Assembly: GCF_963676685.1 (NCBI RefSeq)
Contig: NC_092351.1
Coordinates: forward strand, 54,126,001 to 54,190,000
DNA from: Mytilus edulis
Lineage: Eukaryota
Direction: 5' to 3'
Length of the DNA: 64,000 nucleotides
A program made the translations under genes and the position numbers. This document shows, piece by piece, positions 1-64,000 of this stretch; positions within the stretch are counted from its first letter, which is position 1, and each line of letters begins with the position of its first letter. Under the pieces are notes generated by a model. That model had not been told where the DNA came from and searched no databases. It saw only the letters and a program-made list of their open reading frames with translations.

Positions 1-985
1 CATGTGGGATTTATATATAATTTGTCCTGTGATAATTGATCACGTCCGTCCGTTGTTCATTAAGGAAAATAAAAATTGGATTTTCAACTATAGATGTATT
101 TCCATCTATAAATGTTATAAATAAAGATCGAAGAAATAGTCATATTCAAAAATTATTTGCGGAAACACATGGTGTTTTTTATATCAATTTTGTTGATTTC
201 AGTTGCATTCGGTTATAACAAAGAATCCGTGTGGCAAAGCTGTAAACGTTTCGTTTCAGTTCTTAATGATTTGAATAATTTCAATCAGTTTGGTACAATC
301 ATGTTTGTAGTTTGTAATATAGGAATGGAATATGTTTAGGAAAAATCAGCATTCTACCAAAAAAAAAAGATATTAACTTCCTTCTAGATTTCTTTATAAA
401 GTTTCAATAGAAAACTGAGTTACGATTAACTCAAATAACCAACCTTATACCTAACCACACTTTATTTTAATATATGAAATCCAAAAGTCTAAACAGTTCA
501 CAGTTTGGAAAATCGAACGGCATGAATAAGGTTTGTGTCTGTGAAACCTATCTAATAACCTCATTGTCTTCAACACGCAAAAATTTACAAGAGAATACGG
601 AATGAGTATGTTGATCACTCTTAATGATTTATTTATGTCATAGAAATTTGAATACCCGTAATTTCATTCCCATTCGATATAGGAACGAGATATATTATTA
701 TAATACCAGCTCAAGGGATGGCGCAAATGTATCAATATTTTAAACCTAGATTTGCAAGAGTGCATCTACACATGCAAATTTTCATTTTTGTAAGTTTAAT
801 TAAGTTGAGAGCATTTTGAAATTTTGGACATGTTTGCTGTTTCGATTGTTACAGTAGATAATTCCAAAACAAACAGACATCTAATTGCCACATACCATGT
901 AATATATCAATACAATTTCATTGACTTTGGTGAAATACTCTTTAAGTAGTTATCAAAGGTACCAGGATTGTAATTTAGATTTATT

Positions 986-1029
986 ACGCCAGACGCGCGT
1001 TTCGTCTACATAAGACTCATTAGTGACGC
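986..1029 (-). ncRNA. Minimal type I hammerhead ribozyme motif (G5A variant) in a pLTR-like repeat at ~948-1243
   Basis: gcguca CUAAUGA gucu-uaugu-agac GAAA cgcgcg UC uggcgu. Stems I, II and a palindromic III are present; the core is CUGAUGA with a G5 to A change. Confidence 0.8.
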
Positions 1030-1676
1030 TCATATCAAAATATTTAAAAAGCCAAACAAGTACAAAGTTGAAGAGCATTGAGGAATCAAAATTCCTAAAA
1101 GTTGTGACAAATACGGCTAAGTTTATCTATGCCTTGGATAAGAAAATCCTTGTTTTTTCGAAAAAATTGAAGTTTTTTAAACAGGAAATTTATAAAAATG
1201 ACCACAACTTTGATATTCATGTCAACACCGACGCGTTGACTACTTTAAGAAAATGCCGATTTTAAGCATTTTCCCATAGGGTCAATGTTAAACTTGTCTC
1301 CTGTTTCTATGGCAAAGGCGGCCATTTTGTACTATCCAAATATTGTCCTGACATCTTAAAATACTTGGTAACATTTTAATTAAGTTTCAACCAGTTTGGG
1401 CTTTTAACGAAAAAATTAGAATTTTTGATATTTTATGTGTTTCCATACTTACGGCAGCCATCGGGGTGATCTTACAATGACACACTGCAAGATAACTCAT
1501 AAACTTTATAAGATATCCTATATAATATATAAGATATCTTTTATAATATATAAATAAAACAAATATATCTTCTTTTAAAATTTTCCTTTTTTTCCGCCCC
1601 CCCCCCCCTTAATAAAAGGAATTTGCCCCATTGTTGTTTAAATTGCTGTATGTAAGATATTTTATATTGTATTTAG

Positions 1677-2027
1677 GAACATTATTTTTCAACCACATTA
1701 TATAACCAAGACCAATTAACTGATATGGATTTTGTAGTTCATGGACCATGTATATCTAACACAGAAGGAACGTATGACCATGCCATATGCTTACATTGTA
1801 CAACATGGATTTCACAAGCATCACGATGGATAACAAGATCAAATAACTCATGGCCAAGTTATAACTATAACAAATTATTATAAAACATTGGGTACTTTTT
1901 GTACCAATCGGAGTCAATTGATCTCCAAAAGAGTGGTGATTTTCTCTTTTTGTTGGTGAGAAGCTATTATAAGACACAACGCAGATCGTATGCCTGAAAT
2001 GCTTTATATTGTTATTTTAAAACGATT
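1677..2027 (+). pseudogene. cGLR NTase-core fragment in opposite (+) orientation
   Basis: HYFSTTLYNQDQLTDMDFVVHGPCISNTEGTYDHAICLHCTTWISQASRWITRSNNSWPSYNY, then frameshifts and stops, with VLFVPIGV and VGEKLL still recognisable. Confidence 0.9.
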
Positions 2028-2660
2028 TTTTAATATAATCACATCTTTCTATTACGATTTGAATAGATACCCATAGTCCGATATTTTCAGGTAAATACCC
2101 TCATATAATCAATCATATGATCGATTCACAATGAATATTTGTGATACTAATTAAATTGTTAAATTCGACAAAAGCCTACTGGGTAATTAAACTGTCGTTT
2201 TAGGGAGAAACATTTGTTCTCGATTGCAAATGCACACTGTATATACCATAAAGTGATCTGGGTTTCAAACATTTGACTGATCTGCCCTGATCGTATGCAT
2301 TACCCTATATAAATTTACAATCAATATAGAAGAATAAAGTCCAACTTGTTGTTATATAAAAACATAAAAAAAATCAAACTATTCCCGTCTGACAATAAAA
2401 CAAATGCCGAGGAATGGGATTTGACGTTCGTGACACAACGCGGGGTATATTCTATACACAGAGACATCCAGAAGACATTAAATTCAATGCTGCGTGCAGG
2501 TAGATTGATGCTCGTTAAAGATATAATACAACACCTCATTTTGTGTTCGTACCAGGATATGTTGCTTGTGGCTGTCCATATGTTCATTACTTTAATCCGA
2601 TTTACCTAGTTTGCAGAACCTTCTATTTGGATATATGCTTTATTTGTTATCGTCTGGAAT

Positions 2661-2930
2661 AAAAGTAAAGTAACAAAAATACTGATCTCAAAGGAAAAGT
2701 CAAATATGACAGTTCCTTATCAAATGGCTCAATCAAAATTTCGAACACATCAAACGAATAGGAAACAACTGTCATATTCCTGACTTGGCACATGCATTTC
2801 ATTATGTAGAAAATGGTGGATTAACCCTGGTTTTAAAGCTAGATAAACCTCTCACATGTATGACAGTCGCATACAATTTCGTTATATTGACACTAATGTG
2901 GATACAAGGTAAAAATGTCAAAAATAAGGG
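2661..2930 (-). repeat. Dispersed short repeat family (also ~7607-7780, 27079-27350, 35251-35365)
   Basis: Shared aaagtaaa..acaaaaatactga.ctc..aggaaa..tcaaa..cacatcaaacgaat sequence. Confidence 0.75.
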
Positions 2931-2982
2931 TACATTAATATTAGGAGGAGCGTTCGTATTGCTGTCACTCGGATGTATTTAA

Positions 2983-4227
2983 GGGGGCTCGCGGGTAAAA
3001 ATAATTTTTTTTTAGATATAGGATTTTGCTATTTTTTTCTATGAATACACTTTATCCTAAAGGTATATTTAGTAAAAAAATAAAAATATTAGGTCGCCTT
3101 TCATTTAAGCTCACAATCTGCCTTCGAAAGAAGCATGCATTTTTGTTAAGTTACTTTTTTTTTGTTGAACAAATAAGAGAAAAACGGTAACATCGAAATA
3201 AAAAAAGAACTTAATTATAGAAATCGCTTAAATTTTACAGTAGTTTAGTTTAAAGGGTCACTAGCTGTCAAGTTCATGTTTACCGATTAAAATAAAATTC
3301 TCATATTTGATTTATAACAATGAAAAACATTTATCCAAACTATTAAATGTCTGAAATAAACAATAAATAGGAGACGGGCATGAACATTCTTAGCTTCGTT
3401 TCGTGTGTTTTTTAGTCTATACGGCATCTAATTAATTATCGAGTTGACCTCTAAAGTCATCCGATGACCATTTTAAGCGATGTAAACATAAATTATAGAT
3501 ATTGATAGATTAAGGAAACTCGTGCTATTGGATTATTCTAGGTCTATTTAATTTCATATCTTAGATGAAAATTAAATGTTTATCATCTTTTTTACTTGTA
3601 TAAGAATGATTTTTTGTAGATCGAATCAGTCAATCAAATGATTTACCTTTTTTTCACTTTCAGTGTTGACATTCTTTTCCTTAAAATAACTTTAGACATA
3701 CAATTCAGTGACACGTGTTATCCATCTCAAGTCAAGGGGTAAACTTGAAGTTCAAATGTATATGGATTCAATGAGGTCGAAATATTCACTCGTAAGTGAA
3801 TAATTCATAATCAATGTTTTTAAGCTGATTTTGACAAAATTGAACCATACTGGCTTCTAAAAGCTAATTTTTATTTCACTATTTCCAATTGATTATTGAT
3901 TGAGCAAAACAAAAAATAAAGTATATCATATTTATTATATCTCTCGAAGCTAGTGCCAAGTACAGCTTATTTGAAAATGATAATAAAAAATGTAGGTCAT
4001 TGATGAATTAAAAAAGATATTTTTGGCATTTTTTCACCAAAGGGAGATAATTTGGAGCTTTTTCAAAAATATAAACATTGTAAGAGTCATTTGGAGCCAC
4101 AACGATTTTTTTTTGGTTAATTTTTGTACCATTTCATAACGTAACAACTAGTAGTGTGATAAATAAAGTTTGAAATGAAAAAAAAATGTTCAAATTGTTG
4201 CTGATGTTTTTGTACCCTCGAGCCTCC
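2983..4227. mobile_element. Non-autonomous TTAA-targeting DNA transposon with a nested second element (3254-3957)
   Basis: TIR ttaa|GGGGGCTCGCGGGTA ... TACCCTCGAGCCTCC|ttca. Nested element ttaa|AGGGTCACTAGCT ... AGCTAGTGCC, right end clipped. Confidence 0.8.
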
Positions 4228-6585
4228 TTCAATACCGAATTCATGTTCATGCAATGCTTAATTTTGAAGGTAACCTCTTAACTACGGTAAGCATTTTGTT
4301 GTCCATATAGGTATACCGAGCATTAGAGAGGTAAAACAAAATGTGTCAAATACGATATCTTCCTATGTTGAAATTAACATAAAACATTGCAAGAGATCAT
4401 ACCTTTGATTCTTACTAGAAAAATAAGAATGGTTGTACTTAGAAGTTGACCATTTAAGCACATTTAAAGGGCAATTATTTTATTTGAAAATGCTTTCTCG
4501 AAACCAACCTTTTTCAGTTATACAGTTAACAGACTATGTATATATGTATTTTTAGTACGATCTTCTTTTGTTTTAAAATTCAAAAAGAAAGTTTTCGAAA
4601 TTTAAAAGTGTCATCAAAATATATTTACTCTGAATCTTAACGTGTACACATAAAATTAATGATCAAATATAAATAAAGACATTCTTAGAAAATTATGTAA
4701 ACGTTATGTTGGATACAAGTTTATCATTTAAGGATCATACAGAATTAACAACATCAGTATATAACATACCTGTCATCGTAGTTGATCTGTTACCGTTAAC
4801 GTGGCAATCTGTGTTCTCGTTTCTAACTGTAATTGTTTGCTATTCTATTTAAATATCAAAATACCACCTACACATTACTTATGGCTGTATGTCAATCATA
4901 CTTTTTCATTGGATAAGTTTATCATGTAAGCATATTGTTATAAGTAGCAGTCAAAGGTTAAACCATAATTTAGCAATAGACGGAAATAGAAAGAAGGTTG
5001 AGGTACAATAGACGGAAAAGGTGTCTTGAATATTTATTTTTAGAAAATGATAAAAAGAATGGCTCAAACTACCAACAATTTACACATTTCCCGTTAAGAA
5101 GATATACATGTAAGAGACATCCATAATGCAATTCCCAACAATCGATAATCTTATTGCCCACTGATGTTCATTTACATGTAATATAATTTTTTTCAAGAAA
5201 TGACACAACAACCGTTGCAAAAAGTATCACCATTACCAAACAAAACAAAAACTTTTTTTTGAGGTAAACGATTCTGTGTTTGAAGTATAATTATATTAAG
5301 TCAATGTGAAGTTAAAAAGATACACACACTTAAGTTATTTAAGGTATCAAAATGCATAGCTCATTCTGCATTGATAGTGATAAAAGGCCACAATTTGGTA
5401 TTCAGTTATGTAGTATAACTGGTTAATAGAATCTTTAAACTTATAATATTGATTTGAATCTGTATACGTAATGACAAAAGGTCAATTGTGGTGTTTCTTG
5501 GATGTCATAAAATGTTGGCCTTGGAATATTTGACCAAGCTCACAAATAATTGATATGAGTCAGGGATTTACTCAAAAAATATTTTACACATTAACATTTT
5601 TATGAATACATTTTGTAGTAAAGTATTTTGATTAGGAAATACTGTGTCTAACATCTAAAAGCAAATCCAAGATACTTAAATACAATATAAGAAATTAAAA
5701 GTATCAGGAAAAAAACACAGACAACGTCATGACCAGAAAAAGGCGGACAGACAAGGTACAGAGCACAAAACACTGTGTTTCAATTTCAATTATCGAGGAA
5801 AAGCAATTTCGTAGTATTTTGTGTTTAATTCATAAGGAAATTTCTAGAAATGTTAAAGTGTCATTAAGTTTATATTTACCCTCTACATTAACTTAAACAC
5901 AGACAATTAATGATCATATATAAATAAAGACATGCTTAGAAAACGTAAATTATATAAACGTTATGTTGTATACTAGTTTATCATTTAAAGATCATGCAGA
6001 ATTAACAACTTCAGTGTCTGATTGCAGTTGAGATTAAAGAACAAATAAGAATGTTACTAAGCAAAAAAGCAGATATTTTTATAAGGTCGGCACATATAAA
6101 GAAAATAGTAAATTGTGGAGCTTATAATACATAAACAGGTACACAAGAATCACCAAAAATATACTGAAAGGTAGCAAAAACCACGAAAGCCAACAAGACC
6201 AAATTGATATTGAAATCCAAACATAAATATATAAACAACGTTCAACGTACAATTAAACAGAAGGTGTGGTATGATTGCCTATGAGACAGCTTTAAAAGAT
6301 AGACATGACACAGAATTTCACATTAAAGGTCACTATACGGCCTTTTCTGTACTAGAGTGCACGTCGTAAAACTATAACACACAACAGAATAGACGCACAA
6401 TGCAAGCTTAAAACAAGATAACCACAAACTAGAACAAAGAAATTAATAAAGGTATGTATTTGGCACATGAATTACATTTGTATAATCAGGTCTGTTGAGG
6501 ATTTCTTACTTTCTACACTTTTTATCGGCAGCTTTCAGTATGGTGTTTTAACGCAAGGAAAAAGATATATTAAAACAATACATCT

Positions 6586-6627
6586 AGTTTTCAATTTCCT
6601 TTTAACAGGAAGTTTTCACTTCCACTT
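6586..6627 (-). promoter_or_regulatory. ISRE/IRF-E cluster (block X copy 1)
   Basis: AGTTTTCAATTTCC ... GGAAGTTTTCACTTCCACTT; one substitution in the distal IRF repeat. Confidence 0.5.
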
Positions 6628-8674
6628 AAACTAATAATAAATATACTTGTATTCATATTCGTTCACAATGTATAACAAAGAAAACTTTTTTGCTTTTATA
6701 AAGAATATGTTTTCGACAAAAAAAACGAATTTTATCAAGTACATGTTAACACGCTTTATCGATCAAATTTCGTTTACTTGAGACAAATGATAGATAAGTG
6801 GCAAATATTTCATACATATTCGGAAAGAGAACATAAAAATCATAACAAATAGGTAGACCTGGATCAACAGGGATGAAAGACAATTGATAAGGAATGTCAG
6901 TAAAAAGGTTAATTTTGATAGGGAAAGTCCTTTAGCCTTGCAATAAGCTACTAATGGACCATACAAAAATTAAAAAGGGTTGTTAACGTTTAGAGACCAA
7001 AGCATTCCCTCATAATAAAATATTGAAGTCAAGTCGTCTTAGCTGCGAATTAATACGTCCAAAACAGATAAACTGATGTCCTGTTTTGCCAGGCAGTTTA
7101 CTGTCGATCGGACGAAACCAGAAATGTCAATACGGCATGACTTTATTTCTGTACACATTTCAAATGTTCGTACATCTTCACCTGACAGACAGATAGTTTT
7201 CAAAAATCTATTAAAAAGTGATATCAAAAATAAAAATCATATTCATATATAATGAAATTTATGAACTTCCTCCGAAGTTTTGTATTATTATTGTGATAAG
7301 AAAAGCTCATTTGGCACTTCAGTCCAGATGAGCTTCAAAAGTTACATACAAATCGAGCTTCAAGTAAAATCTAAAAAAGGAAAGTATAAAAGCTGACAAA
7401 ATAAAGCAAAGACAGACAAAATTATCACACAAAGAACAGACCGCAAACGCTTAGTTATATTTTAATTATGATACGAAACGTTTACATTACTGCAATACAA
7501 TAATAGTTGAAATGCAATAATATAAAGCTATATTTACAAATATGGATAAAACAAAAAACATTCCAAGCTGATTTCAGATTTTTTGAGATTTCATCTACTT
7601 TCGTAAAAAGTAAAATTACAAAGAAAACTGAACTCCGAGGAAAGTTCAAAACGTAAAGTCCCTAAATCAAATGGCAAAACCAAATGATAAAAAACATCAA
7701 ACGAATGGACAGCAACTGTAATTTCCTGACTTGGAACAGGCATTTTCAAATGTAGAAGATGGTGGATTGAAACTGGTTTTATTTATAGTAAGCCAGTCGT
7801 TTGCACTTTGTATTAGTTAAGTTTATGTCGTTTTATATAACCGAAAGCAGGAAGATATTATTTCTTTTAACACACGAAACTAACTTTACTTTACACTTAC
7901 ATGAGATAATTAGTTATATTTTCCTTTCAGATGATCCTGAATCATTGTCGTAAGTGGTTCGTACTTTTGATCTGATTTCCATTTGTGACCATGCTGAAAA
8001 TTGCTAAATTCTTCCTTTTTATGTGAAAACATAACATAAATATCCTTATATGTATATTTCAGTAAGTAGAATTATAAGTAAAATGTACTTTTGGTTTTTG
8101 AATATATTCAAAATTAGCAGAATAGCATATACTATCTAAAATAAAATTCAAGTTGTCGATCTTCAAAAAAAAATAAAAATTCTATGTCTTTTTTTATATT
8201 TCTTTAATTTGTCTTCAATGCCTAAGTCCGTCCTATACTTTTTCTCCCTTGTCAGCCTATTCTAGAAATATCCATGCTTTTCTCAATTCCAAATTTATGT
8301 TGCACAAAAAGGTCAAAATAATTATCATAGTTATATACATATGTACATAAACCCCGAAAGTATGTTAACGTGTTATTTCTGGTCTTTTTTGCTCTCTCTT
8401 TAATAACACTCCACAGTGTGGTGTGTAGTTTCCTAATTTGGTCCCTGAGGAATTTTTAAATATGAATGATAATGCGCAATACAATTTATTTTGTATAACT
8501 GATGATCAATATAGCCCTCAATGTGGGTCAAAAGGAACATCAAGATCCTGTTTTGTGGTTAGTTTTTTGTATGAAAGTCCGTATTATCATATAAATATCA
8601 ATCATTGGTCCGAAAAATATTGTTTTTCTCAAACTTTTTGTTACACAAACTTTGAGAACTAAGAGTTCAAAATA

Positions 8675-8871
8675 GTGAAGTTGAAATTATCCCTTCGTTA
8701 ATTTTACGGACGCCATCACGAATTGCATTGGTTGACCGTTATGGAATATCCATTTAACATATGATATGTGATGTGTTCCTGATGTCGTAATTACAATCCC
8801 CTCCCCTTTTCACGAATTTGAACTACCGAATTAGACTATTTACCGGGTGTGTAATAAGCATTACGACGGGT
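8675..8871 (+). mobile_element. PLE 3' fragment (same family as 16360-18258)
   Basis: Matches the RT C-terminus and the start of the 3' UTR (ttacggacgccatcacga..ttagactatttaccgg). Confidence 0.85.
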
Positions 8872-11198
8872 TATCCAGAGTAACTTTTCGGTATGATTTT
8901 TTTTTTATATCAATTCAATAATATGATACAATTCGCCTATTTTCTCAGGCATTTTAAGTGCAATTATTAAGCAAAAAAAAAATAGAATTTCTCCGGCAAA
9001 TTAAACAAAGTTGATGTGTCGTAATTTCTTCAATATATAGAGTTTATGTGTCAAAAGGCTGGAAAATTTCCTATATATTAATGGCTGTTCGAAAAACAAA
9101 ACACTTTATACTAATTTAGTCCAAGATTGTTTTACCAATTTTGAGATTTTTGACTATTTCTCAAAATTCAAGCACAATTTGTCAACTCCTTTTTGCTGAA
9201 ATTTGAAAGCAAAGTTGATATTCATCTGATGATAATATTGTTTTGCTGATGAAAGAGTCAACTATGGTGTTAATCCATCTTTTAAACTTTTTTCTATTTC
9301 CAGTTTTTCTTTACGTATCAGAAAGATTTTTCTTGTTCTGCAGTAGTTAAGAATTCTTTGGTCTGCTTTTTTTTTTTTTTTTTAGATTAAAATTTTTTTT
9401 TTTATGTTGTTGATTTAGTTGCAGTAACTGTTGTAATTCGAGCTTTTTAACTTTCTATCTTATCCATCAACATGTTATTCTGAAGTTATAAAAACAAGAA
9501 GAACTCCTTTACCTACTTAACACAGTCTACATATTATCTATATATTACAATCGTGACTTATTCATTTTACATAATACCGGCTTGCTCTAGAAAGAGTACT
9601 TCAAAAGTAATTGTATTTTTAATAACATTTCCCTAATTTTTTCGGGTCTTCCACCAATTGACGGTTGGGTAGAATACATGTACGTTGTGAAGGAAATCAA
9701 GATAAAAAAAGAAAACAACGATGATGAAGCTACTTTTCAAAACTTTACTATATACAAAAAAGTACATTAATGAGCCCTCATTAATTATTAATTAAACACA
9801 CTAGCCTGAATGTCTGTAAAATGTCCTTAATTGTAAGTCCTTAGCAATAAGTTAGTCCATTTATTATAGCAAGTATGATGAAAACAATGTTTTTGTAATA
9901 GGGCTACGTGTTGAAGACCGTATCTTGATCTTTAACATGTATAATGGGTATCTTTAAAATTGTGATTTTGATGGAGAGTTGTCTTATTGGCACTCATACC
10001 ACATCTTCTTACATCTAACTAATAACAAACCCTTTTGACACTGCCCCTTTCTAAAATTTGAACTTATAAAGAAACTCCAGTTGCATTACTACCTCCGGCA
10101 AAGTTGACCTGAGATGGCTATACTTGTTATTGTTGGGGAACTATTTGTTTTTGGGCAATCCTGTATGTAAATAAAGAAAAGCGTTTTGAACACATGATAT
10201 TTGTAATGTATTGTGTATTTTTTTTTGCAGCACTGGGTCGATACCTTTGCTGGTGAACTTTCAGTCTTTTAGAGTATTATCAATTATGTTGTTAATGATA
10301 ATAGGTAATCATATCATTAATAACAATTTTTTTTAAATTGTCTGTTTATAAATTGATTACATAAGTTTCAACACCTTCAGACATTAACTGGCTTCTGTAA
10401 AAAAAAACGAGCTTTGTAGTCATATAGCTTGTCAATTATCTCGGTTCATATACATCTTCGACTTTTACCGTTCCTGATGATGATAAATCCAGAAAAGCTC
10501 GTGGCGCATGATATTTATAATGTCTTTTTTTCATTTTTAGTCATATATAGCAAAAAACAAAAAACAGCTTCCCTATGGTATTTTTACCTTGAAAATGGCT
10601 GCAAGTAATAGTTTTTAAATTCAAAGAATGATTGTAATATTTTTCTGTATATTCAAAATAACATAAAAAATGTAGTGCACAAAAATAACTCGCGTATGAC
10701 GTCATGGTCACATAACAAAACTATGTCTATGAACTGAAAAACAGAAGACACGTTACATCCAAAATTAAATTATAGTATTGTAAGCTTTTGTGTACAGAAC
10801 CGAGCCAATGTGTGAACCCGGGATGATGTGAACAAGGCCGTTAGATACACCAATAACGTATCCATAGAAAAAAACTACATGTTTATTTGAACTTGATTAA
10901 ACCTTTGTTTCATTGGATACATTGTTGCCTATATTTTTATTCGATTAACATTTTCTCACATTTAGTGTTTTCTACAGACACAAATATAAAAATGCAGATA
11001 TTGGTTACAAAGATAATTATTGTTTTAGTCGTAAAGTTTATGATGAATATCTGTCATACATTATAAATCATAACTATTTTAAAAGATAATTAATGAATAC
11101 ATATCTTCTATTTCGAAACTGATAAATACTAACCATGTTAAAAGTTTGAAACTAAGCTAAGATAACACATTAGAAAAAGTGTGTGACCAACAGTGTTA

Positions 11199-13131
11199 TC
11201 ACAACGAGCTCATTAACGAAAGTCTGCCTATCATAGCTGAAAAAAGGAATGCCCGACGAGCAGAGCTATTATCCCCGAATAACTGTGAAGCTATACCAAA
11301 AAGATTGTACGCCCTAGCATATATCAATGGACGTTCTATAAGATAATCTTCTTCGAGAAAAAGATGAAAATCGTGAAGGCAATCGTGCCCTTTTCTGGCA
11401 TTATCAAGATGATAATGACATAGACATTTTAGAAAATAAGCATAAGCTGCAGACGAAATGTGATGCGGTTCATGCCTTACTTCCATTCTTAATTCGTTTG
11501 GTATTAACACAGATCTTTTGATAAATCTCAAATCATCTAACAGCATTATTTTCCTCAATTGAACAATACTTTTCCTCACACTTAATGGCAAGTTGAGCAA
11601 TCTCGACTGAATATCAGACATATCAATGGAGTGCAACAGCTTTTCCCGAGTAAATTTTGATAAAGTATATCTGACAAGGTGTAATGCTTTACTATATTGT
11701 TTCGTCTGATAGAAAAGCGAGGCTAACATCAGCCACCCCGATATAGCGTCATGATAGATATTCTGTAGCAAAGAACAAACACAGGAATTATACAGGTTGT
11801 AATGGTCTTTATTACTACTTTTTGTACTGTTGAATGGTATTAATTGCGCAAAAAGTGAATTCTGAATGGACAAATAATATGCAAATAAATGTTTGTTAAA
11901 AGAATTTTCACAGGAAACAATTTGTTGTATTCCTCTGTACATTTCTTTTTCCACTCCTGAACTTGGTATGATTAAATTTGACATGTATAATAACGGTGAT
12001 TTAAGTGTTTTTTGAACCTCGAAATCGTGAAATACATTTGGTTCAATGTGAGCCATCCTTATTGATACATGAAAGTCAGAGACTTGATTTGAAAATAAAA
12101 TACATCGCCAACCGTATCCATACAGGAAATGCAGTTTTTCTAACACTATTTCACGGGCATGGCCCTCTATTCTATTTTCAAACATATTGTTCTCTGGAAT
12201 GAAGTAATTTAAGCAAATTGAATATTCAACGCAATATACAAGCCTACTCAAACAACGCATAAAACAAGGTATAAGATTTTCAGGTTTCCATACGGATTGT
12301 GGTAGTTCCTTTGATATCCATAACATGATTGTTTTCAAGAAATATGAACAGAGCAAATCTTTGCATTCTTGATAAGTGTCTATAACATCTTTTAAAAGAA
12401 TTTTTAAGAGAGCATAGCATAATAATTGAGTGTGTGTAAAACAATGTATTAACAACTTTTCACTAACTGAAAAAGATATTCGCCATTCTGTATCCTCTTT
12501 TGATGATCCCTTAACTCCAATTGGAACAAAAAGAACTCCATGTTTTTCAATACTTCTTTTTACATCCTTGCTCGGCCAAGAGTTGTTACTTGATCTTCTT
12601 ATCCATTGTTCAGCTGGAGATATCCATGTTTTACAATGTAGGCAATAAGCAAGGTCATACGTACCCTGTTCGTCAGATATACAAGGTCCATGAATTACTT
12701 GACGTTGAACAATAGCTTTAGATATCATATGTTGTTTATATAATGAGCTTGACAAATACTGTATTCCATTATGTTCTTCACAGTTTTTAGAAAAATATTG
12801 GTCATCACTTTTTTCCACTAGCAAATGAGTGAAACCAGGTTTTACATCGTCTGTTCTCATTGACAAATATGTAATATTAGGACTCAATCGCGGTTTTAAA
12901 TATTCATAAACCTCGATGTGTTTTGAAACATACATCATATCTAAATCACTGCCTTTCATGTCAAGTCCTTCCCCGAAACTTCCACTTGTGATTACAGTTT
13001 GAAACTCGCCGCTCGTTGCATTGTCTCTGGCACTATTCATTGTCGTATTGTTTTTACATAATGGTCTGTTCCAACTATATTTTGACACAAATAACGATAC
13101 AGTGCCTTTGATGTGTTTTGCATTGCTGTGT
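11199..13131 (-). CDS. cGAS/Mab-21-like nucleotidyltransferase (cGLR) with C-terminal TPR-like domain, copy 1; 1-nt frameshift near the N-terminus (uninterrupted ORF 13040-11199)
   Basis: Motifs SGSFGEGLDMKGSDLDMM (GS plus DxD), third acid in TYDLAYCL, WRISFSVSEK, SYFLKTIMLW and NYFIPENNMF. Splice acceptor ttgatcag|AC gives an exon start at 13131. The paralog-like N-terminus ALYRYLCQNIVGTDHYVKTIR is in another frame and ends in TGA at 13039-13037. Confidence 0.8.
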
Positions 13132-14720
13132 CTGATCAATAAAGAATTGAAAAAAGTTAATTCAAAAGTAAACACCAATTTAAATAAGTTAAGCGAAAGT
13201 TTCCATCTACTTATTTAAAAGTGTACCGACAATTGGAAACAGAAAAGGTGAACAGTTCTTTGTATTTAAATGTTGGGTTTTCTGATTGCTATTGTCAGAA
13301 TTGTCGTTCTTGTTTGCAGTTTATGTTTTTAAAAGTTATAATTCGTTTAAACTTTCTCTGACTTAAATCACTTGTCAATATATGATCATATCAAGTTGAC
13401 ATCTGAAGGTCTGACTGTTTCGAGTATTGAAGTGTTTGAAACCTAAGTACGGTGATATAAAACATACGTCTACTGTCAAACCTGTTAAGCTTGGAATTCA
13501 AATCTTGAGTTCTATAGTACATCAACTTCATACTATTTAGTTCACTGGAAAGCTTAGAGTGTTTCAATGTATCGCAAAACAGACCGACAATGATAATAGT
13601 TATCACTGTTCTCTTATTAAAATTACAAATACTTTAAGAAATGTATAATTTCCCTAATTATAACGATAACAATGATGTCACTTTCGTTTTTAAAGTAAAC
13701 GTCTTTCCATTCCTGATTTTCAATTCTTATACTTGATGTACTTTTTTGTAAAACAAACCAACAGTAATTAAGACGAAATGCATCTTTTCAAAGACCAGAA
13801 ATGAATCATTTAGAAATGTATTTCTTATAAATATATATAGATAATACCTCCCATTTCTTTTTATCTGTGAGTTCACCTGCACAGTGTTTATAATTTTTTT
13901 TCGTTTCGCTTGAGTACTATAAACAGGTATTTCCATTTCTATTTCCTTTAAACACAACAATACATTACACATAGTATTTAAAGGTTTACTTGAATAAATT
14001 AATACAGTTTGTAAAACCCATAATTGTGAACATTTTCCAAATTAACATACGTGTGTTGTAAACACTGGTTATTGTTATATATGTTATGCAAACCAACAGT
14101 TCATGATTAAGTAATGAATATCTATATTTGTTAAATCCATTCAAAACTAACAGCATTATTCATTCTTATACAGGTTTTTTTACGCTATGTTCTATGTTTT
14201 CTTATAGCTAGTAATTTAAGACTTCTGATGTGTTTCGCATTACTGGCTCTTTAAAACCAAATATTATTTCAGTAAAGTAACCCAATAAAACAAAAGAAGA
14301 GCGGATACATAATATGAATAACACATGAAAAGTATTTCGTTTCAATCTTTAACTTATTATTTAACAGTTCAATTCTTCTATTGAATAATAAAAAAAATAA
14401 CATTCATAAGAAAAAAAAATCTATATTAATCCATGAGGAGAATAAAGCAAATATTAAGTTATATCGGCAAAGAAGTTTTGGTTTAGTTAAATATGTTAAA
14501 TGATTTAAATGTTTAAAACAATGATACTATTTAACGTTAAAGCTATCTCAGATAAAGTTACCTGAGAAGAAATTAGTATATTCATAGTTCAAAACGGCCA
14601 TACAGCAACTCAAGTTTTCAGGTATATATACATGCTTAGATTTTAAACTTTTTTTTAGTATTCCCGATGATGGCAGATTGAAAATATCCGGTAAGACGAA
14701 TGAATTGTTCAAATATTTAT

Positions 14721-16359
14721 ATAACTAGAACGCATTCGCTACAACTGTTGCCTGTTACACCCCAAGGCTATAATAAAAAGTTTGTGATTCGGTACTGACA
14801 TAAGTAAAATATCTTTTCATTAACTCTCCTTTAAAAAACGTAAAAACTCAAAGTTTTCTACTCCCCGAGGCAAAGTTGCTTGTAGATGAATTTAGAAATT
14901 CTTTCTTTATGCATTTTGGTCATATTTCAGTCAATAATGAATCCTTGGCCTTCAAATGTTTAAGTAATACAATTACAAAAATACCAACAATGTGTTCAAT
15001 ACCTACATATAAAATATTATTTCAAATACTGCTAACAAATTTGATGATGTTTCTTTTTCTGATTTTATTCTTATAACCATGTATGACTATTTAAAAAAGC
15101 AACTTCATTGGAAATACCGATCTATTTCAATTAGAGCGTACTTGAATTCGTATAAGACAGAAATTCTGTCAAGAAATAAGTATCTTAAAACAACCGAATA
15201 CAAAAATATTCTAAAAAGGCGAGCAACGGAAGTCATTTTACAGAAAAAAAACCATATCTAGCTTCAAGCTTTTTTTAACTGATTAAATGATTGACAGGCG
15301 TACTCAACGTCTAATTTATGTTAAGCATTGTCAAGAAAATTTTACATGCTAACCATTGCATATGGATCTTCTATAAATTATTGTCTTTCAAGTATTCCGG
15401 GGCAAGTAAATCCTGACACATATGAGCTGATAATGACAATAATGTTTTAGAAATTCATAACATCTATAGGCATAAATGTCGATAGTTGAACAAAGCATTT
15501 CTTGCGGATTATTTCAATTTCAGAAATTGGTAATATATATCACACAAGTCCGTGAATCGACACATTGTTTCAGGAGAATATTTCGATAAAGAATATTCGA
15601 TGATGTGTGACACTTTACTGTATCGTTTTGTCTTATAAAAAATCGAAGCTACCAGAAAGAAAGTCCTGATATAAAGTATATGTTATTCGGGTCTCAGACA
15701 GGGTATATACTGTGACATTCCTGGCTGAGAGCGTATATCTTTTGAATAAATGTTCCGACCTAAATTGCACTTATATTACGGATTACCCCTATCTTAATGT
15801 TTTTTCAGTGCAGGTATTTGTTAAACATTCACAACGCAGCATATATATTTATTATATGTTTATTGTTTCTTAATATTTTGAGTAATCCATTTAAATGCCC
15901 ACTAAATATCCAAACAATTTTTATTCCGTTTAGAAAAAGTTTTCATAAATGTTCAGATATCATGTTTCGTGTGTGTATGTGTGTGTGGCTTTGTTTTAAT
16001 TCGGACAACTCACACCGACACACCAGAAATAATCATAGTTTTCAGATTGTTTGACCTTTAAATTAAACATATATAAAATAGCGGTAAATGATCTTACTAA
16101 TCATGATTTTAATATCTAAATTGTCGATTGGATGGTACAATGTATACGAATATTTGATGAAATGTTCTGTTATAATGCTTCAGTTTTTGTGTTTTTCGGA
16201 ATATGTGTTAACTAACCTGGCGACAATTATCCCCTATATAAAAAGAGAGCTACGGTTATATTACCAATGAGACAACTTTCCACACGAAGTGCATGTCAGC
16301 AATATAGGCTAATGTACGAACTTCAACAATAAAAAAATCCGTACTGTATAGTCTGTTAT
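14721..16359. repeat. Segmental duplication block Y, copy 1
   Basis: Colinear with 33821-35578 starting at ataactag.acgcattcgct; ends at the PLE insertion. Confidence 0.93.
15340..15655 (-). pseudogene. Degenerate cGLR TPR-region fragment
   Basis: LVASIFYKTKRYSKVSHIIEYSLSKYSPETMCRFTDLCDIYYQFLKLK* aligns with LMLASFFYKSKQYSKALHIISYSISKCSPEK of copy 2, followed by deletions and frameshifts. Confidence 0.85.
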
Positions 16360-18258
16360 ATTTTCAATTACAAACGCGTTTTGCAGAATCTCGATATTGA
16401 CGACTTCAAGTCTAAACCTCCTGATTGCACTTGTGCTAGTTCCCAATTCATATATAATCCTGCTGGCCACGTTATTACCGGTGACCTTAACATTGTTAAT
16501 AACACTTCTCTACGAAATGTGTTATCGAAAGGTCCAAAATATCGTGAGCCTAAATTCATCAATTGGAAATACAACTTTAACATTTTGATGGACTCAGTCG
16601 AGGATTATGCCAGGCAATGGGCTAAACGTGAAAAGGAAGTCGTAGACACTCTATCCGAATGGATTAAGGCAGTGAGGTTGTTAATACAAATCAGAATCAA
16701 GAAACTGAATGGGTCCATTAATGCCCATGTTACGTCAATCTTTAAAGACCCAAATGTTGCTAAACACTTATCCGACCTCCATGATAAATATGTTGTTGTC
16801 CCCGCAGACAAAGCCCCAAATAACATCGTTTTTGTCTGTTAAAGTCACTACATTAATTGCTTGATAAACGAATTAGGTATAGACAATTCACTTGGAAACT
16901 CAACATATACCCTCACGACACTTACCAAAGAGGAAATCCTGGATAATCATAGGTCTGTTCTTTGTTCATTTGGTATTTCAACCAAAGATGAAGAACTGGA
17001 TCTTCCATCACTGTATTGGATACCTAAACTACATAAGTGTCCTTACAAACAACGGTATATTGCTGGGTATTCCAAGTGCTCCACGAAACCTGTTTCTAAA
17101 TTATTAACATCTATTTTATCAGCAATCAAAGACGGGCTTCAAAGTTATTGTGAAACTGCCTATTCTAGAGGTGGCGTGAATCAGATGTGGATACTTAAAA
17201 ATTCCAAAGATCTTTTAGAGTACATACAATCTAACTCTCTTTCATCTTGTAACAGTATTAAAACATTTGACTTTTCTACTCTCTACACAAGTATTCCACA
17301 TTCCAAACTAAAAGACAAATTGAAAGAGTTGGTATTACTTTGCTTCATATAAAAGAATGGCCAACGTAGATACAAGTATCTTGTCTTAGGGAGGGATAAA
17401 TCATACTTTGTAAAGAATCACTCTGATTCAAACAAAAAATTCTCTGAAACCGATATTATCAAGATGCTTGATTTCTTGATTGACAACATATTTGTAACGT
17501 TCGGAGGACGTGTTTTTCAACAGACTGTCGGCATCCCAATCGGAACAAACTGTGCCCCTCTACTTGCCGACTTGTTTCTTTATTATTATGAGGCTAACTT
17601 CATGCAGGAACTTCTTAGGAAGAAAGATAAGAAGTTAGCAATATCCTTTAACTCTACTTTCCGCTATATAGATGACGTTCTTTCACTAAACAATTCAAAC
17701 TTTGGTGACTATGTGGAACGCATCTATCCCATCGAATTGGAGATAAAGGATACAACAGATACAGTTAAGTCGGCTTCATATCTTGATTTACATCTAGAAA
17801 TTGACAATGAGGGTCGGTTGAAAACAAAACTTTACGACAAAAGAGATGATTTCAGCTTTCCAATTGTGAACTTTCCATTTCTAAGTAGCAACATTCCAGC
17901 AGCACCTGCATACGGGGTATATATCTCCCAATTGATACGATATTCCCGTGCTTGTATTTCCTATCATGATTTTGTTGATAGAGGGTTACTGCTCATAAAG
18001 GAAGCTATTAAACCAAGAGTTCCAAATATGGTGAAGCAGAAATCATCCCTTCGTAAATTTTACGGACGCCATCACGAGTTGGTTGACCGTTATGGAATAA
18101 CCGTTTCACAAATGATATCGGATATGTTCCTTACGTCGTAACTACAATTCCCTTCCCTTTCATGAATGTGACCTACCGAATTAGACTATTTACCGGATTT
18201 GTAATCACATAAGCAACGCGACGGGTGCCACAAATGGAGCAGGATCTGCTTACCCTTA
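16360..18258 (+). mobile_element. 5'-truncated Penelope-like retroelement (Naiad-like), inactivated RT
   Basis: CxC..GHVITGDL, PADKAPNN, YWIPKLHK, FDFSTLYT, GIPIGTNCAP and RYIDD motifs. In-frame TAA stops at 16840 and 17350. The ORF ends at KFYGRHHELV with no C-terminal GIY-YIG. The 3' UTR is cut at ~18258. Confidence 0.9.
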
Positions 18259-18739
18259 TTTATCTAAAGAAACTTTAAACCACAAAAAGAAGAATACATG
18301 CTTAATTATTTTGATTAAATTTGAGATTCCCTACCTTGACATGGTGAACAATTCAATAAATGGTCAACTAATGAATTACGAAATCTAGATTATAGCTTGA
18401 TAAAAGATACAAAAACACCTTTAGAGTTGTTTGTTATACTCTAAAGACCATTAAAAAATCAAGAATCAATGTATTCTGATGAATAGAAGCGGTAAAGTTA
18501 TAATTTGTATCACTTATTGATATTTCTGCCTTTTTTGCAAGAGTTATCTCCTTTTTCAATGCAAATCTCTATAGGAATTTTAAATGGTGATTTTTTTAGT
18601 CTTCTTCAAGTTAGATTTTATGGAACTTTTTTCTGTGTATATTTGGGGTATAATGCTAAAGAATAAAACTTAAAAATCTTCTGTTGCAATTACTTTCGGG
18701 TAAGGGTCAAATTTATGCTAGATTGACTGGACTAAAAAC

Positions 18740-19380
18740 CCAACGGAATAGTTAAACATCAGAACGATTCATGGCATGCCATTAAAAAGGTTAAAGTTGC
18801 AATGAAAAGAGTATCTGCGGGACCAAAATATTTAAAAGAAAAGTCCTGGAATATAGAACTACAGGACAAGGTGGAATCAGTTGCCACAAATTTCGTTGGG
18901 CCGTTAGAAACTGTGGAGAAAATCCAAAAGAATTTAAGGATGTATTGCTAAATATTGTAGAACATTATAAAAACAATCACCAGAAATGTCATCCTGATTC
19001 ACGATGTAAACGTGATACAAACTACGAACCTACGCGGATAATTATTTCAATACCAATTTTACTTCTTCTATGTGTTAATTGGACATCTACAATTTACACC
19101 CACCCCAAGGATTATGTGTTAGCCAAAGATACATGTTATGTTGAGAGCTTTAACAATACTATGAACATGTTCCAAGATAAAATAATCGCTTTTAGTACTG
19201 AAAATTACCAAGCTGGAAGTCAGTTGGCGGTTTGTCATTGGAAAGAAAATGTTGATCGCGATTTCATATTGATCTGGGACCCAAACCGGTGAAATGCACA
19301 AAAAAGTAGCATTAGCAAAAAAAACCTATAAGTCTCCAACTTATAATCACAGACAGTGTATTTGGGCTAGGCTATGCACA
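18740..19380 (+). mobile_element. DDE transposase remnant, Kolobok-like
   Basis: HQNDSWHAIK..W..., HYKNNHQKCH, DTCYVESFNN..FQDK and LAVCHWKENVDR motifs; frameshifted. The superfamily call rests on motif recollection only. Confidence 0.6.
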
Positions 19381-20819
19381 TAAATTCATTTTATTAGAGA
19401 AAATTAAAGAAGATTTAATTTATTCTTTTGACTTTTAACCTTATACATCGCGAGTTCGAGTCTTTTTTTCTTACAAACTATAAATGTTTGTAATTATCCT
19501 TATGTCGAAGGTATCAACTGTGTAGAGGAGGATATCAAACATGAGGAGTTCATGTAGCCTATAAAACATGTATACTGCCGAACTATTTTAAGATGTTTAT
19601 ATTGATTAATTCAACTATCAATTAGAAAAAAGGATAGAGATGTGTATACGAGATTTGTTTAAACATTGGTCATGTGTGCCCTTAATCAATTGTGACTGTT
19701 AAACAAAATCGGTAAATTGGTTACCTAAATATAAATACAGTGGAGCATACAGATACGTCTTAATTCAGCACGATTTTACCCTGGTCAAGTAAAACACGTT
19801 AATTCCAAGCGATGTTGATATACGAACAGATACCATGTACCAGAACAAGTAGTAACCAGACAGCCAACACACTATTACAATGTCCGAGCATACTCCGTCC
19901 GTCTGGGTTTGTAAATTGACCATTAAACAATCGTATTGACTTTTGGTGTCTAAAAGGACAGACAAATACACAAATATTTAAAAGGACAAACATACACATT
20001 CATAATCATTACAGGTGAATATGCCAAAAAAGAATATAAGAGTTAAACCAGCGAGGTAAAAGAAAGACAATTCGCCGAATAAATGTAACTAGCGTCCGAA
20101 AATTGGTATTTAAAGGGCAGGTTTCTTATTATTTGTTTTAAAATTTACTTTCACATGTGAACATATTTACTTCTTGTATATTGCCCTTTTTAAAATAATA
20201 CTTGTACACACCCGCGAAATCGCGGGCATACACAGCTTGTAAACTGTTGTAGGATGAATTTTTGTAAAAGATATTATGACTGGAGAATTTCATATAAGGT
20301 ATCAAAAACCCTCTCTCCTTTTTCCAAGAGTCCGTTATGTGTTTCCTTCGTGTTAAATTCAATTATTTTCATGTATCTGGCGTTATACAATAATTATTCT
20401 TCCCCTTTGCTACAATGCATTTTTTGGTAAAAGTCAAATTAAGTTAAAATTTGCACCGCTTCAAACATGAAATAAATGAAACTGCTTATAGACCATTATT
20501 ATTCTAATAAAATGTGCTTCTATGACATTCCATCAGTGTTTTTTCCTTTTGAGAGCCCTATTACCATGCCGATTGTAGGATTTGAATCTCGTATAAATGA
20601 CTAAGGCTCGTTTATGGGGTGGTCTGAGGGGCCCTGGTCCCAATATACCGGGCTTAAAAATATGAAATCCCGAGGTTTGTATTTTAACGAAATTCATATC
20701 CCGACATCCTGAAATTATAAAAAAATATATTCCCTGCATCCCGTAAAGATCAATCCCGAAATCATGGGCTTAAAACACCCGATCTCGACGTCCCGAATAA
20801 GTCCTCTAATCTCTACCCT

Positions 20820-20854
20820 ACTTTCATTTCGGTCAAACCGCTACTTTCACTTTC
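20820..20854 (-). promoter_or_regulatory. Tandem ISRE pair
   Basis: ACTTTCATTTCGGT and ACTTTCACTTTC (ACCGAAATGAAAGT and GAAAGTGAAAGT on the minus strand), 9 bp apart in the same orientation. Confidence 0.55.
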
Positions 20855-21292
20855 AACAATAAATTTGTATGAAATTGTTGACCAGATCATTTTTCTTAAC
20901 AAGAATAAAATCAAAGTGACCTGCGGTAAATCATACGCTACTGATTAGAGACATTTTTAACGGTGTTTGTACACGGTTCAACACTTTGAAATTCATGGAT
21001 TATTAATTAACTCATCACAAGCCGTAAAAAAATACATTTGTTTGTTAATCAAGACTTCTATTTAAACGTGATTGGTATGAGATGTACATTTAAATTAATT
21101 TAATTACTCTGTATTTGAAACTTAAATAGTATTGTATTGTTGTACAATTTTAAAATACGTGAAAGTATTGGAGCGACACTTAAACCCAAAAGTCGAAAAT
21201 AAACTGACAGCGCCATGGCTAAAAAAAAAAGAGAGAAAATCAGATAAACGATAGTTCAAAAAAAAAAACCAACAACACAGAAGACTTAATAC

Positions 21293-22288
21293 TGTAACGA
21301 TAACCGAGCGGTCTAGATTTGGTGTTAACTATAAATATTGGAACCCTTAGTGTGTTGCTATCAGACTGGAATATATGAACTAAAGTTATAACTGGCGACT
21401 CTTCTTTGGTAACGTGGTTCTCTGGTATCGTGGTATTCGGGTAGATCTACAGTTGGTTCTGTATAGGTTTTGTGGTACGTTGTGGTATTCTGATAGATCT
21501 TAGTTTGGTTCCGTTTAGGTTTTTGTAAGAATAACAGACTCGTCGAATAAAAATCAACTTGTATTTTATACGTGCAATAAATATCAGCAATTCGTATACA
21601 TGATAAATAACTTAAGTAACAGTATTCTAGTTTAACAAATAAATACCTTACTTTATTAGAATATCGTAAAGAAAATGGATAGCGGAACTATAATACATAA
21701 ATACCTAGAAAGTTTACGAACAAGATAGTTTGGTAATCGGCAAATGGTAACGGAAATTCAATGTCAAAACTGATAACGTTTCTCTCGAGAAGTAATTCTC
21801 TAAATACAACTTGTTATGGAACTAACAAGCCAACATTATACGGAAATAGTCTGGTTATTTCTGGTTATTCAATCGCTTGGAATTAGCGTGTGTCACTTGC
21901 CCAGGGTTAAGTCGTACTGAAGCCTTTTTGGCTTACTCCACTGTATTTATACTTTGGTAAACCATTACCAAAATGGTTTAACATTTACCATTTCGGCTTA
22001 CCATTTCCGCTTACCATTTACCTAAATTTATTACCAAACCCAGAGCCGACGTCATAGAAAAATTAGGTTATGACGTCATTGGTGTACTTAAAATGAAGTA
22101 AACAATTCACAGCTGTTCCGATAGTAAAAACATGGACGTTAAGAATAATAAAAAGTTAACAATGTTTACACAAAGTTGTACAAGAAATATAAAATAAACA
22201 CAGTCATTTAACGGTAAGGTTTTAACAACAGCATCACACAATTTTAGGGAAAACAAGTTCCATTTCAAGGAACCCCCATTTTGTTACA
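21293..22288. mobile_element. Solo LTR (Gypsy-like)
   Basis: TGTAAC...GTTACA termini and a 4-bp TSD ATAC (21289-21292 and 22289-22292). Length 996 bp; splits a PLE tail repeat. Confidence 0.85.
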
Positions 22289-23134
22289 ATACTATGCAAC
22301 ACGAAAAAGCACAATTAATTTGAAGTCCAATATTGTTGTTGATAAATTAATTTACAAGTCGTTTATAAAAACAAAAAACCATCTCCTCAGGAACAGATGA
22401 TACATATATTGTCTACTCTGTCGGACTTTTTATGCACATATTTTTGACTTTATTGGAATTTGGTTCATGACTATGTACACAAACAATAATTGCTATTATG
22501 ATAGGTTATTTATAGAAACGGCGGTCGGTAATTCATTGTTTAATCGACAAAAAAAAAGAGAATCAAGCTATGTTTGTAGTACGTTTGTCTTTCGTTAATA
22601 TGTTTATGGAAGGTAATAACAAAAACACTGCATCCAACCTAAAATATAATCTTTTCAATAGACTTTTAAGATTCATTCGAGTACTCGCGAGTACTCGAGT
22701 ATCATGACTGAGTATCCAAGTATTAATTTTCAGATATTTTGACATCCCTAGTTTTAAGCGAAGTTATCCTTTGTAGTTCTTGTATATTTTTAACAAATTA
22801 ACTACAAAAGAGAAAAGGGGCATATGGAAGAGTATTATCCCTTCTTCGTTTCTGTCATTCTTTAATCTGCTCCTTATTCCATAGTCTATAACCGTCTCTG
22901 CAACCACAAAAAAAAAATTATGAAAAAGTTATGAATAGAGTTTTATTTGTTCATGATAAAAACAACTTTCAAATGGTTACAACAATCAACATTTACGATA
23001 TCCTTCTTGTACAGAATTTCTAATTTTAAGATTTGTACTTAACAAAATATCCAGTTCTAGAAAACCAAAAGATCGATTAAATCGAAATACATGCTAAATG
23101 TGTTTTACGAGTAGTTCAACTGAATGCACAAATA

Positions 23135-25098
23135 TCACAACGAGTTCATTAGTGTTAGTCTCTTTACGGAAGTATTACAACTGTAATCCGGCTCTATTTC
23201 AACTGACTGCATGAATGCTTGTCGGGCAGATTCGTTGTCTCCTAATAACTGAAAAACAATTCCAAGAATAGTGTATTTTTTAGAATGGTATAGTTTTATA
23301 TTTTCTATAAAATAGTTTTCGCTTATAACATTTTGTAAAGAGTGGAGGCAATCCTGACATTGTCTTGCATTATTGAGTTGAAAATGACACACAAACTTTA
23401 GAAAATAACCATACACTATAGAGGAAATACGATATCCTCTATTTTCCACTTCCATTTGTAGTTCGTTTGGTATCAGCCAAGAGTTATGTACAAATTTCAT
23501 ACTACCAATCAGCATTATTTTCCACAACTGTACAATACTGATATTCTGGAATAATTTCAGTTTAAGGGTTTGATAATGAATATCCGACATATCCATGAAA
23601 AATTGTAGTTTTTCGGGAGAACATTTCGATATAGAATATGAGATGATGTGTAATGCCTTACTATACTGTTTAGACTTATAGAAAAACGATGCTAACATCA
23701 GCCATCCAGAAACAGCGTCGTGATAGATATTCTGTAACAGAGTACAAATACATGATTTATACTGCTTGTATTGATGTTTATTACATGTTTTAGTACTATT
23801 CAGTGGAGCAGACTGCGCATATTGTGAACCCAACACTGACATGTAGTTTGTATAGACGTATTTAAGTGAGGAATTGTCACTGAAAACTATCTGGTGTATT
23901 ATTTTTGTGGATGTGTAAGTGTTGCATTTAGTAGAAATAAACACATCATTTGTAAACCATAATAATACGGAATGAAGTGTTTTTACCACCTCGATAGTAT
24001 GCAATGTGTGTGGTTGAATGTGATCCTTCCACATTGATTCATGAAAATTAGATAATTGATTTGAAAATAAGATACATCGCCATCTGTAACTATGCAGGGT
24101 ATACAGTTTCTCCAACAGTATTTCACGAGCACGTCCCTCTATTTTGTTCTCAAACATGTTGTTCTCTGGTATAAAGTAATGTAAGCAAACTGAATAGTCA
24201 ACAGAATATATCAGTCTGCTAAAACATCGCATAAAACAAGGTATAAGATTTTCTGGTTTCCATATTGATTGTGGTAATTCTTCTGATATCCAGAAAATGA
24301 TTGTTTTCAAAAAGTATGAACAGAGCAAATCTTCACATTCGGTGTAGGTTGCTATAACATCTTTCAAAAGAATTTTTAGGAGGGCATAACATATCAATTG
24401 AGTGTGTGTAAAAGTATTAATTAGAAATTTTTCACCAACAGAAAAGGAAATTCGCCATTCTATATCCTCTTTTGGTGATCCCTTAACTCCGATTGGTACA
24501 AAAAGTACTCCGTGTTTTATAATACTTTGTTTGACATTATAACTAGGCCATGAGTTATTTGATCTTGTTATCCATTGTGATGCTTGTGATATCCATGTCT
24601 TACAATGTAAACAAAAGGCAAGGTCAAACTTTCCTTTTTTGTCAGATAAGCATGGTCCATGTATTACAGTGCTATCTGTTTTACGCATGAGCCATTGCTT
24701 ATATAATGCGCTCGGGAAATAATGTTTGCCATTATATTCCTCAAATTCTTGACATAGAAATTGAGAATATACTTGTTCTTGTACTAGTAACTGAGTGAAA
24801 CCAGGTTTTACATCATCTGTTTCCATTAACACATAATTAACATTTGAATTGTTAGCAGCTTTAATGTCTTCATAAACCTCCATGTTTTTAATTACATACA
24901 TAATATCTAAATCACTACCTCTCATCTCAAGTCCTTCACCAAAACTCCCACTTGTGATAACGGTACGATAGGTATCGCTCTTTAATTTATCCCTGGCGGC
25001 ATTCATAAGTCTGAGATTTTTAACATAATTCTCAGATCGCACTATGTAGTGACACATATAACGATACAGTGCTAATGATATAGCTTTTGTTTCTATGT
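23135..25098 (-). CDS. cGLR (Mab-21 NTase plus TPR-like C-terminus), copy 2, large coding exon
   Basis: Uninterrupted ORF with SGSFGEGLEMRGSDLDIM, KFDLAFCL, WRISFSVGEK, SYFLKTIIFW and HYFIPENNMF. TPR-like YTILGIVFQLLGDNESARQAFMQSVEIEPD. Acceptor ttatttcag|ACATAGAA at 25098, so the ORF-track start at 25144 is probably intronic. Confidence 0.92.
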
Positions 25099-25748
25099 CT
25101 GAAATAACATGAAATATATAAATTATGAAGTAATAGGGATACATAGATCTACTATAATAAAATTGAAATTTAGCTTCAGTGAGTTGTTAAGATGACAATT
25201 TTTCATAACAACAGACGAAGAGATTTTGAAATGACTTTGTTGATTGTAATAAAATAATTGATGTCTACCATTTCAAATGTGATAGTCATACTCAACATCT
25301 CCATTTGCTCATATGTCGAAGATAAACTGAAAACACACGCACAAAAAAAATGTCCTTTTTAAACTAGTAATCGAAAACAGTTTGAATATTTCTTAGTTAA
25401 TTGTATGTCTTAATTTTCTAACCTTCCATTTCCTTTTGTCTGTTAATCTTTGATATGATTTGGTCGGGATAAATTATTTATGTAATTTTTTTTTCAGGAA
25501 TAAAAAAACACAACATTTCATTGTCCTGGTTATAATTCATAATTTAGAAAATACAGATTAGTATTTATAATATTTCAGTATCATAGTTTGATATGTATGG
25601 CTTTTTTGTTCCTTTAATTGGAGATCTAGTTTTTAAACAAATACTTCTTCTTTTAAAATTTTCCTTCCCTCCTCCCTCCCCTTAATAAAATGAGTTTGCC
25701 CCATTGTTGTTTTTATTGCTGTATGTAAGATATTTATATATTATTTAG

Positions 25749-26092
25749 GAACATTATTTTTCAACTACATTATATAACCAAGACAAATTCACTGATATGG
25801 ATTTTGTAGTTCATGGACCATGTATATCTTACACAGAAGGAACGTATGACCATGCCATATGCTTACATTGTCCAACATGGGTATCAAAAGCATCACAATG
25901 GAAAACAAGATTAAATAACTCATGGCCAAGTTATAACTATAACAAATTATTATAAAACATGGGGTACGTTTTGCACGAATCGGAGTTAAGGGATCTCCAA
26001 AAGAATGGCGATTTTTTTTTCTGTTGGTGAGAAGCTATTATAAGACACAACACAGATCGTATTCCTGAAATTTTTGACATTGTTATTTTTAA
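25749..26092 (+). pseudogene. cGLR NTase-core fragment, + orientation (duplicate of 1677-2027)
   Basis: Same VVHGPCISYTEGTYDHAICLHC...NNSWPSYNY segment inside the duplicated block, antisense to copy 2. Confidence 0.9.
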
Positions 26093-26369
26093 CCCATGTC
26101 GTTATTTTAAAATAATCACATCTTTCTGTTACGATTTGAATAGATACCTATAGTCAGATATTTATACCATCTTATAATCAATCATATGATCGATTCACAA
26201 TGAATATTTGTGATACTAATTAAATTGTAAAATTCGACAAAAGCTGACTGGGTAATAAAACTGTCGTTTTAGGGAGTAACATTTGTTCTCGATTGCAAAT
26301 GCACACTGTTTATACCATAAAGTGATCTTGGTTTCAAACATTTGACTGATCTGCCCTGATCATATTCAT

Positions 26370-26672
26370 TATAAAATTGAAAATGGAAATGGGGAATGTG
26401 TCAAAGAGACAACAACCCGACCACAGAAAAAACAACAGCAGAAGGTTACCAACAGGTCTTCAATGTAGCGAGAAATTCCCGCACCCGGAGGCGTCCTTCT
26501 ATAGCTGGCCCCTAAACAAATATATACTAGTTCAGTGACAATGAACGCCATACTAACTTCCAAATTGTACACAAGAAACTAAAATTAAAATAATACAAAA
26601 CTAACAAAGGCAAGAGGCTCCTGACTTGGGACAGGCGTAAAAATGCGGCGGGGTTAAACATGTTTATGAGAT
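26370..26672 (-). mobile_element. Short SINE-like retroposon specific to block X copy 2
   Basis: Absent at ~2295-2310. Carries the ttaaccccgccgc..cctgtcccaagtcaggagcc core and a gttgtctctttgacacattccccat tail. Confidence 0.75.
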
Positions 26673-27399
26673 CTATAGATTTACAATCAATGTAGAAGAA
26701 TAAAGTCCAACTTGTTGTTATATAAAAACATAAAAAAAAATCAAACTATTCCCGTCTGACAATAAAACAAATGCCGAAGAATGGGATTTGACGTTCGTGA
26801 CACAACGCGGGGTATATTCTATACACAGAGACATCAAGAAGACATTACATTCAATGCTGCGTGTAGGTAGAGTGATGCACGTTAAAGATGTGATAGTACA
26901 CCTCATTTTGTGTTCGTACCAGGATATGTTGCTTGTGGCTGTCCGTATGTTCATTACTTTAATCCGATTTACCTAGTTTGCAGAACCTTCTATTTGGATA
27001 TTTGCTTTATTTGTTATCGTTTGGAATAAAAAGGAATATAAATATAATTGTGCTTGCGATTTTCATATTCTGCATTAAAAAGTAAAATTACAAAAATACT
27101 GATCTCAAAGGAAAAGTCAAATATGACAGTTCCTTATCAAATGGCTCAATCAAAATTTCAAACACATCAAACGAATAGGAAACAACTGTAATATTCCTGA
27201 CTTGGTACATGCATTTCATTATGTAGAAAATGGTGGATTAACCCTGGTTTTTTAGCTAGATAAACCTCTCACATGTATGACAGTCGCATACAATTTCGTT
27301 ATATTGACACTAATGTGGATACAAGGCATTAATGTCAAAAATAAGGGTACATCAATCTTAGGAGGAGGGTTCGTATTGCTGTCACTCGGATGTATTTAA

Positions 27400-28643
27400 G
27401 GGGCTCGCGGGTACAAATCAATTTTTTTAGGTATAGGATTTTGCTATTTTTTTCTATGAATAAACTTTATCCTACAGGTATATTTAGTAAAAAATTGAAA
27501 AAAAAATATTAGGTCGCCTTTCATTTAAGCTCACAATCTGCCTTCGAAAGAAACATGCATTTTTGTTAAGTTACTTTTTTCTGTTGAACAAATAGGAGAA
27601 AAAACGGTAACATCGAAGTAAAAAAAGAACTTATTTATAGAAATCGCTTAAATTTTACAGTAGTTTAGTTTAAAGGGTCACTAGCTGTCAAGTTCATGTT
27701 TACCGATTCAAATCAAATTCTCATATTTGATTTATAACAATGAAAAACATTTATCCAAACTATTAAATGTCTGAAATAAACAATAAATAGGAGACGGGCA
27801 TGAACATTCTTAGCTTCGTTTCGTGTGTTTTTTAGTCTATACGCCATCTAATTGATTATCGAGTTGACCTCTAAAGTCATCCGATGACCATTTTTAAGCG
27901 ATGTAAACATAAATTATAGATATTGATAGATTAAGGAAACTCGTGCTATTGGATTATTCTAGGTCTATTTAATTTCATATCATAGATGAAAATTAAATGT
28001 TTATCATCTTGTTTACTTGTATAAGAATGACTTTTTGTAGATCGAATCAGTCAATCAAATGATTTACCTTTGTTTCATTTTCAATGTTGACATTCTTTTC
28101 CTTAAAATAACTTTAGACATACAATTCAGTGACACGTGTTATCCATCTCAAGTCAAGGGGTAAACATGAAGTTCAAATGTATATGGATTCAATGAGGTTG
28201 AAATATTCACTCGTAAGTGAATAATTCATAATCAATGCTTTTAAGCTGATTTTGACAATATTGAACCATACTGGCTTCTAAAAGCTAATTTTTATTTCAC
28301 TATTTGCAATTGATTATTGATTGAGCAAAAAATAAATTATATTATATTTATTATATCTCTCGAAGCTAGTGCCAAGTACAGCTTATTTGAAAATGATAAT
28401 AAAAAATGTAGGTCATTGATGAATTAAAAAAGATATTTTTGGCATTTTTTCACAAAAGGGAGATAATTTGGAGCTTTTTCAAAAATATAAACATTGTAAA
28501 AGTCATTTGGGGCCACAACGATTTTTTGGGGGTTAATTTTTGTACCATATCATAACGTAACAACTGGTAGTGTGATAAATAAAGTTTGTAATGAAAAAAA
28601 AATGTTCAAATTTTTGCTGATGTTTTTGTACCCTCGAGCCTCC
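27400..28643. mobile_element. Duplicate of the nested TTAA transposon pair
   Basis: Same TIRs and the same nesting (inner element ~27674-28373), so both insertions predate the duplication. Confidence 0.8.
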
Positions 28644-29389
28644 TTCAATACCGAATTCATGTTCATGCAATGCTTAATTTTGAAGGTAACCTCTTAACTA
28701 CGGTAAGCATTTTGTTGTCCATATAGCTATACCGAGCATTAGAGAGGTAAAACAAAATGTGTCAAATACGATATCTTTCTATGTTGAAATTAACATAAAA
28801 CATCGCAAGAGAGTATACCTTTGATTCTTACTAGAAAAATAAGAATGAGTGTACTTAGAAGTTGACCCTTAAAGCACATTCAAAGGGCAATTATTTTATT
28901 TGAAAATGCTTTCTCGAAACCAACCTTTTTTCAGTTATACAGTTAACAGACTATGTATATATGTATTTTAGTACGCTCTTCTTTTGTTTTAAAATTCAAA
29001 AAGAAAGTTTTCGAAATTTAAAAGTGTCATCAAAATATATTTACTCTGAATATTAACGTGTACACATAAAATTAATGATCATATATAAATAAAGACATTC
29101 TTAGACAATTATGTAAACGTTATGTTGTATACAAGTTTATCATTTAAGGATCATACAGAATTAACAACATCAGTATATAACATACCTGTCATCGTAGTTG
29201 ATCTGTTACCGTTAACGTGGCAATCTGTGTTCTCGTTTCTAACTGTAATTGTTTGCTATTTTATTTAAATATCAAAATACCACCTACACATTACTTATGG
29301 CTGTATGTCAATCATACTTTTTCATTGGATAAGTTTATCATGTATCCATATTGTTATAAGTAGTAGTCAAAGGTTAAACCATAATTTAG

Positions 29390-29500
29390 CAATAGACGGA
29401 AATAGAAAGAAGGTTGAGGTACAATAGAGGGAAATAGAAAGAAGGTTGAGGTACAATATAGAGGGAAATAGAAAGAAGGTTGAGGTACAATAGACGGAAA
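29390..29500. repeat. Nascent minisatellite, 3 x ~32 bp
   Basis: ggaaatagaaagaaggttgaggtacaata occurs three times here and once at 4975-5018. Confidence 0.9.
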
Positions 29501-29843
29501 AGGTGTCTTGAATATTTAATTTTAGAAAATGATAAAAAGAATGGATCAAACTACCAACAATTTACACATTTTCCGTTAAGTAGATATACATGTAAGAGAC
29601 ATCCATAATGCAATTCACAACAATCGATAATCTTATATTTTTTTTCAACAACCGTTTCAAAAAGTATACCCACAACCAAACAAAACAAAAACTTTTTTAA
29701 AGGTAAACGATTCTTTGTTTGAAGTATAATTATATTAAGTCAACGTTAAGGTAAAAAGATACACACACTTAAGTTGTTTAAGGTATCAAAATACATAGCT
29801 CATTATGCATTGATAAAAGGCCACAATTTGGTAGTCAGTTATG

Positions 29844-30020
29844 CAGTTGATACGATATTCTCGTGCTTGCATTTCCTATCATGATTTTCTTGATAGAGGG
29901 TTGCTGCTCACAAGGCAGCTATTAAAATAAGAGTCCAAATGGTGAAGTTGAAATCATCCCTTCGTAAATTTTATGGACGCCATCACGAGTTGGTTGTCCC
30001 TTTGGTATATTTCGTCCCTC
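29844..30020 (+). mobile_element. Internally deleted PLE 3' fragment inserted after the duplication
   Basis: The RT end is fused directly to the terminal motif tccctttggtatatttcgtccctc. The site is empty at 5401-5420; probable TSD is tatg. Confidence 0.85.
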
Positions 30021-31200
30021 ATGTATGTAGTATAACTGCTTAATAGAATCTTTAAACTTATAAATTGATTTGAATCTGTATACGTAATGACAAAAGGTCA
30101 ATTGTGGTGTTTCAAGGATGTCATAAAATGTTGGCCATGGAATATTTGACCAAGCTCACAAATAATTAATATGAGTCAGGGATTTACTCAAGAAATATTT
30201 TACACATTTTTATGAATACATTTTATAGTAAAGTATTTTGATTTGGAAATACTGTGTCTCACATCTAAAAGCAAATCCAAGACACTAAAATACAATATAA
30301 GAAATTTAAAGTAGAAGGAAAAAACACAGACAACATCATGACCAGAAAAAGGCGGACAGAAAATGTACAGAGCACAAACATTGTGTTTCAATTTCAATTA
30401 TCGAGAAAAAGCAATTTCGTAGTATTTTGTGTTTAATTCATAAAGAAAATTTTAGAAATGTTAAAGTGTCATAAAGTTTATATTTAACCTCTACATTAAC
30501 TTAAACACAGACAATAAATGATCATATACAAATAGATACATTCTTAGAAAACGTAAATTATATAAACGTTATGTTGTATACTAGTTTATCATTTAAAGAT
30601 CATCCAGAATTAACAACTTTAGTTTCTGATTGCAGTTGAGATTAAAGAACAAATAAGAATGTTACTAAGCAAAAAAGCAGATATTTTTATAAGGTTGGCA
30701 CATATAAAGAAAATAGTAAATTGTAGAGCTTATAATACATAAACAGGTACACAAGAATTACCAAAAAATATACTGAAAGGTAGCAAAAACCACGAAAGCC
30801 AACAACACCCAATTGATATTGAAATCCTAACATAGATATATAAACCACGCTCAAAGTATATTTAAACAGAAGATGTGATATGATTGCCAATGAGACACCT
30901 GTCAAAAATTGACCAAATGACGCAGAATTTAATATTATAGGTCACCATACGGCCTTTTCTTTACTAGACTTCACGTCGTAAAACTATAACTCACAACAGA
31001 ATAGACGCACAATGCAATCTTAAAACAGGATAACCACAAACTAGAACGAAGAAATAAATAAAGGCAAGTATTTGGTACATCGATTATAATCAGGTCTGTT
31101 GAGCATTGCTAACTTCTTGTACACTTTTTTATCGGCAACTTTCAATATGTTATATTATATTATGAACACAAGGAAAAAGATATATTTAAACAATACATCT

Positions 31201-31242
31201 AGTTTTCAATTTCCTTTCAACAGGAAATTTTCACTTTCACTT
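31201..31242 (-). promoter_or_regulatory. ISRE/IRF-E plus kB-like cluster
   Basis: Minus strand reads AAGTGAAAGTGAAAA and GGAAATTGAAAACT (GAAANNGAAA), with GGAAATTTTC between them on the plus strand. Conserved at 6586-6627 and 57989-58030. Confidence 0.6.
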
Positions 31243-31521
31243 AAACTAATAATAGATATACTTGTATTCATATTCGCCCAAGACGAATAACAAAGAAAGC
31301 ATTTTTGCTTTTGTAAAGTACATTTTAAAAAAAAATTAAAAAAATCTCCAGTAGATTTTAACACGCTTTATCGATTGTTTTTTGTTTGCTGTAGATATAA
31401 AGTGGCAAATACTTTGTTTTTGCTTACTGTACGTTTTCGTTTTTTTTTTACATAAACGAAACAGGAAGATATTATTTCTTAACACACAAAACTAACTTTA
31501 CTTTACACCCACATCAGATAA

Positions 31522-32452
31522 TTAAGGTCTTTCCTTTTACAAAAGGGAAAGACCTTACTGTATTTCTTCTGTTTATTATTATTATTCTTCCGCCAAACTT
31601 TGACGAAGTTAGCAGCCTAAACCGTAAGACGTGTCGCTTTCATGTTCACACTTTGTATCGGTGTCATGAATACCTATCTGGAACTCACCCTAGTCGAAAT
31701 ATTTTGTCGGTTCGGAGTAATCCCTCCGAAACCAAAAAACCTTGTTATCGTTCCAACACCGTAACCATAATAGGTAGAAAAAAAACAAAGGGTGAAATTT
31801 GTTCAGGACCAGACCCCAGTTCTTCGTTACATTTGGATCGAAAAGATTCAACGACTCATTGGTAGGGTTATGCCCCTATGAAAATTAACCGGTGTCGGTG
31901 GACCACCAAAACTCAGAAACCATAAGTCATAGAGACCTAGGATCTTCACCATTCATCATCAATTCATGTGACTTTGAAAAATACCTCAAGGTCAAATTTG
32001 TATGTTGACCTTGACCTTTGACCTAACACCTTGTTATGGGATAATCTCAGCAACCATTATACTTACAGAAGTTTTAAATAGTGGAAAATGTTTGGGTCAT
32101 TACCGCGCAACTTTGTTATATTTTGACCGGAGAGATTTGACCTTTCTTTAAGGGGCATAAAGCCTGTTTTAGGTTTCTGAAAAGACTAAATCAGCTTTTT
32201 CTATATAACCAAAGGTCCAAGACCCATGGGGTCTTCAGCAATGACATTGGGGACTAATGACCTTGACAAAGGTCAAAAGGTCAAAGGTCAAGGTCATGTC
32301 CCATATAGCGAATTTAGTGTTTTTAACCTTATTTAAAGGATTTTCAGTGTGTTTTAAAAGCTATTCAATACATTCTACGTCTTTTTGAACATTTATTTTA
32401 CATTACAAAAGGAAAGACCTCTCAATTGTTCAAGAACAATTGACAGTTTATT
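31522..32452 (+). mobile_element. HINE/DINE-1-like (Helentron-associated) element
   Basis: 5' aggtctttcc..ggaaagacct hairpin, (att)n microsatellite, internal tgaccttgacc motifs, and a 3' subterminal ggaaagacct plus caattgtt-caag-aacaattg stem-loop. Absent from the other X copies. Confidence 0.75.
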
Positions 32453-33820
32453 ATTTATATTTTCCTTTCACATGATTCTGAATCATTCTCGTAAGTGGTT
32501 AGTACTTTTGATCTGATATTCATTTATGACAATACTGACAATTGATTAATATTTCCCTTTAATATGTAAACATACCATTTATATTCGTATATGGACATTT
32601 TAGTAAGTACAGGTATAAGTATATTGTACTCATAGTTTTTGTCAAAGTTAACTTTAGTTGTTGATCTTCATAAGAAAACAATTCAAATGTGTATGTCTTT
32701 TTTTAAAATTTATTTTAGGTTTCTTTGCTATTTTCTTCCCTCCTAAATTTTGCCGCCCTATTAATTGTCCTATTGTGAACATTTTCTCCTGTTTTAGACA
32801 GTTTACGCTTTGTTGTCATATGAGATATAGTTTGCCTAAATCTGCTGACGTATTATTACATCGTTAGTAATTTCTCCCCATATATTGTGCAAATCACATT
32901 TCTAAGCTGCATTATTAATGATGAATATAGAGAAATTGATCAATAAGCACAGGAGGGTAAAATGATTAAATATGGTTATACAGAAGACCATCCATTTTTA
33001 AAGAAGTTAGTGAAGTGTTAACACACTTTTTTTTTTCTACACGAAGTTTTTGACGCAATTTTACAAAAAAATGAGACACGATTTGAATCGATTTTCTTGA
33101 TAGATATATGTAAACAGTTTCAGAACTGGTACAACTTCAAGCGATTTAAATTTTACTTCTGGCTATTTTTTTTGGAGGGAAATATGTAACAACTGGCCCC
33201 CTCCTCCTTGTTTGCATTATGTTATAACAAAAAAATGCAGATTTTTGCCATGAATACATAAAAAAGAAATTGTATTTTACTATTTTAACGTTTAGATATA
33301 AAACATGTAGGATATCTTTTACATACGCACATATATGACACAAAAATTGAGCTTGACTTGCAAGAAATAAAGGAAAAGGAGATGATAAAATTTATAAGGT
33401 TAACTTTTAATATTTTTCCCGAACTGTTCATTGATACCCTTAATTAACACTTTTACGTTTGACGCCAGTTATATTGATAATTTTTGTTAGACGTTATGAC
33501 AAAAAAATGTATGACGTCACTTATATGTTCTATACACATTAAACAATTATAATACGATAACTGTAGAGACTAAGTAGAATAACATTGGTACAATTGAGTA
33601 CTCTTATGACCATTTTTAGTTGCTAGATTTTCTTTTTTTCAATTATTTTAATTATTTGTTTATAGTTTGGCATAGAATAAAACAGTTGATAAACATTGTC
33701 TCCATACTTATAAATGGTAATTTAATACGGCTCATTATCCCCAACAAATCAACACAACACACAACAGAACACAATACAATGTATGAATGTGCCTATCCTA
33801 AGTCCGCAATATTTATTTAA

Positions 33821-35578
33821 ATAACTAGCACGCATTCGCTAAAACTGGTGCCTGTTACACGCAAAGGCTATAATAAAAAGTTTGTGAATCGGTACTGACA
33901 TAAGTAAAATATCTGTTCATTAACTCTCCTTTTAAAAACGTAAAAACTGAAAGTTTTCTACTACCTGAGGTAAAGTTACTTGTAGATGAATTTAGAAATT
34001 CTTTCTTTATGCCTTTTGGTCATATTTCAGTTAATATTGAATCCTTGGCCTTCAAATGTATAAGTAATACAATTACAAAAGTACTGACAATGTGTTCAAT
34101 ATCTACGTATAAAATATTAATTCAAATACAGCTAACAAATTTGATGATGTTTCTTTTTCTGATTTTATTCTTTTTACCATGTATGACTATTTTGAAAGCA
34201 ACTTCATTGGAAACGCCAATCTATTTCAATTACAGCGAACTTGAATTGCTAGAAAAAAAACAATATCTTATTATACAGAAATCCTGTCATGAAATACGTA
34301 TGGCATCTTAAAACAAGGAGTTCAACTGAATAGCAATATATTATTAAAAGGCGAGTAATGAAAATCATTTTACAGAAAAAAAAACATATCTAGCTTCAAG
34401 CTTTTTTTAACTGACTAAATGATTGACAAGCGTACTCAATGTCGTCTTATTGATGTAAAGCATTGACAATTAGATTTTACGTGCTAACCATTGCATATGG
34501 ATCTTTTATAAATTATTGTCTTTCAAGTATTGAAGGGCAAGTAAATACTGACACATATGAGCTGATAATAACAATTATCGTTTAGAAACTCATTAAATCT
34601 ATAAGCCTAAATGTCGATAGTTGAACAAAGCATTTCTAGTGGATTATTTCAATTTTAGAAATAGGTAATATATATCAGACAAGTCCATGAATCGACACAT
34701 TGTTTCAGGTGAATATTTCGATAAAGAATATTCGATGATGTGTGACACTTTACTGTATCGTTTTGTCTGATAGAAAAACCAAGCTACCAGAAAGAACATC
34801 ATGTCATTCAGGTCTCAGACAGGGTATTTACTGTGGCATTCTTGGCTGAGAGCTTATATCTTTTTAATAAATGTTCCGACCTGAATTACACTTATATTAC
34901 GGACTACCCCTGTCTTAATGTTTTTTTCAGCGGAGGTATTTGTTAAACATTCACAAAGCAGCATATATATTTATTACATGTTTAATGTTTCTTTATATTT
35001 GAGTAATCCATTTAAATGCCCATTAAATATCCGAACATTTTTCGTTTAGAAAAAGTTTTCAATCAAGTTTCAGATATCATGTTTTGTGTTTTTATGTGTG
35101 TGTGGCTTTGTTTTAAATCGGACAACTCACACCGACACACCAGAAATAATCATAGTTTTCAGATTTTTTTACTTTTAAATTAACCATATATAAAATAGCG
35201 GTAAATGTTATAACTATTTTTCTTATCTAAATTTTCGATCGGAAGGTATAAAGTAAAAACACAAAAATACTGAACTCCGAGGAAAATTCAAAAAGGAAAA
35301 TAAAAAATCAAAAGGCAAAATCAAAAGTCCCAACACATCAAACGAATGGATAACAACTGTCATATACGAATGTTTGATGAAATGTCCTGTTATAATGCTT
35401 CAGTTTTAGTGATTTTCGAAATCGTTGTTAACTAACCTGGCGACAATTATCTCCTATATAAAAAAGAGCTATGGTTAGATTACCTATGATACAACTTTCT
35501 ACACGAAGTGCATGTGACTAATATGGGCTAACGTACGGACTTCAACAATGAAAAATCCATACTGTACAGTCAGTTATA
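33821..35578. repeat. Segmental duplication block Y, copy 2
   Basis: Colinear with 14721-16359. Confidence 0.93.
34475..34792 (-). pseudogene. Degenerate cGLR TPR-region fragment (duplicate of 15340-15655)
   Basis: Near-identical nucleotide sequence inside duplicated block Y'. Confidence 0.85.
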
Positions 35579-35930
35579 AAAGGTTCCAACGTAAAAAATG
35601 TGAAACGATTCAGTGGAAAAAAACTAACAGCCTAATTTATAACAAATCAGTTTACGAAAAAAAAAATATGACTGACATTAACCAACAACAACCACAGAAC
35701 TACAGGTTTTAGAATTGTGACATGTACAGACAAATAAGGAAAACAGCGGATGAAACAGGTTAATGAGTGCTCAACCCTCGCTAGAAGCTGGGACAGTGGT
35801 GTAACAGCACAACAAAAGAACCAACTATAAAAAATCAGTTGAAAAGGGCTTTACTCATCAGATCGATACACAAACAAAAAAATCAAATAAAAACACAGAC
35901 AGGACGTGGCAGGATAAATATATATATATA

Positions 35931-37003
35931 TGTCGTGTATAAGTTACGATTTTGTACAGGTTATAACATGTACAAAAATATTGTACATGTTATAACTTGT
36001 ATAATGCAAAAATACAAGTTATAACATGTACAAAAGTACCTCATACATGTTATAACCTGTACAAAATATTGCTTAAAAATGGTTTTAACTTGTACAAAAT
36101 TTAAAATAAATCTTAATGAAGTAAAATATACATTAAAATTCAACAATGCATGAAGAACAACAATAAATAGGCCAGAACGTGTATTTTTCTGTAGAGGAAA
36201 ATGATCACAAAGTTTCAGAAATATATGTTTCATGACTTATGTTTGCAAAATGTGTTTTCATGTAAGTATATGTTTTATGCAGTCCATCATGGCTTAAATA
36301 AGTGTGAAACTATTTACTAAAAGCTTGCATTCCTTTTGTTTATAAACTATAAGATCATTGCATGAGGCGAATGTCCTTTTGATATTTTAAAAATATATCC
36401 CTTACTTTGGAAGCATGTATTTTGTGGCCTTTGGATGTTGTCTGCTCCATGGGCGGGTTGTTGTCCTTTAGACACATACCCCATTTCAATTCCCAATTTT
36501 ATTTGTAGACACATCTATCCTGGCTATTCTCTTATGTCTTTTACTGTCAACTAGAATGAAAGTATTTTACTATTGCCTTCAAAGTGGACACTCACAATTA
36601 TAATTCATCAAATAAAGATATGTCCATAGATAGTCATCAGAGGATAATAAGACATGTCCTAAGATATATCTTATGACAGGTCTTAGGAATGCTTCTTAAT
36701 ACCGACACCTGGACATTAACTGTCTCAAAAAGTACAAAACACACTAACATGAAGGAATAATACAAAAGTTATGAAAATGTTATTGAGGTCAATATCATCT
36801 GTTGCGATAATAGAAAAATATCCTTATTTTTTTATTTTGTACAAGTTAAAACCATTTTTAAGCAATATTTTGTACAGGTTATAACATTTATGAGGTACTT
36901 TTGTACATGTTATAACTTGTATTTTTGCATTATACAAGATATAACATGTACACTATTTTTGTACATGTTATAGCCTGTACAAAATCGCAACTTGTACACG
37001 ACA
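35931..37003. mobile_element. Foldback/MITE with ~170-bp TIRs
   Basis: 35931-36100 is a near-perfect reverse complement of 36834-37003. The TIRs are built from TGTACA/GTTATAAC subrepeats; (TA)n on the left flank. Confidence 0.88.
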
Positions 37004-38301
37004 TGCATATATGTTTCATCCATCGCAACAAAAGACACTGAATACAGAACGGAGAGTATTCGCAGTTACTGGCAGCTAGTTGAAAGTCAATAACAACTAA
37101 AAAATCCTGGATTTAAAAAATATATCAATCAGAACGCATCCAACATCCAATTGATTTTAGTGTGAACACGCTATTAACATTTAGAGAAAAATTACATTGT
37201 GCATTGTCAAAGTAAGGATAATGCTAGATTGTACTACTGTGAAAGTACATCTCTATAAAACATGTAAGACCTAGTATGTTTTAATCTACATATAACAAAT
37301 CAATATCAGTTTAAATATAAACAATATTCAAAGATTGCTTACAGTGTTGATAAAGTAACATTTAAGAGTAAGTGCATTTTAAGGATCATATCTCAAATAA
37401 TGGCCTATGTAAGCAACTTCCCCGTCAATTTTAGGATGAGATATTCCTTTTGAAAGAATGTACAGTTAATTTTCAAACCAAATCTTTGTATTTATGGAAG
37501 ACTTTGTAAAGGTTTTAAGTAATTTTTGGGAACAAATTCCCTGATTTAATAATTTCATAGTCCCACATAGATTACGCTCATTGCAATCCAATTTAAAAAA
37601 ACAACACGAGCATAGCGAATAAGTTGTGATATATAAAAAAAAGCGTGAGACGATGCTACAGGAATATCACCGTTCAAAAACGGAAAAATAACACCAGAGA
37701 AAGATAAATCATCCCTTTTGTCGTTATTTTTTGTGCAGAAAAGACGTATCTTAATCTGTGATTGGACAGATATTGCTAATGATAGCTGATAAGTTCATTA
37801 TTCTGTAGCACAATTTTCACTTACATTGTCCTCTGAACAGTCAGCAAAAATGTTCTTTCTTATTCATTAAGAAGTTTTTGATTTTCATTGTATCAAACAA
37901 TTATTGATATACATATATCTTTGTTCGGGTTTTAAAAAATAGTATTTTTTTTAAAATATGATCGGTGTTAAGGATTTAAGTTAATTGATTTCGTACTAAT
38001 GCTTTAATGACTCAACTGTACGTAAAATATAGGTATTTGTAGAACAAGTTTAAATAAATTTGAGTTATTTTGAATGTCAATAGAAGTTTGGAAAACATAA
38101 AGTGTTTTTAAACATTTTTACATAATATTGTTACACGAAATTATTAATTTATCACATTTAAGAATAGTTGAAAGATAAACAGTTGTGACTTTGATAAAAA
38201 TTATAAAAACATTAGTTCAATAACTTATTTTATCATATACCTACAAAATACAGCAATTTTGTATATCTAATAAAGGTTCCTTTTTCCAGTCTGTATAACC
38301 T

Positions 38302-38970
38302 ACCCTGTATCGCATACCCCGTATCGCATAGCTAAACCCGTATCGCATACCCCGTATCGCATAGCAATACCCGTATCGCATATCTGGCGTGACGTCAAAA
38401 TGCGAATGACGTCAACGTTTGACATATGACCGTCAGTTGCTGTATTTCCTAGCATTCACATTAACAGAAATGTCCTATCATTTTAACTAAAATCGATATT
38501 TTTCAAAAGATTATTACCCAGGACCTTTACGATCGATTTTTATAAAGGAAAAGAAAAGAAAAGGCAAAATGAGAAGTTTATTGTTTATTTGGTCTGAATT
38601 TGCGTGATGTTTGTTTTCATTTCCCGATGGAAAATTTTACGATTTTAATTTGATTAGAAAAGATAGCAAACTTTTCAATAAATTTTTTTCTTGGTGTTGA
38701 AGTCTATTTTCCGCTGGAAAAAGACAGCACAATCATACTGTTTTCTTCTTTCTAATAATTTCGGACGATTTAATAAAAAAAAAATGTTATCCGAAAATGA
38801 TTCTATTAAAATATATGATAAACAGAATAATACACGGAAAAATCCGTATCGCATGCTGTATCACCACTCGACCAATATCAACCCTCGGGACCTTCGGCCC
38901 TCGGAACTGATATTGGTATCTCGTGATGATACAGCATGCGATACTGATTTTGCCATGTATTATTCTATAC
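38302..38970. repeat. Unclassified element: tandem ccgtatcgcata repeats plus a long hairpin (38824-38966)
   Basis: Five gtatcgcata units at 38302-38382. The same motif lies in the arm of a ~143-nt imperfect palindrome. Confidence 0.85.
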
Positions 38971-39361
38971 ATATACATCTAACAACAAATTAGTCAGCAC
39001 ACTTATGTAAATAATAGATACAAATGTTTGGCTTATAATAAAAATAAGTTAAGGTTCATCATGACAAATGAGCTAATATGGTTGTACTTAAACCTCAAAA
39101 CCTACTCTGAGTACAGACAAACATATGCAGTTGGCGAAGTTTAAAGGTCTGTCACTAGCTGTATAAAAACTACGTGCATTTTGAGTTTCAGAACGTTGAA
39201 ATCTTTTCTTTTTTTGGGCATGTTGTTTTTGTATCTTCTGTTGGTGTATACTAAACAAACATCAGAATAAAATTTTGATACTTTCACTGTTTTGCATTCT
39301 TTAATTTACCTATTCTTTTGTTAAAAAGAATTGCTTTTTATTTGCACATGATTATAATAAC

Positions 39362-39765
39362 AAAAAAAGGACGAAAGATACCAGATGGACAGCCAAACTC
39401 ATAAATCGAAAATATACTGACCACGCCTGGCAAAAAAATCAAACATGGAAAGAAATCAAACAAACAAACAATAGAACACATGAAACAACATAGAAAACTA
39501 GAGAATATGCAACACGAACCCCACCAAAAACTAGGGGTGATCTCAGGTGCTCCGGAAGGGTAAGCAGATCCAGCTCCACATGTGGCACCCGTCGTGTTGC
39601 TTATGTTTTAACAAATCCGGTAAATAGTCTAATACGGTAGGTCACATTCATGAAAGGGAAGGGGATTGTAGTTACGACCTAAGGAACATATCCGATATCA
39701 TTTGTGAAACGGTTATTCCATAAAGGTCAACCTACTCGTGGTGGCGTCCGTAAAATTTACGAAGG
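39362..39765 (-). mobile_element. PLE 3' end with complete 3' UTR
   Basis: Reverse complement of 18050-18258 plus the tail, ending in gatttatgagtttggctgtccatctggtatctttcgtcc. Confidence 0.88.
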
Positions 39766-40271
39766 AGTAAGTTATACACACTTGTATGCACAATAGTTAT
39801 ATACAACAAATAGAAAACATAAAACATATTTGAAAGACACAGCTGTAACCATTTCTTTATATATATCAGAAAGGGACATGGCTTTTACATTTTCATAGAT
39901 TTACATTGTTAGTTAGATCGAATTCAAAGTTTTAATGCCATGTCATGTTTATCATTGTTTATGTAGAGAATATATAGCTTTTTTCATAGATTTTGTTAAT
40001 TATTTAGACTTAAAATGTAGTGAGTGCAGTTTTATAATGATTTGCAATTATATTTGTTATGAGTGTGTTCTTATTAAAACGTCAGATTCAAAAGTTTTTA
40101 TAATGTTTAATGTCCATTGGTTTAGATAAAACTTTTTGTCTCGGCTGCAACAAACTTTGAAGAATATGAATTATACTGATTACATTCAGTAGTCTACGAC
40201 AATGCAAACTATTAATATGAAGCTTTGTATTTCTTAGCTAACCTAAATAGTTAAACGGATGCGTGTAATGA

Positions 40272-40653
40272 ACTATGTTTTTCTATGTTGTGATGTTATG
40301 CTATTGTTTCGGAAAAAGGGAGAAGGTTTGGTTCCATTAAAACGTTTAATCCCGCTGCAAATGTTTGCACCTGTCCTAAGTCTGGAATCTGATGTACAGT
40401 AGTTGTCGTTTGTTTATGTAATATATACTTGTTTCTCGTTTCTCGTTTTGTTTATATAGATTAGACCGTTGGTTTTCCCGTTTGAATGGTTTTATACTAG
40501 TAATTTTGGGGCCCTTTATAGCTTGTTGTTCGGTGTGAGCCAAGGCTCCGTGTTGAAGGCCGTACTTTAACCTATAATGGTTTACTTTTTTAAATTGTTA
40601 TTTGGATGGAGAGTTGTCTCATTGGCACTCACACCACATCTGCCTTTATCTAT
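40272..40653 (+). mobile_element. Short SINE-like retroposon (3' part repeated at 44048-44205)
   Basis: 40497-40653 is nearly identical to 44048-44205; tail ggagagttgtctcattggcactcacaccacatc. Confidence 0.75.
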
Positions 40654-40839
40654 GCTCAACGACAACAAGTAATTTAATCTGACTATAATTCTATAATTTC
40701 AGATTCTGATATATATTGACAATGTTCTGCTACTTAAAAATGTAGATTTCAATGAGTGCTTACATACAATTGAACTGGGGTCAATTTCATATGTTAATAC
40801 TCTTCACGGTATTGATCCAGAGGGACGACTTTTAAAAAA

Positions 40840-41690
40840 GTTATACTGCGGCGATTATCAAGATTATTGCTCCCGTTTGAGATCAGTCAGCGATACGACA
40901 CGAAAAGTGAAAAAGTCGGATTAGTATCCTCAATATTCTGGAATGTCCTATCATTGTCTGAACGCAGTCGTTTAAGTTCGTAACAGATTCTACCGGTCGG
41001 GAAGGGGTCCAAATAGTTCGGCAAAGCACCCCGACAGTTAGGTGCGTCCCGTAACATCGGGAAAACTCAGCCGATTATGTCTAGTCGGATTACAATCGTG
41101 CCTATATATATGTCGTAACAGATTCTGCTGTATCGGATCGAATTTCTAACAATGTTCTGTGTATTCTGGACGGTGTCCTGTGGAACGGGAATGATCTGGA
41201 TTTTTTTATTGTTGTTTTTCTGCCGATTGGATCCAGACTGCATCCAGATCTTGTCGATTGCTAACCGTTTTTGCAAAAACCGTTCCGAAACAGTCCCGTT
41301 ATTAATTCGAAAATCGTCAATGATACCCACGTCAGAGTCCCGACAATTACAGAATACAATACGACTAAGACCAGACAAAGCCGTTTGTAATGTGATAAAG
41401 CGGACCGTGGTAGGATTACGTTCCGACAAAGCCTGATCATCCCGAGTATACCGACAGTGTTCGAACGGATAACTTCCGTCAGCGTCGGTTCATTGTCTGG
41501 TCACTGTCTGATCTCTGTCGGATTAAATTCGGTAGATTGGGGACGCAGTCGTGACACACTCGCTCAAATTTTACCAGGCAAAAGATACAAACCGGATAAG
41601 AAGCTGATATAGAACGGAATTATTGGGATAATTTCGCTTTGAAACGGTTGACTATCGACGCTTCCTGAACAATAACTGATTGTTGTCGTG
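40840..41690. repeat. CpG-rich non-coding insert, probably a non-autonomous DNA element
   Basis: Abrupt rise in GC and CpG with many cga/tcg words. The overlapping ORFs have no recognisable motif, and termini were not resolved. Confidence 0.4.
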
Positions 41691-41824
41691 ATTAAGTTAT
41701 TTTAGTGACAAATTTTGATTAAAAGTTGAATTTCCATCCACGATTCACACGAAATACCACTCTGAAAATGTTTTCCATTCTACTGCCATGATAACTAGTA
41801 CTTTAAATGAACTATACTAGTATA

Positions 41825-43316
41825 TCACAACGAACTCATTTACAACAGTCGCCTTACAGAATTGTTACGTATTCGATCTGGACACATGCATTCCAAGTGA
41901 CAGAATGAATTCTTGTCGGGCGTTATACCAAAACTAATGTAGGCTTTTTTATTAGTTATGAGTGGTTATGAACTACCTGTCAGTTAACTGCAAGTACTCT
42001 CAGATATTTACCTAGTGCCTTTATGTTGTTCGGATGTACAAGTATCCGGCCACATCCACTGTGCTTTTGTCCATCTGATGAGTTAAGTGTTTTTCAACTG
42101 ATTTTTATAGTTCGTGCTTATGTTGTACTGTTATATGTACCTGTTCCAAGTCAGGAGTCTGTAATTCAGTGGTTGGCATTTGTTTATAGTTACCTTTTTT
42201 TGTTTTTCGTTCTTTTTTTATATTTGTTAGTTTCTGTGTCATTTTGGTCTCTTGTGGATACTTGTCTCATTGGCAATCATACCACATCTATTTTTATAAT
42301 TGAATGCTACCGCTGAATCTTTAATAAAATGATAGTCTGCAATTTTGGAGGCACTCTTGACATTGACAGTCACATAGTCCATCATTACTCAAATAAGAAT
42401 AACAAAGAAAGTTAAGACAATAAGCATAAACTAAAGGCTCAAAGTGATGATTTAGAATGATTATATCTATTTCCACTTGCAGTTCATATGGTATTAACTC
42501 AGAGTTACTGTGAAACATGTGAAATATGATATCATCTGTAAGCAATATTTTCCATGATTGAACAATACTTTTTTTTAAAGATTTAAAGAAAAATTTCAAT
42601 TTAAGCAATTGGTGTTGAATGCACGACACATCCATGACATAGAGAAGTTTTTCGGGAGTACATTTTGATATAGAATACTCGATGATGGTTGATGCTGTTT
42701 CTTGTTGTTTTATCTTATAGTAAAACGATGCTAACATTAACCACCCAGAAATAGCGTCATGTTGAATATTCTGTAGCAGAGTACACAGACAAGAAATATA
42801 TTGTTTGTATTGGTGTCTATAACTACTTTTAGTACTGTTTAGTTGAACAGACTGCGCATATTGTCCAGACCACAATGACAAGAAGTACGTGTACAAGTAT
42901 TTTAGTGAGGATTGATGAAAGGAAACTTTCTGATGTAAACCTCTAATTGTTCGCAAAAGAATCCCAATCAAAAGCATCATTTGTCAAACATGATAACAAT
43001 GAATTAAGTGCGTTTGAAACCTTCATAGAATGCAATGTATGTGCTTCAATTTCAACCATCCACGTTGATACATAAAAGTTAGAAAATTGATTAGAAAATC
43101 AGGTACATCGCTTTTCATTACAATGCAGGTTATAAAGTTTCTCTAACAGTTTTTCACGAGCGCGTCCCTCTATTTTGTTCTCAAACATGTTGTTTTCTGG
43201 TATGAAGTAATGTAAACAAGCTGAATAGTGAACGGAATATATCAGTCTGCTTAAACATTACATGAAACAATGTAAAAGGTTTTCAGGTATCCATATTGAT
43301 TGTGGTAGTTCTTCTG
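41825..43316 (-). pseudogene. cGLR pseudogene, 3' half only
   Basis: Starts abruptly at SEELPQSIWIPENL (43316) and contains stops and frameshifts. The 219-aa ORF carries LLQNIQHDAISGWLMLASFYYK. A short repeat is inserted at ~41925-42300. The paralog-like stop region is at 41825-41920. Confidence 0.9.
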
Positions 43317-43319
43317 GGG

Positions 43320-45790
43320 AGGGCATACCGTATTAATTGAGGGTGTGTATAAGTATTTATGAGATATTTGTTCATTTTAAATGTCTGAACGTACAAAGCA
43401 GCTACTTTTGCCTATTCTCCAGGACCAAACATATCGTGTTTCTGCATTACAGAATAGGACAAACTCTATAATATTCCGTGGCTGGTATGAAGGTTGTGTG
43501 CTTCATTAGGGGTCCTGACCATTTCTTTCATGTTGTATTAAGCTTTGACTACTGATATATATAGTCAGTATTTCTTTTAAGCGGAGATATCTACTATATG
43601 CAACCATTGGTGGTTTTGGAAATAGCTCCCTAAGAAGTCATTTATAATGTTTTCGCAAGGCTTTATTTATATTAATCCTAACGAAAAATGATATTTAGTT
43701 ACAAATACTAGTGATATTTGATTGTCAGATTCTTATATAAAGCAGAGTAACTCTGACCGTTCGATTTTGAGAGCCGAATCACAGTTACGATGTATTTCAT
43801 GCTCCTTATATCCCCGTTGCTTAAGATGGCCTTCGAATTTACAAATTGTATCTTTGAAATTCTGTGTGCTGATGTTGTTTCGGTGGTGGTAAATTCAGAG
43901 AAGTCTGTTTGCTTATGCTTATGCATAGATGTCCTATCGAAATATTCATATGTATTAGAAGGTTTGATATAGCTCTTTATATCAAGGATACCAGTGCTCC
44001 TGAACCTCATCCCTTTATGTACGACTGTATCGAGAAAAATAGATTACACTAGTAATTTTGGGGCCCATTATAGCTTGTTGTTCGGTGTGAACCAAGGCTC
44101 CGTGTTGAAGGCCGTACATTGACTTATAATGGTTTACTTTTTCAGATTGTTATTTGGATGGAGAGTTGTCTCATTGGCACTCACACCACATCTTCCTATA
44201 TCTATCTTCGTTTGATATTTCCTAAGTAAACTTTAATTAAGGGTGATGATCATTTGCTTTTTAAAAAAAAATCCTCAACTTCTTTTCGTGTTGAAGGAGC
44301 TATTATAAACGCATCATCTCTATACCTACCGTAAAATAAGATCTTATTTTTATACTTAAATTTTTCAATAATTTTATTGATAAATTCGAATGTTCGAATA
44401 TCACAAATCTCTGGGCTGTATTTTACTGCACTACTATAAGCCCGTCTTACAGATTGAATAATGCATAGAACTCCATGTTAGTTTACATGCTGGTGCTGTC
44501 AAAAAAGATTAAAATGCAATCCCGATCAGGTCTTAAATATATCCCTTGAATAGCTAGTTTAGGAAGGAGTCTTAATCTGGGTCTCTCTTTCAATGAGCCT
44601 CGAAGAAAATCAAGAGTTATTCCATCAATCTCACCATTGTCAAACATCCTGCTGATTTGTGTTTGGATATCATTTCTAATCAGTAATAGATAAGGTTATT
44701 GTATCTGGGACAATATCCCTAATGGACCTAGGCTTTGAGATGAGGAACACAGATTTATGACTCTCATTAAAAGATTAGTCCGCCATACAATTGTTGAAGC
44801 TGTGATTTAAAAAATGACATAAATGAACTTGGACTGGTGTTTTTAGAGCTGATGTGATGTGAAAAAAAGTATACAAAAATAAACCTAATCAAATAATTAC
44901 GAAGGACATATTTTTAAAGATTTGTATAGTCAGAATTTGTGGTTAATTCCTGAGGAGAGTGACATTTATAACTATCTCTGGGGGTTGGACACTTGACGGG
45001 TAAACAAATCACACTTGAAAGATTTTTATTCTGCCTATAACATGTATAAAAATCATTAAAAATATGTCCTTCGTAATTATTTAGCGTCACACATGTGCAA
45101 GTGGCTCAGCTTCAATATCAGCCATTATACATATCCAAGTTTACGATCTGGCCTTAGCAACAGAAGAAAACGTTAACATTACTGCCTATGGAGAATTCAG
45201 TAGGCATATTGCACCATCTTCATGTAATGGATAGGCTTTCACTGCCTTAAACTTTCTTTAATGTAGTGTGTCTTTTAAGCTATTACAATTGCGCCTCCTT
45301 TATCGAAAATATTCAGGCATGTTTCTCAAAGATTGTAATCCTAGCTGTTGTTTTTAGTGAAATTGTAGTAGTTATTTCGTAAATCAAGTATAGCTAATTC
45401 AAACTTTGTTAGATCTAGATAATTTTCAAGTTCGAATCAAGCAAGTGTTGGTTCATAAGATGATTTCTGTCGGAACGGATGCATTCCCCGACTTTCTGTA
45501 TTGCCAAAATGAAAACCACATCGCAGTTTTGTGGCAAATTCATTAAAGTCTGTCACTATATGTATGCCTATGTTACACTTCTTAGGCATAGGTATAACTT
45601 TCAAACCTCTACCTAGAACTATGTATTGTTCGTCTGTCAATTGACAAGTGGCTAAGTTATATACATATTGTTGAGTGCTATTATTTCTCTTTTCTTTCTA
45701 GAAACCCGACTGAGTTATCTTGCTTTTTGTGTAACAGTTTTTTCTTTCTTTTTAAATCTGCGAGCCCTTTATATTGACTTTTATTCTGAT
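43320..45790 (-). mobile_element. Degenerate Penelope-like retroelement of a second lineage
   Basis: Minus-strand pieces in the expected order: LTDEQYIVLGRGLKVIPMP..DFNEFATKLRC (45640), SPEICDI..FYGRYRDDAF (~44320), HP*LKFT*EIS, FLDTVVHKG..LDIKSYIKPSN (~44000) and LFPKPPMVAYSR (~43610). Many stops and frameshifts. Confidence 0.82.
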
Positions 45791-47756
45791 AGTTATAATT
45801 GAGATCACAGTTATACCCGTTACGCCAAAAAAAACCACAGTGGAAAAAACAGCTGTCTGCATTCACAGACAAATGAAAACTGAATGCACAAATGTTATCG
45901 TACATCTACTAAATGATGAATTATGATGTTGACCTCAGCTGACCTTTTATGTCAGTGTTTGGAAAGTAAACATATTTAACCCAAATATCGATACCTTAAT
46001 TAACATGTATAACTCCACTTATCTGTATTGAGGAGTAGTAGAAGTGGTATTGTGAAAATTAAAATCCATTTTAAGATGAAAGATTAACACTTGTTTTGTC
46101 AAACAATAAATAGAAAAATCCAATGACAACATGCCAACACATTTCCACACTAATTAGTAATAATATGAATTGTCTCCGTGTCTTTTCCTTTGGTAATATG
46201 GTCCATAGTGCTTTTCGAATTGTTTGCTACGGTTTGCTGCTTTGAATTAGGCTAGATTATTGTCATTAAGGTCTTTTAATTCTCCTATTTGTTTTACATT
46301 ATTGATCTTGCTGTACCTGCACTACTTTTACTTGCCATTCCAATTTTTTCCTTTGCCTTGCTTCTTATAGTGGTTATTCCAACCATATTTCCCCCAAGGA
46401 ACCGTCTCATGTTCGAATAATTCTGTCCGTGAATGTATTTCTTGTTTTTTTTTCTGTGCGGTCCCTTAACATATGGTTCAACATTGCCTAGATCAGGGAT
46501 GTATCTCAAATTCATGTGAGAGAAAGGCGGCATATTATGTGATGTTTCGCCGTACACCATTCCTTCTCTGGCTTTCGTTATGCTGAGTCTCTGGTTCATT
46601 ACTTTGGGTAATGGTCGGTTTATGCCATTTACATCTATTCGGTCCAAATCATCGACATCACTGTCGTTCATTTCATAAGCAGCGATCGCGAGAGCTTCTT
46701 TGTTTAATGGTCTTATTCATAATATGAAAGAAAATAATCTAATTAATAAATACGTGTCAGCAAATGTTTTACAATGGCAGGATTTCAGAATGCATTACAG
46801 AAACCCTTATCAAGTGTGAGTCCCTGAAAACAGGAAATACGGTCCGACATCAATCACAATTGAAGCGATACATGAGAAGGTACTAAAAAGGACATAATTA
46901 TTCGGAACTTTTTTTGTGAAGAACTGGACAAACTAGAACTCATTTATATGGTGACATCTTTATAATGTCTTGTATTTGGCGTCGTTGGGTTTCTGTTTCG
47001 TTGATGATTACTCAAATCGTTTTTTAGAAAGCAGCATTCAATTCTTGAAAAAGAAATATTGTCAATGAGTCAATCAAATTTTAATCTGTTGGAAGACAAA
47101 CATAATCACAACAGAAGAAACCAAAGAGCTGTCCTCAATCATTATTTCGAAATTAAGACTCTTTTTCTCGAATCGAACTGCTAGATTGACTGAGTTATGA
47201 TATATTGATTAGTTGTACCACTTTGAACACTGTAAGTTTTTTCATACATGTAGTGGCCAATTTTTTTTGTTAGATCATCCAAACAGTAAAAACCTTGAGA
47301 ATTGAGATGGAAGCCGCACTGCCGTGGAATGTGGTCATACTTACAGCATCGGTTTATTCAGACTTGCAATGAAGAAATTGTGTGACTTAGGCCACTCAGG
47401 TACCAATATCCCTCCAAACCGGTAGTGTGTAACGTGGCTAAATATAAGTGGTTAAAGCGTCAAAAGATTTGATACATTAAACAAAAAATATGTTGCAACA
47501 ATCAACTTTCTTGTATTTCCCACTTGAACTGAATTCCTAGTTTAAAGATTTGTACTGAAAGAAACAATAATTTCTAGAAAACAAAAAATCCATTTAATCA
47601 TAACACATTTCTGTTTGATATATTTTATTTAATTTTATTTAATTTGCAATTTATTTGTACATGTTAATGATCGAATATCTCTTAATGTTTACGTTAAATC
47701 TTATGTTTGTCAGCCGTTAACATGGTTAACAAATAGTTCAACCAAATTCACTTATA

Positions 47757-49735
47757 TCACACTAAGTTCATTAGTAACATTCTATTTACAGACGTGTTGT
47801 ATCTTTGATCCGGATCTATTTTCACTGACCGCATAAATGCTTGTCGGGCGGATTCATTGTCTCCTAATAACTGAAAAACAATCCCAAGAACAGTGTAAGC
47901 TTTATATTGAAAATTTTTATCATTTTCAATAAAATATCTTTCTTCTATAACAAGTTGTAAAGTATGTATGCAATCCTGACATTGTCTGACATTATTGAGA
48001 TGATAATGACATAAAAACATTAGAAAATAGGCATAAACTATAGAGGAAATGATAAAGGGTCTATCCTCTACTTCCATTTGTAGCTCATATGGTATTAAAC
48101 GTGAATTTTCCTTAAATATTATAAAATCTACAAGTATTATTTTCCACATCTGTACCATACATTTTCTTTGAAATACTAACAAATCGTTCAATCGGACATG
48201 AGTATCCGACATAGTCATGAAGCGGTTTATTTTTTCGGGAGTACACTTGGCTATAGAATACAATATTATGTGTAAAGCGTTATTATATTGTTTTGTCTTA
48301 TAGAAAAACGAAGCTAACATCAGCCATCCAGATACAGCGTCATGATAAATATTCTGTAACAGAGTACAAAGACAGGAATTATACTGTTTGTATTGGTGTT
48401 TATTACAACTTCTAGTACTGTTCAGTGGAACAGACTGCGCACATTGTCCACACACCAATGATAAGTAGTAAGTATATAAGTATTTAAGTGAAGATTGGTC
48501 ACAGGAAATAATCTGGTACAGTCCTCTTTTGAAATTATAAGTGTCCACTTTTGAATCAATAGGCACAATATTTGCCAAACATAATAATTTTGAATTTAGT
48601 GTTTTTGCAACCTTAATAGTATGCAGTGAATTAGGTTCAATCTGAACAATCCACGTTGATACACTAAAGTTAGATACTTGATCTGAAAATAAGATGCATC
48701 TCCATCCGTATCTATACAGGATATAAAGTTTCTCTAACAGTATTTCACGAACACCTCCCTCTATTTTGTTCTCAAACATATTGTTTTCTGGAATGAAGCA
48801 ATGTAAGCAAATTGAATACTGAACACAATAAATAAGCCTGCTAACACATCGCATAAAACAAGGTATAAGATTTTCTGGCTTCCATATTGATTGAGGTAAT
48901 TCTTCTGATATCCAAAACATAATTGTTTTAGAGAAATAAGAACAAAGTAAATCTTCACAATCGGTGTAGGTTGCTATCACATCTTTCAAAAGAATTTTTA
49001 GGAGAGCATAACATATCAATTGAGTGTGTGTAAAAGTATTTATTAGAATTTTTTCACCAACAGAAAAAGAAATTCGCCATTCTATATTCTCTTTTGGTGA
49101 TCCTTTAACTCCGATTGGTACAAAAAGCACTCCTTGGTTTATAATACGTTGTTTGACATTATAACCAGGCCATGAGTTATTTGATCTTGTTATCCATTTT
49201 GATGCTTGAGATGTCCATTGCTTACAATGTAAGCAAAGGACTTGGTCCATAAATCCGTCTTTGTCAGATATACTTGGTCCATGGATTTTTGAACCATAAA
49301 TATTCATTGTATTATCAAGGAAACCTTGTTTGCATAATGTGCTCGAAAGATAAAATGTTCCATTAAGTTTTTCACAGAACTGTAGTAAACTTTCAAATTG
49401 ATTACCAGTAAGTTCCACCACCATCTGAGTAAAACAAGGTTTAAGGTCGTCTGTTTCCGTTCTCAAATATATAAGATTTGGATTGAGTCGAGGTTTTATT
49501 CTATCTGTATCAACCTCAATAAATTTTGCTACATCCATTATATCTAAATCACTCCCTCTCATCTCAAGCCCTTCACCAAAACTTCCACTTGTGATAGTGG
49601 TATAATGGTTGTTGTTTGTCATAACATCCCTGACAGTATTCATCAGTCTTAGTGTTTTAACATGATTTTCTGTTCCAACTATGTTAAAACACATAAAACG
49701 ATACAGAGCTATTGATATGGTTTTTGTTTCCATGT
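47757..49735 (-). CDS. cGLR (Mab-21 NTase plus TPR-like C-terminus), copy 3, large coding exon
   Basis: Uninterrupted ORF with SGSFGEGLEMRGSDLDIM, FMDQVLCL and WRISFSVGEK. Acceptor ttatttcag|AC ATG GAA, with ATG at 49733. The 3' flank is homologous to that of copy 2. Confidence 0.92.
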
Positions 49736-49994
49736 CTGAAATAAACAAGCTATTACTTAATCGATTTATCATAAAAAATACAATATAATATAAAAATTTA
49801 CCTACATTTTCTCCTTTTAATGAATTTGTTAAGATAATGTCCTTAATATTTCATCGTCTGTTTTACATTAGTTAAATATTTGCCCTTGAGGTAAACGGTC
49901 AATGATGTGGAAAGATCAGTTTCAATGTATGTGATATTGAAACACGATAGCAAAAAAATATAGATTATCGTTGATCATCTTAACAAGATTGATT

Positions 49995-50330
49995 TCAAAT
50001 AATTTAAGTACTAATGGTATTCACAGTTAATCACTTTTATAGGCAAATTGTCTTAATACCACATAATAAAAAAGTCGTTAAGATAAATTCGTTACATATT
50101 GTTCTAATGACCTAATACGATATATATAGGGTCAGTAAATTTCATATGGGGTGAGAGGGAAGCTCGAATCCCCATATTGAATTTACTGACCGCATATATA
50201 TCGTTTAAGGTCACTATATAGCTAGCACACTATGTAAAGAATTTATCTTACCGACTATCTTAACATGTGTTAAAAAGATTAGTGGTCTATAAACGTGATT
50301 TTTAATACCATAAGTACTTAAATTATTTGA
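49995..50330. repeat. ~335-bp imperfect foldback
   Basis: Outer arms tcaaataatttaagtact.atggtatt / aataccataagtacttaaattatttga; inner arms 50073-50151 pair with 50170-50256. Confidence 0.85.
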
Positions 50331-53300
50331 TTATCTTGTCGATTTTATCTTATTGAATGGATCTGAAATATAGGGATTTGAAAACATTAATGTAATTGGA
50401 ATAGTTCATCTACAATTTTGAAAGAGTACTCAAAATGTTATGGTATATGGATAATTAGGAAGTCTTTCACTAGAAACTAAAGTTAAATTTAGAATGTTAT
50501 CGTTTTAGAGTAGAATGACTAAAATAAAAAATAAAAACTTAGTTGTACTACGTATAAGCTTATTTTAAAACTACATAATGCTGGTATTTGTGAATTTAAA
50601 TGGGTGCAATTTGTAAAATCTGTGTTTAACTCATCATTAGGTTATATGTTTCTCAACCAATACTTTAAAACACAATAGCAAATAAATATAGATCATCGTT
50701 GATCATCTCAACGAGATTGATTTTCTCGCTTAAACTGGTACGTGTAATCGACTTGAGATGACCTGATAATCTGTTTATCGATATTTTACCTATGACGACG
50801 TTGACAATTTCATGTTATTTGCATTTGCTCACGCCACGTGCCCCATTACATGTAGTTTTTAGCGATAATTTTTCATATCACTCGACTCCGCTGATAAAAA
50901 ATAACTATCAATAAACAAGATCAAAGAAATCTTTCGTAAAATAATGATAATGACAAAGATACGTTAAAGATCATATGTTAAATATAAGCACCCACCATTT
51001 AGTAAACTGTTTAGTCGGGTATTTCTGGTAAATTTGGTCCTTTTGTTTAATTTTAATCCAATATCTTATCAACAGTGTTTATATTTTAATGAATTGGTCC
51101 GACGGAAGTATAGATTTTAAACAAAGAAATCAATTCACTAATTGTCGGTGCTATAAAGCTTTAAGCGCAACTTTTGTAGAATTTCGGGGCCGTCAGCTTT
51201 TATGGGTGGACAGATGCAACGGAATAGTAAGAGTTCATGCTCAAATGTAATGCATCATATATTTAACGAACGGGACGATTTTAATATTGAAATTATAAAT
51301 TTACACACTTCTACCGCGTATAAGGTATACACTTCGCAACTCATACCAGAATATTAAAATCGTGACGATCTACCAAGAAAAATTAATGAGACATGGTGCT
51401 CAGGATTGGTACCGGGTGGCTTTCTTTTCAAAGTACATGTATCGCAAAAGGTATCATGACCATTAAGATAGATAAATAGTTCATGTCAATTTCAGAAATT
51501 CTACAAAATAGTCTCGATTTATTTATCATATCTGTTGACGAAGCGTACCATAATCTGTAAAACTGAATCGCAAGATATCAAAAGAATTAAAACTTAAACA
51601 GTGTTAAAAGTAAATAAAAACTGACGACGATATTGGTTAAAAGACCAAGAGATAAACAGCAGAATACAAAACACAACATTGAAACGAAAGATTGAGTAAC
51701 AGAAACACTCGGTTTGATTGGCGAGTATTTGGAAAAAAGAAATATTAATCTGATCAATTACAATATTTCACATGTTTAATTAATATAAATTAATATAAAT
51801 CACTATAAAAGCAAACAGCTATTTAAATTAACAAATATAGGTCCAGTACGGGCTTCAACATTTAGTCAAATTCATACTGCATGGTCTTCAATTCCAGAAT
51901 TGAAAAATGTAAACAAACGAAAAATCTAACCGCCTGATTAATGTAAATATGAGTAAGGAAGAAACAAATATAGTATATAGAAACAAACGACAACCAATGC
52001 ATTACAGACTCATGTCCCGAGACATACAGAATGTGGCGGGGTTTAACTTTTCCAAGGCGCGCCAACCCTCCCCTAACCTGGGACAGTGTGTACCAGTGCA
52101 ACAAGCTATATGTAAAATCATCTTCATTTTCATCAACCGTCAGAAGACATGGTTTAATATTTCTACACATTTCACTCATGAACACGTTTCTGCACATGAA
52201 AGGTTATACTCATTTGACTCAAACTTGCGTAGTTTTTCATCTCTCTATAACATGATCAATGTTTTGTTGCAACAAAATATACAGGCCTTCCTGTTGAACG
52301 ACTGCATTCTAGAGCGCGCACAAAAACCCGAAACTGAGGGACAACAGTCATATAAAGGTATATTGTCATTGAATATCAGTTTAGAAACTTGCTCGCTCTA
52401 AAAGGGGGAACAATTATGTTTACTTGTGTAATTTTTGTAGCATGAACGATGATAAATTGCCTGCACGGAGTTCGCCCAATTCACATTCAAGTTGATGTTC
52501 ATCTCATCCAATCTTTTATTCATTGCAGATAGAAAAGTCGACTTCCCTTTACTGGTTAATTAACTAAACATTTCAGTCGAGTTTGTTTTTTTGCATATTA
52601 AGCACTGCATAAGATTTAACGACTTTTGTCTTTTCTTTGGACTTTAAGAAGCAAGTTTGAACGGACTAGACGAACCGTACATGTCACGGAATATTTACTG
52701 AAACTATCCGTCAATTATTTAGATTTTTACAATAAGACTTTTCGGACATATAATATTTAATCATTGGTCAAAACTGATGTGTTATAACAAAAACACAGAA
52801 TATAAACGTATGCAAATAAAATATGTTCCATATATAAGTGCACTTTAATTGAAAATATTTGTATAAACATGTCATAGGGAAAAAGGTAGTAATTTCATAT
52901 ATCAGTAAAGAGCAAATTATTGACTAATAAACAAAATGTGACGGAAGGCTAGTGATAAGGCTCCGTGTTGAAATTTAAGTTTTTTACTGCATTCTTTTTC
53001 CATTGATTTCATCAGTTTTTTTATATTAAGGTTCCGAAATTTTTATCAGCTTAACATATTATGGGATAATTTGTGTTACTACTAAGAAGAAGAAACTAAA
53101 GTTTGTGTCTGAATTTGGAATAAAAATTACCTTAATTTTAAACAGTCCAAACTGAATAGAATATTTTGACACTGTATCAATTTAAAGTAAGCAAACATAT
53201 ACAATTTTTGATTTTAAAAAAGAGGATTGAAACATGTGATATTGCGTGTTCAGAAAGGTAAGGCATGTTCCATCTGTCTGAGTTATCTCAATATATTTAC

Positions 53301-54543
53301 AAAATTATATTTAACTTTAATTTAACACTAATGTCATACGAGCAAGAAACAAACAAATCGATATAATAAATCTAAATTAACTAATGTTAAAGCACAGAGC
53401 TTGATATATTTTGTGGAAGTTATAACTGTTTAAACAATACATCCTGTCCTGCTTCGTCTGATTTGTATCGTTTTTTTAAATCTTGGTTCAGTTTGACTGT
53501 AGTCAATTTGATCTTTAATTGTTTTCCTGATTCACTAACACACATGATTATTGTGATTAGCTCAAATTCTTTTTTTGTATTCCTATTTATTTTCTCATTC
53601 AAGGCCATTTTTACAAGGTAATCAGTTGTTGATGTTTCTACTTAATTGGCCTACATGCAACAGCGAACACACGTTTAAGCATGAACGTGATTAAATCTCA
53701 TTTCAGAATTGATACGAGTAAATCGGTAATATATGTAAGAATCATTGGCGCTGTTCAATATAAATGAACCATGCTTAAAAAGTCAAATGAACCACTTTTA
53801 CTTGGCTCTTTGAAGTACATCACAATTGTGATACTTGATATAATGTAATCGAGGATGTGATTTAAGTTGAAAATGAACGGAATGTAAGTATAATATTTGT
53901 CCTTTTGATTCGTCGTCAGATTACGAGATATATAGACGATACATCGACTTGAACAGAGATTTTGTTAATTTTAGTGCACAGTCTTGAATTTTTATTGACT
54001 GAACTGAAAACACACATTTTTGCAAAAGTTGTTGTCTTCCAAATGTCCGTTACCCAGATTCACAGAATGAAGTTTCACATCATGTTTTGATGTATCTGTC
54101 TTTAAAATTGGCACAAAACTTTCTTTAATTGTGAAAAGTAAAATGCAAAACTGTATATTTATCTAAGTAAGAGAAATATGTATTCAGAACTTGTGATAAT
54201 TTTTCAGGTGTAATTCACACAAACCAAATAGAAAGAATATTTCTCAACCAAAAACATAAAATTATTCCTCAATCAATTGCTCATTTTTATAACCGACGAT
54301 TCAGAATCGGATGCATGTTTTACATCAAGTCAAAAGGAGTTAAGTGAAATATTCTCATCTCCCCCCTCGTTTCATACAACAATAGCATTTTTGTATATTC
54401 CACTTAACACAAAGGATATAGTTTTAATATTGTATTTTTACAATCGGATCTAAAAAAAAACATTTAAACTGTTTAATCGAAATACATTTACTTGAAATAT
54501 GTTTGACAGTCTTTTAAAAGTTGTTAAACTGAATTCACAAATA

Positions 54544-54690
54544 TCACAACAAGTTCATAAGAGTCATTCTCTTTGCAAAAGAATTAAATCTATGATCCGG
54601 TGATACTTCAATTGACTGCATGAATGCTTGTCGGGCGGATTCGTTGTCTCCTGATACATTTAAACCAATACCAATAATGTTATATATCAA
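54544..54690 (-). pseudogene. cGLR C-terminal remnant (last ~48 codons)
   Basis: Translates as LIYNIIGIGLNVSGDNESARQAFMQSIEVSPDHRFNSFAKRMTLMNLL*, matching the paralog C-termini. The rest of the gene is absent and no acceptor is visible upstream. Confidence 0.9.
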
Positions 54691-55096
54691 ATATGTTAAA
54701 ATAAATGAATTAATGATATTACAGAATTTACAACTTTAGTATATAACATACCTGTCATCGTTGTTGATCTGTTACGGTTAATGTAAAAATCTATGTTTCC
54801 CGTTTTATCTGCAATAGTTTGCTATTCTATATAAATATTACTATACCACCTACACATTACTTATGGCTGTAGTTTATAATTAATGACACGTATTTGTCAT
54901 CGGATAAGTTGATCATTTCCGCATCTATTATACATTTATAAGTAGAAGTCAAAGGTTAAACAATAATTTGAAAATAAACGGTAATAGAATGAAGGTTGGG
55001 GTAAAATGGAGGGAAAATGCGTCATGAATATTTATTTTTGGAAAATGATATCAAGAATGGTTCCAATGTACAACAATTAATATGTTTTTTTGTTAA

Positions 55097-56320
55097 GGGT
55101 CATCCATAATTGTCAACCATTTTCCAAAGTGTACAAAACATACACTTTTTCAGACCCCTCACCCTCCCTCAAAAAGTGTACATCAACCATTTTCAGATTT
55201 CAAGAGAAGAATCAATCATTCTTAATAAAAAGAAGATATCCTGTCTATTATATTTTAGATTAATATAGAAATTTGCATTGAAAAAAAACTAAAACATATC
55301 TGACTTTTTATTTGATGACATATATCTGTGATGCTTGTGTTTTGTCAGAATAAAGAATACAAAGATAAGTGTTTCCCCTATCACACAGTGGGAATGGTAA
55401 CTCCAATAAAAAGGGCACCTAGAGCATGCAAAAGATTAACAAAAGGGCACATAAATTATGCTAAGAATCTACGAAAGGAAATGGTTATATTGCATTTGTA
55501 AAGTATGGACTGACAGTTCTTGATGGAATCAGAGCTCAAGACAGCAATCAATAAAAGTGTAATGTTTTATTTAAAAATATTTTGAGTTTTTAAATTTCCC
55601 ACCGGTATTTTTATTTAAAAGGTCCCTGTAAATATGCCATTCATGGCACTATTATCGTTTGTGTATATATACTGTAACGTGCACATCTATTGGATATTTT
55701 TTAAGTTAAGGTTAAACTTCACATGAAGGTGCTCCTAATGAATGGAGGCTTATGCTAAGAAAAATAAGTTTACTTCCGGTTTACTGGTTTACTATTTTGG
55801 AATGCATTATGGACAAGGAAATTAATCAAAGGACCAGTTTAAAATCTTTTCACAAAATGGCGTCTTGTCAAAATCAAAACATTCAAAGAATTTAGTGTTT
55901 CCATCGATTTTGTTTATTAAACAGAGTTAAACGATAACGATCTATAATAAATCAGGTGAAATTGACAATCAGGGGTACTGAGAAATGCTTGCAAACTTTT
56001 TATTTAAATAATTTACTAGTTCACATTTTTGAAAGATTTAGTTTTTATAATTGATTTGATCTTTTAATCGTTAAATCCCGATTGCGTAGACTTATGATAT
56101 CGAAATAAATATCATCAAGTGAAAATAATAAAGAAGAAATAAGAAGAGAAACACACCCAAGCCAATTATCGATTTTATAAATCGACTTTCCCTACGGAAA
56201 CCATATAAATTCCGGAAATTAAAAAAAATGTACGGTAAAAATGTTGATTTTTTAACCCCCCTTCCCCCAATTGTACGTTTTGTACACTTTGGAAAATGGT
56301 TGACAATTATGGATGACCCC
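55097..56320. mobile_element. PIF/Harbinger-like MITE
   Basis: ~45-bp TIR GGGTCATCCATAATTGTCAACCATTTTCCAAAGTGTACAAAAC with a TAA TSD. The empty site gttaagtagata is seen at 29574-29585. Confidence 0.85.
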
Positions 56321-57988
56321 TAAGTAGATAGACATGTAAAAGTCACCCAAAATGTTATTCACAGAACAATCAATAATCTGATTGACCGCAGATGCTAATT
56401 TTTTATATCTATTTCAAAGAAATGACACAAAAACCGTTGCAAAAAGTTTCACAATTACCAAACAAAACAAAAAGGTAAACAGTTTTTTGTTTGAAGTATA
56501 ATTGAATAAAGTCAATGTGAAATTAAAAGGATACACACACTACAGTTGTTTAAAGTACCAAACTGCATAGAAAAGGTTAGGTAACTTCTGCATTGTTAGC
56601 GATAAATGGCCACAATTCGGTATTCAGTTATGAAGTATAACCGCTAAATAGAATTTTTAAACTTATAATATTGATTTATATCTCGATACGTAATGACAAA
56701 AGGTTGAATGTGGTATTTCAATGATGTTATACAAATGTTGACATTGAAATATTTGACCAAGCTTTGTCACTTCACAGATAATTAGCATGAGTCAAGGATT
56801 TACACAATAAGATAAGATACATATTAACATCTGTACGAAATACATTTTGTGGTAAAATATCTTAATTGGGAAAATCCAAGATCCTAAAACATAACAAATT
56901 TAAAGAATAAGCAGAAGAAAAAACAGTCAACAACATTACCGAAAAAGGTGAACAGATAAGAAACATACCACAAAACAATGTGTTTCAATTTAAACTGTAG
57001 AGCAGAGCATTTGCTTTTGGCAATCAGTGTTTGCAGTTAAGATTGAAGAACACATTAAAATGTGAATATGAAAAAAAAAGATTTTTTCGAAAGGTCGTCA
57101 TATCTTAAATAAAGAGTAAATTTTAACGCTTATTATATATAAACAGATACACAAGAATCACCAAAAATACACTGAAAAGTATCAAAAACCACGAAAGCAA
57201 CACCCAATTGATTTTGAAAACCAAATATAAAAATACAAACAACGTACAACTAACATATAAGCTGTAAAATCGAATGAATGCATATTAGATAACTCTTAGA
57301 TAAAATGACACCAAAATTAGCATTTATAGGTCGCCGTACGACCTTCAACAAAGAACAAAGCCAATACAACATAATCAGTTTTAAAAGGCCACCGAAAGGA
57401 CAAATGTAAAACAATTAATACGAGAAAGCTAAAAAGAAGTATAGGATACAAAATAGTGAACGGAAACAAATATGTAACACAGTAACAGACGACAACCAAT
57501 GAATTACAGGTTCCTGATTTGGGACAGACACATACAGAATGTAGCGGGGTTACATTAATGCCAACCCCACTCCTAACCTGAGACAGTGGTATAACAGTAC
57601 AACCTTATGAAAACAATCACTAAATCTTGAGCATACATATTCAGTCCATATAACATGAGATGGTAACTGTTCAAAACATGATGCGTTTTAACCTATATTA
57701 CATGTGCACAAACATCATTGTTTGCATAATTAAACTACTCGTGGTTTAACTATAACACACAAAACAGAAAAGACTCACAGTAAAAGCTAAAAACTAGATG
57801 ACAACAAACTAGGAGGAAAAAAATGAAAAGGCAAATTATTTAACATATAAATAAGAACCAGGTGTGTTGAGCATGTTGAGTATTGCTTACTTCTTGCACA
57901 CTTTTTATCTTCAACTTTCAATTTTTAATTTAATATAATTAACACAAAGATGAAGACATAGTTTAACAATGTATATATGTACATGTAT

Positions 57989-58030
57989 AGTTTTGAATTT
58001 CCTTTTGACAGGAAGTCTTCACTTTCACTT
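57989..58030 (-). promoter_or_regulatory. IRF-E cluster (block X copy 3)
   Basis: TTCACTTTCACTT (AAGTGAAAGTGAA on the minus strand) is retained in the most diverged copy. Confidence 0.5.
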
Positions 58031-58461
58031 AAGTTCATACTTAATATACTTGTATCAATATCCTTTCACGATAAGTGATATGAAAAGCGATTTTGCTTTT
58101 GGCAAGGTATTTTTTGTCGACAAAAATTAAATGTTCTCATATACATTTTTATACGATTTATTGATTGATTATTGTTTGTAAAGTTGGGCATTTTATAGAA
58201 CAATTTCGGCATTTAAAACAAAAAAACACACGCACATACATACACACACACCCTTCCCCTACACTTATGTATATTCACGATACATTTTTGAAACAAGAAC
58301 ATAAAATATCAGAACTAATAGGTAGGATTGAATCAAACGGGACGAAGAGCAAGGAAAAAGGAATGTCAGTCGAAAGAGGGTAATATGGATAAGGACAGAC
58401 ATTAACCCTTGGACCAAGCTTCAAATGAACCATTAAAAAGTTATGGCGAGAGTTCTTTAAA

Positions 58462-58630
58462 TAAGAGGGACGAAAGATACCAGAGGGAGAGTCAAACTCA
58501 TATGTTGAAAAAAAAACTGACAACGACATGGCTAAATGAAAAGACAAACAGACAAATTATAGTACAGAAAACACAGCATAGAAAACAAAACACTAAGCAA
58601 CACAAACCGCACCAACATTTGAGTGATCTT
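58462..58630 (-). mobile_element. PLE 3' tail fragment
   Basis: gggacgaaagataccagagggagagtcaaactcat, same family as 39362-39765. Confidence 0.75.
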
Positions 58631-59468
58631 AGTGATCTTAATGTGCAGAGAACGTAGCAATTCTTCATAGTTAAGCATCGAAATCCCATTCCCCTTTCTA
58701 ATCGTTTTGGCTTCGAGTTAATACATCGCAAACAGCTAAACTGATGTTTCACTTTGCCAGGTGGTTTACTGTCGATTGGAAGATACGCATACTAATACTG
58801 ACTGTATTTCTGTATACATTTCAAATGCATTTACATCTTCACCTGACTGAAAAGACGCCTCAGATCGTTTTAAAAATGGTAAAAACATTGGGATCAAAAT
58901 CAGAATCATATTCAAGTATAACGAAGGGTATGACATCTTCCATCGTTACGTAATTCTTAAGTGTTTAATTTCGTTATAATCTCTCCCGATTAAAACATGT
59001 CCCTTAATGTCCATCATTGTTCATACAAGGTTTATTGACAGACGGATGAACGTAATGACGTATGGACAAGATAGTCGAAATAAATTTCATCTTTGTGATG
59101 TAGTGCACAATGGATTGTGTAATTATCTTGAGATTTCGTGCATATTCACGATAATAATATATGTGTGTTAGCATGTCTGTTATTAAGATATTAGCGTAGA
59201 AGTACAAGAAAGTCAAGAGAATCAGAAAAACTAGGGTCTCTCAAGAGCCTGTGTCGCTCACCTGCATCTACTGTGGTTAGGAAATCATGTTAAAAATGAT
59301 TTTAATCATAAGAAGTAGTTTCATTTACCCTTATAATTATTGAGGCCAAGTTTGGTTCAATTTGGCCTAATAGTAAAATTAAAAGCAATAGATTTTTGAG
59401 GAAAAAAAATTAAGAAAAATTGTTTAAAATTTACTTTAAAGGGGAATAACTCCGTAGAGGATAAATTA

Positions 59469-59635
59469 GGAGATAACTGTATTGTATTTTAAGCTCCGAC
59501 GGCATCAATTGGGGATTTGATGGTCGCAAATTAAGTTTACTGGCGACGCGTTTGCGGAGACAGTAAACGGGTATTTGCGACCATCAAATCCCAAATTGAT
59601 GCCGTCGGAGCTTAAAATACAATATTGTTATCTCC
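59469..59635. repeat. Long near-perfect palindrome/hairpin
   Basis: 63-bp arms with 3 mismatches, plus an inner 8-bp stem gtttactg/cagtaaac. Confidence 0.95.
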
Positions 59636-59917
59636 ATTCTAATGAAACTGACAGAAAACAACGTTAAAACATGTTTTTAAAATCTGTCATATGCCGTCAC
59701 CGCTTGCGCGTACGTCCCATAGCATCAATTGTCAATTGATGCCATGTAAGAAAGTGACGTTATCCAATCAAAATGAACGTTACAAACGTTGTTGCATTAG
59801 AATTGCCAATGTTAGTTATGTTGACTTACTCCGCATCAGATTTGCTACAAATACTTTACTTTCAGAGATAATAGCCATTTTACCCATATGATCTATTTTT
59901 AATATAAAAAACATTAT

Positions 59918-61207
59918 TTGCAATGTCTCACTACAGAGCTTGGAATTGATCAAACTACTGGTAATCCTACATATTCTTTAACATCATTTACCAAGGATGA
60001 AATTTTACAAAATCATAAATCTGTCCTTCTTTCTTTTGGTATCAACATCAAAGAAAACGAAGAAAACTTGCCCTCATTATACTGGATACCTAAATTACAC
60101 AAAACTCCATATAAAGAACGATACATAGCTGGGTCTTCAAAATGTTCGACTAAACATCTTTCTAAAGTATTGACTACTATTCTTTCTACAGTTAAAGATG
60201 GGCTTCAAAAATATTGTGAGGAGATATATTCTACCAGTGGTGTTAACCAGATGTGGATTCTCAAAAATTCGAAAGATCTACTGCTTAACCTTCGATCACA
60301 ATCTTTGCAATTTTGCAGCAACATAAAAACTTTTGATTTTTCTACGCTATATACTACTATTCCCCATGCTCAGTTGAAAGATCGACTTCACCAACTCATA
60401 AAACAGAGCTTTTTCTATAAAAATGGGAATCGTAGATACAAATTTCTTGTTTTGGGATACAATACTTCATATTTTGTGAAGAATCACACTGAATCTTCCA
60501 GAAAATATACTGAAGATGATATTATTAAAATGCTGGACTTTTTGATCGACAATATATTTGTTGAGTTTGGAGGATTTATATTTCAACAGACAGTCGGTAT
60601 TCCAATGGGTACTAATTGTGCACCCCTGCTGGCTGATTTGTTTTTGTATTCGTATGAAGCAGAATTTATTCAGAACCTTCTAAAAGACAAAAAGAAAAAG
60701 CACCTTGCGAAATTCTTTAATTTTACTTTTCGATATATTGATGATGTTTTATCGTTGAACAACCCATACTTCAGCCAATACTTACATCTCATATATCCCA
60801 GTGAACTTGAAATTAAGGATACTACTGATACTAGAAGGACTGCTTCATACCTTGATCTTTTCCTCAATATTGACGTAGATGGACGACTTCACACAAAAAT
60901 CTATGATAAACGGGACGATTTCAACTTCCCAATTATCAATTTCCCATTTCTCAGCAGTAACATACCCTCTGCCCCTTCGTATGGTGTTTACATATCACAA
61001 TTGATACGTTATTCACGTGCTTGTTCACACTATACGGACTTCATATACAGGAGTGTGCTCCTTACGCAGAAACTGCTCCAACAAAGTTATGAGGAGGACA
61101 GATTAAAATTGACACTCCGTAAATTTTATGGACACCATCACGAATTGGTTGATCATTATAATGTCTCTTTAACCAAACTAGCTAAGGACATTTTTACCAC
61201 ATGGTAG
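59918..61207 (+). CDS. PLE reverse transcriptase (N-terminally truncated)
   Basis: YWIPKLHKTP, FDFSTLYTTIPH, GIPMGTNCAP, FRYIDDVL and YLDL motifs, with no stops. Confidence 0.9.
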   Translation: MQCLTTELGIDQTTGNPTYSLTSFTKDEILQNHKSVLLSFGINIKENEENLPSLYWIPKLHKTPYKERYIAGSSKCSTKHLSKVLTTILSTVKDGLQKYCEEIYSTSGVNQMWILKNSKDLLLNLRSQSLQFCSNIKTFDFSTLYTTIPHAQLKDRLHQLIKQSFFYKNGNRRYKFLVLGYNTSYFVKNHTESSRKYTEDDIIKMLDFLIDNIFVEFGGFIFQQTVGIPMGTNCAPLLADLFLYSYEAEFIQNLLKDKKKKHLAKFFNFTFRYIDDVLSLNNPYFSQYLHLIYPSELEIKDTTDTRRTASYLDLFLNIDVDGRLHTKIYDKRDDFNFPIINFPFLSSNIPSAPSYGVYISQLIRYSRACSHYTDFIYRSVLLTQKLLQQSYEEDRLKLTLRKFYGHHHELVDHYNVSLTKLAKDIFTTW

Positions 61208-61798
61208 ATTGTGGTTTGTCATTATGTCGTCTAATCTTTTAATTACCAAACGTGACTTATTCCCGATTGTGACCGTTTTGCTGAATGTGAATTCGCATTA
61301 CTATAAGACGTGTTTCTGTACTTGTTTATCCCAAATTCATGTATTTAGTTTACATGTTTAATGTTATATTTGTAATTCTCATCAGATTTTGTCAAATGTG
61401 TTGACGTCTTCTTATTATATATTTAGGTATGACGTATAGAAAAATTAACCACCTCCTCTTTATTAATTATATTAAATTTTGTACGATTATTTACGTTTGA
61501 AGTTGGATTCATAACAAACTGGACATATATATATTACAGTTAATTGCTATTAATAAGTATTGCAATATGCATTTTGTTTAAATGAATTATCAGTATTTAG
61601 TTCTAAATCAATCCTAATTCTATCTCATTTTTGAATGATAGTTTTTCATATGTGACGTCATGCTGTTTCTAAATTTCATAAATTCAAATGTGGCATAACG
61701 TTTCTGCCTTTTCGCCATCGTATGTGACGTCACAATTTTTTTAATTACGTTGACGCTTGGACTGATTCGGATGTGTGTCTATTTTGTGATAAACTTGG

Positions 61799-62270
61799 GT
61801 TTAGTTTTCTGTAATTAGTTAATATTTCAGTTTCATTATGTATATCTCTTTCATATTCATTTGTTAACATTTACTGTTTGCAATAGCATTAAGTATTCTA
61901 TATAATAAGGATGTTCTTATCCCGTGCATAAAAACAATGCCGTATTTGTCAAAACCTTTTCAACTTTTAATCTTCAGTGCTGTACAACTTTGTACCTTTT
62001 TCACGTTCGATCTTTTATATCTAGGCGTTATGTATTCAGGTTTAGTTTTCTGTAATTAGTTAATACTTTAGTTTCTTTGTGTATATCTCTTTCATATTCA
62101 TTTGATAAAATTTACTGTTTGCAATAGCATGAATTGTTCTATATAATAAGAATGTTCTTATCCCGGGCATAAAAACAATGCCGTATTTTGCGAAACCTTT
62201 TCAACTTTTGATCTTCAGTGCTGTACAACTTTGTACTTTTTTCACTTTCGATCTTTTATATCTGGGCGTC
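61799..62270 (+). repeat. Tandem ~240-bp duplication in the PLE 3' region
   Basis: Units begin g(g)tttagttttctgtaattagttaata at ~61799 and ~62039. Confidence 0.9.
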
Positions 62271-62310
62271 ACTGGTGAGTCTTGTGTGGGCAAGGCGCGT
62301 TTTTGGCGTA
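62263..62310 (+). ncRNA. Degenerate hammerhead ribozyme motif in the PLE 3' region
   Basis: Ungapped 48-nt alignment to the 985-1032 motif, and ~250 bp of flank is also homologous. The core is destroyed (CUGGUGA, AAGG). Confidence 0.7.
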
Positions 62311-62869
62311 TTGAATTTTAAACCTGATGCTTTTTGTTATCTATTAATCATGTTTTTCTGTGTCTTATATGTTCTCCTATTTATTTGTATTGTAGTCCTG
62401 TAATATTATGTTGTCATTTCAATGTTATATTTAACTTTGCCATTAAAGTGCGAGGTTTGGCATGCCTTAAAACCAGGTTCAACCCACCACTTTTATTCCC
62501 CTTTAAAAGTGTCCTGTACCAAGTCAGGAAGATGGTCATTGTTATATATTGTTCGTTTCTCTTTGTGTTGCATTTTAACGTTGAGTCGTTTGTGTTTTCT
62601 CTTATTTTTGAGATATTGAGATAAGACGTGGCACGGTACTTGTCTATCCCAAATTCATGTATTTGGTTTTCATGTTACATTTGTTATTCTCGTGGTGTTT
62701 TGTCTGATGATTGGTCTGTTTCTGTGTGTGTTGCGTTTCGATGTTGTGTCGTTGTTCTCCTCTTATATTTAATGCGTTTCGCTCGGTTTTGGTTTGTTAC
62801 CCCGATTTTGTTTTTTGTCCATGGATTTATGAGTTTTGAACAGCGGTATACTACTGTTGCCTTTATTTA

Positions 62870-63560
62870 GCCATGTCAGCCATTTTGGTTGAGATGCAGG
62901 GTCGTCGGGCACATTTTTACATCTAGATACCCTAATGATGATCGTGGCTAAGTTTGGTAAAATTTGTTTCAAAAGTTTCAGAGAAGACGATTTTTGTAAA
63001 CAATTACGAAAATATATTAAAAACTTACCTAAAAGACCAATATTTACTTAAGGGGTTAATTGAAAATTTGATCATGTCAACTACTTTGTAGATCTTACTT
63101 TGCTGAACATTAATGCTATTTATTAATTATCTCTTACTCATGTGTTACTATAATATTTAAAATATTAACCAAAAACTGCCAAATTTCCTTTGAATTACCT
63201 ATTCAGGGGCAGCTACCCAACAACAGGTTGTCTAATTCGTATGAAAATTACAGTGCAGGTAGATCTTGATTTGATAAACATGTTTGCCCTTTTTCAGATT
63301 TGCTCCAAATGCTTTAGTTTCAGAAATAAAAGCAAAAAACTGCATTTTACCCCTATGTTCTTTTACCATGTCAGCTATGTTGGTTGACAGTAGGGGTCAA
63401 CAAACTCATTATTTATTCAAGATACCCTTATAATAATTGTGGCCAAGTTTGATATTAAATTTGGCCCAGTAGTTTCAGAGCAGAAGATTTTGTAAAAAAA
63501 ATTATGACGGACGACGACGACGCGTTGGAAGACTGACACCAAGTGACGAGGCCAGGTGAG
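62870..63560. mobile_element. HINE-like element, distal part (proximal part ~59230-59460)
   Basis: Tandem subunits with aagtttgg..aaatttg..agtttcagag.agaaga, a (gac)n microsatellite, and gccaggtgag complementary to ctcacctg at 59257. Split by nested insertions. Confidence 0.6.
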
Positions 63561-64000
63561 GTGAACAAATTGCAAAAGTATCGATCTCTAAGTTAAATCT
63601 ACAAAGGGAAAGTATAAGCACTGACAATATTATCATGAGACAAAGAACATACCACAAACACGGGGTTTTATTTTAATCATGAAACGAAACGTTTGCATTA
63701 CTGCTAAACGGTAGTAGTTGATTGCAACAATGAAAAGCTAAATTTACAAATATCGGAAATCCTTCAGTCAAAATTGCATGGTAAGAACAAACATAGAATT
63801 CATCTTCTTTCGTATGTATCAAATCAAACATGTCGTTTGCACTTTGTATTTTGTATTTGAAGAGTTTACGTCGTTTTATTATATACGAAAGCCGGAAAAT
63901 AATATTTCTTATTAACAAACGAAGCTAACTTTACTTTGCACCCACATCATCTAATTATTTATATTTCCCTTTCACATGATCTTGAAACATCGTCGTAAGT

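What the first reader, a model, noticed from the sequence alone, without database searches (positions are those of the whole stretch)
11199..54690. Tandem array of cGAS-like receptors fused to TPR-like domains: candidate innate immune sensor locus
Seen: three ~650-aa paralogs keep the GS loop, DxD and third catalytic acid, plus cGAS-like SYFxKT and (Y/C)FIPENNMF motifs. These are followed by ~300 helical residues with TPR-like segments (GWLMLASFFYKxKQYxKAL; YTxLGIVFQLLGDNESARQAF..IxPD). At least six fragments of further copies are interleaved. Established: cGLRs make cyclic dinucleotides that signal through STING and are expanded in bivalves, while TPR arrays bind ligands including RNA ends in IFITs. 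Inference: the TPR module is a sensing or autoinhibitory domain controlling the cyclase, and this subfamily is a rapidly turning-over receptor repertoire. I cannot tell whether this clade has been characterised.
Basis: partly seen in the sequence, partly recalled or inferred. Interest (0 to 1): 0.85.

Follow-up and report, generated by a model that had tools for sequence, protein, structure and literature searches.

The report
Mussel cGAS-like receptor genes with TPR tails
This stretch of the blue mussel genome holds a tandem row of cGAS-like immune-sensor enzyme genes carrying a helical TPR-like tail: a real and very large gene family, but one whose architecture was already catalogued in 2023 and whose biochemistry is still untested.

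Summary
The window is Mytilus edulis chromosome DNA. It carries three head-to-tail minus-strand ORFs of 659-671 aa, 56-68% identical, plus six fragment loci.

- **NTase half:** Each ORF has Mab-21 NTase and Mab-21_C domains above Pfam cut-offs. GS, DxD and the third Asp are invariant across 41 paralogs. The fold is cGAS-like (Foldseek E 1.9e-8), but the cGAS zinc thumb is absent.
- **C-terminal half:** Residues 400-669 model confidently (pLDDT 90.6). Every top structural match is a TPR protein, and the domain profile hits consensus TPR at E 3e-7.
- **Which copies are intact:** Copies 2 and 3 are complete, annotated genes with an upstream block, a 57-nt ATG mini-exon and a main exon. Copy 1 has a 1-bp deletion that stops the ancestral frame, no mini-exon, and a 10-aa deletion in its last repeat.
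- **Scale:** The array is part of a ~1.15 Mb cluster. The genome holds at least 66 full-length loci, many with stops.
- **Constraint:** It is strong on the C-terminal catalytic lobe (pN/pS 0.29) and near neutral in the segment before the TPR (1.16).

Li et al. 2023 already list cGLR-TPR fusions and count 218 cGLRs in M. galloprovincialis. The scan also noted this family elsewhere in this genome (s1-837642).

The parts
23135..25098 (-). Copy 2, main coding exon (stop codon included). It encodes all but the first 2 1/3 codons. Equals RefSeq XP_071126633.1 (P0001).
   Evidence: ORF. Splice acceptor ttatttcag|AC at 25100-25099. 99.7% identical to P0001 from ORF residue 14. Pfam Mab-21 30.9 bits and Mab-21_C 53.5 bits. 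cGAS-like fold.
29186..29242 (-). Copy 2, 57-nt mini-exon ending ATG ACA G|GTATGT. It supplies Met-Thr and the first base of Asp.
   Evidence: Pattern match. Alignment with the copy-3 and left-hand equivalents gives 92% mean column identity, with ttacag acceptor and GTATGT donor conserved. It matches the MTD... start of P0001.
31220..31240 (-). Conserved upstream element GTGAAAGTGAAAATTTCCTGT (ISRE/IRF-like GAAANNGAAA plus a TTCC..GGAA palindrome), about 2 kb 5' of the copy-2 mini-exon. Candidate promoter cassette.
   Evidence: Three copies in the window against 0 expected by chance. It sits in a block conserved between the copy-2 and copy-3 upstream regions. A regulatory role is inference only.
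47757..49735 (-). Copy 3, main coding exon (stop codon included). Equals a RefSeq M. edulis 'uncharacterized protein' (P0011, 661 aa).
   Evidence: ORF. 99.7% identical to P0011 from ORF residue 11. Pfam Mab-21 35.1 bits, Mab-21_C 51.3 bits, and TPR_8 26.0 bits against a cut-off of 25.7.
54752..54808 (-). Copy 3, ATG mini-exon (ATGACAG|GTATGT).
58008..58028 (-). Copy 3, the same conserved upstream element (GTGAAAGTGAAGACTTCCTGT).
11199..13178 (-). Copy 1: a long ORF with the catalytic motifs, but damaged. It has an N-terminal frameshift, no mini-exon or upstream block, and a 10-aa deletion in the last TPR. If translated at all, probably from Met47 (13040).
   Evidence: ORF. Two tblastn pieces in different frames overlap at 13043-13055. 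A 1-bp gap relative to copies 2 and 3 puts TGA in the ancestral frame. No ATGACNGGTR lies between 13178 and 23135. The M. galloprovincialis relative P0056 is 95% identical from residue 47.
42315..43369 (-). Pseudogene covering residues ~239-613, with stops and frameshifts.
   Evidence: tblastn gives three pieces with 3 stops in all. blastn shows 73-75% identity to copies 2 and 3.
25749..26065 (+). Antisense fragment (residues 140-254) inside the intron upstream of the copy-2 main exon. It is part of duplicated block 25635-31414.
1677..2014 (+). The same antisense fragment in the left-hand duplicate block (1557-6810, 89-94% identical to 25635-31414). That block also carries a mini-exon (4770-4826) and the upstream element (6605-6625). 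They probably serve the frameshifted copy that lies left of the window.
15512..15670 (-). Fragment (residues 478-530) inside repeat block 14714-16360.
34647..34796 (-). Fragment (residues 481-530) inside repeat block 33814-35578, which is 87% identical to 14714-16360.
54547..54684 (-). C-terminal fragment (residues 624-669), just 3' of the copy-3 mini-exon.

Best explanation
Copies 2 and 3 are complete genes of a Mytilus-specific clade of cGAS-like receptors (cGLRs). Each protein has a bilobed Mab-21/cGAS-type nucleotidyltransferase with a full catalytic triad and no zinc thumb. A variable helical segment follows, and then a TPR-like alpha-solenoid that is found only behind this NTase. The most likely mechanism is inferred, not shown. 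A cytosolic ligand or partner protein engages the variable surfaces (NTase residues ~105-180, the segment 376-434, and parts of the TPR). The NTase then makes a cyclic di- or oligonucleotide signal, which is read by one of the mussel's STING proteins. The locus grows and decays by tandem and segmental duplication. Copy 1 and the fragments are casualties of that process.
For: - **Identity:** P0001 is 100% identical to copy 2 and is named Mytilus edulis.
- **Domains:** Mab-21 scores 28-35 bits and Mab-21_C 51-59 bits, both above the 24.1-bit cut-off.
- **Sequence matches to solved structures:** For the single sequence, mouse cGAS scores E 8.6e-12, cGLR1 8gjy 3.6e-11 and MB21D2 5.7e-9, while MAB21L1 reaches only 0.38. 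For the family profile, 8gjy scores E 3.2e-19, and D174 aligns to the Asp of its VDLTL strand.
- **Fold:** The full model has pLDDT 76.7 and pTM 0.72. The top 50 Foldseek matches are all cGAS; the best has E 1.9e-8 and TM 0.65 on the target.
- **Active site:** S65, G66, S67, D78, D80 and D174 are invariant in 41 paralogs.
- **Purifying selection on the catalytic C-lobe:** pN/pS is 0.29 for residues 195-375 and 0.09-0.2 for Mab21_C in pairwise comparisons.
- **TPR:** The domain model has pLDDT 90.6 and pTM 0.87. All top Foldseek and VIA-align matches are TPR proteins, at Z 9-11.8. The domain profile hits consensus TPR at E 3e-7.
- **Immune context:** A paralog carries an N-terminal TIR domain (P0035). 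STING ligand-binding-domain exons are present in the genome.
- **Family dynamics:**
Against: - No product, ligand or expression was tested.
- The NTase half has pI 5.5-8.6. Most values lie below the >8.5 that Li et al. 2023 report for nucleic-acid-sensing cGLRs, so a dsDNA or dsRNA ligand is not favoured and the ligand class is open.
- The TPR fold matches lie below the Z of about 13 that the tool gives as the level where helical repeats become specific. Only the last repeat reaches sequence-level significance.
- Omega>1 is not significant in any segment.
- Unequal dS between domains of the same pair suggests gene conversion, which blurs any selection estimate.
Confidence: 0.7

Rival explanations
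1. The TPR tail is not the sensor. It would be an output or assembly module, recruiting downstream partners or driving oligomerisation. Ligand recognition would lie in the NTase surface and the variable pre-TPR segment.
For: The first TPR helices (residues 465-510) are among the most conserved parts of the protein (pN/pS 0.25; low entropy), as expected for a shared partner. The most variable stretches are 376-434 and 105-180, outside the canonical repeats. The closest structural matches (KLC, LGN, Rap, p67phox, HOP, SRP72) are peptide- or protein-binding TPRs.
Against: Later TPR parts (511-669) are only moderately constrained (pN/pS 0.54), and 600-629 is variable in the all-pairs window scan (pN/pS 1.34; 0.84 with four independent pairs). 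No partner is known. Nothing here separates input from output.
Confidence: 0.3
2. These proteins signal without making a nucleotide. They would act as Mab-21-type scaffolds, as MAB21L1 appears to, or as reported for shrimp Mab21 proteins that activate IKK-epsilon (abstract of PMC12928593).
For: No activity has been measured. The Pfam NTase match is weak and covers only the C-terminal part of the model. The NTase pI is not basic.
Against: GS, DxD and the third Asp are invariant across 41 paralogs that are otherwise 46-88% identical. cGAS and cGLR1 match far better than MAB21L1 (E 1e-11 to 1e-19 against 0.38 and 5.8e-6). The cGAS nucleotide-pocket motif CSY(H/F)(V/L)KT is kept.
Confidence: 0.1
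3. The enzyme makes a different product class, such as linear 2'-5' oligoadenylate (OAS-like), read by something other than STING.
For: The GS-x10-DxD spacing and the absent zinc thumb fit many NTases. There are weak hits to PF01909 and PF22600.
Against: No OAS structure is among the top sequence or fold matches; all are cGAS, cGLR or MB21D2. STING is present in the genome.
Confidence: 0.1
4. Copy 1 is a transcribed or untranscribed pseudogene, not a third functional receptor.
For: A 1-bp deletion puts TGA in the ancestral frame. There is no ATG mini-exon or conserved upstream block. It has a 10-aa deletion in the last TPR. It is not among the M. edulis RefSeq proteins recovered in the top 120 hits.
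Against: A 613-aa frame from Met47 stays open with all catalytic residues. An M. galloprovincialis protein (P0056, named cGAS-like receptor 2) is 95% identical from that residue, so the truncated form may persist in both species. Pairwise dN/dS against copies 2 and 3 is 0.35-0.42, though that mostly reflects older history.
Confidence: 0.55

Closest known systems
Animal cGAS-like receptors (cGLRs) with appended TPR repeats, as catalogued by Li et al. 2023 (PMC9980059, Fig. 1C and S2A)
   Same: A Mab-21/cGAS NTase with a complete active site is fused to TPR repeats. The family is greatly expanded in bivalves. That paper counts 218 cGLRs and 9 STINGs in M. galloprovincialis and 119 cGLRs in M. 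coruscus.
   Different: That work lists the architecture only. I found no Mytilus protein in its table of tested enzymes, as far as the stored supplements show, and no later paper on a cGLR-TPR in the searchable library. M. edulis copies, their gene structure and their constraint map are not described there.
Mammalian cGAS (e.g. 6cta, 4k8v)
   Same: Same bilobed fold (Foldseek E 1.9e-8). Same GS / DxD / Asp triad. Same CSY.(V/L)KT and HYFIP..N(L/M)F motifs.
   Different: There is no zinc thumb: cGAS has about 12 extra residues (..KTCCESSGAKCC..) where the mussel proteins have none. There is no basic N-terminal tail. The NTase pI is near neutral. An extra ~300-residue variable segment plus TPR follows. 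Identity over the structural alignment is only 16-20%.
cGAS-like receptor 1, PDB 8gjy
   Same: It is the best profile match (E 3.2e-19). The alignment runs from the third catalytic Asp to the C-terminal HYFI..NLFE motif.
   Different: It is a single-domain protein of 376 residues with no TPR tail. I did not determine its species or ligand from the tools.
Peptide-binding TPR domains (kinesin light chain, LGN/Pins, Rap, HOP, SRP72)
   Same: A stack of antiparallel helix pairs. Z 9-11.8 over 150-200 residues. The last repeat matches consensus TPR by sequence.
   Different: Identity is 5-19%. A non-TPR insert with short strands sits at domain residues ~108-175, which is protein residues ~507-574. 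The scores are in the range the tool warns is common for helical repeats.

Membership tests
cGLR / Mab-21 (cGAS-type CD-NTase) family | Mab-21 NTase and Mab-21_C domains above the Pfam gathering score | tested here: met
   All three copies: PF03281 at 28.3-35.1 bits and PF20266 at 51.3-59 bits, against a cut-off of 24.1.
cGLR / Mab-21 (cGAS-type CD-NTase) family | Bilobed cGAS-like fold | tested here: met
   Model pLDDT 76.7. The top 50 Foldseek PDB matches are all cGAS; the best has E 1.9e-8 and TM 0.65 normalised to the target.
cGLR / Mab-21 (cGAS-type CD-NTase) family | Complete active site: G[GS] loop, [DE]x[DE], third acidic residue | tested here: met
   G66-S67, D78-x-D80 and D174 are invariant in 41 paralogs. 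D174 aligns with the catalytic-strand Asp of cGLR1 8gjy.
cGLR / Mab-21 (cGAS-type CD-NTase) family | Ligand-dependent synthesis of a nucleotide second messenger | not testable with these tools
   Needs recombinant protein and TLC or LC-MS.
cGLR / Mab-21 (cGAS-type CD-NTase) family | A STING-type receptor in the same genome | tested here: met
   PF15009 exon-level matches above the cut-off at five places on C3 and C8. The functional link to these cGLRs is not tested.
cGAS proper (vertebrate dsDNA sensor) | Zinc thumb H-x5-CC-x6-C between the lobes | tested here: not met
   The HMMER alignments place a gap in the mussel protein opposite the cGAS ..KTCCESSGAKCC.. segment.
cGAS proper (vertebrate dsDNA sensor) | Strongly basic nucleic-acid-binding surface (pI > 8.5 in Li et al. 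2023) | tested here: inconclusive
   The NTase half has pI 5.5-8.6 in 16 paralogs; copy 2 is 7.5 and copy 3 is 6.6. Whole-domain pI is only a proxy for surface charge.
Tetratricopeptide repeat (TPR) | 34-residue repeat recognised by sequence profiles | tested here: met
   The last repeat only. Copy 3 scores 26.0 bits for TPR_8 against 25.7. Copies 1 and 2 fall below the cut-offs. The family profile hits consensus TPR 8bu0 at E 3e-7, and also SPINDLY, CDC27 and BBS4.
Tetratricopeptide repeat (TPR) | Right-handed solenoid of antiparallel helix pairs | tested here: met
   The domain model has pLDDT 90.6. All top Foldseek matches (E >= 1.9e-3) and nearly all of the top 50 VIA-align matches (Z 9.0-11.8) are TPR proteins or designs. 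The Z values lie below the tool's specificity level for helical repeats.
   No IFIT entry is among the 50 best rows of either structural search. This does not exclude RNA binding.

The most novel reading that the evidence does not exclude
The hundreds of Mytilus cGLR-TPR paralogs form a diversified receptor repertoire. In it, the hypervariable helical segment (residues ~376-434) together with the lineage-specific TPR solenoid recognises non-nucleic-acid ligands, such as pathogen proteins or peptides. That would couple NLR-like specific recognition to cyclic-nucleotide signalling in an animal. The near-neutral NTase pI, the peptide-binding character of the closest TPR folds and the concentration of amino-acid change just before the TPR all allow this reading. 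None of them demonstrates it.
Probability: 0.15. Interest if true: 0.8.

Novelty: new member of a known kind. Interest (0 to 1): 0.38.

Why it matters
cGLRs are a major class of animal pattern-recognition receptors, yet the activating ligand is known for only a few of them. Bivalves hold the largest repertoires, and TPR-fused cGLRs are a catalogued but untested architecture. This locus offers two complete, annotated, single-main-exon genes (copies 2 and 3) that are easy to clone. It also offers a constraint map that says where to cut domains and where recognition surfaces may lie. The value is as a well-described entry point for experiment, not as a new kind of system.

Tried and rejected
- **Expression:** Expression and splice junctions are therefore untested. 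The exon structure rests on the RefSeq protein start, conserved splice signals and paralog conservation.
- **Foldseek on the C-terminal domain:** No match reached E <= 1e-3. I rely on the uniform TPR identity of the hits, the VIA-align list and the sequence profile.
- **Positive selection:** Windowed NG86 counts gave pN/pS of 1.96 for residues 390-419 using all pairs. With four independent pairs it is 1.60 at P = 0.06, and the window was picked after looking. I do not claim positive selection.
- **IFIT analogy:** No specific support.
- **Li et al. domain table (supplement 2):** It is truncated in the stored copy before the TPR rows. I could not check which accessions they call cGLR-TPR.
- **Range of the C-terminal domain:** Ten distant representatives (26-38% identical) were looked up. 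Nine are Mytilus proteins and one has no name. The Atlas search gave only mollusc clusters at useful scores. The weaker 326 of the 476 hits were not listed, so presence in other bivalves is not excluded.
- **Model coordinates and PAE:** Not available, so I could not test whether the TPR covers the active site, which is the autoinhibition idea.
Full report
**What is in the window.** The window has about 31% G+C. It comes from Mytilus edulis: the protein of the second ORF is 100% identical to RefSeq XP_071126633.1 on a 90.6 Mb contig, and the genome search places the window at C8:54126001-54190000. Three long ORFs lie head to tail on the minus strand. They are copy 1 (11199-13178), copy 2 (23135-25144) and copy 3 (47757-49772). 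Their pairwise identity is 56-68%. tblastn with these proteins finds six further loci:
- 1677-2014(+)
- 15512-15670(-)
- 25749-26065(+)
- 34647-34796(-)
- 42315-43369(-), which has stops and frameshifts
- 54547-54684(-)

**The N-terminal half is a cGAS-type nucleotidyltransferase.** All three copies pass the Pfam cut-offs for Mab-21 (28-35 bits) and Mab-21_C (51-59 bits) against a cut-off of 24.1.
- **Single-sequence matches to solved structures:** mouse cGAS scores E 8.6e-12, cGLR1 8gjy 3.6e-11 and MB21D2 5.7e-9. MAB21L1 reaches only 0.38.
- **Profile matches:** a profile of 41 paralogs improves 8gjy to E 3.2e-19. It aligns D174 with the Asp of the catalytic strand.
- **Fold:** an AlphaFold2 model of copy 2 (pLDDT 76.7, pTM 0.72) gives only cGAS structures in the Foldseek top 50. 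The best has E 1.9e-8 and TM 0.65 on the target.
- **Active site:** G66-S67, D78, D80 and D174 are invariant in 41 paralogs that otherwise share 46-88% identity with copy 2.
- **Zinc thumb:** the cGAS zinc thumb is absent. The alignments put a gap opposite the cGAS ..KTCCESSGAKCC.. segment.

These are therefore cGLRs, not cGAS orthologues.

**The C-terminal half is TPR-like.** Residues 400-669 were modelled alone with 36 sequences and gave pLDDT 90.6 and pTM 0.87. Foldseek finds nothing at E <= 1e-3. Its best rows are all TPR proteins: Rap, MamA, KLC1, Ctr9, designed CTPRs, LGN and OGT. VIA-align against 48,161 chains gives Z 9.0-11.8, and nearly every one of the top 50 is a TPR protein or design. 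The tool warns that helical repeats reach such Z values easily. The fold class is therefore supported, and nothing more specific. By sequence, only the last repeat is recognisable. Copy 3 scores 26.0 bits for TPR_8 against a cut-off of 25.7. The domain profile hits consensus TPR 8bu0 at E 3e-7, and also SPINDLY, CDC27 and BBS4. A non-TPR insert with short strands interrupts the solenoid. No IFIT structure is among the best matches.

**Where the C-terminal domain occurs.** A full HMMER scan of 1.84 billion representatives finds 476 clusters at E <= 1e-3, and the match always reaches the C-terminus of the hit. The longer hits I checked carry Mab-21 domains in front of it. Of ten distant representatives looked up, nine are Mytilus proteins (M. 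edulis, M. galloprovincialis, M. trossulus, M. coruscus, M. californianus) and one has no name. The ESM Atlas returns only mollusc clusters at useful scores. As far as I could see, this tail is a mussel-lineage invention tied to this NTase. Some paralogs add a further N-terminal domain. P0035 has a TIR domain, with TIR_2 at 29.9 bits against a 28-bit cut-off. P0043 has a C2H2 finger. The TIR fusion supports an immune-signalling setting.

**Gene structure.**
- **Start of the copy-2 protein:** RefSeq begins it as MTD..., not with the ORF's own ATG.
- **Acceptor:** the main exon has a clean acceptor, ttatttcag|AC, at 25100-25099.
- **Mini-exon:** the pattern ATGACAG|GTA occurs three times, at 4767-4776, 29183-29192 and 54749-54758, all on the minus strand. 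Each lies in a 57-nt mini-exon with a ttacag acceptor and a GTATGT donor. The mini-exon is more conserved between the copy-2 and copy-3 units than the coding sequence is.
- **Upstream block:** about 1.8-3.3 kb further upstream, each unit has a conserved block that contains GTGRAAGTGAARAYTTCCTGT. It occurs three times against 0 expected by chance. Its GAAANNGAAA core resembles an IRF/ISRE site. Another first-stage note (s1-839004) pointed me to it. I confirm the conservation but not the function.

Copies 2 and 3 therefore have complete units of about 8 and 10 kb. Copy 3 equals RefSeq protein P0011.

**Copy 1 is damaged.**
- A 1-bp deletion relative to copies 2 and 3 puts TGA in the ancestral frame after about 32 codons (the frame change is also visible).
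- No mini-exon or upstream block lies between it and copy 2.
- Ten residues of the last repeat are missing.
- A frame from Met47 stays open. An M. galloprovincialis protein is 95% identical from that point, so a truncated product cannot be excluded.

I rate copy 1 as more likely a pseudogene than not.

**Family size and turnover.** The genome search scored 66 full-length single-frame matches out of 1178 first-look candidates. Twenty-two loci lie on C8 between 53.06 and 54.21 Mb, and nine of these have stops or are truncated. Thirty-six lie on C13 between 1.1 and 4.6 Mb. The copy just left of the window is frameshifted at residue ~199. A degraded copy lies just to the right. Inside the window, several blocks are duplicated:
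- 1557-6810 and 25635-31414 are 89-94% identical.
- 14714-16360 and 33814-35578 are 87% identical.
- 4728-7264 matches 54710-58933 at 70-80%.

So four of the six fragments are two pairs carried by duplicated blocks, not independent decay events. Copy 2's closest relatives (80-88% identical) lie 50-430 kb away, and its window neighbours are more distant. The array is old and has been overprinted by larger duplications.

**Constraint.** NG86 estimates on 16 paralogs give overall dN/dS of 0.35-0.76. The values by segment, using four independent pairs, are:

| Residues | Region | pN/pS |
|---|---|---|
| 195-375 | C-terminal catalytic lobe | 0.29 |
| 465-510 | first TPR helices | 0.25 |
| 105-180 | NTase surface | 0.95 |
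| 376-434 | helical segment before the TPR | 1.16 |
| 511-669 | rest of the TPR | 0.54 |

The contrast between 376-434 and the catalytic lobe is strong (Fisher P 5.6e-7). Omega>1 is not significant; the best window, 390-419, gives 1.60 at P = 0.06 and was chosen after looking. Synonymous divergence differs between domains of the same pair, which suggests gene conversion. The NTase half has pI 5.5-8.6. Most values lie below the >8.5 that Li et al. 2023 report for nucleic-acid-sensing cGLRs.

**What is known.** Li et al. 2023 (PMC9980059) surveyed 3,020 cGLRs. They state that 87% have no appended domain and that some carry tetratricopeptide or ankyrin repeats (their Fig. 1C and S2A). Their species table lists 218 cGLRs and 9 STINGs for M. 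galloprovincialis. The architecture and the bivalve expansion are therefore published. In the searchable library I found no paper that characterises a cGLR-TPR or any Mytilus cGLR. STING ligand-binding-domain exons are present in this genome.

**Verdict.** The family assignment is well supported. The sensing or autoinhibitory role of the TPR remains a hypothesis, and the sequence data point at least as much to the variable segment in front of the TPR. These are new members of a known kind. They are of moderate interest as a clean experimental entry point into an untested branch of cGLR biology.

Noticed in passing
window 59918-61207 (+) and 16381-18141 (+): A 429-aa reverse-transcriptase-like ORF (weak RVT_1 hit, YIDD motif), and a degraded copy split over three ORFs that is 69% identical at DNA level. 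These are retrotransposon remnants between the cGLR units.
   Followed up: partly
window 6605-6625, 31220-31240, 58008-58028 (all -): A conserved 21-nt element, GTGRAAGTGAARAYTTCCTGT, with an IRF/ISRE-like core. It lies 1.8-3.3 kb upstream of each ATG mini-exon and is absent upstream of copy 1. It is the subject of another first-stage note.
   Followed up: partly
window 25749-26065 (+) and 1677-2014 (+): An antisense piece of the NTase core (residues 140-254) sits in the intron of copy 2. It also sits in the equivalent intron of the left-hand unit, so it predates that duplication. If transcribed with the gene, it could pair with the sense exon. Not tested.
   Followed up: partly
P0035 (M. edulis, another chromosome) and P0043 (M. 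trossulus): Paralogs with an extra N-terminal domain in front of the Mab-21 and TPR modules: TIR in P0035, and a C2H2 zinc finger in P0043.
   Followed up: partly
copy 2 residues 162-181 (window about 24602-24661, -): H162-G-P-C165 and C178-L-H180-C181 are invariant or nearly so across 41 paralogs, and they flank the catalytic D174.
   Followed up: no
L014 2999-5004 (C8:54116999-54119004) and L015 2921-4818: The copy immediately left of the window is frameshifted at residue ~199. The copy immediately right is heavily degraded. The next intact copy starts at C8:54199867.
   Followed up: yes

What the first reader, a model, noticed from the sequence alone, without database searches (positions are those of the whole stretch)
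31100..31242. Conserved ISRE/kB-like cassette beside a conserved splice donor: interferon-stimulated-gene-like promoter travelling with each duplication
Seen: two GAAANNGAAA elements flank GGAAATTTTC. About 80-100 bp downstream on the minus strand, all three X copies have a GT donor at the homologous position (aa|GTAAGA at 6509, aa|GTTAGC at 31113, aa|GTAAGC at 57890). X copies 2 and 3 each lie 5' of a minus-strand cGLR exon or remnant. Inference: an IRF-driven promoter with a short exon 1 splices across ~6 kb to the single coding exon. That would be a positive-feedback loop (cGLR to STING to IRF to cGLR) in an animal without canonical interferon.
Basis: partly seen in the sequence, partly recalled or inferred. 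Interest (0 to 1): 0.7.

Follow-up and report, generated by a model that had tools for sequence, protein, structure and literature searches.

The report
Mussel cGLR IRF/NF-kB promoter module
The flagged motif cluster is real but lies 2 kb upstream of the gene's true start-codon mini-exon and is likely an enhancer rather than a first exon, while dozens of other genes of this mussel cGAS-like family carry an interferon-response-type motif, often with an NF-kB-type motif, right in front of that mini-exon, which would likely let immune signalling switch these predicted sensors on.

Summary
A spliced contig from a public run joins the coding-exon acceptor (25098) to a mini-exon ending at 29186 that supplies the start codon (M-T-D), and NCBI's protein model agrees. 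Nothing was laid on 31011-31367 in 4 of 4 runs (low depth, weak negative). The 31113 donor is weak (5 of 9), and 13 of 24 nearby GTs are invariant anyway. Two ISREs plus the kB-like word occur together in only 1 of 6 cassette copies, and only 6 of about 38 local paralogues have the cassette. It is still a modest local conservation peak, likely an IRF/ETS-type enhancer. Genome-wide there are 70 exact motif-plus-mini-exon matches against 1 control. In the genes next to the flagged cassette that proximal module has decayed. Binding, induction and feedback are untested.

The parts
31201..31245 (-). Flagged cassette: IRF1-like site (31238-31227), ETS-like TTCCTGT/AGGAA cores, second GAAANNGAAA (31213-31204); likely distal enhancer-type element, 2.0 kb upstream of the ATG
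31108..31116 (-).
29399..29474 (+). Three tandem units each holding GGAAATAGAAAG (ISRE-like), 207-282 bp upstream of the ATG; single unit in the other copies, broken in X3 and in the seventh copy
29245..29434 (-). Conserved proximal upstream region (inferred promoter), with paired GATA-like words and a TATA-like word (labels recalled)
29229..29240 (-). Decayed homologue of the family T1ISRE-type motif (AGAAACGAGAAC, 3 mismatches); no kB site after it
29186..29220 (-). Transcribed part of the start-codon mini-exon (ATG at 29192; ends ATG ACA G|GTATGT, donor 8 of 9); 5' end not mapped
25099..29185 (-). Phase-1 intron, 4087 bp
23135..25098 (-). Main coding exon of the Mab-21/cGLR-like protein with C-terminal TPR-like tail (656 aa with the mini-exon)
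4770..6640 (-). X copy 1: mini-exon donor at 4770 and cassette copy near 6590-6625; its nearest downstream Mab-21 exons lie left of the window (G000:C8:54123753 and 54118958)
54752..58030 (-). X copy 3: mini-exon donor at 54752 and diverged cassette near 57995-58030
47757..49735 (-). Main coding exon of the paralogue served by X copy 3 (NCBI model starts MTDMETK)

Best explanation
The 31204-31238 cassette is a modestly conserved motif cluster 2 kb upstream of the start-codon mini-exon (donor 29186) of a mussel Mab-21/cGLR-like gene and likely acts as a distal IRF/ETS-type enhancer rather than as the promoter of an exon ending at 31114. SHOWN: the gene is a mini-exon (ATG ACA G) spliced to one long coding exon. 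The cassette and mini-exon were copied together as one segment in 6 of 7 genes of this subfamily. Across the wider family a T1ISRE-type word, often followed 8-15 bp later by a kB-type word, sits 35-75 nt upstream of the ATG, and this proximal module is decayed in the subfamily that has the cassette. INFERRED: transcription starts just upstream of the mini-exon; mussel IRF and Rel proteins bind the proximal module, so that nucleic-acid or microbial signalling raises expression of many paralogues at once; in this subfamily the distal cassette and the GGAAATAGAAAG site about 210 bp upstream would supply IRF input in its place. UNTESTED: binding, induction, enzyme activity, and a loop through STING.
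For: Junction: a 505-nt contig of run X1 leaves the window at the acceptor into a 32-nt end whose first 22 letters match 29189-29210 and 4773-4794 exactly and 54755-54776 with 2 mismatches. The depth of 0.72 in bin 28869-29225 equals 35 letters at depth 7.31. NCBI models P0001 (100% identical, MTDIETK) and P0012 (MTDMETK) agree. The acceptor is kept in nearly all of about 38 paralogue 5' ends, with an ATG right behind it in 1. Cassette: the 45-bp window is 84% invariant against at most 78% in 182 overlapping flank windows; X3 against X2 39/45 versus 756/995 (p=0.065), L003 42/45 versus 826/995 (p=0.043). Family module: 45 of 76 candidates have at most 1 mismatch to GAAANGAAAGT in -100..-1, against 2 and 5 of 76 further upstream, 0 of 5 antisense and 72 of 3000 random; exact kB 9 of 76 against 10 of 3000. 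6 of 23 cluster medoids against a mean of 0.35 in shuffles. The top de novo 6- and 7-mers tile the motif. 70 exact matches genome-wide against 1 control, 62 of them within 25 kb upstream of a Mab-21 match, 43 genes. The motif is the reverse complement of HOMER T1ISRE as printed in PMC8100333. IRF, Rel and STING domains are encoded in the genome. Oyster IRFs activate ISRE reporters (PMC5557890).
Against: The junction rests on one contig of one run (RNA by guess), about 93% like this gene, so a paralogue or divergent allele; it is closest to the copy at C8:54118958 (8 of 9 listed substitutions, six copies compared). The NCBI model may not be independent of such data. No TSS was mapped. Cassette conservation is not significant in 3 of 5 pairwise tests and the window was chosen after the fact. 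AAGTGAAAGT is kept in only 3 of 6 copies. The IRF pattern was chosen, and all paralogues descend from one promoter, so counts are not independent; 17 of 23 medoids fail the 2-mismatch test (some are probably chance mini-exon matches). The kB word is exact mainly in the C8 51 Mb and 83-86 Mb groups and decayed on C13 and in the local cluster. The compensation idea rests on one subfamily.
Confidence: 0.55

Rival explanations
1. The cassette is a neutral passenger: A-rich sequence carried in a segmental duplication next to the real promoter, and the ISRE/kB look in X2 is a chance state of one lineage.
For: Full arrangement in 1 of 6 copies; about 0.9 close pairs expected in 660 kb; a seventh gene with the same mini-exon (C8:53878338) has no cassette; pairwise conservation tests are borderline or null.
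Against: It is the best conserved 45-bp window outside the mini-exon region (0 of 182 flank windows reach it), free of indels, with invariant ETS-like cores; X2's site is an 11 of 12 IRF1 match.
Confidence: 0.3
2. One reading: the cassette is an alternative promoter whose short non-coding exon uses the 31113 donor, splicing to 25098 (translation from Met16) or into the mini-exon.
For: AA|GT is present at this place in all six copies, scoring 5-7 of 9; C13 paralogues have two or three tandem mini-exons, so alternative first exons look common in the family; several database models start at the Met16 equivalent; RNA depth was too low to exclude a rare isoform and the joint list was truncated.
Against: Depth 0 on 31011-31367 in 4 of 4 runs while the mini-exon bin had depth in 4 of 4; 13 of 24 GTs in 31200-30950 are invariant in all six copies, so a conserved GT means little; indels cluster beside the donor; the AGs before the mini-exon lack a pyrimidine tract (32% against 59-68% at true acceptors).
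Confidence: 0.13
3. The family motif upstream of the ATG is conserved for another reason (a core-promoter or 5'UTR element, or a site for another factor such as PRDM1/Blimp-1), not for IRF-driven induction.
For: No TSS map, so the motif could lie in the 5'UTR; A-rich words are common in this genome; the PRDM1 consensus resembles IRF motifs.
Against: Exact identity to T1ISRE and pairing with exact kB sites at near-constant spacing; the same pair occurs at two C3 places with no Mab-21 match nearby.
Confidence: 0.2

Closest known systems
Vertebrate cGAS as an interferon-stimulated gene (two ISREs in the promoter; Ma et al. 2015 as cited in PMC7829187, passage seen)
   Same: A Mab-21 nucleotidyltransferase gene with ISRE-type sites near its start, which would make a sensor inducible by its own pathway.
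   Different: Here one T1ISRE-type word plus a kB word precedes a 3-codon mini-exon in a family of more than 100 genes; no binding or induction shown; no canonical interferon.
Oyster cGAS/STING-TBK1-IRF axis (PMC8218723, abstract and passages; PMC7064767, passages; PMC5557890, passages)
   Same: Bivalve cGAS-like transcripts rise after poly(I:C), and oyster IRF2/IRF8 activate mammalian ISRE reporters.
   Different: In the passages seen, no native cis-element of a cGAS-like gene is given. CgcGAS has Mab-21 plus zinc fingers, not the TPR-like tail of this family.
cGLR family (Li et al. 2023, PMC9980059, passages)
   Same: Mab-21 NTase core plus helix bundle, acidic triad, extreme radiation in bivalves, TPR architecture listed among cGLRs.
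   Different: The paper's passages concern enzymes and ligands, not promoters; activity of this subfamily was not tested here.
IFN-beta enhanceosome-type IRF plus NF-kB composite elements (recalled, no call)
   Same: Adjacent IRF and kB sites close to the start of an immune gene.
   Different: Single IRF element with one-base spacer; spacing 8-15 bp; cooperative binding untested.

Membership tests
ISG-type promoter (flagged cassette) | ISRE/IRF consensus match | tested here: met
   11 of 12 to IRF1, IRF2 and ISRE consensus in X2 and L002 only; 2-3 mismatches in the other four copies
ISG-type promoter (flagged cassette) | NF-kB site | tested here: not met
   2 or more mismatches to p65 consensus in 6 of 6; the word varies between copies
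ISG-type promoter (flagged cassette) | Lies next to a used first exon | tested here: inconclusive
   No depth on 31011-31367 in 4 low-depth runs; the junction seen uses 29186; leans against
ISG-type promoter (flagged cassette) | Conserved above flanks | tested here: inconclusive
   Local peak (0 of 182 flank windows reach it) but p=0.043-0.66 pairwise
ISG-type promoter (family module) | ISRE-type word at fixed position near the gene start, above background | tested here: met
   45 of 76; 6 of 23 medoids; 70 against 1 genome-wide; top de novo words
ISG-type promoter (family module) | kB site beside it | tested here: met
   Exact in 9 of 76, at most 1 mismatch in 18 of 76; 7 of 23 medoids against 0.85 in shuffles; decayed in many paralogues
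ISG-type promoter (family module) | IRF binding and stimulus-dependent induction | not testable with these tools
   Needs EMSA/ChIP, reporters and stimulated RNA-seq
cGLR (Li et al. 2023 criteria) | h[QT]GS X8-20 [DE]h[DE]h X50-90 h[DE]h motif | tested here: met
   ITSGS...DLDI...FDL: triad D65, D67, D161, the third aligned to the VDL of 8gjy; deviates from the literal pattern by S for Q/T and a spacer of 91
cGLR (Li et al. 2023 criteria) | Homology over NTase core and helix bundle | tested here: met
   PF03281 and PF20266 above cut-off; cGAS and cGLR1 chains at E about 1e-11
cGLR (Li et al. 2023 criteria) | Predicted structural homology | not tested
   No fold was run
cGLR (Li et al. 2023 criteria) | Ligand-activated cyclic dinucleotide synthesis | not testable with these tools
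   Needs biochemistry

The most novel reading that the evidence does not exclude
A whole radiation of mussel cGLR-like sensors is wired as one interferon-stimulated-type regulon: each gene inherits a plug-in unit of T1ISRE, kB site and three-codon start exon, units are duplicated in tandem as alternative first exons, and where the proximal element decays new IRF sites arise upstream (the flagged cassette, the triplicated site at 29399-29474). This would give the native IRF element of a lophotrochozoan and a cGLR-STING-IRF/Rel feed-forward loop without canonical interferon.
Probability: 0.35. Interest if true: 0.7.

Novelty: new member of a known kind. Interest (0 to 1): 0.45.

Why it matters
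In the papers I saw, mollusc IRF function is tested on mammalian ISRE reporters. A motif identical to a vertebrate type I interferon response element, kept in front of dozens of diverged cGLR-like paralogues and often paired with a kB site, is a ready native target. It makes testable which mussel IRF binds what, whether the expanded sensor family is inducible as a group, and whether paralogues with intact, kB-less or decayed modules respond differently. The flagged cassette alone is of low to moderate interest.

Tried and rejected
No listed holder was on record as RNA; this is no evidence on expression. The first lay (22800-33500) was swamped by high-copy repeats and its joint list was cut (31 joints not shown); neither junction was listed. 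Mate direction could not be used for strand, as both directions occur on the coding exon in X24. An exact pattern for the cassette core found only 3 known copies, so it is not a dispersed repeat by that test. A coding role for an exon ending at 31114 was rejected: stops in frame in 6 of 6. An acceptor in front of the mini-exon was judged unlikely. The two C3 places with the IRF+kB pair, the C6 pair and six cluster matches could not be tied to a listed Mab-21 exon. Earlier findings of the scan: none by place or by words. Literature searches listed no paper on promoter motifs of bivalve cGLR genes; I saw listings and abstract starts only, the library lacks most subscription papers, and I read no supplements (Table S1 of PMC9980059 and the expression tables of PMC7064767 may bear on this family). 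PMC13319465 and PMC5869526 (passages) gave context only.

Full report
Setting. The window lies in a tandem cluster of Mab-21 genes of a Mytilus mussel; the identical protein is named M. edulis by its source. Three long minus-strand frames carry PF03281 and PF20266, two with TPR-like tails. A search with one N-terminal half scored 137 of 935 candidates in the genome, and about 38 paralogue 5' ends lie in the 660 kb that I examined around the window. The protein has an acidic triad (D65, D67, D161) and matches cGAS and cGLR1 structures by sequence, so it meets two of the three bioinformatic cGLR criteria of PMC9980059 (passages); the fold and the activity were not tested.

The observation. All quoted letters are at the quoted places. 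The kB-like word overlaps the first ISRE. The cassette has six copies in the genome, all in this cluster. Aligned, both GAAANNGAAA words are intact in 1 of 6 and the kB-like word in 2 of 6; the invariant letters are TTAAGTG, AGTGAA, TTCCTGT and AAAGGAAATT, which read more like ETS cores plus an IRF half-site (labels recalled). X2 and its twin have an 11 of 12 match to the IRF1 consensus, rare in background (0.08% of 4000 random 55-mers); the other four have 2-3 mismatches, and no copy is closer than 2 mismatches to p65. The 45-bp window is 84% invariant across X2 and four other copies (L004 left out because it lacks part of the unit) against at most 78% in 182 overlapping flank windows. Pairwise tests give p=0.043 and 0.065 for the two most diverged copies and nothing for the other three. 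A close pair of GAAANNGAAA words is not very rare here: about 0.9 expected in 660 kb by my arithmetic, 4 seen; shuffles gave none but underestimate single words.

The donor and the real gene structure. The 31113 donor scores 5 of 9 against the recalled consensus (5-7 in the six copies), 13 of 24 GTs in 31200-30950 are invariant in all six copies, and every copy has an in-frame stop with no later ATG upstream of the donor. The acceptor at 25098 is real: a T-rich tract and AG are kept in nearly all paralogue 5' ends, in phase 1, with an ATG directly behind in 1 row. Laying four runs on 22800-33500 gave depth 0 on 31011-31367 in 4 of 4 and depth above 0 on 28869-29225 in 4 of 4; depth on the coding exon was low (none in X23, about 1 in X24) and 31 joints were not shown, so this is a weak negative. 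A second lay on the acceptor showed one contig of run X1 leaving the window there into a 32-letter end; no such end was listed for the other three runs (21 loose ends not shown). Its letters match 29189-29210 and the homologous places in X copies 1 and 3, where the exon ends ATG ACA G|GTATGT, donor 8 of 9. The contig is about 93% like this gene and closest to the copy at C8:54118958, so the junction is shown for the subfamily and inferred for this locus. NCBI's models for this gene and for the one at 49735 begin MTDIETK and MTDMETK, and many homologues begin M-A/T-D. The intron is therefore 4.1 kb, not 6 kb, and the gene has two coding exons. The mini-exon is likely the first exon: the AGs before it lack a pyrimidine tract and the DNA around and upstream of it is conserved (X3 232/275, p=0.0016). 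This mini-exon type has 7 full copies and a partial one; 6 of 7 carry the cassette 1-3 kb upstream, because both lie in one duplicated segment.

The family module. Looking for other mini-exons by the pattern ATG RCA G|GT, in the cluster and in 10 kb upstream of 60 further genes chosen from the 137 (40 on C13, 20 elsewhere on C8), showed a recurring word AGAAACGAAAGT 47-75 nt before the ATG, in many cases followed by GGGAAATCCCC-like words. Of 82 sense matches, 76 had distinct upstream sequence; 45 of 76 have at most 1 mismatch to GAAANGAAAGT in -100..-1, against 2 and 5 of 76 in the next two 100-nt windows, 0 of 5 antisense matches and 72 of 3000 random windows. An exact GGGRNNYYCC (recalled consensus) occurs in 9 of 76 against 10 of 3000. 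The IRF pattern was chosen after seeing the data and paralogues are related, so I clustered them: 6 of 23 medoids carry it at 2 mismatches or fewer (shuffle mean 0.35, maximum 3) and 7 of 23 carry kB at 1 mismatch or fewer (0.85, maximum 4); 17 medoids fail the IRF test, some probably chance mini-exon matches. With no motif supplied, the most enriched 6- and 7-mers among 28 medoids tile the same word (ACGAAA 10 against 0.87 expected). Genome-wide the exact word plus mini-exon has 70 matches against 1 for the reversed control; 62 of 70 lie within 25 kb upstream of one of 140 listed Mab-21 matches on the same strand, 43 distinct genes, and 8 do not. The 12-mer is the reverse complement of HOMER's T1ISRE as printed in PMC8100333 (passage). 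IRF, Rel and STING domains are present in the genome. In the subfamily beside the flagged cassette the word is decayed (AGAAACGAGAAC at 29240-29229) and no kB site follows, while an ISRE-like site lies 207 bp upstream and is triplicated in X2.

How it most likely works. Shown: exon structure, co-duplication, the motif and its position. Inferred: transcription starts near the mini-exon, IRF and Rel proteins bind the proximal module and induce many paralogues together, and in this subfamily more distal sites, among them the flagged cassette, would take over IRF input. Untested: binding, induction, nucleotide synthesis and signalling through STING.

Comparison. Human cGAS is an ISG with two ISREs (PMC7829187, passage). 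Oyster cGAS transcripts rise after poly(I:C) (PMC8218723; PMC7064767) and oyster IRFs activate mammalian ISRE reporters (PMC5557890). An inducible cGAS-like gene in a bivalve is therefore expected. What my ten searches (listings only, no supplements read) did not list is a native cis-element for it. I rate this a new member of a known kind, interest 0.45.

Noticed in passing
window 25100-29434 against G000:C8:54093897-54098206: The intron and mini-exon are 98.7% identical over 4335 bp between the two paralogues while their coding exons are 92.5% identical (83% in one 200-bp stretch): recent gene conversion, exon swapping or diversifying selection on the protein.
   Followed up: partly
G000:C13:1.1-4.6 Mb (for example L071, L082, L087, L088, L094): Two or three tandem mini-exons upstream of one coding exon, each with its own T1ISRE-type word; candidate alternative first exons.
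   Followed up: partly
G000:C3:4617467 and C3:14081372: The same T1ISRE plus kB pair at similar spacing with no Mab-21 match in the DNA fetched; candidate promoters of other immune genes.
   Followed up: partly
G000:C8:53827046-53857471: A cassette, mini-exon and coding exon all on the plus strand in a mostly minus-strand cluster: an inversion carrying the unit, with 26 kb between mini-exon and the listed coding exon.
   Followed up: no
window 30425-30623: A duplicate (about 80%) of the intron start 28982-29174 without the mini-exon; absent from X3.
   Followed up: partly
window 25635-26371 and 1557-2302: Inverted, broken fragments of a Mab-21 exon inside the intron.
   Followed up: no
window 11199-13214: Paralogue with a frameshift near its 5' end (about 13135-13043) but a long open remainder.
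   Followed up: no
window 16333-18141 and 59903-61207: Reverse-transcriptase-like retroelement remnants; weak RVT_1 match for the second only.
   Followed up: no
window 26371-26674 and 30864-30897: High-copy repeat fragments with very high depth in RNA runs.
   Followed up: no
protein P0035: A homologue with an N-terminal TIR domain (PF01582/PF13676) ahead of the Mab-21 part; may be a real fusion or an annotation join.
   Followed up: no
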